From NCBI GenBank assembly GCA_026770705.1, contig JANJGN010000007.1, positions 108,934,001 through 108,998,000 on the forward strand: a stretch of 64,000 nt of DNA, in the 5' to 3' direction. This document shows, piece by piece, positions 1-64,000 of the stretch (positions are counted from its first letter, which is position 1; each line of letters starts with the position of its first letter). A program made the position numbers and the translations under genes. Below the pieces are notes generated by a model. The model was not told the DNA's origin and did no database searches. It saw only the letters and a program-made list of their open reading frames with translations. Source of the stretch: Isurus oxyrinchus (lineage: Eukaryota).

Positions 1-560
1 CCACACCAGGAAGAGGCAGGGACAGCCTTGGTCGACGGCACCCGAAGGACTGCTGCCAGCCAGGATTCTGCTGAGTCAGAGTCAGATGATGAGCCTCTGA
101 ACTCGGTCCTGAGTCATTTTCTCGAGCTGCAAAACGGGAACATAAGCAACCGGTGCCTGGTGCACTCTTTAGATTGCACGGGGTGACTGAGAAGTCTATC
201 CACCTGCGGCCCAAGGCGATGGCAATGGCATCGAGGTCAACACAGCAGGATGGCGTCCGCCATGGAGGGTTTGGTCCACGGCAATGGTCGTGCAGTGCTG
301 CATGGGCAGCACTCCATCGCTGATGCCATAGTTAGCCTCCAACAATTTCAATGCAACAAGGGTGTGGGGCAGTTTGATCTCACTCCAGCTTCCCCTGGAG
401 TCATCACAGACGGCATAGAAGTCACCAGACTGCCCCCACCTCCACGGTGGCTGATGGGGATGTACCAGCAGTGATCGGAAGGTTAGGAAAATGTAGTTGC
501 ATTGTCTGGCATGGGTGTTAATCACTTGTACATTATGTTCACTATTGTTAATAAACTCCC
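1..560 (+). mobile_element. Probable 3' part of the Harbinger accessory (Myb/SANT-type) gene, convergent with the transposase
   Basis: Degenerate low-complexity frame (ESESDDEPL...MASAMEGLV) ending before AATAAA at ~549, tail-to-tail with the transposase. The DNA-binding domain itself is not in the window. Confidence 0.4.
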
Positions 561-1199
561 AAGAATGTTTCCTTGCCTATGTGTCCTTGTTGTGATGATC
601 ACTGTTCGTGACACACAGATGTGAAACGTTGGTTCCTGCACAAGATAATGACAGGTGTCTTAGTTAAGGGCCTCTTCCCTGTGCAGTGTGTAACCTTAAG
701 ACCACAGTAATGCTACGGACTTACACTCACGGGACACATTACTGATGCAAACATCCTCATGGTGCTTGTCATTGCTGCCAGAATGTCATGAGCAGGTGTC
801 ACAGAGTTCCATCATTCCATCGGTGTGCTCTCCACATCTTTAAGGTGGAGCTGGCCCTCCATCCACTCACTATGTATGACCAGCGATGGTGTGCTCCTGA
901 AGGGGACAGGTACTCAAGACCGACAATGGTCAGGTGCATTTAAAGTTTCACATCAGCATGTCCATGGTATGGCGCTGATCACAGAGCACAAGCAAGCTTT
1001 CCTGACACAGACCGGGGAAAGGCATTTACAGTGGCAAATCTATGGATTGTCCTCACTGCACTTCCTCATCATCCTCCTGGAAACTAGTGCTGTTATCGCC
1101 TCAGTTGCATCTCCATGATAAGAGCTTGAGCACTGATGGCATTTGCAATGACACCAGCTACGCAGAGGTCAACCATTCACATGTCCAAGGTGAAGATGT

Positions 1200-2440
1200 C
1201 AGTATTGCCCTCACTGCATCTCGTTAACATCCTCCAAGAATCTCTTGGCTGTGAGCGCCTCCTGAGCATGCCTGCCTCATCTACCAGCGCGATGGCCTCA
1301 TCATCAGCATTCTTGCTTTTGAGGGTTTCATCACCATCATCCCCTTTGAAGTCTTCCTCTTAGGACGGAACATGCTGCTCTTCAATCTCCTCCTCAGCCA
1401 AGTCCTACCCCCGTGGCAGTGCCAGGTTGTGTAGCACACAACATGCTACAATAATGCACAACACCCTTTGGGGACTATAATGCAGCACTCCATCACACCT
1501 ATCGAGGCAGCAGAGTCTCATTTTCAAGATGCCTAGTGTTTGCTGCACTAAAGTCCGAGTCACGTCCTGAGCCTCATGAGGCAGTCCCTTTCCTGTAGCC
1601 TGAGGCCACCACACGAGCATCACCAACCACATCCTCAGAAGGCAGCCCTTTCCCCCGAGACACCAACACTGCAGCCTTTGTGGATCCTGGAAGAAATCAG
1701 TGATCTGAAATCACTAAGGTTGTAGGTGTTACGAACGTTCCCAGGGCATAATGCATAGGCCTGTAAGATACATTTGTAGTGATCTCACACCCGCTGAACA
1801 TTACTGAATGGAAGTCTTTGCAGTTGACGTAGTTGACAGCTGGTCATTGAGGTAGAAGCACCACGTGGGTGCAGACAATAGTACCCTGCACCTGTGGGAA
1901 ACCTTTGGTCTGTGAGATCCTGATGCTCTTGCTTTCTGGCTTTCCTTTCGCCAGTTGAAGTGCACAAATAACTGTGCCTTCACAAAGATAGCGTTCCTGA
2001 CCTTCTGGAAATGCTTGTGCGTGGAGGCTTGTGAGATCCCGCATAGGTCACCTCTGGAGCATTGTAATGAGCCACTGGCGTACAAATTTGAGTGCCACGG
2101 TCACTTTTACGGCCAATAGCAGTGGATGCCCTCCATGTCCCTCTCGCCAAATCCTTTAGCAGGTGGCATCTGTGAGCGATCAGTTCCCTAGACATGTGAA
2201 GTCTTTGGCGACAACTTTCAGTCATTTGCATGAGTTACATGCGCAGTTTATAGGCCTTGGATCAAGCAAGGCACCTACGACTGGCGGCTGTCCATGCATA
2301 TTCAGCTGCGTACACAGCACGCTATGCTCACCCTTCATCTTTAGGGAAATGTCCCACCCCTTGCCGACCCAGGCGCCTTTGCCACACTGTTTCTTCTGCA
2401 CTGCTCAATGTAAGCCATCAGGCTTGCTATTAAATGACAA
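1200..2440 (-). mobile_element. PIF/Harbinger DDE transposase (HARBI1-like) pseudogene, copy A
   Basis: Fragmented frames: MQMTESCRQRLHMSREL, YASGSLQCSRGDLCGISQAS, GFPQVQGTIVCTHV, LKMRLCCLDRCDGVLHYSPQRVLCIIVACCVLHNLA, and an acidic tail. Confidence 0.9.
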
Positions 2441-2968
2441 GGCTCCAAGGTCCTATGTTCTCCACCTACAGGATAAGGGAGAAAGATGCGTTGGTGATCA
2501 TATTTGTCATCAGGACATCTCACAGAAAAGTCTGAAGGCCCCTTCACGTATTCAGAAGAATGATGGCCACCACTTGGATGGTCAGTATATGTAGTGCACT
2601 TCATGGTTATCCGAAATCGGACCAACCTCCGCCCACTTCACTTAACCGATTGGCAGCAGTTTCGGCCACTGGACTACATTCTGTGCTGTGGGCTCAGGCG
2701 CAGTGATTCTCCTAATCCCACACTGGAATAGTATGCTGTTGGATGAAACATGAGGGATAGAGGTCTAAACCTTATGAAATACAGAGTTACCGCCCTATGG
2801 TCACCTTTCGCATGGGGATTCGGCAATTTGCCCAGTCGGCCATTTGTTCTGCTGCTCCCTAAAGCACACATCAATTTGCGGTCTCTGCCCGAGTTCTGAA
2901 ACATTCCACAGCATTTGGTGACATTTTCATGCTTTTATCTTGGGACCTGAGAGTGTTTTGCCACTCAC

Positions 2969-3216
2969 CATGCTCTCATGAGATCTTGAATCTTTGTGGT
3001 CTACGGTTTACGTTAGGGCCGCACTGCTGCTGCCATCTTACTCGATTACTTTGATCCACCTCTGCTTTGCTGGAGCAGCTGCCAACACACTCCTGCCCAT
3101 AGGAGACCTCATCTCTCTGTCGCTCCTAATTTCACTCCATTGGGCCTGCATGGAAAGTGGAATGCTCGGAAGCCGGTCTTTCCATGTCCGCTCACTGTTG
3201 TTGCGAGTGCTGCATC
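2969..3216 (-). mobile_element. Myb/SANT-like (MSANTD/NAIF1-type) exon remnant upstream of the Harbinger transposase
   Basis: tttccag| ... |gtgagt boundaries. Reads SMQAQWSEIRSDRE...AKQRWIKVIE..SSS...IQDLMRA. The paralog at 21800-22049 keeps the same splice signals. Confidence 0.5.
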
Positions 3217-3880
3217 CTGGAAAAGAAACGACGGCTACTGAGTTTCTCTGAATGCATGAGGAGATTAAAAATAAGCTTCTGTACCCAAAGACTGCAGAGG
3301 TTGTGAAAAATACCACCATAGAGATTGGTTGATACATAATAAAGTTGTATTTAAGGGGAATCTAAACAAGCATATGGAGAGGCAGGGAACAGAGTGTCAC
3401 GATGATAGATTTAAATAAGCGGAAGTCGAAGGATGCTGGACTGGGCCACAAAAAGAGCCCTAATAAAACTCATGAATTACAATACGAGTGATTTTGACCA
3501 CGATGTGCAACCTCAGATTGCTTGTGTTCTCAACTTCTCTGTACCCTTTTTCTGTGATCAACGAAACCACCATTCTCCACTGATTCCGCTTCAGTATAAA
3601 CCTAATTACTTCTCAGTGAACAAAACTGACTGCGAGCACTTTTAAGGAGTGCAATTAATTTTTAAACAGTATCTTTTGCACCATGCTGTCCAAAACACAT
3701 TATATTTTAGCAATTAAACAAGTGCAGAAGTTACAAAATACAACTCAATTAAAGAAGCCCATTTTCTAAACCTGCAGTTACAGGATGTCAAACGTCATTG
3801 CGAAGCATTTATTTGAAGGTTAACGCAAGCTATCATTAGCAGTTATTGCAGACAGTGACCAATTGAAACAGTTGCTCAGA

Positions 3881-6418
3881 ATGTCAGCGCGCACGGTTCT
3901 TCTGTGCCTGAATTTCCAAGGGGTCATTTGCACAGGTACCTGTCTATTGATTGCCCCATGTACTTTGAAGTTATGAAACGTTTCCAAACTAAGGTCCACA
4001 TTAACTTAGTGAATTGTAATTCCGCTTTGTAGCTTATACATTTGTTTCTCTTTTACTCCCCATGTCGTGTCTAATGCAAACTAGCCGGTAATTGATTATA
4101 TTTTCTGGCAATTGCGGATCACGCTTCATTCAGAGTGACTCAGGAGCCCAAACAAGAGTTTGTATCCAAAGGAGAAAACATAATTTTTTTCACCCGTTGT
4201 CTTGCTTGGGCAATGAAACCTGCCTCACATGGACCAAGTTCCTGGTTTTAACAGCAGATTACTAGTCACTGTCTATCTGTGTAGCAAATATGGAGCGCAC
4301 TATTTTCCCCTCAGGTTTACTTAGTTTTGTTTATTATGAATATTAAATAGTTAAGTCTGCTGAGTAGACGGAGTCTTGGACTTGATAACTCAGGTAAAAA
4401 TAAACAGATGCCAGTGTCTGTGAGACATGAGGATGACATATATTGCAGATGATTGGCAGAACGTTACAGGACAGGTGATTGCGCTTTGGAGTGGCGCTAT
4501 GATCATAAAATGCACCGCATTTAAAGCAGGATCAGATTTAACTTTTCCCTATGGAGCCCAATGACCCTAATTGGTTAATTTTCTATTTGGCAGTGCCTCC
4601 AAATCCTCTGAAGATGGTCTCCAAACCACCTGAAGGGAATTCAGATGTGTCTTTGACTCTTATGCGTGAAAGCATTTTATCCGGAGGATTTTACACTCAC
4701 ATGGTATAAAAATGGAGTGGAAATTGCAATAGGCAAACACAACATCAAAGTTAACACCGAAATTTCAAGCTCTTTGGCTCTTGTGGAACCTGTTCCAAGC
4801 GAAACCAATTTTATCTGCTCGGTACTTCATGCTTCTCTCCAGACTCCAGCTTTTGTCACTCATATTATTTTAAAATCTAACCAAGGTAAGAGGTGGGCGA
4901 AACACAAATGATAAGCAGGTACTGTTCAATTCATGTGATATGACGTATGCTTTGTACATGTTAATACTCGTGAAGTTACTTCACTGCCCTATCTTTGGAA
5001 ATAATAAAGAAAACAGTAAATTCACTAATTTATGCATTAAAAATAAAAGTGAACACCGTATATTTTAAAAACAATTTATATAATCTGGCAAGTAAATGTC
5101 CTCCATCAACAGTATTTATTTCCAATTTCTTTTGTTTAATGCGTAACAATTGTAATCACGAGCTTATCTTTTCCATTCCATTATATTGTCACACTTGTTC
5201 ACAGTTCAAGTATTTTGGTTTCTTGTTTCCCTGCTAAAATAGATTTAGTCTTTGCCAGTGCCTGTTCTCCCTCGAAATTCAACCAGTGTAGTTTCGTATC
5301 TTCCCCTGAACGCCGCACCTTATCTTCATACAATATTCTCATCCCCACCCCACTTCTATTGCAGGTATCGGAAATTATCCCCCTGTCTATCTTCTGCAAC
5401 TCTCGCCCCACTCTACCCCCTCCCCACTGGTGAAGTGCATTAAACCGCATGCCCATGCTCCGCCATCAACAAGATCAAGGCTGATCTAATTTTGATGTCA
5501 ACTCCGCTTTCCTGTCTGCCCCGATAACCCATGATCCCCCTGGCTAACAAAAATCTGCCTAACTCTGTCTTGAATAAATTCACTGAATCAGCCTCCACTT
5601 CTCTGGGGAAGAAAACGTCACATATTAGCAACACCCTGAGAGAAAAGGGATCTCCTCAGCACTATCTTAAAAGGGAGAGCTGTTCCTGTTAAACATTGCT
5701 CCATAATTCTAAACTCCCCCACAAGTGGAAACATCCTCCACACATCCACCTTGACAAATCACTGCAGGATCTTACAACTCTGAGTAAGATCACCTCTTAT
5801 TCTTCTAAGCGACAATATGTATTTGCTCAACCTGTTAAAATTTTCTCCATAAGTCCATTATCCCAGGAATGAGTCTCTGAACTGCTTCAAACGCAATTGT
5901 ACATTTTTTGTTGAAATATGAGACCAAAACTGCGCACACTATTCCGGACGAGGCCTCACCAATGAGCTGTACAGCTGCAGTAAAACCTGCTTACATTTAT
6001 GTTTCCATTCCGCTTGCAATAAAAGTCAACATTCGATCTGCCTTCCAAATAACTTGCGGTACCTGCACGCCAACTTTTTGGGAATCATGTGACTGGACAC
6101 CCAGGCCCCTCAGTACCAAAGAGTTTTGCAATTTCTCCATTCAAAGAACATACTGCTGGGATATAGTGGCCACAATGTGCTCATAAAGGCGTTTATGCAA
6201 ATCAAAATAAATTATTGTTTGTGTAATTGTTTTCCAGTTCAGGTCAATCTGCCCAATGTTTGGTCAGTGGTCTGTAACCTAGCGAAGACAATGAACTGGC
6301 CACATAACCATACAATTTCTTTCTTACCTATGCAGGAACAACAGCGGAGGTCGCGCATTATGCCACATTAGATTTTGGCAGAAGCAAAAACCGTCTAGGC
6401 TCAGGTAGGACTGAGTAA
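3881..6418 (+). pseudogene. IgSF receptor copy 1 pseudogene (leader 3881-3935; V remnant 4112-4190; C1 4594-4885; cytoplasmic exon 6336-6418)
   Basis: Leader MSARTVLLCLNFQGVICT with G|gtacc. The V acceptor is mutated AG>AA and V is truncated after VTQEPKQEFVSKGENIIF. C1 has Cys>Arg and a frameshift before AFYPEDFTLTWYKNG...FICSVLHASL, with donor G|gtaaga. The tail exon reads GTTAEVAHYATLDFGRSK. No TM exon was found. Confidence 0.85.
5440..6120 (-). mobile_element. CR1 LINE 3' fragment
   Basis: PREVEADSVNLFKTELGRFL C-terminus and a CR1-type 3' UTR. Confidence 0.8.
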
Positions 6419-7219
6419 CAGGTCAGAAAGAAAACATAGATCATATGTTTAGCATAAAGGATAATAAGAAACGAAGGGCATATATTTGAGCTAACGTCGG
6501 CTGTGTGTTGTACGTAAGGATATTTCCGCGACCTTCTGACAACTATTTGAGCATTAGCCCATGGGACTTGCAAAACTACCAAATTAACTTTATTTCTAAA
6601 TATTGAAATTACGGACTCAACAAGAAACAGCCCGAGTCGAACTCATGTACGCGACTCTTGCGATTGCTAATTTAGCGAAAAAGGGGAAATGCAGAAAAAC
6701 GAAATGAGCACAGTTTTCACAGCTGCAGAGAGAGAAAAAGGGCAGTAACTGAGGCATTCTATAACGACGCAAGAATCAATTGATAATTGGCATCTCTCTA
6801 CCATATCACGCCAGGCATGTATGTATCGTGCGATACCATCCTTCCGAGATGTAAGATAATTCCAATAATAGTTCAGGGAATGCAGTTGGTCGCAAGCAAT
6901 TAATGTTGAATTGTTTGATTAATTTTATTATAATTTCTTCTATTTACACTGCAGAGGTACGTTAATCACTTTGCTATATCTAATTATCATGCGTCTGTAA
7001 AGTCAGGAAAAATATACAATTTACGCCCATTTTTGGCGATTAATGCTGTAAAACCTATCTTTAGATTTATGTTTCGCGGTACTGCACTACGATTTCCAGT
7101 CAATGAACGCTGCTGTTGTGAAACGGGTCAGCTCAGTGCTATCAAATCGTCAATCAAAGCACTGAAAGTAGCTTCCAGGTGTTGTATGTCACCGAAAGCC
7201 ACATCTATCCACGTGGCCA

Positions 7220-7560
7220 CGTAAAATCATAGAAACGTACAGTACGACAGAAAGCCATGCGGCCCATAGTGACTGGGTCGATATTTTGAAAGAGCTAGAA
7301 AATGAGCCCGACTACTGCGCTCTGCCTCATAGCTCTGCCATTTTTTTCCTTTTCAAGTAAATATCCAATTCCGTTTTGAAAGTTCGCAATGACTCTGCTT
7401 CCAAGCGTTAATGCCCCATGTTGACACTTTTTACAGTGACTGCATATATCCACAGCTACAACATTACCCTCATCTATTCTCTCCGCCGTTTCTTCAAATA
7501 ACCCTACAAGGAAATCAAGCATTATCTGCCTTTTCTGCATCGCTGCATTTTTTACTTAAT
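7220..7560 (-). mobile_element. Degenerate CR1 RT and 3' fragments
   Basis: LFEETAERIDEGNVVAVDI resembles the CR1 motif FFEEVT..VD.G..VD. Confidence 0.6.
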
Positions 7561-8224
7561 TGGACCAGTTTTCTACAAAAACCTTTATCTCGAATGATGA
7601 AGGCCTGTAAAATGCAAGTAAATGTACATTAATTTACTTATCTAATCACCAATATCAATTTGTTGCCTCAAAATTGACACAAAGACGTGCCGATTATTTT
7701 GACAAATAGTTAACCGAAAAATCGCACGGTCATACAGGATTTAAAAGGTGAACATTTTGGCGATCCGTCAGTTCTGAAAAAAGCATGAGATTTTGTATGG
7801 GGATTTTAACATTGTGGTTTTTGCTACACTAGCGTGGAGCTAAAATTTGACTAAGGCGAATTGCTTATTCATATTGAATAACAGATGTGGTTTAACTGCG
7901 CTGCTCGAGGCAGCAACACGTCTAGTCTCATTTAACTCTGTTGTATGCAAAATGCTGAATGCCTACCTCGTCTTGAACAGCGTCATCAGATTAGCATTGC
8001 ATGTTTCTGCATAATTGAAACAAAACTTCAAGTTCACATTCAAGAGATATTCTATTTCACATTTTTCAGCCAGAAATGCCGAATGTAAGATCTATCTCGG
8101 CCCACACTGGTGTTCCTTAGCATCACAGAGGCCAGTCTTCAGCCAAATACATTCACTCGAGGAGCAGCTGAAGACACTGAATCCTGCAAAGTCTATGGGC
8201 CCTCAAAAATGTTTCGCCAATCCC

Positions 8225-8505
8225 CATGCGAGTGCAGCAGATGTCACCATGCACCTATGGGAAACCTGAAATCAGGCGAAATCCCAGCGCCCTTGCTTTC
8301 TGAATTTCCTAGCCCCAGTTGAAATGCATAATGCTCTGTGCCTTCCTGAAGATGGTTTTCCTGACTTCCTGGATACACCTGTGTGTGGAAGCTTGTGACA
8401 GCCTGCACAGGTATACTGTGGAGCACTGGAAGGAGCCACTGGCGTAAACATTGAGCGTCGCAGTCACTTTCACGGCCACTGGCACTGGATGCCCTCCATA
8501 TCTCT
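8225..8505 (-). mobile_element. Harbinger transposase fragment
   Basis: GGHPVPVAVKVTATLNVYASGSFQCSTVYLCRLSQASTHRCIQEV. Confidence 0.85.
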
Positions 8506-8769
8506 GTAGTGCCAAGTTAAGCAATTCAGTTAACCACATTATACTCCATTGCCAAAGTTTTTCCCACTCGCTGAGTCTGCCTATATCCATGTTCGGACTG
8601 TCTCCTCTTGGCAACTTATTTTCCTACCCGTCTTGGTATCATCGGGAATTCATATACAGTGCCTTTGGATTCTTCATCTAAGCAATCAATATAGATGGTA
8701 AATAATTGAGGACGTTTCCTCCACAGCACTCTGGTCCACTCCTTAATTACCCACTACACTCCCTCACCT

Positions 8770-9170
8770 TCCCACAGGACCTTCCAATGCAAGCGCATGA
8801 GCTCGAAAGCCTGTTCATCTAACATTTCCCTTCTCACCGTCCAAGGAACCCAAGCACTCCCTGCAGTTAAACCGGCAACTTATTTGTAAACATTTTCAAT
8901 GTAGTATTCCTTTCTCAGAATATTGTTGCGTCCATATGAGGGAGACCAAATGCAGTTTGGCTGATTGTTTTGCGGAACACTAAGCTTCAGTCCAAAAGCA
9001 TAACCTCAAACATCCTGTTTGGCGACCATTACAATTCTCGGCTTCATTCACACGGTAACCTTTCTGTTTTCGGACGTCCCGCCTTATTCCAATGAAACTC
9101 AGTAAAAGTTGGAGGAACAGCGCCCAGAGGTTCTACTAAGCACCTTTGAGTCTTCCGGACTCAACAATCC
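8770..9170 (+). mobile_element. Penelope-like element GIY-YIG endonuclease remnant
   Basis: Degenerate ...RETKCSLADCFAEH... and H-rich downstream motif typical of the PLE endonuclease. Confidence 0.5.
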
Positions 9171-11479
9171 CAGATCTTCATGGCAGCATATGAAGGTGAT
9201 TGTGCTGTCCTCATTTATAACTTTTCTACAAATTCCTCTGTCCTTTGACATGCCCCATTAACATTTTACTTCTCTTAGTGCATCATCTGTTTTTTTATTT
9301 CATCTTGCATGCCTTTCATCTTATCGCAGACTTTCCAATTTGTTTCTCCACCAACACCCCACCTCGCCCCTCTGTTTGAATCCGAAATTTAAGATTTTAC
9401 TGCACGAAGTGAATTAGGGGGCACTTGCTTCATATGAGTATCATGGTTGGGTGACACTGTGCACTATCAGATAGGAGGGTATACAGAGTATCGAGTGCTT
9501 TCAGGTCCTAGAATTCTACAGCATAGCAAGGGGTCACTCGAGTCCACACCATTGTTTCTCTCCACCATTGAGTGTCATTTTCATATACAATATGAAATTC
9601 TTCAGTACCCGGGAACCGAATATTTCTGTTTGTAACAAATAGAAGCAGCAGTAAATCAGGCGGTGTGAAACGCCGTTCATCAAATATTTCCGTTATTTTT
9701 ATCACGATAGATTGTTTTCTTCCAACTATCGCATATCGTTGTGATCAGATTATTCTCATTTCCGTGCTCCGAAGGGTTTTATTTAAGATACCTTGCCAAA
9801 AGGTTGTCGAAAGTTATGCAGTCCGCGTCCACACCCATTCCTTAGTCCTTATTTTCTGTCATTCCTTCAAAGAATTGTCCAAGAGATAAGGCAGAAGGAA
9901 TGCGCGATGTGGAAAGACCGTTCCTTGAAGAAAAGCACTCTGACCCTTTTTCTGTCAACCAGTTAACTACAATTCAAACGGTGTTAATCAACCGTCGCCC
10001 AATTGAACAAGGCACAGAAATTCTTAAAGCAGCAGCAAATGCTGTACAATCTGTCTTCTTAACAGACATGGATCAACTGATTTGCTCGAGAGGCAGCAAC
10101 ACATCTAACCTTAAATTTAATTCTGTTAAGTACAAAAGGCTGAAAGCTTAATTCGTGTTGAATAGCAGCAGCAAGGTAACATCGAATGTTTCGGCGTAAT
10201 TAGAACAGCCCTTAATGTTCACATGCAACGGGTATCCTATTTCAGATTTGTCATTATAACCTATATAGCCTCACTATCGGTGCAGGTCGGAATGTGGAAG
10301 TACTTCGTTTCAAATTGTTTAACGGAAAGTCATTCCTTCAATGGTTATATATTGCTTTAGTATTTTTTCTTATTCGATCACGAATAAGTTTCAGCATATT
10401 TAATTGTTATTTATCCAACATATCGGCTCGTGTCGGAAGGTGTGTAAATCAGTATTGTGATAATAGATTAATATAAAGGAAAACATTCTGCAAATGAATT
10501 GTTTCCACTTTTAATACATTTCGTGCATAATCTGAATAAAAAAGTAAGAATAAAATCAATAATCCATTTAGTGGACTCATATATTTTGCTGCTTGAGCAG
10601 CTGCTGATATCACTGCCGTGCATCTTGAAGCTGAAGGCTCGGTGCAGAGCGTTCTTGTGGAGAGGCTGAACAGTAGTTTTAGAGTATACAGACAGAATAG
10701 TTGACAGCGCGCAGTCAAAAACGACCAGACAGGCAGTGTGAAATCTCTATGAGTTTGCCTCACTCTCTAAATGGTATTCACTTCTCAATACTGGCAAGAG
10801 AGAGCTTCAACGACATAATGCAGTCAGGGCAAAGTGCACGGCACTACGGCTGGTCGAACTGTACAGGGTAAGAGGAAAAAGATCATGGAAGCAACAGTCT
10901 GGGAAAGAGACAAGTAGATCTGCGGCTTCAGCCTACTTCTAAAATGATATGTTGCGCCCCTTCCTCCCTTCGCTCCCCAGCTCCTGCGGGCAGAATCAAT
11001 TACTGCAAGGGACACGGATGTCACTGAACCATTCCAGAATATTCCGAAATGGGAGAGTGATCGGCAAGATCTCGTAGCCCATCTCAAGTTAATGATGACT
11101 TTGATAGCCGTCTGAAACCGGAAGCCCTCCCTTTGCACCATAGCTCAATCCACGCATTGATAATCCATACTGTCCTATTTCTACTCTCACTAACATGCAA
11201 CACTGAGAGTAACCCAGGCATCGCTACATTTAAGATCCTTCTTTTACCTTCCGCCACAGATCCTGAAAATCGAACCGTAAGATTTCAATGCCTGAGGTCT
11301 CTCTGCTTCATTTGTTCCAAAATGCACCACAACTTCTGGTGCACTCCCTCCCTCTGCCGATTATCCTGCGCCCTCTCCATTATGTCCTTTACTCCAGCAC
11401 CAGGCAGAGAACGCTTCGTGCAGGGCTTGTAATGATGCCTACAGAAAGCCCTGTCTGTCCCCGTGAATAAGGCATGTCC

Positions 11480-12440
11480 CATATTAACTGCCTCTCCTGT
11501 GCGGTACCTTGCCTATTACGGCCATGCCTTGGACTGCACTCCTACATGGCGTTGTCACCCCCAGCAATCTCCAGTATAAGTACCTATTGGCACCACTCAC
11601 CCAAAGTTTCTGATAATCCCGTTTCTGCCTATTTTTCCTGATAGTCTTCCATCTTCTCAGCTTAACGCTTCCTGCCTGTGTTGTACCCAGATCCTGGAAC
11701 GTACCGTACAGGAAGCACGCATTCTCCCTAATGTTCCGTAGGGGCTCCAGCTGCCCCTCAAGCTCAGAAATCTTGAGCTGGAGCGTAAGCAGCCAGACAC
11801 TCCCCACACAGGTGGACAACTAAGATATGCAAAATGCCATGGGTTCCCCAAATTGCGGAGGAATTGCAAGCAACAGGTCTCAGGTGATTCATCGATCACC
11901 TAGGAAACAGTATATTTCCTCATAGCATATTCAGTCAACAAGTTATTTAAACTATTAATTTTAAATTGTGCATTTCGAACTGCTCTGTGCCTTTATTATC
12001 CTTAAGCTTTACTTGCCCCGTTCATTTTTAAAAAATTTCCAAGCACCTATTTTGAAAGGATGTTGGTTTTCGGAGACAAGGAGAAACATATTGACCAACA
12101 CCTTTCACATATTTACTGCTCTGTGACGTCACACTTGCATTGTCTTTATAACGTTTCTATTCCCCAGCAAACCCGCCCCCCACAACCGTCACTATCACAC
12201 CCCAACCCCCCCCCAACCCCCCAACACCACACCCCCCACCCAACCCCCGCGGTTTCGCAGCTGCTGAACTTCAATCCTCCCTTTGTTCTTGCTGTGCTCT
12301 TCCCTTGCGCGCTACTGCCGCCACTTTTTATTCTCCCGTTGTTCTTTCGCCCTCTCGGTTCTTCTGCCGCCAATCTTTCATTCTCCAGTTGGTCTCGCTG
12401 TGACCTCCCTCTCGGTTCTGCTGCTTTATGATTATCCCCG
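11480..12440 (-). mobile_element. CR1 LINE 5' UTR and ORF1 remnant
   Basis: LQLKISELEGQLEPLRNIRENACFLYGTFQDL resembles the CR1 ORF1 coiled coil. A GC/purine-rich 5' UTR lies upstream. Confidence 0.65.
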
Positions 12441-13140
12441 CTGGGCACGATATGCTCTCAAATACAATATTTCGCAAATTACTCGTGTAGTGCGATAATT
12501 GCACCTGATATATTGTTGGTTTCAGTTCTGGCCGGAAACACACCTTCAAAATTGCATGAAATTATCCAAATATGTGGTGTGTAATTCGGTAAACCTGAAA
12601 CGTTAACTTGGTTTGTTTCACCACAGACAATCCCCGACTAGCTTATTGTTTCCAGTATCTTCAGTTTTAATTTTAGACTTTCAGCATCTAAAACATTTTG
12701 CTTTCAATTTGCAACTTTCAATCTCTGTCATGTGGATTTACATTTTTCTGGCAGAGGATTTACTTCTAAACCAAACGTGTCGATGCCTTTGATGAAGTAA
12801 TGACGTAAGTTTTTGACAGCAAGGCCTGACCTTTTATAGTCACTTTCAATAATAAGCTTTTTATAATAAGTTTTCAAACATCGCAGATTTTTTAGCTTTC
12901 CCACATGGGTTGTAAGCTCAAATGAATCCTTTCTACCTCAGCGTCCCATCAAATGAAAACAATACATCTATCAGATCACTCTTCAGTCAATAAATCATAG
13001 CCCACTCTAACAAAACTACGAAAAGTAGACTGGTGATAGTATACTTTTAAATCTCTCCTGACCAGGCTCATGCTTACTGGGGAGAAATTGTTTCTTTTAG
13101 CTCAATTGTAACAAGCAAAGAAAACTCAATACGCCATTGC

Positions 13141-13204
13141 CCAACACCACCCCCCCCCCCGCACCCCCCCCCCCCCCCCCCCCCTAACGCGCACACACAC
13201 ACAC
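13141..13204. repeat. Poly-C tract followed by (CA)n
   Basis: Seen directly. Similar C/G tracts occur at 12175-12250, 17272-17297, 38386-38403, 62570-62594 and 62900-62965. Confidence 0.9.
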
Positions 13205-14819
13205 AAAGCACCCCCTCTCCCCAACCTTCAACGCTGGAACAGGTTGTTGTGTAACTGTTTTACGAGGATGCAGCGCCATCCTGTGGAGAAGGTGGAGGTT
13301 ACCCGGTGTTCCCATTACCTTTGCAATATTACTCACTTCATAATCAAGGGATGTTGCATCCTTTGCAATGCTGTAAGCTTTTATAAGAAAAATTATTTGA
13401 ACTGTGGCTTTCCACATGGCTAATGGGAATTAATGATCCCTGTTGGCCCTCTCTGTTCCGTTCACATTACTGCTTTTCTCGACCTCTGTTTTGCTCATTT
13501 TCTTTCTATTCGTATTGTTTCTTCTTTCCATAAATCACCTCTTAGCTTCTCTCACTCTCAGGCACAAGGACGCACTTCCAGAATTCCCCGCCCCCACTTC
13601 ACCTCGTCGCGCCTGCTACTCCTTTTTACTTCTTTTGTTATTTCCTTTTAGATGTTAGGTGGGCGACACACTATGGTGGGGCAAAAACTGATGCTGACTG
13701 ATGTTTCGGGTGGTAATTAGATTGTAGAGAAAATAAGGGCGTTATTGGCTGTGCGACAATCGCTTTGTTTGCATATATGTCTCTGCCTTACTGTGCTACT
13801 GGCATTTGAATATTTTATTTTTGACCTGTAAAAATAACACAGACGAGACTCCTGAAAGCTGCATATTTGCTTCAAAATTCAACGATTTTGAATTTTTTGC
13901 AAAACGTAAGGTGAGTGTAGAGCTTCTCGGTTGGCCCAATGTGAATTCTGAAGTTTACAGAACAGATTATACAATTTCATTACAGATCGAATCAGCTCAT
14001 CCGCATGTGCCATTTCTTCTCTCTCACACACACTTACAAGTGCACATACAGTCTGATTAAACGTTTGACATTTCTTCCCAGGAACCAAGAAATAGCTATC
14101 TTGTGGTGTAAGATTACGATCTCTGGGAGAAGGCCGTTCATCGAGTTCAATAGATAGGACTGTCCAATGGATATGGATGGCTACTTATCATCCTTTTTAG
14201 TTCATGTCGTTATCTGCCCTGAATTTCTTTCACTTGAAATTAAAACCTAATCTCTCTCTTATGGCTCTACAGCTGAGAATTTGAACTTTGCGTCAGGCGG
14301 GCTCGGTGATTTTGATTGTGAGCTGCTGAAACTTGATCAGGGACACTATTAATCCTGAACTGAAAACATTGCATCAGTGAATCTCGGTCATACTGGAGGC
14401 CTTGCGTGATCTCATGTAAGTTGTATTTCCCTACAAGCCAAGATGAGTTCATGCAATTAAATTTCATGCAAATATAATGCAGTTGGGTTTTGCCTGGTTC
14501 TATGTAATTGCGCACTGTGCATGCTCAAATATATGAATAACTTACAGACACGTTAGTCGGGCGCAAATGGATCTTAGAGGCCAGAGGTTGCGTTCCCTGT
14601 TTGGATAGTTCGTTGGTCAATCGGCGCCTTAACGAGGGTTCTACCTTATGGCATGGATTGCAATTTTCTCCCTCCCTGTTCCACAAAGCGATGTTATAGA
14701 CTTTATACAACAAATATTTTCAACATGTTTTCAACGTTCCCAATATTGAAATTTCAGAAGCCTTCCTAATGTATTTTCAGTAATTTGCAATTATTTGCAA
14801 CCGTTCTGATTCCAGTTGA

Positions 14820-15690
14820 TATTATTACTGAACAATTCGTCTCCCACAATGGAACCAGGCTTGATAGATCACGAGTTCATTTTATTTTGTGTAAAGTCGT
14901 GCACAATATTTACTGAGCAGATTCATTGGGCGGCTGTTGATTTTTTTTAACAAAAAGTTGAAACATTTACTAAAGAAGGAATATTAACTATATTACACTA
15001 GAGAGAAAATAGGTTGGAAAAATTTTAAATACAGACATCAAGAGAACACGTGTTTCAAACTCACTCTTGCTTTCACGCCAGATTTACAGATCCAATACTT
15101 CAGGTTACTGTGTTCCTAATTCCACACCAAGGGTACAGCTGATTCAGTTGCAAAGACTTATTATCGCAGCAGACTGCTGAACAATTTGTATTTCCCTTGA
15201 AACCCAGAACTCACTTGACATTCGCTGTTTCATTAACTTCATAGCAACTCGCATAAGGTTTTAACGTTATTTCCTCACTATTCTGATAGCATGTCCAGTG
15301 AGAAAGAGGGAGCCTTAAACTGTTGCCTTCACTTGTGGCATAACCACAGCAGCTGAATTCAAAACTACTTTCCCCGCCCCGTCGCTGAGCAACAGCACAT
15401 TTTTTTCTCTAAACTTGGTTTGAAATTCCCTGCTCTAATCGCCCCTTGATAACCCATCTATTTATATAAGAGTCATAACACCTCATTACACTGCTAGTAT
15501 ACAAACAAGCTCCCAGATTTGCAGGCAACATTCTTGAGTGAAACCAACCTATGTTTCCGCTTTCTTAACACCTAGAAAATATAAATTAAACTTAAACTTC
15601 AAGCCAAAACTTAAACTTAAAACTAAAACATATTCCTTACGCACATAAATATACGTAGAACTTACTTAAACCTATTTTTAGTGCCTAACA
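14820..15690 (-). mobile_element. Putative solo LTR
   Basis: The minus strand starts TGTTAGGCAC and contains TATAAATA and AATAAA-like signals. No coding similarity; no partner LTR or TSD confirmed. Confidence 0.35.
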
Positions 15691-15839
15691 CAACAGTATT
15701 TCCTCTAAATTAAATTTAATAAAATAAATTGCAGGCTAATTTTAGTTCCCCTTCGCTATAATCAGAGATAAAGACTCATCGAGCCATCATGACGCATGAC
15801 TGCATGCCAGGAGTCCACAACTGGTCGCAGCGATGCACA

Positions 15840-16260
15840 TACACCCTGAGCAGTGCTCCTCAATTTCTGGGTGCACTTCAGCCCAACGCTCCTGGTCTTT
15901 GGTCACCCGATGCAGAGGGAGTTTCTCCTCTTAAGCCTACACGTGGGCCTGGCCAAGATGATCATCAGCAGGCCCAGGCAGCGTGCGGTAAATGGTCTTA
16001 CGATCCGACTGTCTACCCATCTGCAGCGGCAAGGTTCGCGCCCTGGTAACTGTGGAGATGGAGCACGCGATTCCCACCGGTACCTCCGCGATTTGTGGGC
16101 ACCGGGTTTTGGTGTGCATCATCACCCTCGGAAATGGCATTTTAATTTGATTTTGTTAGTTTCCTTTCACGTTTTTGTTTTCGTCACAGTGCCGCACGAG
16201 AGCTTGTCACTCCCGGCTCATTTAACCAGTTTAAATGTAATTTTGTTTCTCAAAGGAGCA
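15840..16260 (+). mobile_element. Tx1/L1-clade non-LTR retrotransposon 3' end
   Basis: LLNFWVHFSPTLLVFGHP...GLAKMIISRPRQRAV resembles a Tx1 ORF2 C-terminus, followed by a T-rich 3' UTR. Confidence 0.65.
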
Positions 16261-18104
16261 CACCCTTAGCAGCTCAGCAGCGCCACCAGGAGCGATGACC
16301 ATTGTTGGGGCGACACATGACGGATGAGGGGCCATCAATGCCCATGCGTCCTCGAAGACAGTTTAAGTGGCATCTCGGAATGGCGTCGGGGTGTCCCCTA
16401 GGCCAGGCAGCGCCGAAGCCTCGGGGTCGGATGCCAAATCGTCAGGGTCAACCTACTGGCCCTCCGGGCGGCCGGGGAGACTCCGGTTAGAGCAGAAAAT
16501 CCCTTGAAGGCGTGAAGTGGTGATTACTTATCCACCGTTGTGGCTCAAATGGGCTCTCGACAGTCAGTCCATCAGCCACCTTTCCCGGCGCTAGCAAAAT
16601 GACACGCCATTGGGAAAAGAACGACGCTCCACCCGTGCCATTTTTCCGGCTTCACACTTCCCGCACCTTCTCAAACGCTCACTTCCAAGATATCCTTAAA
16701 GAGAGAAAGATGCATTAGGAGTAAATATCCAGGCCTTTGGTGGCAGTGACGCATTCACGGACTTTTCCACTTGATAAAACTAGCACCAGCAGTTGTGAGC
16801 ATATGGAAGCCAAGAACGTTATCGACTGTGCATACACATGTGAAATGGCGTGAGAGTAAGCGAATTAAAATAATGAATGCAGTTGCAAAAATAAATAATA
16901 CAATTGAGTTGCTTCAGGCGAAAATGTTAACAGCCACTTACAACGTTTTCCATTGTTAGTAGCTCTGAAGGAAGGTAGAGTAACAATAAGTCTGCATTGA
17001 CAAGCAAGTCACCAGTCAAGTAAAAAGCTCGCATACATTTTAGAAAGCTAAAATCAAACTGGTCGCTTTCCGTAAATAAATCTCTGGGTCACCACTGTAA
17101 AGAACAGTGACATCCAGGGCTTGATATTTAGTCCTTCTAGAGCCCGGGGACGAAGGCAGGTGAGCAATAGTATCAGTGCTGCGAGTGGGCGCGCAAGTTC
17201 CGCAGCTTAATTCCGTCAGCATCATTTACATGGAGGTTTTATTTGCGAGAGGGGGTTTGGTGGCGCAATGGTGGGGGGGAGGGGGGGGGGGGGGGGGTAG
17301 GGGCGTGTACGGCAGGATCTGATCTTTTTATCTTCAGATCGGTAACACGGTAATCCTCATCAATTGTATTGGAAGGAAGACACCCTTTATTCTAAATGGA
17401 AAGGAGGGTTCACCATAGTCAAGGAATCAGTTGACCTCATTCAGGGCACTGCGCAAAAGTGTATAGTAACAGCTGAAGGCACCGGCGTAACAGTTATGTT
17501 CGAAACATAGTATTTACAAGTGTAATGCTTGGAGTACATAAATAGAACTGAAAATGCCCTGTGGACAATGTCTACTGTTCAGAATTAAAATCGGAATTGG
17601 GAGAGTTGGGGGCGTGTGCGAACGAGGGCACGTGGCTGCTCGATTTCATCCGCAGCGTACCAATCAATAATGAACCCAGCAGGGTGGGTGATGATCGATT
17701 TTAGAGAGGAGTCAATGCAAAGCTTGAACAGCCACGGTACGGACTACAGGAAGCAAATGGACTGTGCATTGAAAATATACATAGTAATCACTTACTTGCT
17801 CCCAGAAGGTTGCCAAGGTTGCCAATGTGTATGGCTTTCCCGGGAGCCGATATTTGCGGAAACGCCACCTTTGCATTTTTTGGGATGATTTCGAAAGAAC
17901 AACACGCCTGAATTAAATCTGAGAAAATGATAAAAAAAAGATGAACAAGAATTTCGCATTCCCAGGAAACAATACTGACAATAGGAACACTGAAGAACCA
18001 CAATTTTGGGAACAGGGCGTCGGCTGTGTTATATGTTTATTAACGTCAGGAGGTTTCAAATTGTGGAATGTCTCCCATCACCATGAAACTTGCCACGTTG
18101 TATT

Positions 18105-19035
18105 CATTCATGGGATGTGTGTGTCACTGGCTAGGCCAGTATTTATTGCCCATCTATAAATATTTTTGAGAAGATTGTGGTGAGCTGGTTCTTGAACAGC
18201 TGCAGACCCTTTGGTTTAGGTACAGCAACATTGCTGTTAGGGACAGATCTCCAGGATATTGACCCAAGGAGAGTGAAGGACCGCCGATCTATTTCCAAGT
18301 CAGGATGGCGAGTGCTTTGCAGGAGAACTTCCAGGTGGCGGTGTTCCCATGTGTCTGCTGCCCTTTTTATTCTAGGAAGCAAGCCATAGGTTTGGAAGGT
18401 GTTTGCTACCGAGTTTTTGTGAGTTCCTTCAGTGGATTTTGCAGCTGGTACACATTTCTGCCAATGTGCGTCAGTGGCGGGGAAGGTGAATATTTATGGA
18501 TGGGTTGCCAATCAAGTGGCTGCTTTGCCCTGGTTGGTGTCAAGATTCTGTAATGTTGTTGTTGGAGCTGCACTCATACAGGCAAGTAGAGAGTATTCCT
18601 TCACACTCCTGACTTGTGCCTTGTATATGGTGGACAATTTTTGGGAAGTCAGAAGGTGCAAGATTCCTCACCTCTGACCTACTCCAGTAGCCACAGTATT
18701 CATATGGCTAGCCCTGTTTTTATTTGATCAATGACAACCTCCAAAATGTTGATCATGTTGGTTTCAGCGATGGTAATGCCATTAAATATCAAGGGGCTAT
18801 GGTAAGGTACCCTCTTGTTGGCGACAGTCATCGCATGGCAACTATATGGTGCAATTGTTACTTGCAACTTATCATCCCAAGCCTGGATATTGTCCAGGCT
18901 TTGTTGCATTTGGACATGGACTGCTTCAGTACCCGATGATTCGCGAATGGCGCAGAATATTGTGCAATCATCAGCGAACATCCCCACTTCTGACCTTATG
19001 ATGGAGGGAAGGTCATTGATGCAGATAGTTCAGCC
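18105..19035 (-). mobile_element. 5'-truncated LINE (CR1/L2-group RT), same family as 44590-47722
   Basis: GMFADDCTIF...QQSLDNIQAWDDKLQV. Shares its 3' tail with the element at 44590. Confidence 0.85.
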
Positions 19036-19059
19036 GAGGGCACTACCCTGAGGAACCTG

Positions 19060-22050
19060 AAGAGTGGAATGGGCAGGTGATGCTTGCACAGTCGAAACAA
19101 CACAGCGGCAATTCTTTCACTCAAATGTTAAATTGTTACAGCAATATCAGCCAGTTGATTAGCGGATTGAAATTAGGCATTATGACCGGTTGTGTGGAGT
19201 ATTTTCCATGGCCCATGGCGGTGAGTTTGGCGCCACGGGGTTGGCAGGGGTGGTGCTTGAAAGGTTTAAAAATTGCTGACGGAGAGGGTTTTCCAGGGAG
19301 ACAGTTGTACAGGTTCCCAGAGGCACCGTGCGTGCAATTAGCCGCTCTGCGCAGGATCGCACCAGGATTGCACGAAGTGTGGCAGCGGGTGTGAAAATGT
19401 CCGTTATACCCGCCGGCCGCATTGGTGGGTTTTCACGTCAGATCGTCTATTTCCTGCTCCATACATTATGTAGTCACGGGAAACACGCTGGACCGATGGC
19501 GGGCGGCCCCCGATTTCCCACTATGCCTACTCACGGCTTTCTCACGCAGGGCGCCATATAACATTCAGACCAAAGTGACAAAAGTTCAAGACTCAAAATA
19601 CGCATCGGTGATGCCTGAACCACGATGGTGCTTGTCATTGCTGCCAGAGTTTCATGAGGAGGCGTCAAAGAATTGCGTCAACTCCACTGTGTGCTCTCAA
19701 TGCCTTTGAGGTGCGCTGGCCCCCATTTCTTCATGATCTACGACCAGTGATGGACAGTTGCTGAAGGTTGACGAATGAACAGGTTCACTGAAAGTTTCAC
19801 AGCAGCGTCACCATGATATGATTCTGATTGCCAACGACAAGCAAGCTTCCTTCGCCCAGACAGGGTTCAGACATTCAGAGATGCAATGAGAACGTCTATG
19901 GAGTGTCCTCACTGCATGTCGCCATCATCCTCCTGGAAAATAGTGGGCTGTTATGGCCTCTGCTCATCACCATGATCAGAGCCTGAGCAGTGAGGTTATG
20001 TGCATTGCCGTCAGCTACGCAAGAGTCAGACATTCACAGATGCAAAGTGAGGATGTCAGGATTCTCCTTGCTGCATCTGGTCATCATCCTCCATGAAGCC
20101 TGCGGCTATGAGAGCCTCCCGTGCGTGCCTGCCTCGTCTGGCCAGAGTAATGGCGTCATCGCCGACACCTTTTCTTTCGAGAGCCTCATCACCATCATCC
20201 CCGTCAAAGTCCTTCTCATCGGAGGAGATGTGCAGCTCTTCCATTTCCTCATTAGCCAAGTCCTCCGCACCGTGGCAGTGCCAAGTTATGTAGCACACAA
20301 CAAACTACGATGATGCATCATACGCTCTCTGGACTTTATTGCTGTGCTCCATCAAACCTATCGCGGCTCCAGAACCTTGTTTTCAGGATGCCAATTATTC
20401 GCTCCACAAAGTTCTGGTCATGCAATGAGCCTCATGATTCACTGGCTCTGCTGCATCTGTGGTCATGTGTCATCAGCCACGTCCTCAAAAGGTAATCCTT
20501 TTGCCCAGGAAGCCAACACTGCAGCCTCTGTGGATCCTGGAAGAAGTCAGTGATCTGAAATTACTAAAAATTGAGGAGCCATGGGTGCTCCCTGGGCATC
20601 AGGCGCAGACCTGTCAGGTGCATTCGTAGTGATCCTACAGCCAGTGACTATTAAGCGAGTGGAATCCCTCATGGTTGAGGTAGTTGACTGCTTGTCACGG
20701 AGATCAAACCACAATGTGAATGCAGTCGATTTCACCCTGCACCTATGGGAAGCCTGAGATCTGTGCAAGCCTCCGTGCTCTTGCTTTTTGTCTTTCCTAT
20801 TCCGGTTGAAATGCACAAATCACCGTGCCTTCAGGATACCATGTTTCTGACCTTCTGGATACACTTGTGTGTGCAGCCTTGTGAGATCCTGCAAAGGTCA
20901 TCTTTGGAGCAGTGGAATGAGCAACTGGCAGTGGATGCCCTCCACGTCCCCAAAGTGCCAAACACTAGCAGGAGACATATGTGACTGTCCAGTTGCCTAG
21001 TAATGCGGAGCCTTTGGCACCAGTTCTGAGTTATTTGCATGAATGAAAAGAGCAGGCTACAGGCCTTGTGCCAAGGAAAACAGCTACGGATGATGGCTCT
21101 CTATGGATTTTCAGCTGTGTGCGAAGCAGATCATGTTGCCCCTTTATTTTGAGAGAGGTGTTCCACGTTTTGCCGAGCCAGGCGCCGACGCCATACTCTT
21201 TTTCTTTTGCACTGGCCAATATAAGCCATTAGAATGCTGTTAAGTGACAAGTCTTCCTGTTCCTATGTTATCCTCTTGCAGAATAAAGGAGCAGGTCGCG
21301 TGGGTTATAATATGTCAAAAGGGCCTCTTATGGTTAAGTTGAAGGCCACTTTACACATTCAGAAGGGAGCTGGCCACCACTTAGATGGTCAGTGCTTAGT
21401 GCGCTTCATGCCTTTCCGAAAGCCCACCGATCTTCGCCCCACTCCACTTGACTGTTTGACGGCAGCTTTGGCCACTGGACTACATTCCGTGTTGTGGGCT
21501 CAGGCACAGGGATTCTCCAGTCCCACACTGCAATGCTGAGCTGTTACCTTGAACAATGAGTGATACTGGTACAAACCTTAAGAAAGACATTGCAAGGGGT
21601 TTTAAGTGCCTCCACCAGTGCCTGTGTCATGGTCACCTTTCAAAAGATGATTCTACAACTTGCCCAATCGGCCACTTGTACTGCATCCCCTTAAAACACA
21701 CATCAATTTACGGCCTGTGCCCAAGGGCCAAACATTCTGTAGCATTTGGATGCATTTTCAAGCTTGTGTGTTGGGATTTGAGAGTGTTGTGACACTCACC
21801 ATGCTCTAATGACGTCTTGAATCCTGGTGCTCCAGGGTTTATGTTAGGCACACACAGATGCTGACTTCTTCGTCAACTATTTTGGTCTATGTCTGTTTTG
21901 CAGAAGCAGCTGCTATTACCCTCCTGCCCATACGAATGCTCAGCTCTCTACCACTCCTGATTTCCCTCCGTTGTTCATGCAGGAAAGAGTGGAAGACCTG
22001 GAAGCCAGCCTTTCAAAGTCCCCTCACTACTTTCTGTGATCGTGACATTC
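19060..22050 (-). mobile_element. PIF/Harbinger element remnant copy B (transposase 20056-21260; Myb-like exon 21800-22049; GC-rich subterminal region 19060-19560)
   Basis: MQITQNWCQRLRITRQL, DLCRISQGCTHKCIQKV and EEMEELHISSDEKDFDGDDG..AREALIAAGF. Colinear with copy A. Confidence 0.85.
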
Positions 22051-25000
22051 TGAAAAAGAAAGGAGAGCTGGTGAATTTCTTTGAATGTGTAAGGACATTA
22101 AAAAGAAACTCCTTTACCCAAAGATCTGCAACATGCCACTAAAGAGATTGGTTGAAACAAGTACTGAAGATGTATTTAAGGGGAATCTAGACAGGCATAT
22201 GAAGAGACATGAAATAGAGGGCCAGGATGATAGATTTAGATAAAGAGAAGCCGGAGTATGTTCAACTTGGGCACCAAAAGGGCCCTAATCAAGGCCCTGA
22301 ATTGCAATACAAGTGATTTTGACTATGATGGGCAACTTCAGATTGTTTGAGTTCTCAAGCTCTTTGTAACCTATGCCTTGATAAACGAATCCAACATTCT
22401 TCACTGATTCTGCTTCATTATGAGCGTGGTTACTCGTCAGCAAACAAAACTAACTGCAAGAGTTCGTCGATTATGCAATTAACTCTCACATAGTTCCTCT
22501 TACACCATGCTGTCCATAACACATGAGATTCTAGCATTTAAACAATTGCAGAAGTTACAAGACAACACTAAATAAAAGATAACTATTTTCAAAACCCGTA
22601 GTTACAGGATGTCAAACGTCATTCGGAAGATTCTTATCGAAAATTACGGAGAACTTTTGTTAGCAATTGCAAATATACAGTTATTGAAGAGAGTGATCAA
22701 TTCAAACAGGTGCTCAGAATGTCAGCGCGCATGGTCTGTGCCTGGCTCTCTAAGGGATCATTTGTACCATTCTATTAATTGCCCCAAGCACTTGTATTTA
22801 TAAAATGTTTCTGATGTAACGCACATTCACTTAGTGAACTGTAATTGGTGATGGTGTGCTCTTGAATGGGCCAGTTGCTGAAGGTTGACGAATGAACAGC
22901 TTCATTGAAAGTTTCACAGCAGAGTCTCCATGATATGACTCTGATCGCCAACGACCATCAAGCTTCCTTCGCCCAGACAGGGTTCAGATATTCACAGAGG
23001 CAATGTGAACGTCTATGGAGAATCCTCACTGCATGTCGTCATCATCCTCCTGGAAAATAGTGGCAGTTATGGCCTCTGCTCATCACCATGACCAGAGACT
23101 GAGCACTGAGGCTATGTGCACTGCCGTCAGCTACGCAGCAGTCAGACGTTCACAGATACGAATTGAGGATGTCAAGATTCTCCTTGCTGCATCTGGTCAT
23201 TATCCTCCATGAAGCCTGCGGCTATGAGAGCCTCCCGTGCGTGCCTACCTCGACTGGCCAGCGTGATGGCGTAATCGCCCACACCCGTTATTTCGAGAGC
23301 CTCATTACCATCATCCCCGTCGAAGTCCTTCTCATCGGAGGAGATGTGCAGCTCTTCCAACTCATCAGCCAAGTCCTTTCCACCGTGGCAGTGCCAAGTT
23401 AATTAGCACACAACAAGCTACGATGATGCATCATACCCACTGTGGACTTTATTGCAGTGCTCCATCGAACCTATCGCGGCCCCAGAACCTTGTTTTCAGG
23501 ATGCCGATTATTCGCACCACCAAAGTTCTGGTCACGCCATGAGCCTCATGATGCAATCGATCTGCTGCACTCTGAGGCCACCACACGGGCATCATCAGTC
23601 ACGGCCTCAGAAGGTAGTCTTTGTCCCCGGGAAGCCAACACTGCAGCCTCTGCGGATCCTGGAAGTAGTCAGTGATCTGAAATCACTAAAGATGCAGGAG
23701 CCGTGGATGGTGTTCCGTTTTCTAGGTTATATATTTTTTGTCTTTTACTTCCCCATGTCCTGCCTAATGCAGACAGCCTGCAATTGTCTATATTTCCTCA
23801 CAGCTGCGGGTCACGTTTCGTTAAGTGACTCAGAAGCCCAAACAGGAGATTGTATCCATAAGATAAAACTTTACCTTTGCCTGCAGGCTCTCCACCTTCC
23901 AGGACGATTTCTGTGTCGCAGTGCATTGGTGGAAACGGGTTGAGACTGAATGCCTGCGGGAAAGCGACAATGGCAGAAAGCGATTTAGCCTGAAGAGCAA
24001 ATGGTTGAGTAACTTCCAGTTGCTGAAGGCTACTTTCCAAGACTCTGGAGTCTATCATTGCGCAGTGGTATGTCAAGTAGTTGTTAAAGGAAATGATGTT
24101 GGATGACAGCTAATTGTTTATGGTAAGTCTGAAACACAGGAGAGTGGAATAATCGTAAAGATATCGAACACAAACGGGAATGTTCCGTGATTGTTTTATT
24201 GCACAGATTTGCCACCTTAAATGCCTGTTAACACACTTCGTGACAGGCTGTGCTGTATGGCCGTGTTCTCTGAATAGAAGTGCTACATTGTCACGCGCAG
24301 CATATTGTGTATCAATATTACTCAGTTAGGCTTGAGTTCCAACAGTAAGGTATACACCTTTTGTCTGATAGAGAATATAAATTCCAAAAATGTGCATGAA
24401 TGAAAACACTAATTCATTTAGCCTCCTCCGACACATGCTGGACTCTTAGCCCATTTTTGAAGAACAGAACGTTGTCACCTCACAAACCTCCAATAACGAA
24501 ACTTACAGAGGGAAGGTATTGCTGAAATCCCTGCGGTTTAACTTAATTTAAATTTTCAACACTTGCCTTGCTTCGGCAATGAAATCTGTTCCATATGGAC
24601 CAAGTCATTGATTTTAACAGCAGATTATTTGTCACTGTCTATCTGTGTAACGAATATAGTGCGCGCCAAGTGCCCCCCAGGTTTACTTAGTTTATTCGAT
24701 AATGAAAACTAAGTATTGAATATTAAAGGGTTGAGACTGGTCTGCTGAGTAAACGGAGTCTTGGACTTGGTAACTCAGGTAAAAATGAACAGATGCCAGT
24801 GTCTATGAGACATGTGGATGAAATATGTGGAGGTGATCGGCAGAACATTAAAAGGACACGCGATCGCGCTTTCGAATGGCGCTATTATCAGAAAATAAAC
24901 CGGATCTAAAGCAGGATCAGGTATAAATCCTTCCTATGAAGCCCGGTAACTCCAACTGTTTTATTTTCTATTTGATAGAGTCCCCAACCCCACTGAAGAT

Positions 25001-25220
25001 TCTCTCCAAAGCACTAGAAGGGGATTCAGATGTGTCTTCGACTCGTGTGAAACGGAGAATTTCACCCTAACCTGTTATAAAAATAGCGTGGAAATTGCAT
25101 TGGGCATACACAACATCAAAGTTTAGAATACCGAGGAATTCTCCTAAGTTTCAAGCTCTTTGGCTCAGGCGGAACCTGTTCCGAGCGAAACCAATTTTAC
25201 CTGAGTGGTGTCTCATGACT
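19603..25220 (+). repeat. Segmental duplication unit B, paralogous to 735-4835
   Basis: Same order and orientation of Harbinger transposase, Myb-like exon, CR1 tail fragment, promoter and IgSF exons. Confidence 0.85.
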
Positions 25221-25223
25221 TTA
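22719..25223 (+). pseudogene. IgSF receptor copy 2 pseudogene (leader 22719-~22765; V 23804-24122; C1 24979-~25223, truncated)
   Basis: The leader has indels and a TAA. The V exon (FAC...VHWWK...FQDSGVYHCAVV...G*QLIVY, G|gtaagt) has a frameshift and 2 stops. C1 has stops and deletions and is cut off by an L2 3' end. Confidence 0.88.
22847..23712 (-). mobile_element. Internal Harbinger transposase fragment inserted in intron 1 of IgSF copy 2
   Basis: Near-copy of 19745-20585. It interrupts intron sequence gtaatt|ccg that is contiguous in copy 1 (~4016-4024). No TIRs. Confidence 0.9.
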
Positions 25224-25224
25224 G

Positions 25225-25720
25225 GCTTTTCTATTCCAATGCACGGCTGCACAGCCTTATACATTCAAACCTTTCGAACCTTGTGGTCATCCTAACCTCT
25301 GCTGGGCCTGTCATAATTTGCCTTGATTTTAGAATTCTCCAACTGAACGTCAAATTCGTTCACCGTCGCTCTGCTCAGTACATCTGTAACTTGCCTCAGC
25401 CTGCAAAATTCTGAAATAACAGCACTCCACTAATCCTGGCCTCTTCAGCAGCCCAGGCTTCAATCGATCCATGATTGGAAACCATAGGTCAGCTGCCGTG
25501 ACACTGAGCTTTACAATTGCATTTCTGAACTGCTGCAACTCTATTTCTACCTCTAAGACAATCGATAAAATGCGATTCTCTAATGCTCAAAAAATAATCA
25601 TCAGGCCTAATATCTCTTTATGTATTTCGGTGTGAGATTCTGTTTGAAAATATTCCCGTGAATCGCCTTGGGTTAATTCAGTACATTAAGCACGCTATAC
25701 AAATGCACGTTGTTATAGTT
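25225..25720 (+). mobile_element. L2 LINE 3' end (truncates the C1 exon of copy 2)
   Basis: L2-type tail gtgaatcgccttggg...cgctatacaaatgcacgttgtt. Confidence 0.6.
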
Positions 25721-26099
25721 TTGCATTTGTTGCAGACTCACAGACATCGACAAATGTCCCCACATTGAATTATTTTAAATTTAAAGGATGACGTTGTATA
25801 TAACCTCCCACTATGATTCGACACTAAATCGGTCTCGGATGAACACAGGTTTCACTTTAAATATTCATGGGAGAATCTCACGATGTCCCAAACTATCATG
25901 GTGCAATACTTAAATCTGTATTTTAGCCTATATTCGTCCTTGTTCTTTCATTTATGATTGGTGTGTATGTGTAATTATGCATGTTATATGTTTATGATAC
26001 AATTATTCAATATAAAACATTCCAACTGATTGCCTAAACCATATGTAGTGTGAAAAAGAATGTGTTTTAGTACATTCAATGTAGAATAACATTGCACAT

Positions 26100-26700
26100 A
26101 TCTCAGAGAGACGATATTACAGTGGTATGGAGCTGCAAAGTCATAGAGGAACTTAAAAACATGGACGTGGATTTTGAAGTTAACGGTTTTTAAAATTGGA
26201 AGCCAGGGTAGATCAGCCGGCAGAGGGTTGATGCATGAACGAGACTTAGTGCGACGAAACAGTGTTGGGTGACCTCAATTTTACTGAGGAGGTCATGTGG
26301 GAGGCCGATTAGGGGTGTATTGGAGCAGAGAAGTATAAAGGCAACAAAAGCATTGAAGCTGGTTTCAGCAGTAGATAAGCTGAGGCAGGGGAAAGCTGGG
26401 CGCTGTTACAAAGGTAGAATAGGCCAATCATAGTGATAGCGTGGGTATGTGATCGGAAGTTCATCAAGGGTCAAATGTTACACCAACATAATGTAAATCT
26501 GGTTCAGCCTCAGAGAGGAGCCAGGCAGGGGGATCGAGCTGGTAGTTAAGGAATGGAATTTCAACTGGGGACAAAAACCTATGGCTTCAAACTTCTCAAT
26601 ATGTATTGGAAAAGAAATTCTGTTACTCCAGTGTTGGATGTCCGACACGCAGGCTGATAATTTAGAGACAGTTGTAGAGTCGAACTAGGTGATCGAAACT
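26100..26700 (-). mobile_element. L2 LINE RT fragment
   Basis: Degenerate minus-strand RT C-terminal region typical of L2. Confidence 0.5.
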
Positions 26701-26719
26701 GCTTTTGTATTCACAATAT

Positions 26720-27090
26720 TTTTATGTCTGTTGCATTTAAGTTTCCGGTTAATAACAACACCCAGATTGTTGCTGTAAGGGGGGTACAGCGATCTTAGTT
26801 CCTTTGGATTTCAAGGAGAGATTGCTAGTTTATCATCTTGGAGATTGTAATTGCCTGGCACTTGTGTGGTGCGAATTTTACTTGCTACTTATCAGTTCAA
26901 GCCTCGTGTTTGTTCAGGTTTTACTGCAGTTGTGTACAACGATTTGAGTACTTGAGGAGTTGCGAGTGTCAGCAAACTCTCTTCAATCATTAGAGAACAT
27001 ACTCGCCTTTGACATTACGTTGGAGGGAGAAGTTGAAGATGGTTGGGCCTCGAGCATTATGACGAAGAACACCTGCAGTGACGCAATGTG
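26720..27090 (-). mobile_element. LINE fragment of the 44590-47722 family
   Basis: gcctggcacttgtgtggtgcgaattttacttgc matches 45330-45365. Confidence 0.6.
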
Positions 27091-28149
27091 GTTGAGCTGA
27101 TTGGCTAGATACCCTGCCAGTGGTCAAATTGGATCGGGTCGCATTTTCAGACCTAGTGACGAGTCTCAACAATCAGCCACAAAAATCAGCACTCAGCTTT
27201 TGAGATGTGCTGAGACCTTGAAAAAACATTTTAACGGAGTTGTTAGGTACTCAAAATTCATTTGAATAGGTAAATATATACGAGCGGAAGATTGTATTAT
27301 TAGCATTTTGATTGTATTCTTAACGGATAGAATTATTGCAAAAACACTCCAAAAGTTCAAATATACCTGAGCTGCTCTGTAGGCTGAAAATTGGTATTTG
27401 ATTATAAAGCCACGAGCTGCCACTGCATTCTAGAATACGATGGTAAAAGGTGCACAGCATCAGATGAGTGCTAACATTATAGTTACGTATAATGCAGATC
27501 TGATTATAGAGCACAATGAGTACCGATATGGGCGAAATGGCTTTCCAATCTAAATTTTCACCTGGGCTTAATTTTCCCGTCTCTGTGATGGCGATCTTGA
27601 AGACGCGGCAGTTGAATAGCGGGGATCCCTGTCTGGTTAGCACCATGGCACATTGTCATCTCCATGGAATTTCCCCAGGCATGCCTGAGGAAGAGGATCA
27701 GCTGCCTGCTGCAGTACATGCGAGCAGCCAATGTTCCTTGTTCACTTCCCAAATACCCATGATTTTGAAGCCTCGCTGGCATTGTTCCATCGCCGGAGCA
27801 ATCCTTCCGTTACGGGCAGAGGCCGTTAGTTCAATGCAGGCAGCCTGTCAGCAGCAGACTGGGCAGCTGTTACAGCCGGAGTCTCCATCCTCTATTGACA
27901 CAGGTACGAGCATGCATGTGTGATGTCGCCTGTTCGCAATCTTCAATGTGCCTCAGCAGCCCTCACCTCGCCCTTTCGGGCTTCTAGGGCTCCAGAGCTT
28001 TGGGACCTCTGATTGGACCTGCAGCATCAAGATCCCGCCCACCATCTTAAAAAGAACAGCGAATACGGGGGCAGCAAATAAGACGGCCGCTCCTCCAAGA
28101 TTGCAATATCAACCTGGTAGGAATATGATTTGCATTTTCCACTAACAGC

Positions 28150-28610
28150 GTTCTGCGGTCAAGATAAAGATGTTCTGCCTACAGCACAAATGAGTAAGAT
28201 AGTATATGAATTTCAGTGCAGGAGCAATGTCAGGTATGTAGGCCGTCGGCCCCAATGACTGACAATTCGTATCAAGCAGCAGGTCCCTTCGGATCCCGTG
28301 GAATAGTGCATTTGCGAGCCAGACGTTGAAACTTCCAGGACAGTTCTCACAGAGGTCAGAACATTAGGGCTTTTGTAGGGTCCCAACAGCCAACTTGATC
28401 GTACGTTTGACCTGCAACGATCGGGGAAACAGAAGATCTGGTCAAAAGTCTAATGTTAGGTCTCATTCCTGGATTGGTAAACACTTGCTGAACAACCCCG
28501 AGTGCATGAAGAATTACACTAACAACCAATGTAAGATTATATGTCGGGTTTGAAATGTAGCACTCTTATGCTTGCTATACGCTGCACATTTTCATTCGCA
28601 GGGACCTTGC
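28150..28610 (+). mobile_element. Penelope-like GIY-YIG fragment
   Basis: KDVLPTAQMSKIVYEFQCRSNVRYVGR. Homologous to 58905-59108 on the minus strand. Confidence 0.75.
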
Positions 28611-28614
28611 GCAC

Positions 28615-29560
28615 ACTTAGAAAATCACAATGCAATCAAGCAGAGCCAGCATCACTTTACAAAAGGGAAATCATGCTTGACACATGCATTGTAGTTCCTT
28701 GAGGATGTAATACGCAGTGCAAATAGAAAGGGAACAAGTAGATGTAGTGTATTTGAATTCCAAAAACAAATTCGATAAGTTCATGCTGTTGATTATAATG
28801 GATTAGCATGGAGAGATAATTGGCCAATTAACAGGAAACCGAGAGTCGGGATAAATGGATAATTTTCAGGTTGGGATTCTGCATCTAGTGAGGCCCCACA
28901 GGGATCAGTGTTGGTGTCACAATTATTTAAAGTCGATATTAATAACTTGGTTAAGGGAGAGCGTGCATTGTAGCCAAATTTGCTGATAAACCAAAGCGAG
29001 GCAGGAGAGCAGTTTCTAAGAAGATGTAAAGAGTCTGCATACGGATGTATTTACGTTAGGTGAGTTGGCAAAAAATTGGCAAGTGCAGTAAAATGAGAAA
29101 AAAAGTTAGTATGACAACTTTGGTAAGGGGGATCGAAAAACATGAGGTTATACACATGGAGACTGGCTACAGAAGGCTGCCATACAGGTTGATTTAGATG
29201 TCCTCACACATGGATCACTTGCAGGTTCAGAAGATAATTAGAAATGGAAATGGAATTGCAGAGCATGAAAATAGGGATACCTTGCGAGAAATGTACTGGG
29301 TATTGGTAAGATTATACATAGAGTACTATGTACAATTGGGAACTCCATACCTACATTCGTGGCAGTTGAGGAAATGTTCACTTGGTTCATTCCTGGGATG
29401 AAGAATTTGCCTTATGGGAAAGGATGAGCAGGTTCCGCCGATATTCATTGAAGTTTAGAAGAATGAAATATGACATTACTGAAACATAAAGGATTCAGAG
29501 GACTCATGACAAGCTATAAAGGAAGGAAATATTTTCATTCGTGAAGGAATCTAGAACATG
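28615..29560 (+). mobile_element. CR1 LINE RT remnant
   Basis: QSQH.FTKGKSCLT, PQGSVL, KFAD and LYIEYYVQ motifs. Confidence 0.8.
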
Positions 29561-29569
29561 GAAACATGG

Positions 29570-32150
29570 GCATAGAAAACAGGATCGGGGTAAGTAATTC
29601 GGTCCATCAAGTCTGCTTGTCCATTCAAAATGAAATTGGCTGATGCTCCATCTCAACGCCATGCTATAGCTCTCTCCCCATGCCCCTTGGCTCTTTAGCA
29701 TTTAGAAATCTACGTATTCCCCTGTAAAATATATTCAGTCACTTGGCCTCCACAGCTGTCTATGGTAGAGAATTCCACAGTTTCACCACCCTCTGAGTGA
29801 AGAAGTTTCTCCTCATTTCACTCCTAACTGGCCTACCCAGTACACTGAAAGTGTGGCTCTTTGTTCTAAGACACATCCCACTCCCTGGAAACCAGAGGAA
29901 TCATCATCCCTGGCATTCAGTCTGTCCAGCCTTGACAGAATGTTGTATGTTTTAATGAGATCCCCTCTCATTCTTCTCAATTCGAGTGAATCCATAACTA
30001 ATCGACGCAATCTCTCTTCAGACAGCAATCCTACCATCCCAGGAATCAGTCAGGTGAACATTCGTTGCACAGCCTCTATGGCAAGAACATCCGTTGTTAG
30101 GGAAGGCGACCAAGACTACACACAATGCTCAAGGTGTGAAACAAAAACAGAATTACCTGGACTCAGCAGGTCTGGCAGCATCGGCAGAGAAGAAAAGAGT
30201 TGACGTTTCGAGTCCTCATGACCCTTCGACAGAACATGGTGTGATCTCTTCAAGGCCCTGTACAGCCTCATTGAGATATTCCCGCTCCTGTACTCAAGTC
30301 CTCTCACAATGAAGGCCAACATACCATTTGCCTCCCTAACTGCTTGCTGCACCTACATGCTAGCTTTCAGTGACTGGTGAAAAAGGTCATCCAGGTCCCT
30401 TTGCACGTCAGCATTTCCCAATCTATCATCATGTAACTAAAATTCTGCCATTCTGTTTTTTTCCTACGAAAGTGTACATCTTCAAACTTATCCACGTCAT
30501 TCTCCATCTGTCGTGCATTTGCCCACCCACTCAAATTATCTAAGTCACTTTGAAGTCTGTTAACATCCTGCTCACCTCTCACATTACAAGCTACTTTTTT
30601 GTTGTCAGCAAACTTGGAAATATTACGTTTAGTTTCTTCATCCAAATCATTGTGAATAGCTGGGGCACAAGGACAGATCCACATAGAACCCCACTAATCA
30701 TCATCTGTCACTCTGAAAAAGACCAATTTATTCCTATTCCCTGTTTCCTGCCTATTAATTAATTCTCAAACCATGTTAGCATATTATCCACAATCACATG
30801 CGTTTTAATTTTGCACACTAGCCTCTTCTGTGGCACTTTATCAAAAGTTATCTGAAAATCCAAATACACCACATCTACTGGTTCTCCCTTATCTTTTCTA
30901 GGAGTCCTCAAATAACTCCAATAGGTTTTGCAAACATGATTTCCCTTTTCTAAATGTCTGTTGACTTTGTCTAATCCTCTTCATACTTTCAAAGTGCTGT
31001 TGTCACATGCTTTATAACAGACTCTAGCATTTTCCCTACTACTGATATTAGACTGTAATTCACTATTTTCTCCCTCCCTGTTTTTTTAAATAGTGGTGTT
31101 ACGTATACCACAGTCCAATCTGCTGGGGCTGTTCTAGAATCTCCAGAATTTTGAAAGATGACAACGAACACACCCAATATTTCCATGGTCACTTCCTTTA
31201 GTCTCCTTGGGTGTAGATTAGGAGGCCCTGGGGGTTTATTGGCTATCAATCCCATTAATTTCTCCAGCACTATGTTCATACTAATAATGACTTCTTTCAA
31301 TTTCTCCGTCTCAATAGAACATTGGGTTTCATTCTGGGGATTTATTTATGTCTTCTTCTGTGAAGACAGAACGAAAGTAGTTGTTTAATTGTTCTGCAAT
31401 TTCCTTGCTCTCTATTATGAACTCTCCAGTTTCGGACTGTAAGGGAGTTACATTTGTCTTCATTATTGATTCTGTTTTCCATATTTATATAAGTGCTTAT
31501 AGTCTGTGCGGCTTAGTGCTTTTTCTAGCAACTTTGTGTAACTCTTCTTTGGATCAAATGCTATCCATAATTTCTTTTGTTATTCACGCCTGGGCCGTTT
31601 TTCTTGTTATGTTTTTGCGCTAGAAAGGAATGCATAACTATTGCAATGTATGTATTCGCTCCTTAAATAATAGTCATTGCCTATCCAGTGTCAATGCCTT
31701 TTCATTAAGTTCCCCAATCTATCATAGCCACATCACGCCTCATGCCTTTGTGGATTTATTTGTTTATATTTCCAACCCTAGTTTTGGAGTGACCTACTTC
31801 AATTTCGATCCTGATGAAGATTTCCAACATGTTATCCTCATTCTTCCTTAAAACACCACGCGCAACAAGATTATTAATTAACCCCTTCCCTTTGCAAAAT
31901 GCAAATCTGGTGTAGCCTATTCCCAAGTTGATTCCGTGATTCACTGGTGTAAAAAAAATGTTGTACACACTCCGCCACAGCGTTATTTCTAATTTGGATT
32001 CCCCAACCTATATGTAGATTACATAGAACCATAATTAGGACAACACCCTTGTTATATGCATCTCTAATTTGCTGTTTAATGTCACCTTCTATTTTATGCC
32101 ACTGTTTGGGGGTCTATATACAACTCGCAAGAATGTTTTCCACCCCTTGG
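29570..32150 (-). mobile_element. CR1 LINE ORF2 remnant (endonuclease tail to 3' UTR)
   Basis: NKPPGPPNLHPRRLKEV, NISKFADNKK, QQAVREANGMLAFIVRGLEY and LELRRMRGDLIKTYNIL. Confidence 0.88.
30139..30237 (-). mobile_element. Short hammerhead-ribozyme-bearing (Penelope pLTR-derived) insertion within a CR1
   Basis: Flanked by a GGTGTG duplication (30133-30138 / 30238-30243). The minus strand reads GUU-CUGUCGA-A-GGGUC-AUGAG-GACUC-GAAA-CGUC-AAC. Confidence 0.7.
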
Positions 32151-32817
32151 GGAGCACAGTTTCGGAATAAGGGTCCTCGCATTTAAGACAGAGAGGAGAA
32201 GGAATGTATTCTCCCAGCCGGTCATTAATCTTTGGGAAGTTCTACCCCAGCCAGAACAGAAGCCTGTGCCAATGAATATATTTTAGAGCTGAGTTGGTCA
32301 ATTTTTTGATTTACAATTGACTCTAGGTTTTGAGCATACAGGGAGGAGAGTGGATATCAGGTCAGCTTTGTGAATGGGGAGCCAGATTCATGGGGCAGAA
32401 AGGCCTTCTCCTGGTCTTCCTTACATATTCATGTTGTTATGATCGTGGCACCTTAACAACTTCAGTGATTGTTGTGGTCTGCGTGGACCTTCACCGTGCT
32501 TCTTTCTTTCCCTCGGCTTTTGTGGAAAATAAACATCATTACAAACAAAGCTCACCTTTGATTGGTTGTTTTTTTATTATGACATCGAGTTCCAGTGATG
32601 AAACGTATTGCATGAACTGCCGATGTAGAAAATGCGCAACTGACATAAGAAAACACATTACCGCTATCCAGCATCAACGTGCGACACAGTGCCTAACCAG
32701 GACATTCCGCCTTTCGTGCCTTTGCCAACTCATTGCTACAATTATTTGGTAATGCTTTCACTACCACAATTTTCCCCTAGACCAGTCCCATAGATATTTT
32801 CCATCAAGTAGGTATCT

Positions 32818-32905
32818 GACAGCAGTTATTGTGGCGCAGTGGGTCGCTTTCCTGCCTCTGAACCAGAAGCAATGAGTTTAACTCCCCCTGCAGGGTTTGA
32901 TCTCC
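32818..32905 (+). mobile_element. tRNA-derived SINE head
   Basis: A-box TGGCGCAGTGG and degenerate B-box GAGTTTAACTC at tRNA-like spacing. Confidence 0.55.
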
Positions 32906-33059
32906 AGGGATCAACTTGGGATTTTTTCTGCATGTGTCATTAAGCTACTGGCTAGGCCAATCAATGACTTCCTCGCTGGGGGTCTTTGGCTTTGGAGGGG
33001 CGTTCTTCTAACTGAAATGTAAGGAGATCTACTTGTTTTGCTTCAGACTTCGCTACACA

Positions 33060-34635
33060 GGAAACAAGTAACATCATGGGAATAGCTGTAAATCATCAAA
33101 TGGAAGGGGGTGGGGGAGGAAATCGAGAAAATTACAATCACCAGGGAATTTGTATTGAGCAGATTCTTAGGGCTGGGGGCTGACAAATCTCTGGGTCTGG
33201 ATGTATTTCAACCCTAAGGACTTGAAAGAACTGGGTAGTGAGATGGTTGATCCACTGGTTTTAATTTTCCAATTTGCCTAGATTCTGGGAAGTTACAATG
33301 AGATTAGAAAGTAGCAAATATAAATCCTGTATTCAAAAAGGGAGGGAAACAGAAAGCTGGGAACTATAGGTCAGTTAGCCTAACATCTGTCAGAGGGAAA
33401 ATGTTAGATGTTGTTATTAAAGGTGTTATAGCGGGGCACTTAGAGAAGTTCAAGGTATTCAGGCACAGTCAACATGGTTTTGTAAAAGAGAAATCATGTT
33501 TAATCAACTTATTTGAGTTATTTGAAGGAGCCACATGTGCTGTGGATAAAGGGAACCCAGTGGGTGTACTGCACTTAGATTTGCAGAAGGAATTTGATAA
33601 AGTGATAGTTCAAAGATTATTCAGAAAATAAAATCCTATGGTGTAGGAGCAATTACTGGCATGGATTGGCTAGCATGGATATGTTAAGTGAATGGGAAAA
33701 TACATGCCAAATAGATTATAACTTGAGCAAAGGTGAAACTTTTCATTTTGGCAAGAAGAACAAAAAATGAACCTCGTTTTGAAAATGTTGCGAGATTGCA
33801 GATCTCTGAGATTCAAAGGGATCTGGATGTCCTAATGCACGAATCGTAATAGATTAGTATGAAGATTCAGCAGATGAATAGGAAAACTAATAGACCGTTA
33901 TTATTTATGTTGAGTGGAATTGATCACAAACTTAGGGTGGTTATGCTTCAGTTGTACAGGCCATTGTTGTGACCACAACTTGAGTATTGTGTACAGTACT
34001 AGTCCCATTCTTTAAAGAAAGATGTAAATATGTTAGAAGCAGTTCAGAGAAGGTTTACTTGACCAATACCAGGAATGGGCGGGTCGCCCTATAAGGAAGG
34101 GCTGGACAGGTTAGGCTTGTATCTACAAGGATTCAGAAGAGTATGAGGCAATTTAATTGAAACCTTTAAGATACTGATTCGTCTTGACAGGGTGGATGTG
34201 GAGAGGAAGTTTCCTTCTGTGGGAGAATCTAGAACTAGGGGTCACTGTTTAAAAACAAGGTGTCACTCATTTAAGACAGGGATGAGGAGAATTTTTTTTC
34301 TCAGACAGTTGTGAATCTTTGGAATTGTCTTTCTCAGAAGAAGGTGAAAGCAGAGTTTTGAATATTTTTAAAGTAGAGATGGATAGTTTCTTGGTAAGCA
34401 AAGGGGTGCTATGTTATCGGCGGTAAGTAGAATGCAGATTTCAGATTGCTATCAGATTAGCCATGATCTTTTTAAATCTCGGTGCGGACTCGAGGGGCCA
34501 AATGGCCTACTCCTGCGACTTCGTTTGGGCAGCAGGAATGTGGGTTTGAGGTTAAATTCAGATTAGCCATGACCTTATTGAAAGGCGGAGCAGGTTCGAG
34601 GAGCCGAGTGGCCGTATTCTCCTCATAATTCGTAT
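33060..34635 (+). mobile_element. CR1 LINE RT remnant with tandemly doubled 3' UTR
   Basis: HSQHGFVKEKSCLINLFELFE...LDLQKEFDKV. Two successive tcagattagccatga...tggcc 3' ends. Confidence 0.88.
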
Positions 34636-35699
34636 CTTTCAATGATCGTATGTTGGTGATTTTGCAAAAGCCTTATTTTTATGAATGAGCAATCAGGGAA
34701 GAATTAGTAGAAATGGAGCGAGGTCATATCTAACTGTATGTGTTAAGTGTGAAGTAAAGAGATGAATTGTCATCAAGCACAACAAATTAATATTCACCAA
34801 TTATCACAGTGATTGAGCAAAACAACAGTCAGGTTATCCACGGACGGAATAAGCAAAATAACTCTGTGTGGACTTATTTATTAGAAGCTAATTACATGTA
34901 ATTTTTAAAAAAATTGTACTTAATATTCTGAAATAAATCTATAGATTGACCATAAATGACCGTCAGTCAAATCAGTAACCGAAATGGGAATATTTCAAGA
35001 AGCTAAGCAAATATTAGGCAATGGTTTGTATTCTACTTGATAATACACAACGGTTAGATTGTTACATTTACAATGAAACGCAAAGCACAAAATTGCGTTC
35101 TCTAATGCCTACAATGAATGCAACACAATGGAACGGTCCAGATGCTGAGCATTGCTATATTGTGTGAGTATTCACCAATCACATATAGCTCAAAAAATCC
35201 ACTATTTTTCAACTAGTTGTTGCACCGAACATCTGAGGATGAACATTGCGGCACATGTTTCAAATATATTAACGATGAACCAATACAATCGATTCCATTA
35301 ATGCACGATTGCGTCGCTTGTCGAATGCGGTTTGATTCTACACACTTCTAATTTTTTTGGGTCGATCCCAGCCATTGCCATTGAAGTTCAAATGTTTGCT
35401 TTCTTATCTTTCTTAACATTGCGATGGGTCAACAGTAGGTAGCTGTAATTGAAACGGAATAATTCAAAGCCTAGAGTTAACTCAGAGCGTGAATTGTGAA
35501 GCAGTTGAATCTGAACGCAAACTGATGATGAGCTCTGGCGATGATATGGAGACGCATTAAGTGACAAGATGCTCTGGCCTGAAATTGTACTCTGAAAAGG
35601 GATTTTAGTTTAAAAAGCCCCGATTCCTCCTCTCATCACCCGCCCTTAATAAAAAAGGTGCTTTTTGACATTTGATTTCTCCCTTTATATGTGGTGGCT

Positions 35700-38600
35700 C
35701 ATTTTCCCCACCCCTCAGTTTTGGTGTGACCGACTCTCTGTCAATAGCCTCTGAGCGAACTCGAGATGGGATGAACGATAAAAAGTTAAATTATCAGCAC
35801 ATACTAGAATGCGAGGAGGGTCGCAACGCAACCTTGTTTTCATTCATAGAATTAAGGTGGGATAGAGAGCAGAAGGAGTTATGGGGAAAGACTACAGACA
35901 AAATAAGAGTTACTGTTCACGTGAGTTCAGTGTCCAAAATTAGAACCCAATGTCGTGTTGTTCATAGATTCAGCAGGATCAAAACTGTTGCTAAATAATT
36001 CACTTTTCGAGCAGCGGTGACTGCGGCGAAGCATTGGGCAGACAGATGATTTCCTCTTGTAGGTGCTGTCAAGAAAAAATTCAGAAGCTCCAAAAGAAAG
36101 TGCATATATTGGGGCCAAGCATTCAAACCTGGAACAAAGCTCTGTTTCTGCTGCTGCCTGCTAGATGTGAAAATGGCAGTCAGCTATTTCCCACTTCACC
36201 AGGCAATAGGATTACAGGTCATAGCAGCTTCGGTGGGGATGTCATGTGACTGGACTCCACTTCCCCACCTTTGTTTGGACAAAGGATCTATATTCCTTTT
36301 CTGGATTCTTGAGATGGCTAATGTTTCAATGATTAATAAGCTCAAGAGAGGTTTCAGGGCCCTTTTGCCCTCGCAGACTTATCGTCTCCGTTGGCCAGGG
36401 CCGGACATTAAAAATATAAAACGGATAAAACGGACTATATGCAATCCCTGGGGAGTTTATCTTGCAGCCACAAGTAGCATTAATGTCTCTTCAGGGAAAA
36501 CGAGGTTGCTGCTCTTGTGAAGGCCAGAAATTGCTTTTGTGTGAGTCATCGCCAGTCATAGCTTCCAGCTTTTAAAACAGATCTCCAGTTCCCTCTCTGC
36601 CTCTTGGGGAATATTAATTCTGTTTCAATGTTTTCTTTATGTTATCCTAGAAATGGAGAATAGGAAATGAAGAAACACACAAGTTTTCCCTCATTCATGC
36701 TGGCACATCAGACACACAGCTAGCTGGGGCCATGGCAGTTCCCTGCTGCATTTGCGTTTTGAATTTTAAACCCACCAGACAGTATCGACAAGGATATTGT
36801 CTCGTCCTCGGACCAGGAAGGTTTAGGTGACGTGGGAGGATTCAAAATTCATCTGTATGTGGGGTGCATTCGAGGCTAGCGTTTTGAATTCCCTCTGTTG
36901 GGGATCAGGTTTTTCAACCCACTAATAACTATCCTCAAAAGATTCTGAGGGCTTTTCAGGCTGGTTAGCTCTCAGATGGCGAGTGATAGCTAAGCTGTTT
37001 TGGGCCCTTCACAGGGGAATATTGGAAATCTCACTTTGTGGATGCCAGGCCCTGGGATCTTACGTTTGAGCTGCCCTTGTGCACCTTACCTCCTGTCTGT
37101 ACACTTTGGTCACATGAGGGTTTTAGAACCCATGGATTGTGGTTACGTTTATTTCCAGGGTAGTGGAGTGTTTTAAAGTTGTTTTAATCACTTCAGGGGC
37201 TTCTGTTTCATGATCTGGCTCGAGCGCTCGCACACCTGGGGATTTCCAGCATCTGGTGTTGGGTGCTATTGGTTGGCAAGGCAACAGGTAAGCATTTGGC
37301 TCCTGAACTGGGTCAGCCTTTCTGCATGATACGAAGATGTCTTTCTCTCGTGGGTCTGTCCTGAACCCTTACCATGAAGGGTTATAATGGATGGTTGGTG
37401 GCTTGATGAGTGGTTATGGATCATTTCAAATTGGGTGGTTAGCCCGCTTTGGCCACTGTGCGATTGTGCATTATGGGAGGTTTGCATGGGGTCCAATATG
37501 GTTGGCGTCCCTCCGCTGGTCAGTTGGGGTTAGGTGTTGTGTCTTTTAGGGCATGACCGCCTTCTGGTGGGTTGTCAGTTCTTATTCTACCTCCGGGTAG
37601 CCTATCAACTAAGTGAAACATCAGCCTCACTCTTTTTAGATCAATTTGGGAGATTTTCTGGTCTCTACTTAAATTAGCATCACTGGCGAGGGCAATCAAT
37701 GACATCCTGGCTAGAGCCTTTGTCTTTGGAGGAGGCGCTCTTCTAACGTGTCCCAGGTCCTGTGCAACACCATTGCCTTAAGTGGAGCTGCAATTGCAGC
37801 TGCCCTCTATTGTGGCTTCTCGAATGGGTAAGGCATCTTGCTCCCCTATTTGGGAAATCTCTTGGTCCCTATTTAATATTGGAAAGAAGGCTTCTGCTTG
37901 CAATATTTCAGGCAAGTCATTAACCTTTTCCTTTCTTTTACCAATCTACCCTCCTCCAGACTTTTCAACCATGTTGAGCATCGGCTTCAGTTTTTCTTTC
38001 ACTGATTTAGGACTTCTCTGGACCCAGTTTAATTCTGAGATATTTGATGAATCTATTTCAGATTCTAGAGGCCTTCTCTGGACCTCTTTTAATTTTACCA
38101 GTCTGGCTTCGGCCTAGCTACATTGCAGGAGCTCCCTTCCGAGGCCTATGCGTGCCATTTTATCTTTCTGGGCCTTGGGACATTACCAAGCTTCATCCCA
38201 TTCCACAGACTGGTTGGCATTTGTCTCTTTTCTTTCGTTGGCAAACGCCTTGATGCCTGCCAAATCGTTTCCAATGAGGAAATCGTTTCCTACAACTGGT
38301 AGTTTAGGGACAATTACGACTGTAATAAGGCCGAAACAAGGTCACACTGTACCTGGACCTTATGGAGGGGGAAGCACAGGTCCTCTCCCCCCCCCCCCCC
38401 CCCTTGAATGACCATTACTTTGGCCTTCAGGGGACTCTCGGCGGGCGGGTGGGTTGGGGCGGTATGTTTAAGTTTTCCAACAGCCTTAAGGATTGAGTGG
38501 CCCCTGTGTCCCTGAGCCGTACAACGGACTTGCTTACATTTTGCGTGGAGTCGGTCGGGATGGGGGGTGGGGGACAGCTCTATCTCTGACAGTACAAAAC

Positions 38601-38700
38601 GTACAAAGCTCTCTGGGAGTTTGTCCGGCTCTGACAAATAGAGTACAAAGGGCAAGTTTCTGTAGCGAGACCCTCTTCCTGCTCTGCTGAGTTTCTCAGC
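35700..38700 (-). mobile_element. Gmr1-type Ty3/Gypsy LTR retrotransposon remnant (protease region ~38250-38620)
   Basis: Minus strand reads LRDTGATQSL (DTG at 38510-38502), PLHKVQVQCDLVS and VVIVPKLPVVGNDFLIGNDLAG. Boundaries are uncertain and no RT or IN was recognised. Confidence 0.65.
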
Positions 38701-40369
38701 TCCGTGACATTACAAATCAAAACAACCTTCAATAGTTGCAAATTACGCGCAATAATTTTCCAGTTCTCCGTTACATAGCTGCCTCAGCTACACGGAAAAT
38801 TGTCTCCAGGACACCCCAGAGCAATTCACCTGCGTCTCTGCCTTTTGTATGTGAAACAACTCAGTTGCCCTCTTGAATTCTACCGTTTTCACTTGCACTG
38901 TTAAGAATTTCAACGCCGATGCGTGGACGATGTGTCAATAGCTCCAACTAACTAATGTTTACTTCTGAACTTTAATTTGGTCGATGTTAATTCTGCTTCT
39001 CTCTCTTCGATGCTACAAGTCCTGCTGAGTATTTTCATCATTTTCTGTTTACGTTAGGTCAAAACGAAATTCTTACTGCGGCAACTTCAGCAGTGTGCCT
39101 GCAACGCTCAAAAATATAAGCAGCGATCAGAGTTGCAACAGTAAAATACCCCAAATCCAATCAGAACGCAAATTATAATTGATAGAATCGCAGCGCAGGT
39201 GAGGCTACTAAACTATGCTGTCTACTGGACCTCTCTGATATCATTTGCTATGATTTCCGTGGTTTATTTCCAACGTTAATGAATAAATATCCTAGAACTC
39301 CATATCTAAGAGCGTGGTTGGAGGACATTAATCATTTGGACTGCAGCCTTTGAAAAGAAAACGCGCTATATCTTCTCAGGGCAACTAGAGAGGGGCAACA
39401 AATAGCATTGCTGTGAGAGGCGCTAACACTGCAGACGTGAATTAAGAACTGCATATCAAACTTACTTGTGAATTTCATTATAGTCTCTGCCTCTGCAGCC
39501 AACAATGCTAAGGTACTTGGTGTCTCGACGGTTCTTGAAGGAGAAAGCTGTCTCTTAATCAAGTTTTGCAATTCTAATAGTTAATTTCCCAGTCCACACT
39601 GAATACACAGATATCCCAATATCACTATTCAATGTTATTCCATCTTTTTCGTAATTTGGCTGCAAATTTCTCATGTATCTCCTCTCATTGATATTTTATC
39701 TAATAATATCCACTCAGCGGCGTGATGGCCCCTCAATTTTTCTTTAATTCTATCCTAGATGATTCTGTCCATGAGCCTGAAATTGCATGCACCCTTTCTA
39801 ACTCGGTTACAGTGTCTGTTTTGAGTATTGAAACCAAGCCATTTCATCTGCCTCCTTCGATTTCCTGAATATGTTGTGGCCTAGAATGCTAAGTGCCACT
39901 TCCACAGTTCAGTCAGAGCTCCGTTATTTTCATTATTTGATCATCCCAAGTGACTGCTACTTCCTCCAGCTCACCAATTTAAATACCAGAGAGTTGCACT
40001 AAGTTTCCTGGATTTGCAATTGGGAATAGTGCACACTTTTAAGCATCTAATTTGGAAATCTGTTCATGAAAAACATGGCTTAGGACGAAATGAGCTTAGT
40101 GAAAGTAATTAGCTAATTGTATCCCATCATGTTTATAACATTGGTGTGCTCACCTCCTCACGTGCATGACAGCATTTCACAAACAAGTGGTGTAACCATC
40201 CAAGTTCATATCTGTCTGCGCAAAGGGATGCTTTGCAGAACCTCAATGTTCTCTTCCACAATCACACACTAAAATGTAATTGTAATGGATAAAAATAGCA
40301 CCCCAGCGTTTGCTGCCGCTCCATGTTAATCATATGCAAGAACGTTCTTCTCTTAAAGATAAGTTTAAA

Positions 40370-41860
40370 GAGTTCATGGAAGTCCTTGCTGGCTACGGGG
40401 GATGTACCAGAGGAGTGGAGAACAGCTAAAGTGGTTCTGCTATTTAAGAATGGCTGTAGAGATAAGCCATGGAAATACAGGCCATTGAGTCTCACGTCAG
40501 TGCTAGGGGAACTATTTGAGACAATTCTGAAGGCGAGAATTGATCTCCAAATGGAGAGGTAAGGTTTGATCAGGCATCATTAGTATGGCTTTGCCAGAGG
40601 GTGGTCATGGCTAACAAAATTGATTGAATTTTTTAAGGGGGTGGCCAGGTGTGTAGTTGAGGGTAGTGCAGTTGCTGTAGTTTATATGGAACTCAGCAAA
40701 ACCATTGACAAGTTCCCACATGAGAGGCTTATAAAGAAGGTAAATGCACAAGGGATACAGGGTAATTTGATAAGGTGGATTCAAAATTGGCTTAGTTGTA
40801 GGACACACAGGGTGATGACAGAAGGATGCTTTAGTGACTGGAATCCAAGGCCAAGTGGTATACTACAGAGATCTGTGCTTGGCCCCTTATTATTCGCAAT
40901 TTATGTAACATGACATAGATTGGTTATGGGGGTAGGATTAGCAAATTTCCGGATGAAACAAAGATTGTCAGGGTGTTTAACAGTGAGTCTGAGTGTCTTG
41001 GGCTACAGGAAGATCCGGGTGGGATGGTCAAATGGGCATGTAAGTGGCAGATGGGATTTAACCCTGAAAATTGAGGTGTTACACTTTGGACGCAGTAATT
41101 TGACAAGGAAGAATTCAATGAACGGCATGACAATAGGAAGTTCTGAGGAACAAAGTAACTTTGGCGTGTGTGTCCATAGATCTCTGAAAGTGGAGGGTCA
41201 TGTTAGCGGGGTGGTGAAAGAGGCATATGGGACACTTGCCTTTATCAATCGAGGCATAGATTATAAAAGTATTCTATTGGATTTGTGTTGAACCTTGGTA
41301 AGGCCACAGCTGGAGTACTGTGTGCATTTCTGGTCGTCACATTATAAGAAGGATGTGATTGCATTGGGGGAGGGGGAGAAGAGGAGATTCACCAGGATGT
41401 TGTCAGGGCTGAAACATTTAAGTTATGAAGAGAGGTTGGATGGACTTTGGTTGTTTTCGTTGGAGCAGAGAAGACTGAGTGGCGGGATGATCGAGGTGTA
41501 CAAGATTATGAGGGGCATGGACAGGGTGGACAGAGAACAGCTTTTCCCCTTCCTTAAAGTCACAGGGGGACATAACTTCAAGGTGAGGGGCAGGAGGTTT
41601 TGGGGAGTGTGAGGAACAACGTTTTTACTCAGAGGGTGGTGATGATCTGGAATGCGTTGCCTGAGAGGGTGCTGGAGGCGGGTTGCCTCTCATCCTTTAA
41701 AAAGCTCTTGGTTGAGCACTTGGCACGTCATAACATTCAAGGCTATGGGCCAACTGCTGTTAAATGGGATTCGGTAGATAGGTCAGGTGTTTCTCACATA
41801 TTGGTGCAGACTCGATGGGCCGAAGGACCTCTTCTGCATTTTGTGTTTCTGTGATTCTGT
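40370..41860 (+). mobile_element. CR1 LINE ORF2 3' portion
   Basis: VPEEWRTAKVVLLFKNG..KYRPLSLTSV, QRSVLGPLLF, VRPQLEYCVHFWS and FTQRVVMIWNALP. Confidence 0.9.
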
Positions 41861-42114
41861 GAAGTAGCTGCAAAAAATGAAGACCATCCTTTCAATGATC
41901 TCATCGCATTTACCTTGCATTTCATACAAATATGTACTTCACGTCGTACAGCACCCTGAATCCCTGTATTCCAGAATCGCCTCTTCCTTTTTTCCCAGGA
42001 GCTCTCAAAACTCACCTAATTTATATTATTCTATCTCATTCTTCCTTGCCTTTATTAAAACTTATGTTCTGACCACACAACTGGCTTTTACTGGCCACAA
42101 GAATAGTTAACATT

Positions 42115-42900
42115 TGTCACGGGCGGATTGTACGTGCTCTGGCACTCCCCGGAATCAGTTTGTATTCCCTGGTAAAAAGGGTGTTCCTTTTCTTGCTCTT
42201 GGACTGTGTGTTCTAAATTAATAAATACGGGGCAATTTTTCGTGAGTTTAAAATGAAAACAGGTTATTTAATCTTACACATTTACTCTGAATTAACATCG
42301 CACATTCGGTTTTAGACACGCACCAGCACAAAAAATGTGTGATAAGATAAAGATAAAGATAAAGATAAATCACGTTAACAGATTACAGCTACATCACCCT
42401 CTGATTTATGATTCCCAGTCTTCCATCCGGCAAGCTTGCAGGTTCATGAATGGATTCGAAAATTATAACTCAAATTGAGGGTCTTGTGAAGCGAAGGGAA
42501 CACAACTTTTTGCGATGCTTCCTATAGTTGAATATCTAAAATGGTGTTTCTCAGTTCAACTTTGACACTGGGTAATGTTAAGCACTTTGGCAGATTGATG
42601 TTTTGCGGCTAGTTTCAGGGGCTTTTTCTCAGGCTGGCCTTAGTTCTGATGGCTCCACTCGGTCCAAGGGTCACAATGGCTCAGTCTCTAAAATCATGCA
42701 TTATAGTATGAATGACTATGACAGTGGCGGCTTTTATAATCTTCTCCTTCGCAATCCATCTCCAGCCTTGGACATGGTCAGCCAATGAACTATTCTCCAA
42801 CGCTTTATTTTGTTATGCAACCCATATTAGACTTCTTCCATTTGTAAATCAATTTAACCTTGGTGTTAGGAAAGCTTTCAGAGATGAGAATCGGCGATAA
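42115..42900. mobile_element. Possible LTR remnant containing a (GATAAA)n microsatellite at 42341-42369
   Basis: Begins TGTCACGG, is non-coding and loosely resembles 49900-50640. Not confirmed. Confidence 0.3.
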
Positions 42901-44585
42901 CATTAGTACTCATCTGGAGTAATATGCATTAATTCTTGAAGGCTAGCACGGATTCTTTAAAGGAAAAGTTTTTAAATAACTTGTTTCAGGACAAATTAGC
43001 CAAAGATTCATGGCAGTGTATGCATAAAATGTCAGGCTTTACATCAAAAAAGAGAAATGATCCCTTTCCTGCCTGCAGATAATCATCGTGATGTTGTGAA
43101 TTAATTGAACTGATTTTTCAGCCGGTTTGAAAATAATTAATTTGAGAAATGTGTGATTTTGCAGCATGCTTCACTTCACGAATTAAGAAGTTCTTCTGTT
43201 ATATCAACAAATGGGAGATGAAGAAAACATTCTAGCAAATCAACCCATGGCAACCATGTGGTACGGAATATATCAGCATGAACATTCTTAAGGAATGTGC
43301 TCATGAATTGGCAGTCCATTTCGCTTTGGTCTTTCAGAAATCCTTTGGCTTGCATACTATTGCTCATTGTTCGAAATTATCTTTCATCTTTCCTGTTGCT
43401 AGGGAGTCACAGCCTATTGTGTTGAATGATTACCGACCAGTTGAATATAGATTGATGTTCGAACACCTTGTGTCAAAGCATCTTTCAGGTCCTCTGGTTC
43501 CACATATTGATCAGTTATAGTTTGCCTATCGACCTCATGTCTAAATGGACGGTGCCATTCTGGCCTTGGCCCATTTAATCAAACAGCGCAGGGAGAGATT
43601 AGGCATTGATGCCTGTGCTCCTTTTGTCGATTTGTCTTCACTTCTAATACCATGCAAGACTTCCAACTTATTGAGAAATTGAAAAACCTCGATGCCAAAC
43701 ACACTCGTTGCTTTTGGTTTAGTAATTTCCTTCACATCAATAACTTGTATGTTCATTTCTGGGATTTTGTTGGAGCCCGTGTTCATGAATACTGCATCTC
43801 CTCAGGGCTGTGTATTTTAGCTTTGTTTTTCATCCTCTACATGAACGAATGTCGATTGGAGTACAACGACATCCCGATGATACGGTACCTGTGGGTTGTG
43901 TAAGAAATAATGAATGGAATTGTAGGAACTTGGTTGGCAATCTTGTGCAATGCTGCGATAACAATTCTCTTAAACTGAAAGAAGAAAAGGACGAAAGAAC
44001 TAATCATATTAAACATACTTTAGGGAAAAGCCAGTTGATGATGTTGTTCCAGTGAAGTTTCATGTTGTGTACACTGAAATAGTTACTAACAAGCATCTAG
44101 GTATCAATGTAGATGATAAGGTGCATTGGAAGGAACAGTGTGCAGATGTGGTAGCTAAGGGTTTTTTTTATATTCATTTACAGGATGTGGGGATCGCTGG
44201 CTAGGCCCGCATTCATTGCCCTTCCCTAATTGCCCATGTTCATACATGATTATACTAACTCAGAAAATTAAAACACTTTCGAGTAGATTCCACACTCATG
44301 AAACACTTCTATACATCTGCATTTGAGATTTCTATCTTCTTTGCATGTCTATCCTGGTAATGTAGCCTTAGGAAACCCGGATCTTTAAGGGTACATAGGT
44401 AATGAATCAAGCTGGATGTGTATTTGATGAACAGATCTTTCTTAACAAAATCTACTACCGAAGAATATTGATAAAGCTAGAATGTCATGAACAATGAGAA
44501 TCGCTCCGTGTTTCAGTATTGCTGTTGGGTGCATTGAGGGAAAAGACGACAATCCCTTAGATGAAGAACAAATTGGTTCTTGAAA
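42900..44585 (+). mobile_element. Rex1/Babar-clade LINE remnant
   Basis: LKECAHELA..F..VFQKS, LNDYRPV, FEHLV..HL, IDQL*FAYR and SSGLC/PQGC-like motifs. Confidence 0.7.
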
Positions 44586-44589
44586 TTAT

Positions 44590-47500
44590 TTTTTAAAGAA
44601 ATCATTCACGAAATGTGGGCTTCGCTGCATGACGCAGCATTTATTGTCCATCCTAATTGTCTTTGAGAAGGTCATGGTGAGTTGCCTTCTTGAACTGTTG
44701 CTGCCCAAGTGGTGTAGGTGCTGTTTGGAAGGGTGTTCAAGCATCTTGACCCAGCGACAGTGAAGGAATGGCGATATATTTCCAACTAGGATGGTGAGTG
44801 ACTTGGAGCGGAACTTCCAGGTGGTGGCATTCCCTTCTTGTTGCGCTTGTCCTTCTAGATGGTAGTGGCCGTGGGTTTGGAATGTGCAGTCAAAGGAGAC
44901 TTGGTGAATTCCTGCAGCACAATGTGTAGATGGTATGCACTGCAGCTTCTGTGCATCGGTGATGGAGGGAGTTAATGTTTCTGGATATGGTTCCAATCAA
45001 GCGGCCTGCTTTGTCATGGATGGTGTCAAGCTTCTTTAGTGTTGTGGGAGCTGCGCTCACCAAGGCAAGTGGGGTGTATTCCATCACATCACTGACTTGT
45101 GCCTTGTAGATGGTGGACAGGCTTTGGGGAGTTAGGAGGTGAGCTATCCATCGCACGATTCCTGGCCTCTGGCCTGCACATGTAGCCAAAGTATTTATAT
45201 GGCCATTCCAGTTCCGTTTCTGGTCAATAGCAACCCCCATGATCTTGATCATGGGGGATTCATTGATGGTAATGTCCTTGAACATCAGGGGTGCGATGGT
45301 TGGATTCTGCCTTGTTGGAGGTGATCATTGACTGGCACTTGTGTGATGTGAATGTTACTTGCCATTTGTCAGTCAAAGCCTGGATATTGCCCAGGTCCTG
45401 CTGCATTTGGACATGGATTGCTTCAGGGGTCGTGAATGGTGCTGAATATTTTGCAACCATCAGCGAGCAACCCCACTTATTACATTTTGATGGATGGAAG
45501 GTCATTGATGAAGCAGCTGAAGATGGTTGGGCCGAGGAGAATACACTAATGAACCCCTGCAGTGATGTCCTGGAGCTGAGATGACTGACCTTCAACAACC
45601 ACAAACATCTTCCTTTATGCTGGGTATTACTCCAACTAGTGTAAATTTTCCCCCCTGATTTCTATTGACTCCACATTTTCCGCAACCTGTCAAATACTGC
45701 ATTGCTGTCAAGAGGAGTCACCCTCTTCTCACCTCGGGAGTTCAGCTCCTTTGTCCATGTTTGAATCAAGGCTCTAATGAGGTCAGGAGCCAAGTGGCCC
45801 TGGTGGAAACCAAAGTGGGCGTTGGTGAGCAGGTTATTGCTCAGCAAGTGCTGCTTGATAGCACTATTGATGACCCATTCCACTATTTTACTGATGATGG
45901 TGAGTAGACTGATCGGGCGGTAATTGGCAATTTTCCACATAGCTAGGCAAATGCAAGTGCTGCAACTTCATTGGAAAAGCTTGGCTATGGGCGGGACAAT
46001 TTGTGGAACACACGCCTTCAGTACTATTGCCGTAATATTTTCATGGCCCATAGCCTTTGCAATATCCAGTGAGTCTAGCAGTTGATATCATTTGGATTGA
46101 ATGGAATTGGCCAAATATTTGCTTCTGTGAACATGGGACCATCTGGAGGAGGCCGAGAAGGTTCATCTGCCATCTACTTCTGGCTGAAGGTTTTGCCAAT
46201 GTTTTAGCCTTATCTTTTACGCTGATGTGCTGGGCTCCTCCATCACTGGGGATGGGGATATTTGTGGCACCTCTTCCTCCCGTGATTTGTTTAATTATCC
46301 ACCACAATTCATGCCTGGATGCGGCAGAATTGCAGAGCTTAGATTTGGTTGCTTGGCTTAACCCTGTCTATCAGTTGCTGCTTACACTGTTTAGCATGCA
46401 AGTAGCCCTGTGTTATAGTTTCAGCAGTTGACACCTCATTTATAGGTATGCCTGGTGCTGCTCCTTTCATGCCTTCCTGCACTGTTCTGTGAAACAGGGT
46501 TGATCCCTTCCCTTGATGGTTATGGTAGAGTGGGATATATGCTGGGGCATGAGTTTACAGATTGTGTTCGGGTACAATCCTGCTGCTGCTGATGGCCCAC
46601 AGCGCCTCGTGGATGCCCAGTCTTGAGTTGCTAGATCTGTTCGAAATCTACCCGATTTTGCACTGTGGGTAGTGCCACACAACACGATGGAGGGCATCCT
46701 CAATGTGAAGATGGGACGTCGTCTCCACAATGCCTATGCAGTGATCACTCCAACCGATACTGCCATGGACAGATTATTCTGTGACAGGCAGGTTGGTGAG
46801 AATGATGTCAAGTATGTTTTTCCCTCTTGTCAGTTACCTCACCACCTGCTGCAGGCCCAATCTAACAGCTGTGTCCTTTAGAACTGAGCCAGTTCGGACA
46901 GTAGTGGTGCTAGCGAGCCACCCTTGGTGGTGGACATTAATATACCCCACCTAGAGTACATCTCGCGCTCATACCACCATCGGTGCTGCCTCCAATTGGT
47001 GTTCAACATGGAGGAACACTGGTTAATCATCTGGGGAACGTGGTAATCTGCATGAGATCACCTTGCCCATGTTTGACCTGATGCGACGAGGCTTTATGGG
47101 GCTTTATAAATCGATGCTGAGGACTCCCAGGGCAACTCCCTCCCCCAACCTCTGATGGACCTGCCCTCATAGTGGCCCAGGGCATACCAATGGATGGTGA
47201 TCGTGGTATCTGGGGCATTACCTGTAAGGCATGATTCCGTAAGGTTGACTATGTTAGGCTGTTGATTGACTGGTTTGTGAGACAGCTGTCCCAATCTTGG
47301 CACGAGCCCTCAGAAGCTCTTAAGGAGGACTTTGCAGGGTCAACAGTGCTGAGATTAGCATTTTCTTTTCCGTTGCCTAAGTTCAAGCCAGGTGGTCCTT
47401 CCGGTTTCATTCATTATTTGTGACTTTGTAACAGTTTATTTCAACTGAGTGGCTTACTAGGCCATTTCACAGCGCATTTAAGAATCACATACAGGCCCGA

Positions 47501-47722
47501 ACACGTAAGGAAGACAGGTTTTCTTCCTTGAAGGACATTATGAACAAGACTATTTTTTAGAACAATCAACAATGGTTTCATCGTCATCATCAGGCTTTTA
47601 ATTACAGACTTTTATTGAATTCAAATTCCACCATCTGCCGTGTCTTGCCCGGGTCCCCAGAGCATTACCTGAGGCTTCTGGATTACTACTCCAGAGAAAA
47701 TACCGCTAAGCCATATCCTCCC
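44590..47722 (-). mobile_element. Near full-length single-ORF LINE (APE + RT) with a tRNA-like 5' head
   Basis: APE N-terminus (VPRLGQLSHK..QQPNIVNLTESCL), ANYRPISLLTIISK, FGFHQGHLAPDL and YKAQVSDVMEY. The 5' end is GGGGAGGATATGGCTTAGCGGTATT...GTAATCCAGAAG. Confidence 0.85.
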
Positions 47723-48129
47723 CAACTTGTTGGTGGCCTTGCTAAAAACAGGTGGCAAGGGCAGAATTTATGCGCAATGTTACTGATCGTGATCAGTTTA
47801 TTTGTTACAGAAAGGATTCCTTTCTTTCTTACTCTTGCAGTGTGCATTACAATTCAATAATTCAGCTGTAAGCTTCTGTAAGTTTAAAAATAAAGAAGAT
47901 CAATGATTCTCACATATTGAAATTAAATGCAACATCACATGCACTCACATATGCACCTAAAAATTGGATCATGCACAAAGAAAGGTCATGCACTTTTGGA
48001 GTCTATGGGTATCTTAGTCTCTGAGTTACGATCATCAGTCTCCACCCTGGCAGGTCATACAAGCCAACAAACAGATGAAATGGGAATAGAGGTACATCAA
48101 CCTGAACTTCGAGACCGCTCCATTATTCA

Positions 48130-49860
48130 ATAAGATCCGGCTGAGCTGTTTCTGTTTCGAGTTCCACATTCCCATCTACTCTGGATAACCTTCGATCCCA
48201 TCGCCTATCAAGAATCTATTTACCTCTCCCTTAAAAATAATTAATGACCCCTCGTCCACTGCCATCTAATGCAGCGAGTTCCAAAGATGCACAACCCACT
48301 TACTTGAACAAAACATATTCTCCTCCTCTCTGTTCCATAAGCGTAACTCCTAATTTTAAAACAGTACCCCCTAGATCTGGACTCACGTACAAGAGCAAAC
48401 ATCCTTTCCACATCGTCCTTGAAAAACACCATTCAGGGTCTTATATTATTCAATGAAATAACTCTCACTATTCTAAACTCCAGTGAAAACAAGCCCAGGC
48501 TGTTCAACCTATCCTCATTAAGCAACACGCTCATTCCAGATACCAATCTAGTAAACCTCCCCTGAACCGACTCCAACGCATTTCCATCCTTCCATAAATA
48601 AGGATTCTAAACAGCACACAGTATTTTAGATAAGACAGTTTCACCAACGCTCTATGTAACTGAAGTATAAAATTCTTAATTTAATGTCCTATTCCACTCG
48701 TAATAAGGGATATAATTTCACTAAGCTTCTTGATTTCGTGCTTTAACCTCCATAGTATTTTTTATGACTCATGCACTATAACACATGGCCCATCTGAATA
48801 TCGGAATTCTGTAGTTGTTGTCCGCTTAGGTAACACTCTGATTTTGTATTCTCCCTGCCAAAGTGAACAACTTCACATTTTTCCACAGTATACTATTCTG
48901 CCACATTTTTCCCCACTCTTTCAACCTATCTATATATGTTGGCAATCCCCCTTTGCCCACTTCACAGCATACCTTCCTGCCTATCAAATTTAGCAACCAT
49001 ACATTCGGTCCCCTCGTCTAAGTCAGTGAACTAAATTATAAAAACTTTGAAGACCCAGCATGGCACCCTTTGGGACTCCACTTGTCACATCCTGCCAATC
49101 AGACTAAGAGTCATTAATGCATAATGCCTATTCTCCTCCAGTCAATCAACCTTCGATTCATGCTAACATGTTACTCCCTACACCATGAGCTTTTATTTTC
49201 CGCCTCAAGTTTTGATGTGGCATCTTATCAATGTCTTCTTGAAATCCAAGTACAGTATGTCTACAAGTTCCTCTTTATCCGCAGCACATGTTACTCCTAC
49301 AAAAACTTTAATAAATTCATTAAATATGCTTTCCCTTCCACAAAACCGTTTTGACTCTTCCCGAGTATTTTGAGTTTCTCTAAGTGCCAACCTTCCCCAC
49401 GACAGACGTCAAGTTAACTGGCCTACAGTTTCTCATTTTCTGCCTCCCCCTTTCCTCAGTACAGGGGTTATAGTTGCTACTTTCCAGTCAGATGGATTTT
49501 TTTTCCATTACCTGGGGAATTTTGACAATTAGCACCAATGTGTCTACTATCTCATTAGCCACCTCTTTAACGACTTTCGGATGAAGGTAATCAGGGCTGT
49601 GGGATTTGTCAGCCGGCTGCTCCATCAGTTTGCTCAGTACCGTTTCCCTAGTGATTGTAATTTCACCAAATTATTCCTCCCTTCCACCTCCTTATTTACA
49701 GCAATTATTGGAATGTTTTGTATATTCCCAATAGTAATGCCAGAAGCAAAATACGTGTAGATTAAAGTCACCCATGTTTATTGCTGTCCCTTTTTCTCAA
49801 GCACCCAATATTTGTCATTGAATGCATCTTCTTACAATTTGGTTACTGTTTGGGGGGCCT
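48130..49860 (-). mobile_element. CR1 LINE ORF2 remnant
   Basis: VDILYLDFKKTL, ERMFALVRESRSRGYCFKI and a CR1 3' UTR near 48130. Confidence 0.85.
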
Positions 49861-51039
49861 TTAGAACTCTCCTACTAGTGGCCTCTTTCCCCTGCTGTCC
49901 CCTATATCCAGGTCTGTGGGCTTTGGAACAGATTCAATGACTTAACATTGAAGTGAATGTTTTTCAAATGAAAGGTTCACAGCAGTTTCTGAGGTTTCCT
50001 GTGGTCAAATCGCAGGGAGGTTGGTTCTCAGGTGAAATTTATACTGGGCTTCGTCATGTAATTAGCCTCCGCTTTGTCTAGCAGCTTGTTTCTGAGTTTG
50101 TTTCACGAGCTGTCTGATGTGAAATTTCTGATGGCTTTTCTGAAAGTGCCTGCAGTAGCGATTAGCGGATGTTAGAAAGAAGTCAAAAACATGGCTGCCT
50201 CACCATGTGACTTTCTCAAAGCTCAACTCCTTTTCCAATAAAGGGTTGGTGTTTATGTTGATTACACACGCTAAGTTTTGGGCTTACACCTCTGTTATCC
50301 ATCCTTTCTAGTTTGGATGAGAAAAATCATCATGATACAATGGATCAGCTTCCAAAGCCACCAGTTTAGATCTTCCATTTTGTTCAATATTAAACATGAT
50401 GCAAAGCAGTCTGATAACTCTTTTGTATTGGCCCACCCTTGAACAAAGAAATGTGTCAATTCCCTGGATGGCTTTCGCTTTCCATCTTTAATGAGGTATT
50501 CGACTGAGACGTGCGACAGTCTGTAGCCCAAATGCCAAAAGTCATATAATTTGTGGCAACCACCTTAACTATTGGTTTGTATCCATTAAATAAACTCTGA
50601 AATGTCATATTATGACATGCCAGTAGTGGGCATGACACATGCGTTTGATGAATGGATGAGGATATGCACTCATGATGGAACTCGCCGAGTGGTAAATTTA
50701 ATGCAATGAAATAGTTGTAATTTAGTTTCATTAAAGTTAGATCTCGGTGACTGCTAATATTCTTTCCATTTAATGTTATTTTTCATTCATGTTAATTTTT
50801 CTGAAAACTTGAAAAGTACCAGAAATAATTTTTCACATGGGCAATAAAGTGAAATTAAAATTGAAATTGAAATGGAAAGAGGTTTTGATGAAGTGGCAGA
50901 AATGTTCACGAAGGCGCTGTGCGTCACATGGTGTGCGTGGGCTTCCAAAAGGCGTTTGGTAAAGTCTCAACCAACTGGCTTGACTGCAAAATTGAAGCCG
51001 GTGGAAGAAAAGCGACAATGGCCGAACTTGCCTGAGTGA

Positions 51040-52500
51040 CAGAAGGTACAGAGCACTGGTGGTTGGTGATTTTTTTGGATTACGGGAAATGAGTTTCGTC
51101 AGGCGTCATTACAAAATCCATTGCTTTTCCAGATCGCATTAATTATCTTAAATTGGGAGTGTAGCGCATAATTTCAAAATTATGGCACAAAATTTGAATT
51201 TTATGTGAACAGTAAGCAGGATATTGATAGACTTTAATATGACTTAGAGAGGCTGGTGGGGAGGGTGGGCAGGCGGGAGATGTGTTCAATGTAGAGAGGC
51301 GTGAAATTGTGCATTTTGGGCGGAGAACAGGATGAAGCAACATAAAATAAAGGACACAATTCAAAAGGAGGTTCTGGAGTACAGTGAATTGGGGCATTTG
51401 TGCAAAAATCTTTAAAGGCGGCAGGGCAGGTCGAGCAAATTATTAGCAACACATACTGGCTTTATAAACATTGTTATGGAGTACAAAAGGAAAGAGGCTA
51501 TGGTGAACATTTAAAAAACGCTGCTTAACTTCGACTGGACTATTGTGTACAACTTTGGACACTACCTGTTAGGAACAATGTGAAAGCATTAGGGAGGGAA
51601 CCAAAGCGATTTATCAGGTTGAAAAGTACTTGCCTTTTTACTGCGCTTTTCGCGATGACGGGATGCCTCAAATCGCTTCCCAGACAATTGGTTACTTTTG
51701 AAGAGTAGTCACTTTTGTTGTAATGTAAGGCACGGGAGCAGCGAACTTGAGCTCAGCAAGAATAACAAACAGAAAGAGGAAAGCAAAAATGACCAGATAA
51801 TATTCCTTTGTGATGTTGATTGGCGGATAAATACAGGTCAAGGACACCTGCGTTAACACCCCTGTTCTTATACGAAATAGTCCCATGGTATGTTTTACAT
51901 TCACCTCAGCATATTTAACGTCTCACTGGAAAGACTGTGCCTCTGACATTCCTGTCATATTTGACTTTTTTTTGTGCGTTAAGTGAATCTAAACCCACGA
52001 CTGTGCGACTTAAAAGCGGGAGCGCTACCTACTGAGCCACAGCTGAGACAAGATTTGCACGATTATAGTGATAATGGGCTTCAGTGATGTGAATAGATTG
52101 CAGAAGCTTGGGATGTTCTTCTTCGCTAACGGAAGGGCGAGGAGAAATTTGATGGAGCTGCACAAATCATGAGGAATCAGCACAGGGTAGATAGGAAGAA
52201 AGTGTTCATATTGATGAAATTGTCAGGAACCAGAGCGCAACAATGAAGAACGGGACAAAAGCGATTGGAGCAAAAGTTTTATTTGGCAACTCGTCGTTAG
52301 AATCCTGAATGCACTGAGAGGGAGAGGGGTGGAGGCAGGTTCAGTCGTGGCTCTCGAAATGGAACTGGATGAATGGTTGAAGAGAAGAAATTTGCAGGGC
52401 TACGGGATAAGGGCCCGGATGGGTAATGCGACTTACGCGAGTTGCTTTCGTAGAGAGCCGGCACGGACACACCGGGCAGACTGTTCTAATTCTCTGCTGC
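51040..52500 (+). mobile_element. Highly degenerate CR1 3' fragment interrupted by a SINE
   Basis: VEAGSVVALEMELDEWLKRRNLQGYG C-terminus. Confidence 0.7.
51620..52050 (-). mobile_element. tRNA-derived SINE (Deu-domain/L2-tail type)
   Basis: Minus-strand head TCAGCTGTGGCTCAGTAGGTAGCGC (A box) ...GTGGGTTTAGATTC (B box). The 3' end is L2-like. Confidence 0.65.
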
Positions 52501-52662
52501 AACCCACAGAAACAAAACTGCCACCGTCAGTGTTAGTTAATTCTTCATATGAAATCCAAATAGTTTATCTTCACCTTTCCTGCCCTTGATACATGTAATT
52601 CCAAAAGTGGCATGAGTGCAAAGTAAAAAAAAAAAAACACTTAGGAACGAAGCTTAATTTAT

Positions 52663-52724
52663 AAACCGCATTTAGTGGATGTTGAATGTCATTGGGACGT
52701 ACCTCACAGGAAACAAACCGAAAA
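52663..52724 (+). promoter_or_regulatory. Conserved proximal promoter block of the IgSF paralogs
   Basis: AAACC..A.TTA..GGATGT..A..GTCATT lies ~100-115 nt upstream of each ATG (3768-3800, 22591-22624, 52663-52693). It contains ETS-like GGATGT, RUNX-like AACCGCA and CRE-half-like elements. Confidence 0.45.
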
Positions 52725-52787
52725 CCATTATTAACAGTTCTGAACTTGCAGTTACTGTAGTGTCATCAATTGAATCCTCTGTTCAGT

Positions 52788-52842
52788 ATGTCAGCGAGGA
52801 TAGCTTTTCTTTGCCTGATTCTCCGTGGCATTATTCATAAAG
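52788..52842 (+). CDS. Copy 3 exon 1, signal peptide MSARIAFLCLILRGIIHK(A)
   Basis: ATG, hydrophobic core and phase-1 donor G|gtacgt. Homologous to the leaders at 3881 and 22719. Confidence 0.85.
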
Positions 52843-55800
52843 GTACGTCTTTATTCATTGACTCAGCTGCTTTAATTTATAGAATGCTTTCGGAGCTCCA
52901 ACACATTGAGCGAATTATTCGTAATTCCCCTATCTGGTTAAATGCTTCTCTTCTCGTTCTTTATGTCACATCTGATACAATTACGTTCTACTTGATTATA
53001 TTCCTCACAGCCTCGGACGACACTTCATCCAGTGTAACTCAAACGCCTCGAGAAGTGACTGTAATTAATGGGAGGGACATTACCTTCTACTGCACGTTCC
53101 CCCTCTCTCAGCACCATTCTTTGGTAAAAGTAAATTGGTGGAAGCAGGATGAGAATGAATACCTTCACACAAGGGGCAGTCGTAGAAGGCGATTTGGCGT
53201 GGAAAATGAAAACAGGGCTTTCTTTCAGTTGTTGGCCGCAACATTCCAAGGCTCTGGAGTTTCTCTCTGCGCAGTGGTCCGTCAAGGAATAGGCCTAAGA
53301 AATGGTACCGGATCTAATCTAATTGTGCATGGTAAGTCTGGAATATTGGAGAGCGAGAATATCGTAAATATATCGAACATAACAAACAGGAATTTTTTGT
53401 GATTGCTTATTTCATCGATTTTGGCGGAATAATCATGACTATTCATACTGTGCACGATAACCTAAATTACATATGCACGCTTTCTTAAAGAATTAACGAA
53501 TCGCCATTCGATGTCATTTGCAGGGTGCTGCAAGCTACATACATGTTAACCTATTAGATTATAAATCCAAAGCCAGTTTATAAACCAGATTATTATCGCG
53601 CAATTTTCGATCATATGAATTCCTGAAAATCGTTTAAATTATGCACGGCTCATAGACTATTTTTAATGTCCTGGCTACCTACTTCGTTCTCTCAGCGATT
53701 GAACATTCCTGAAATTAATTTCCATGTTATGTTTGGATCGCTGAGTTGAGAATCAGTGTACAACGAACCGTTATATGTGGAACATAAGAACTAATAGCTG
53801 AAGTAGGCAATTCAGCCCCTAGAGCCTGCGGCGTCATTCAATACTTTCATGGATGATCTCATTTCGGCCTCAGTTCCAATTTCCCGCCCTCGTCCCGTAC
53901 CCTTTCAACCTGTTACCAATTAGAAATCTGTATACCTCTCCTTAAATTTATTCAGCGCCCCGGTATCCACTGCACTCGGAGGTAGTGAATTCCACAGATT
54001 CACGACCCTTTGAGAAATGCAATTCCTCCTTATCTCTGATTTAACTCTACCACGCCTTAGCCTAATGCAATGGCCTCTCGTTCTAGAATGCCCCAGAAGG
54101 GGAAACATCCGCTCCACATCCCCTTTCGCATCTGATAAACCTTAATTAGATCTCCTCTCATCCTTCTAAACTCTAACGAGTATACGCCTAAACTGCTCAA
54201 TCTCTCCTCATAAACAAGCCCCGCATCTCTGGAATCATTCCAGTGAACATCCTCTGAACCGCCTCCAACGGGACTACATCCTTTCTCACGTAAGGGGACT
54301 AAAACAGTGCACAGTACTCCAGGTGCTGTCTCGCCAATGCCTTGTATAGTTGCAACAACCCTGCACTATGTTTATACTTTATTCCTTTAGCAATAAATGC
54401 CAAAATTCCACTTGCCTTCCTTATTACCTGCTGTACCTGCATACTAGATTTCAGCAATTCATGCAAGAGGATATTGAGATCGTTCTGCACTGAAGCATTC
54501 TGAAGTTTCTCTCCATTTAAATATAAGTCGCCTTTTTATTCTACCGACCAAAATGGATAACCTCAGACCCTTCCACGTTAAACTCCAAATTTTGGCCATT
54601 TCAGCTAACCTGCCCATATCCATTTGTAAATTGTTTATTTCTTCATGGCAAAGTAATTTCCCACCTATTTTGGTGTCATCTGCAAAGTTAGTATAGTGTC
54701 TTACATCCCTCAATCAAAGCCATTAATATAGATTTTAAGTAGTTGGGGCCCAGGGACAGAACCCTTTGGTGCCCCACTAGTAACAGCTTGCCATCCATTA
54801 AAATACTCATTTATCCAGATCATCTGCTTTTTGTTGGATAACCAATCCTCTATCGAAGCTATTATATTGTGATCTTAACTTGTGCATTAACCTTTTGTGC
54901 GCACCTGATCAAAGGCCTTCTGGAAGTCCTGATATTCTACATCCCATTATCTACTTTGCTTGTCACATCTTCAAAGAACTCTAGCAAATTAGGAAAGCAC
55001 GATTTACTCTTCATAAAACCATGCTGACACTGATTGATTGCATTTTGACTTTCAAAATGACCCAACACTACTTCTTTAATAGTGGATTCCAACAATTCCC
55101 CAAAGACAGACGTTAAACTATTTGGTCTATAGCTTCCTACTTTCTGCCCAGCCCCCGCCCCCGCTTTTTTTTGGAATGAGGGCGTTACATTAGCCTTTTC
55201 ACAATCCACTGGAACCATTCCAGAATCCAGGGAATTTTAGAATATTATAGCCAATACAACCATATTCTCCCTGCCACTTCTTTTAAGACCTTGGGATGTA
55301 GGCCATCAGGCCCTGTAGACTTGTCACCCAGGAAAATACAAATAGTTTGCTGAGTACTTTTTCTCTAGTGATGGTGATTGTTCTAAGTTCCTCCTTCTCT
55401 ATACTTTCTGCAATCCCTGTGCTAAGGAACATGCAACTTGAAGCACGGCGCGTTATAAAATCAATGTCGTGGGAAAAAAACAACACAGGTAAATTGCGCA
55501 AGCGAAAGCTCTTGTGGTTGAACCGAATTGCATTTATTTCTTCCATTGCAATGTTTCGACTGCGAAATCTGTCTGACACCAACTAAGTCCCCATTTTATC
55601 ATCAACAACGAGCAGTTTGATTGCCACGGACTATTGATTCTTAACAAATACAAGCGACTCCAAGCGCAGAGTTGCCTCCTCCACATACACCCCGTAGACA
55701 CACGCCCCTCACCCCACTGCCCACAACACCCCACCCCACCACCAAAGTTGATTTGTTTACTTCCTTGGATAATGTCCCCAAACATTGATAATGTTGCGAC

Positions 55801-58800
55801 CTCTCTGCCGAGCAACTCAAATATTTACTTCCGATGCTGCCCATTAACTCGTCTTTGTTTATTCTTCGTTCTGCAGTTGCTCCAGTCCCACTCAATTTTG
55901 TCTCCCGGTTCCATGACGTAAATTCTTCGGCTTCTTTGACACTCCTGTGTAAAACAGCTGCATTTTACCTGGAGAATTTGAAAGTCATTTGGTATAAAAA
56001 TAACGCCGAAACTACCTTTGGAATACACACAAGTAAAATACAGAACAATGACGGATTGTATGAAGTTTCCAGCTCTTTGGTTGAGACGCAGCAACTCCTG
56101 AGTGATACTAAGTATAGCTGTTCAGTATCTCATGTCTCCCTCAAGACTCCAGCTGTCGTCGTCCACACTATTTCTAAATTCAATCAAGTTACAAGGTCAA
56201 CAATTGAAAAAGGTGAGTCAGCGACATTTAAGTCGGCAAATAGATATAACGTGGAAGTGCTACTTATTAATAATAATGAAGCTAGTCCACATTAATCTCA
56301 TATTAAATACCAACGAAATCGTGGAATTCATGTATAATATTAATTGGGTCCATGTATTGCAAAATTGGTCAAGCCTTATTTGCGTGCAAATTCCTTCATT
56401 TAACACATGAAAATTACAAACGGGAGTGATCTGTTCTATCCCTTTTCCACCTCGCATTGTTAAGAATTATTCAGTTTCGTTTACTCCCATGTTGAAACCG
56501 TTCTATCCTTAACTAGTGCCTGCTTTCCTTGCACCGTCACTATTGCTAAGGAACTGCACCCATATTGTTTTCACTCGAGATTCTCCCACTGCAGCTGGCG
56601 ATTCTGACTCTGTTTTGGTTACACCCAGTGCAGAATTCTGAGATTAACCCATTTGACAACTTTTAACCTTTACCCCTCTACGGCATGTTTAATTGGCACC
56701 TATCTCATAAACCTCATTTAAACTTTGCCCGCAACTTGGCTAGAGTGCAGCTGATTCATTGCATCTTGTAAACATCCTTTACCCCGCGAAACAATAATTA
56801 ATAAACTTTCGTCTTTAGGTCACCTTTGTTGTTCGCTTTGATAAACATAATTCATTTAATTGGAAATGGGACTCCCAACCGATTGCTACAACCCAGAATT
56901 TTGTGAAACCAGCGAAGAAGCACTTGTCAAAAAAGTCAAGAACAAGAAAAAATATTTTGGTTATGTTTTCTGCCTCTCCTAAAACAGTGTTCACAAGGAT
57001 CAAGTACTGGGGCATCAACTTTTTTACAATGTATTTGAATGACTTGGATGAGGGGGCCGAAGATGTGGTTCCTAGATGTGGTTTCTAAGTTTTTTGAATG
57101 CACACAGGCAGGAAAGTAAGTTTTGAAAAAAACATAAGGAGGCTACAAAGGGATATAGACAGGTGAAGTGAGTGGGCCAACACCTGGAAAATGGAGCATT
57201 ATGTGGGAAATGTGAAATTGTGCATTTTGGCAGAACCAATTAAAAAGAAGCATAGTATCTAAATATTGCAGAGGTCGAAGATGCAGAGGGATCTGGATGT
57301 CCTAGTGCATGAATCTCAATACCTTAGTGTGGAGATAATGCATACAATTAGTGAAGGGGATAGAATGTTATCGTTTAATGCGTGGGGAATTGAATACGAT
57401 AGTAAAGAGGTTTTGCTAAAGTTGTACAGGGCACTGGTGAGGCCACATCTGGGTTACTGTGTACATTATTAATGTCCTTATTGAAGGAAGGATGCAAATG
57501 CATTGGGAGCAGTTAGCGAAGGTTTACTGCAATTACCTGGAATTGGGGGGCTGTCCTGTGAGGAAAGGCTGGACACACTAAACAAGAGGCTTGTATCCGC
57601 TGGTATTTAGAAACATAAGTGGCGACTTGATTGAAACATATAAGATCCTGCGGGGTCTTGACAGGGTGGATGTGGATAGGACATTTCCTCCTGTGGGGGA
57701 ATAGAAAATTAGCTGTGAATGTTTTAAAATAAGTGGTCTCCCATTTAACACAGAGATGAATGTTTTTTCCCCTCACAGAAGATAGAGTGTCTCTGAAGCT
57801 ATCTTCCTCAAATGGAGGTCGAAGCAAGCCTTTCAAAAAATTTTAAGGCAGAGCTAGATACATTCTTGATAAGCAAGGGGTGAAAGATTATCCGTGGAAG
57901 GAGGGAATATGGAGTTGAGGTTACAGTCAAATCAGCCATGATCTTATTGAATGGCGGAACAGATTCTAGGAGTCAAGTGGCCTACCTTTGTTCCTAATTC
58001 GTATGTCCGTATGAATGGTTATTCGTGATTTGTGATCCATAAACTGAAAGTTTCGCTCGCACATTAACTCAGAATGCATCATCTATTTGATGAAGAAGTT
58101 ACTTCAATATTTGTAGTATAAATAATATTTGGTATTTAAACATTAGAATTGCTGACAAAAGAGACATATCTTGCTCTCATCAGAAGAACATTGGTAAGAA
58201 TACCAAATAAAGGGGGGAAACAACATTTTATACTTTATGAGAGAGTGTGGTGATCGGTTTGAAAGTGGCGTTGCCATGGAGAATGCACAACTGATGGTGA
58301 CTGACATTTAACTTCCAAGCATTATTTGAAACTTAAACCAGGCAGCTTGAACCCGATTTTTCAAAGCATTGCCCTGAGGATGTGGCAGCGAATGGCCGCC
58401 ACTTATCTTGTTTGGTGAAACAGCCGCAAAGTACGTACATGTTATTTCTGTCTACAACGAACAGGACTCTGTGTATTAACGTATTTAGCTTCCAGTACTT
58501 GCAAATGCGCCGCACTGCAAGCGCGACTGACAATGTTAAATTGGTTGTCACAGAAATTCATAGCAAATTGAGGATTATTATGCAAATGTTGTCCAATCCC
58601 AGAAACACATCTAATGTTGGATAAAAACAAAAAAACTGCAGATGCTGGAAATCCAAAACAAAAACAGAATTACCTCGACAAACTCAGCAGGTCTGGCAGC
58701 ATCAGCGGAGAAGAAGAGATTTGACGTTTCGAGTCCTCATGACCCTTCAACAGAACTGATGTTGGATACTGTGTTTTGGGTTTCGCGAGCACAGGCTGAT

Positions 58801-61800
58801 TGGGTATAGTCTGTACCTTGCCCGTTGTGAACAGCGACTAGAGTATGCTGTTTGAGACAATCCACCAGCCTTTGGGACATTCAGTCTATATACCTAGGAT
58901 CACACTAGCACTGACATTCATACACGACATTACTCATTTGTGTGATGGGCAGAACGTCTTTTTGGCTTGATGACAGCATCCTTTTATTGGCGAATGCCAC
59001 TCGTGTTGCTATTACATAGCAGCTACGGGAAACAGCTAGCTTCACCTGTTGCTCAAATTTTTGAATTACTTTGCCCTTCCATAATGATCTGAGGTAGACT
59101 GGGCACATTTCAGGGCCGATAGTGATGGCCTTAGGCTAGTTCATGAGTTTGTGTGATACACACAGCGAAATTATCTGGTCAGGGTAGCAATTGACCTGCA
59201 GGATGCATTAGATGCGTCCTATTTCAGATTCAAGTTTATATGGTGAGGAAATGTCTCGGGCCCTATTTACAAGGTTGCCAATAAAACCAATCTTATAGTG
59301 TGTGGAACTGTAAGAATCCCAACGCGTATATTGACCTGTAAAGGTAGGTTTACGGTAGACTGTGGTAGAGAACCCCCTGGAAGATTTCTCAACTAGGACT
59401 TCAAGAAAAGGGAGTTCATGTGACTGTTCCATTTCATGGACGAATTTCAGCGCTAGATACAGCCCATTAAAACATGAAAGGAAATTGTTACATGCAGCTC
59501 TGTATTTAAATATAGCAAACGTCTCATCCACATATCGGAAATATGCGAGGGGTAGGAAGACAGGTGTCATTGCATCGAAGACACGTTTCTCAAGAAACAG
59601 ATAAAGGTGTTTGCGAGAGCTGGGCCTAGAGGGGATCCCACAGCAGCACATTATATTTGGTCATACATTATGTCATTAAAACTGAACTCAACTGCGCGAT
59701 TTGCCGATTTCATAAGTTCAATGAATATTGAATCACGCAATGGTGAGCGGACTAGATGATACAGTGCTGCAGCGGAAATATTTATGGCTTCCTTAAGTCG
59801 TAAAAAGGCTAGCAATATCAAATGAGCATATGGGGACATCATTGCTATCGTTATGCAAGTCCTGCATGGCTTTCGCAAATGTGAAGGAACCCTTCACTGT
59901 GTATATGGAAAACTTGGTCAAAAGTGGTTGTAACAGTTCACCCAACCATTTGGTCAATTCATGTTGCACAGAACTGGGCATAGAAAGGATGGGGCGTAGA
60001 GGGACATCGCTTTTTATGTGTCTTGGGCAGCCCATACATACGTGGACAAAGATGACTGTGAGGACGAACCCAGTCATATGTATCACGTGGTAGCTCATCG
60101 CTCTTGCACAACGAAAACAAGTTTTCAGCTTACTTTCGAGTAAGGCTGTCAGGTAATGTTGCGCGTCAGATCCAATGGATGCAAATTTGGAACAGTTACT
60201 AGGAATGGCGTGCATTTTGCTGATATAGTCACGCTTGTTGAGGATGACTATTCTAGTCAGGTTTACTGATGTCTATGTCCGGGCTGGTCTTAAGAGCTCG
60301 CAACGCTGTAAGAAAGTCGCGTCGCAAGCTTAGGCCTGTCTCTTTTTTCAGCAATGTTCCAGTTCTACGCTACCAAAGAGCTATGTATTTAAACTTTCTT
60401 ACTGCCGTTCAATACCACGGTTTTATTGAAAGCATCGTCATAGATTAAGCAGTAAACTATCTTGAGATCTATGTTTACGCAACGCCAGCCAAAACGTAAT
60501 GTTCCTCTTAATATGGCAGACAATATCCATAATGCTGTCGCCTTCTGAGCCCCAGTTTGTGCAATAGCGGGACTGGCGTTTCTCGTGTTAGTGCTTGTCA
60601 CTGGAACGCGCCGCCGACTTCAGAATAATGACGGTAAGATCTACTGTTAATATTAGTGTTTACGGCAAACCTCAGGACACCAGGTAACATGGAAGGCGGT
60701 GGTAGTGGTGGCAAGATAATTCGAGCAGCAGTTATATTGAAAACAGTGTAGTTTCTTTTTCGGGAAGCTCGGATGGATGTCAACGCGTTTTTTAACGCCG
60801 AAATGCTCACAGTTCGGAATCAACATGGAAAATAATTTCGCGGGGAGAAAGTTCCAGCAGAAATTTCCTCATGGCAACATGATAAATAAAATGGAACCTG
60901 ACAGGCAATCATTTTCCAACTTATTCTGTTATCGATACTCAACTAGTTGAGGTTGGTCTTTTGAAGATTCCGCCCGGGAATTGTTCTGTACTTAGGAACG
61001 TGAGAAACAGGGAACAGGTCAGCCCTAAGAACCTCTTGCCTGTACCGCCAAGCAGTAAGTTCGTTGCTGAGCTTCTAACTCAAAAGTGTTATTACCATAA
61101 AATTGATTCACATCAACAAAGTCTTAAAAGTCACACGGACTCGAAACGTTAACCGTATTCCTCTCCGCAGATGCAGTCAGACCTGCTGAGTTTTTCCAGG
61201 TATTTTTTTTACCTGTTTTTCTTTTGGTTTGCAGCATCTGCAGTTTTTTGCTTTGAACTTTATTCTCTTGTTGTCTACAAAGATGTCCTTATTTTCCGAA
61301 AAACATCTAAAATAAAATCAATGCTGAGCGCGACAAATGCCGGGATTTTAACACTGCCGGCAAAGTCAAAAATTTATCTTATTTTCGACACTAGGCAAGC
61401 CGTCTCAATCTCTGTCATAGGAATTGAGTAAATAATTCAAGCATTCAAAGTCAACTTTCACTCGTTTCCAGGTAAAAAAGAACGTGCAACGGGGCCGAGC
61501 CGCCATGAGGAATTGGTGAGTTCATTCATTCATCCGGACAGGTGATTGGGATGACAAGAAAGATTAATGTAATGAAAGAAAATCACAATCGCGTCAGAAC
61601 AGCGTAAATCTACTAATTGAAGACTATTTATTCGGCGTCAGTGAGTTCTTCAAATCGAGGTTAGAATTAAACTTGGCAACAATTGCGTTACTGGGCAAGA
61701 GTGTTAATTGGATAAAAGAAAAACTGCTCATTTCTGTGAAAATACGCCTAAGTAATTAAGTCTACAGTTTAGCTCATTCCTTAGATTTGAAAATAAGTTT

Positions 61801-62244
61801 GCCTAAAACTCCGCTCATTTAAACAACTCTGCAACTTTGTGTTGGAGAATGAACATTAAGAAGCTTAAATATTAGTTATAGTGATCATCGTGCATTAATA
61901 TTGTATTCAGATAAATATATATGAATTATGGGTTCTGCAATTGATTTCGAGCCTGGAGCAATCGGCGCAATGTTTCATTATTTGCACTAAGACTGGTGAA
62001 GGGAAAGAATTAGCCACTTGACCAAACCTTTTGCTTCTGGTCTTTGCAGGGAGCAGCCGCTGAGACTGTGTGCTATGCTGCATGGAAATTCAGCAGAGCT
62101 GGGAAAACTACAGGACATAAACGTGAAGAGGAGAGAAGCATGTGCGTTCAGGTAGCTCTGAGCAACAGATGCAGAATCATAGATGATCAGGGTAACATCA
62201 ACATTCATGAGATAAAGGAAGGCATTTTCTTTTGTTGGCTTTGA
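52788..62244 (+). CDS. IgSF receptor gene copy 3 (leader-V(J)-C1-TM-cyt-cyt; SIRP/NKp30/VJ-C1-like), 6 exons, in-frame TGA before the TM helix
   Basis: Exons are 52788-52842, 53011-53331, 55877-56212, 60520-60633, 61472-61515 and 62050-62244. All have AG/GT boundaries with compatible phases (1,1,1,1,0). They total 1065 nt, giving 354 aa if the TGA at 60546 were read through and 246 aa up to that stop. Confidence 0.8.
53011..53331 (+). CDS. Copy 3 exon 2, V-set Ig domain with germline-encoded J-like G strand
   Basis: Acceptor ttcctcacag|. Translates as VTQTP...ITFYC...VNWWK...FQLL...GSGVSLC...NGTGSNLIVH. Donor G|gtaagt. Confidence 0.9.
53780..55410 (-). mobile_element. CR1 LINE remnant in the V-C1 intron of copy 3
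   Basis: CQHGFMKSKSCFPNLLEFFEDV, NFADDTKIGG, LYKALARQHLEYC and SQRVVNLWNSLP. Confidence 0.9.
55877..56212 (+). CDS. Copy 3 exon 3, C1-set Ig domain
   Basis: Acceptor ctgcag|. C1 signatures LTLLC..AFYL...VIWYKN, NNDGLYEVSSSL and YSCSVSHVSL. Donor AAG|gtgagt at 56213. Confidence 0.9.
56990..58010 (+). mobile_element. CR1 LINE 3' fragment in the C1-TM intron
   Basis: QRDLDVLVHES, LYRALVRPHLGYCV and a CR1 3' UTR. Confidence 0.88.
58128..60377 (-). mobile_element. Penelope-like element (RT + GIY-YIG) with inverted terminal pLTR fragment
   Basis: PLRPILSM, CSFDIASLFT, YFRYVDETF, LPFLEVLV, TTVYRKPTFTGQY and MSNVVYECQC. Inverted repeat at 58148-58166 / 60337-60355. Confidence 0.9.
58624..58758 (-). 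mobile_element. Hammerhead-ribozyme-bearing short insertion nested in the Penelope element
   Basis: 10-bp TSD ATGTTGGATA (58614-58623 / 58759-58768). The minus strand reads AGUU-CUGUUGA-A-GGGUC-AUGAG-GACUC-GAAA-CGUC-AAAU. Confidence 0.75.
60520..60633 (+). CDS. Copy 3 exon 4, stalk/transmembrane exon with premature TGA (60546-60548)
   Basis: gcag| then DNIHNAVAF*APVCAIAGLAFLVLVLVTGTRRRLQNND, then G|gtaaga. Phase 1-1, with an uncharged hydrophobic helix followed by an RRR stop-transfer signal. Confidence 0.8.
61126..61252 (+). mobile_element. Truncated copy of the same HHR-type short repeat
   Basis: agtcacacggactcgaaacgttaac...cagatgc..cagacctgctgagtttttccagg. The CUGANGA core is missing. 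Confidence 0.65.
61472..61515 (+). CDS. Copy 3 exon 5, short cytoplasmic exon GKKERATGPSRHEEL
   Basis: Pyrimidine tract ctcgtttccag| and donor TTG|gtgagt. Phase 1 to 0 links exon 4 to exon 6 exactly. Confidence 0.65.
62050..62244 (+). CDS. Copy 3 exon 6, terminal cytoplasmic exon with degenerate ITIM-like motifs (VCYAAW; SMCVQV)
   Basis: tctttgcag| then GAAAETVCYAAWKFSRAGK...TGA. Aligns with 6336-6418 of copy 1. Confidence 0.7.
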   Translation, partial: GAAAETVCYAAWKFSRAGKTTGHKREEERSMCVQVALSNRCRIIDDQGNINIHEIKEGIFFCWL

Positions 62245-63239
62245 TCGAGTGATGCATCGACGTTTATTTATTGCGTTCTTCGGATGGCCGTTTTGAGCAG
62301 CAGAGCACAAAAATTGCAAAATGACAAATTAATAATATATCCAAATATTGGCTTCACAGATCCAACAAGGGGCAGTCGATCACAAGTTCCAGCATTGACT
62401 CGTTCAGTAAAAGCAGGATTTACAACAATAAGGGAACAAGTACAGCGTATGCTAAACTGAAAATTGGATTGGAAAGATAAGTAACAAGCGACTTACGCAG
62501 AAGCAGGAAAGAAATCAGCAACAGGCATTTAGATGCAGGAGACAATTCCCTCATGTGTATGTATCGCATCCACCCCCCCACCCCCCCCCCCCCCAAGAAC
62601 AATTTCAGGAGTATGTGTACGATGTGACAATCACCCTTCCGAGAGCTAACGCATTACATGATATATCAGATATCGTACTTATTACACGCTGGTCAATTAT
62701 TCCATTAATTCTCTTTTAGCTGCTGCTCAGAAGAAAGTGGCCTTCTTGACTTACTTTATTTTTAGATCTGCATTGTTCAACCCTTTCGATTACAAGTGAC
62801 ACGATAAGAGCATTACTCCATTCAATTATCATCATGCGTAAACTGGATAAAAATACATTATGTTCCATCACATATTATTAGAACGATTCCATACCACCGA
62901 CCCACCCTGCATACACCCCCGCCCCCACCACTACCCCACCCCCCCCCCCGACCCCCTGCGCCCCATTATTTTTCGAGCGTTAAATTTGTTGAAATTTATA
63001 TATTGCGTTAAAGCCTTGTGAATTGTAGGCCAGTGGACGCTCGGCATGTGGCACGGGTGACGCTCGAGTGTATGTTCCCAGCATTAACCTAACGCAAGTA
63101 ACTTGAAGTTGCCCCCAAAACATGTATCTACCAACGCGGTCACGTGAAATCACATAATCTTAAAGCACAGAAGGAGGTGATGCGAGACGTTGTGCAATAC
63201 ATTTTTAATAATGTATCCAATTAGTTGCATCAATATATT

Positions 63240-63425
63240 AGCAAAATGCTACGGATGCTGGGAATCTGAAATAAAAACAGAATAAAAGTAGAAATGTTCA
63301 GCAGTTCCGGCAACATGGGAGGAGAGAGAAAAAGAACCAGGGGACATTTAATCAGAATTGCCCATAGGATGTTGCTAGAGCTATTGAGTATTTCCAACAT
63401 TGTCTGTTCTTTTTATTTCTGTTAG
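63240..63425. repeat. Inverted pair of degenerate PLE-pLTR/HHR-family repeat fragments
   Basis: ggatgctgggaatctgaaataaaaacagaa...cagcagttccggcaacat, followed by gatgttgct..gagtatttccaacattgtctgtt in the opposite orientation. Confidence 0.5.
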
Positions 63426-64000
63426 TCTCATGCTCGGACTCTTTCCATATATCCCTGCGATCTTCTCTTTTTCAAGTGTATGTCCAATTCCATTTTGTTC
63501 ATTCCCGCGAGTATTGCTTCTAAGAATACATTTCCTATGCTGACACGGTATTTGTTATACATATATATAATTGATATTTGCTGCATGCACTTTAAACTGT
63601 GTGCGCTTTCTTCAAGAATGCTACAGCGGAAGTTAAGCAAGGTTTACAGTTTTGGAATCCTGCTGATTTGAATTAATAAAGTCACGGTTCTACAAGAACA
63701 TTTATCCCGAATAACAGGGGCCCCGCAAAATACAAATAGATATCCAACTGCTTGTTGATTATTATGTTTAGGTTTGATTCGAATTCGATTTTCTCATCTA
63801 ATGGCAATGTGTTGATTCAAAATGTCTTGTGCACAGTCACGTGCAGTGGATCCTTCAAGGGGAAAGCAAACACCTCCACGCTTCATAACTGTCATTTTTA
63901 CTTCAATGTCGTCACACTTGTTATTGTATTCGATTCCCTTTTGTGAAACCGATCTGGTGTACATTGTTTTGATAACTAATTAACGCTGTTGCATCTCTGT

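What the first reader, a model, noticed from the sequence alone, without database searches (positions are those of the whole stretch)
3881..62244. Tandem family of non-rearranging VJ-C1 immune receptors with ITIM-type tails in a probable shark genome
Seen: three same-strand paralogs. Their V exon encodes its own J-like G strand (NGTGSNLIV, i.e. GxG-S/T-x-L-x-V) with no RSS, followed by a true C1-set exon (YxCxVxHxSL), a neutral TM and a Tyr-motif tail. Known: C1 domains are largely restricted to Ig, TCR, MHC, tapasin, SIRP and B7-H6. Germline-joined VJ + C1 receptors (SIRP-like, PRARP/VJC1-type) resemble the proposed pre-RAG antigen-receptor ancestor. Inference: this is part of an expanding, probably poorly described chondrichthyan NK/myeloid inhibitory-receptor cluster evolving by birth and death.
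Basis: partly seen in the sequence, partly recalled or inferred. Interest (0 to 1): 0.8.

Follow-up and report, generated by a model that had tools for sequence, protein, structure and literature searches.

The report
Decayed shark SIRP-like VJ-C1 receptor copies
This stretch of shark DNA holds two dead copies, one small relic and one recently damaged copy of an unstudied shark, ray and chimaera family of antibody-shaped "brake" receptors that need no gene rearrangement; the family is real, but this window shows its graveyard, not a working gene.

Summary
The three same-strand paralogs are real. All belong to one elasmobranch subclade of a cartilaginous-fish family: leader, germline-joined VJ domain, one C1 domain, neutral membrane anchor, and a tail of ITIM/ITSM-like tyrosine units. 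Public annotations list the family only under inconsistent automatic names (SIRP-alpha-like, tapasin-related-like, NCR3LG1-like, lambda-light-chain-like). I found no paper on it.

No RSS occurs anywhere in the window.

None of the three copies is demonstrably functional:
- Copy 1 has a truncated V, a frameshift and stops.
- Copy 2 has three stops in V and a broken C1.
- Copy 3 has open V and C1 exons with consensus splice sites. It has lost the family-invariant Asp, the near-invariant Tyr of DSGxYxC and the Pro of FYP. It carries TGG>TGA just before the TM helix. Its tail motifs are degenerate (VCYAAW; Tyr>Cys).

DNA contigs of a roughly 97% identical relative keep the Asp and Tyr but carry a 4-bp deletion in the V exon. 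Two lineages therefore carry independent lesions. No RNA evidence was found.

Sequence and fold place the family equally near Ig light chains and SIRP-alpha; PRARP membership could not be tested.

This scan has found the same family many times elsewhere in this genome.

The parts
3881..3934 (+). Copy 1 leader exon (MSARTVLLCLNFQGVICT)
   Evidence: tblastn to P0111 leader; frame reading
4102..4221 (+). Copy 1 V-exon remnant. Only the first ~30 residues (ADHASFRVTQEPKQEFVSKGENIIFF) are recognisable; it then diverges and hits a stop.
4575..4893 (+). Copy 1 C1 exon, a pseudo-exon. The A/B strands and the rest lie in different frames, there is a stop (MCL*LLC), and 5 residues (EGLYE) are deleted.
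   Evidence: Pfam C1-set 24.8 bits on 4657-4908
6329..6790 (+). Copy 1 cytoplasmic relics: GTTAEVAHYATLDFGRSK...*, ELMYATL...K*AQFSQLQ, and VTEAFYNDARIN* in another frame. They contain stops and a frameshift.
23777..24124 (+). Copy 2 V exon, a pseudo-exon with three in-frame stops. The J motif is broken (NDVG*QLIVY).
24930..25318 (+). Copy 2 C1 exon, a pseudo-exon with AAFYP deleted and several stops.
34694..34744 (+). Relic 4: end of a V exon (QGRISRNGARSYLTVCV)
38763..38867 (+). Relic 4: start of a C1 exon (KIVSRTPQSNSPASLPFVCET), then a stop.
52788..52842 (+). Copy 3 leader exon (MSARIAFLCLILRGIIHK), phase-1 GT donor.
53011..53331 (+). Copy 3 VJ exon. It is open, with a CAG acceptor and a GTAAGT donor, and its J-like strand NGTGSNLIV lies in the same exon. 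The hallmarks are altered: FQGSGVSLC instead of FQDSGVYxC.
55877..56212 (+). Copy 3 C1-set exon. It is open and contains YSCSVSH. FYP has become FYL.
60520..60633 (+). Copy 3 stalk/TM exon (DNIHNAVAF*APVCAIAGLAFLVLVLVTGTRRRLQNNDG). The TGA at 60546-60548 aligns with a Trp of the relatives. A weak in-phase alternative acceptor (GAG) sits at 60547-60549.
61472..61515 (+). Copy 3 cytoplasmic exon 1 (GKKERATGPSRHEEL), with an AG acceptor and a GTGAGT donor.
62050..62244 (+). Copy 3 cytoplasmic exon 2 (GAAAETVCYAAWKFSRAGKTTGHKREEERSMCVQ). A possible donor follows 62151; read-through reaches the stop at 62242-62244.
62311..62460 (+). Degenerate third tail unit (KLQNDKLIIYPNIGF...). No in-phase AG acceptor precedes it.
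   Evidence: compared with the P0112 tail
53700..55500 (.). High-copy repeat (transposon debris) in the V-C1 intron of copy 3.
   Evidence: contig depth above 1e5; repeat matches
56900..58700 (.). High-copy repeats in the C1-TM intron of copy 3.

Best explanation
The window is a decaying stretch of a large, single-chromosome gene cluster. The cluster encodes a cartilaginous-fish family of type I membrane receptors.

Family architecture: split leader, a V domain whose J-like G strand (GxG) is encoded in the same exon so that no rearrangement is needed, one C1-set domain, a short stalk, a neutral glycine-rich TM helix, and a tail of repeated units. Each tail unit carries an ITIM (L/VxYAxL) and a TxYAxI/V or RTVYAQ motif.

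By analogy with SIRP-alpha and other ITIM receptors, working members would be tyrosine-phosphorylated after ligand binding and would recruit SH2 phosphatases to damp cell activation. Short-tailed members with an Arg in the TM would be the activating partners. Both steps are inferred, not shown.

In this window:
- Copies 1 and 2 and a fourth relic are plain pseudogenes.
- Copy 3 still has open, correctly spliced-looking V and C1 exons but is most likely a recently disabled gene.
- It has lost the invariant Asp and the tyrosine-corner Tyr of the V domain and the Pro of FYP in C1.
- It has a TGG>TGA nonsense codon 85 nt upstream of the next exon junction. That predicts nonsense-mediated decay, or at best a soluble V-C1 product.
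- Its tail motifs no longer fit ITIM/ITSM.
For: Family:
- phmmer of the copy-3 V exon against 1.84 billion representatives gave only 88 hits. Every V-C1 hit whose name and taxon I looked up (20 of the 88) is from sharks, rays or Callorhinchus.
- A profile of 33 members found 39 proteins. All are chondrichthyan except one bird TAPBPL at 61 bits.
- All 33 members score both V-set and C1-set.
- 50 of 69 models have a TM. Of those 50, 29 have at least one ITIM, and about 9 have a TM Arg; most of these have short tails, and two still carry an ITIM-type match.

Placement of the copies:
- V and C1 trees place them in an elasmobranch subclade; the V clade has SH-aLRT 95.
- The copies are 41-48% identical to each other but 52-68% identical to proteins of other shark species.

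Lesions:
- Stops and frameshifts in copies 1 and 2.
- Copy 3 deviates at 4 of 32 conserved columns, including invariant D97. Its nearest kin deviate at 0.
- The TGA aligns with Trp of P0112, P0111 and P0109.
- The tail reads VCYAAW and RSMCVQ.

Relative's DNA:
- DNA contigs about 97% identical, from three studies, keep Asp (53251) and Tyr (53263) but have a 4-bp deletion at 53103 in the V exon.
- In those contigs the exons differ from the window at least as much as the introns do.

No RSS was found.
Against: - Copy 3's V and C1 exons are fully open with consensus splice sites.
- Four deviations at conserved columns lie within the range seen among annotated members (0-6).
- An in-phase AG at 60548-60549 would skip the TGA and keep the TM. 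The Heterodontus model P0001, copy 3's nearest relative, starts its TM exon at just that position and also lacks tail tyrosines. The lineage may therefore be a living stalk-less, ITIM-less variant.
- Absence of RNA evidence means little here, because no RNA run of this species was served.
- The table of differences was truncated, and the contigs may come from another species or a paralog.
- In run X1 part of the depth at 53103 lacks the 4-bp deletion.
Confidence: 0.7

Rival explanations
1. Copy 3 is a living gene. Either the downstream acceptor at 60549 is used and yields a membrane receptor with a short stalk and a non-signalling tail (a decoy or co-receptor), or the TGA is used and yields a secreted V-C1 protein.
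For: - The leader, V, C1, TM and first cytoplasmic exons are open, with good splice sites.
- The alternative AG is in phase.
- P0001 of Heterodontus has the same short junction (…TVQ|IVCAVVGL) and a tail without tyrosine motifs. It deviates at none of the conserved ectodomain columns.
Against: - The alternative acceptor is GAG, the least favoured context, while the upstream CAG acceptor is intact.
- The invariant Asp and the tyrosine-corner Tyr were both lost within about 3% of DNA divergence.
- The relative's copy has a 4-bp frameshift.
- A stop 85 nt before an exon junction predicts nonsense-mediated decay (established rule).
- No RNA holder was found.
Confidence: 0.25
2. The family is simply the cartilaginous-fish ortholog group of SIRP (SIRP-alpha/beta), so nothing here lies outside a named family.
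For: - Automatic names are mostly 'tyrosine-protein phosphatase non-receptor type substrate 1-like'.
- The ESM Atlas nearest clusters to P0012 are SIRP-alpha, at 0.97.
- The family profile aligns to SIRP-alpha d1-d2 at 68.8 bits.
- The family pairs ITIM-tailed members with TM-Arg members.
Against: - There is one C1 domain, not two.
- The same profile scores lambda light chain at 69.6 bits and kappa at 67.2 bits.
- Foldseek ranks light chains, TCR beta and B7-H6 first.
- No bony-vertebrate SIRP appeared among the 88 or the 39 sequence hits.
- Synteny was not tested.
Confidence: 0.25
3. The copies are germline-joined Ig light-chain or TCR genes or pseudogenes.
For: Light-chain-like fold and profile scores. 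Some members are auto-named 'immunoglobulin lambda-1 light chain-like'.
Against: - A TM exon and a long tyrosine-motif tail are present in the family and in copy 3.
- There is no RSS and no separate J or C cluster.
- The V-domain search recovered only this family plus turtle multi-V receptors, and no IgL or TCR.
Confidence: 0.02

Closest known systems
SIRP family (SIRP-alpha/beta/gamma; PDB 2wng, 4i2x)
   Same: - Non-rearranging V domain with a J-like GxG strand, followed by a C1-set domain.
- Type I membrane protein.
- Inhibitory members have ITIM-type tyrosines; partner members have a basic TM residue and a short tail.
- Profile match of 68.8 bits over V+C1; Atlas neighbours at 0.97.
   Different: - One C1 domain instead of two.
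- The tail is built of repeated LTYAAL/TEYAxI units.
- No SIRP of bony vertebrates was recovered by sequence search.
- The family scores equally near Ig light chains.
- Ligand (CD47?) and synteny are unknown.
[quoted passage not shown] 2019, cited in PMC10751288 and PMC11599192)
   Same: By those citations and my own recollection of the abstract (untested): non-rearranging VJ + single C1 + TM + cytoplasmic tail genes of non-mammalian vertebrates.
   Different: No PRARP sequence or paper was available here, so homology, tail motifs and linkage could not be compared. PRARP was not reported from cartilaginous fish in the texts I could read.
Ig light chains and TCR chains
   Same: V(J)-C1 two-domain shape. 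Best Foldseek hits E about 4e-15. Lambda 69.6 bits and kappa 67.2 bits.
   Different: No RSS and no rearrangement. The family has its own TM and signalling tail. The TM is neutral, unlike TCR chains.
UrIg / UrIg2 of elasmobranchs (PMC12227049; PDB 9dmx)
   Same: Non-rearranging VJ exon with a split leader, followed by C1 domains, in the same animals. Profile match of 58.9 bits over V-C1.
   Different: UrIg2 has nine C domains and an Fc-like dimer. This family has one C1 and an ITIM tail. Its match to UrIg2 is weaker than its match to IgL or SIRP.
B7-H6 / NKp30 (MHC-linked VJ genes)
   Same: B7-H6 is V + C1 and gave the best TM-score by target, 0.67. Some members are auto-named NCR3LG1-like.
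   Different: NKp30 has V only. B7-H6 lacks the J-like GxG-type receptor V and the ITIM repeat tail. The V exon matched NKp30 only at E 0.21.

Membership tests
Unnamed chondrichthyan VJ-C1-TM tyrosine-tail family (auto-named SIRP-alpha-like, TAPBPL-like, NCR3LG1-like or IgL-lambda-like) | V and C1 domains group with family members in sequence searches and trees. | tested here: met
   Copy-3 V is 61% identical and its C1 65-68% identical to P0001/P0112. Copy-2 V is 53% and copy-1 C1 56% identical to P0112. Trees; the V clade has SH-aLRT 95.
Unnamed chondrichthyan VJ-C1-TM tyrosine-tail family | Exon plan: leader / VJ / C1 / stalk+TM / tail units, with phase-1 junctions in the ectodomain. | tested here: met
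   Copy 3 shows this plan. Copies 1 and 2 show it only in part.
Unnamed chondrichthyan VJ-C1-TM tyrosine-tail family | Intact family invariants (W59, D97, C103, G115, G117, P126, C148, S189, C205, V207, H209) and intact tail tyrosine motifs. | tested here: not met
   Copy 3 has D97G, Y101S, P155L and G63D, a TGA before the TM and a tail reading VCYAAW / RSMCVQ. Copies 1 and 2 have stops.
SIRP | N-terminal V domain with a J-like motif. | tested here: met
   NGTGSNLIV is in the V exon. The GxG is invariant in the family.
SIRP | Two C1-set domains after the V domain. | tested here: not met
   There is a single C1 exon between V and TM. Family proteins have one C1.
SIRP | Sequence groups with SIRP rather than with other V-C1 proteins. 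| tested here: inconclusive
   SIRP-alpha scores 68.8 bits, lambda 69.6 and kappa 67.2. No tree with SIRP could be built because no SIRP sequence was in hand.
SIRP | Orthologous locus / CD47 binding / SHP-1/2 recruitment. | not testable with these tools
PRARP | Non-rearranging VJ + one C1 + TM + cytoplasmic tail. | tested here: met
   The architecture is as above. This is a resemblance only.
PRARP | Sequence orthology to chicken PRARP genes and their linkage group. | not testable with these tools
   The paper is not held. No PRARP sequence was returned by any search.
Rearranging Ig light chain / TCR | V and J segments separated and flanked by RSS. | tested here: not met
   V and J lie in one exon. 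No RSS occurs in 64 kb.
UrIg / UrIg2 | VJ followed by several C1-type domains (nine in UrIg2). | tested here: not met
   The family has one C1. PMC12227049. The profile match is weaker than to IgL or SIRP.
Pfam C1-set (PF07654) and V-set (PF07686) | Score above the gathering threshold. | tested here: met
   Copy-3 C1 scores 43.6 bits against a cut-off of 21. Its V scores 26.4 against 26, which is borderline. Copy-1 C1 scores 24.8 bits.

The most novel reading that the evidence does not exclude
The family is neither SIRP nor PRARP. It is a separate, ancient non-rearranging lineage standing as close to Ig light chains and TCR chains as to SIRP. That would make it a surviving relative of the kind of VJ-C1 membrane receptor gene that the RAG transposon split, and sharks, rays and chimaeras would have kept and expanded it into a paired inhibitory/activating system. 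Within it, the copy-3/P0001 lineage would be a conserved stalk-less, ITIM-less variant rather than a pseudogene.
Probability: 0.1. Interest if true: 0.7.

Novelty: new member of a known kind. Interest (0 to 1): 0.3.

Why it matters
Non-rearranging V(J)-C1 receptors bear on how antibodies and T-cell receptors arose. A large, unstudied family of them in the oldest jawed vertebrates is worth a proper description: phylogeny against SIRP, PRARP, UrIg and IgL/TCR, ligands, expressing cells, and inhibitory/activating pairing. This window adds only the decay side. It documents old paralog lineages dying in place, and one copy caught shortly after inactivation, which supports birth-and-death evolution of the cluster. 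It offers no working gene for experiments; intact members such as P0109, P0012 or P0004 are better starting points.

Tried and rejected
- The word-based protein search with the V exon was blank. This was a sensitivity limit, not absence; the exhaustive search found 88 hits.
- The ESM Atlas would not take the window's own exon. I used the stored homologue P0012 instead.
I therefore could not read the P0001 locus to see whether the TGA is shared, nor test synteny or linkage to an MHC paralogon.
- The search for sequencing runs found no RNA holder. The contigs laid are DNA of a roughly 97% identical relative and cover only 52700-58699. The TM exon and tail could not be compared, and no splice junction was seen.
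- PRARP: the Fu et al. 2019 and Ohta et al. 2019 papers are not held, and UrIg 2023 is not held. Membership stays untested.
- No tree with SIRP, PRARP, NKp30, B7-H6, IgL or TCR could be built, because no tool returned those sequences as stored proteins and I did not type sequences from memory or from PDB alignments.
- A Pfam scan of ten long ORFs between the copies gave nothing. They are most likely degraded transposon frames.
- The idea of a conserved membrane-proximal Cys as an interchain disulfide was rejected as a family feature, since it is present in only 15 of 33 members.
The joined protein was never built or searched.


Full report
**What is in the sequence.** A six-frame scan and tblastn of the copy-3 exons against the window found three + strand sets of Ig-like exons. 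tblastn with public family proteins refined these sets and added tail exons and a fourth relic.

Copy 3 has the full plan:
- Leader 52788-52842, ending in a phase-1 GT donor.
- VJ exon 53011-53331. It has a CAG acceptor and a GTAAGT donor, and the J-like strand NGTGSNLIV lies inside the same exon.
- C1 exon 55877-56212.
- Stalk/TM exon 60520-60633.
- A small cytoplasmic exon 61472-61515.
- A tail exon from 62050.

Pfam scores the copy-3 C1 exon as C1-set (E 3.8e-11, 43.6 bits against a cut-off of 21). It scores the V exon just above the V-set threshold, 26.4 against 26. No RSS heptamer lies in or next to any copy, and no heptamer-spacer-nonamer exists in the 64 kb. The core observation therefore holds: same-strand paralogs, V with its own J strand, no RSS, and a true C1 domain.

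**State of the copies.**
- Copy 1 keeps a leader (3881-3934) and about 30 residues of V (4102-4221).
- Its C1 exon (4575-4893) is split between two frames, has a stop and lacks five residues.
- Its tail relics (6329-6790) still show AHYATL, LMYATL and VTEAFYNDARIN, but with stops and a frameshift.
- No TM exon is recognisable for copy 1.
- Copy 2's V (23777-24124) has three stops and a broken GxG.
- Its C1 (24930-25318) lacks AAFYP and has stops, and no TM or tail was found.
- A fourth copy survives only as the end of a V exon (34694-34744) and the start of a C1 exon (38763-38867).

Within the window the copies are 41-48% identical in protein. Each is 52-68% identical to proteins of other shark species. 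These are therefore old lineages, not recent duplicates.

**The family.**
- An exhaustive phmmer search of the copy-3 V exon against 1.84 billion cluster representatives found only 88 proteins at E<=0.001.
- Every V-C1 hit whose name and taxon I looked up (20 of the 88) comes from sharks, rays or the chimaera Callorhinchus.
- The sharks are Mustelus, Scyliorhinus, Heterodontus, Heptranchias, Stegostoma, Chiloscyllium and Cetorhinus. The rays are Hypanus, Hemitrygon and Mobula.
- Their names are automatic and inconsistent: SIRP-alpha-like, SIRP-beta-1-like, tapasin-related-like, NCR3LG1-like, lambda light chain-like and CD276 homolog.
- In each species the members lie on one chromosome-scale contig.
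- An alignment of 33 members (A1) shows invariant W59, D97, C103, G115, G117, P126, C148, S189, C205, V207 and H209.
- All 33 members score both V-set and C1-set.
- Full-length members read leader-VJ-C1-stalk-TM-tail. The tail repeats units such as ...VTYAALDLSGSKK...TEYAEI or ...ERTVYAQ.
- Of 69 V-C1 models, 50 have a TM helix. Of those 50, 29 have at least one canonical ITIM.
- About nine of the 50 have an Arg in the TM helix. Most of these have short tails, though two still carry an ITIM-type match. This is the pattern of paired inhibitory and activating receptors.
- An AlphaFold2 model of P0012 gives two confident beta-sandwich domains, a TM helix and a disordered tail.
- Trees of the C1 and V domains put the window's copies in one elasmobranch subclade. 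It contains P0001 and P0112 (Heterodontus), P0004 (Mustelus), P0005 (Scyliorhinus), P0109 and P0111 (Heptranchias) and ray proteins. The V clade has SH-aLRT 95.

**Is copy 3 alive?** Several independent signs say probably not.
1. Conserved columns. Copy 3 deviates at four of the 32 columns conserved in at least 85% of the family: G63D, the invariant D97G, Y101S and P155L.
   - Its closest relatives deviate at none, although the family range is 0-6.
   - By established knowledge of Ig domains, D97 and Y101 are the Asp and the tyrosine-corner Tyr of DSGxYxC, and P155 is the Pro of the C1 FYP motif.
2. Nonsense codon. The stalk/TM exon reads DNIHNAVAF*APVCAIAGL. The TGA (60546-60548) aligns with the Trp of DSVHNSFSFWTAVCAVAGL in P0112 and of its Heptranchias relatives, so it is a TGG>TGA change.
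   - The stop lies 85 nt upstream of the next exon junction. By the usual 50-55 nt rule this predicts nonsense-mediated decay, or at most a soluble V-C1 product.
3. Tail motifs. The tail aligns with GATAEVMHYAAINLSRTSKTPRHKREE of P0112 but reads GAAAETVCYAAWKFSRAGKTTGHKREEERSMCVQ.
   - The +3 position of the first motif is Trp, and the Tyr of RTVYAQ is Cys.
   - The next unit (KLQNDKLIIYPNIGF, 62311-62460) has no in-phase acceptor.
4. A close relative. No RNA run held the locus. Six runs of unrecorded type held 31% of its words, and I laid three of them. Their contigs run through the introns, so they are DNA, and they are about 97% identical to the window. That fits a close relative or another population.
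   - Those contigs read Asp at 53251 and Tyr at 53263, so the window's G and S are recent. They also keep His in GSHLIV and Pro in ETQP, the usual family residues.
   - The same contigs carry a 4-bp deletion at 53103 inside the V exon.
   - Their exons differ from the window at least as much as the flanking introns do: about 3% against 2-3%, from a truncated table.
   - Independent lesions in two lineages, with no excess conservation of exons, are what a gene free of constraint shows.

**Counter-evidence for copy 3.**
- An AG at 60548-60549 is in phase and would give A-P-V-C-A-I..., skipping the TGA.
- The Heterodontus model P0001, copy 3's nearest relative, starts its TM exon at exactly that point (...TVQ|IVCAVVGL). 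It also has no tail tyrosine motif, yet keeps a flawless ectodomain.
- The alternative site is a GAG acceptor, which is weak.
- I put the chance that copy 3 is non-functional at about two in three.

**What the family works like, and what it is.**
- Its design matches SIRP-type paired receptors: a VJ-type V domain, a C1 domain, and either ITIM tails or a basic TM residue. The ESM Atlas puts P0012 nearest SIRP-alpha clusters at 0.97.
- Membership is a different matter, because SIRPs have two C1 domains and this family has one.
- The family profile matches the V+C1 stretch of a lambda light chain at 69.6 bits. It matches SIRP-alpha d1-d2 at 68.8, a kappa chain at 67.2 and UrIg2 at 58.9.
- Foldseek ranks light chains, a TCR beta chain and B7-H6 first, all near E 1e-14.
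- No bony-vertebrate SIRP, IgL or TCR appeared in the sequence searches. The only non-chondrichthyan hits were turtle multi-V receptors without C1 and one bird TAPBPL.
- UrIg2 has nine C domains (PMC12227049), so it is a different gene.
- PRARP is cited as a VJ gene family in PMC10751288 and PMC11599192. By my recollection it shares the one-C1 plan, but neither its paper nor any sequence was available, so that assignment is untested.
- Literature searches for this family in cartilaginous fish found nothing.

**Relation to the rest of the scan.**
- Earlier notes on this genome describe the same family on this chromosome, from about 12 Mb upstream to about 1 Mb downstream, and on other pieces. 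I treated them as leads only.
- Two notes concern this window directly: the TGA before the TM (s1-871756) and the disabled tail tyrosines (s1-868764). I checked both and they hold.

**Limits.**
- The spliced copy-3 protein was never joined or searched.
- Read laying covered only 52700-58699, used contigs rather than reads, and its difference table was cut.
- The species could not be named. 'Shark' rests on the nearest proteins being elasmobranch.

**Verdict.** The window, however, holds two dead copies, one relic and one probably dead copy of a family that is already present, unnamed, in public annotations.

Noticed in passing
window 34694-34744 and 38763-38867 (+): A fourth, almost wholly deleted copy of the same family lies between copies 2 and 3. 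It consists of the end of a V exon (QGRISRNGARSYLTVCV) and the first ~25 residues of a C1 exon (KIVSRTPQSNSPASLPFVCET).
   Followed up: partly
window 53103, 53251, 53263 (copy-3 V exon), seen in runs X1, X2, X4: DNA contigs about 97% identical to the window, from three studies, carry a 4-bp deletion in the V exon. They keep the canonical Asp and Tyr that the window has lost. In X1 part of the depth lacks the deletion, so it may be polymorphic there.
   Followed up: partly
proteins P0008, P0038, P0045, P0063, P0067, P0081, P0085 (turtles: Chelonia, Malaclemys, Trachemys): The V-domain search also hit turtle receptors made of 2-6 tandem VJ-type domains without any C1. They have a TM and VTYxDL/VVYxEV tails and are auto-named NCAM2, FCRL5-like or titin-like. 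They may be a separate unstudied VJ receptor family.
   Followed up: no
proteins P0003, P0007, P0040, P0080, P0119 and isoforms: Some family members in sharks, rays and Callorhinchus have an Arg inside the TM helix, mostly with a short tail. This is the hallmark of activating partners that need an adaptor.
   Followed up: partly
protein P0001 (Heterodontus francisci, XP model) versus window 60520-60633: The nearest public relative of copy 3 begins its TM exon exactly where copy 3 has an in-phase alternative AG downstream of the TGA, and it also lacks tail tyrosines. The stop may be older than the species split and bypassed by splicing.
   Followed up: no
window 53700-55500, 56900-58700, 59200-60270: The introns of copy 3 are packed with very high-copy repeats (contig depth above 1e5) and with reverse-transcriptase-like frames on the minus strand. 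Ten long ORFs sampled across the window, three of them from these introns, gave no Pfam match at E 0.01.
   Followed up: partly
PDB entry 2rcj chain C (search output): The chain labelled 'IgA1 heavy chain' aligns over its first ~210 residues like a lambda light chain (…[53 protein letters not shown]…). Its top rank therefore reflects light-chain similarity, not heavy-chain similarity.
   Followed up: no
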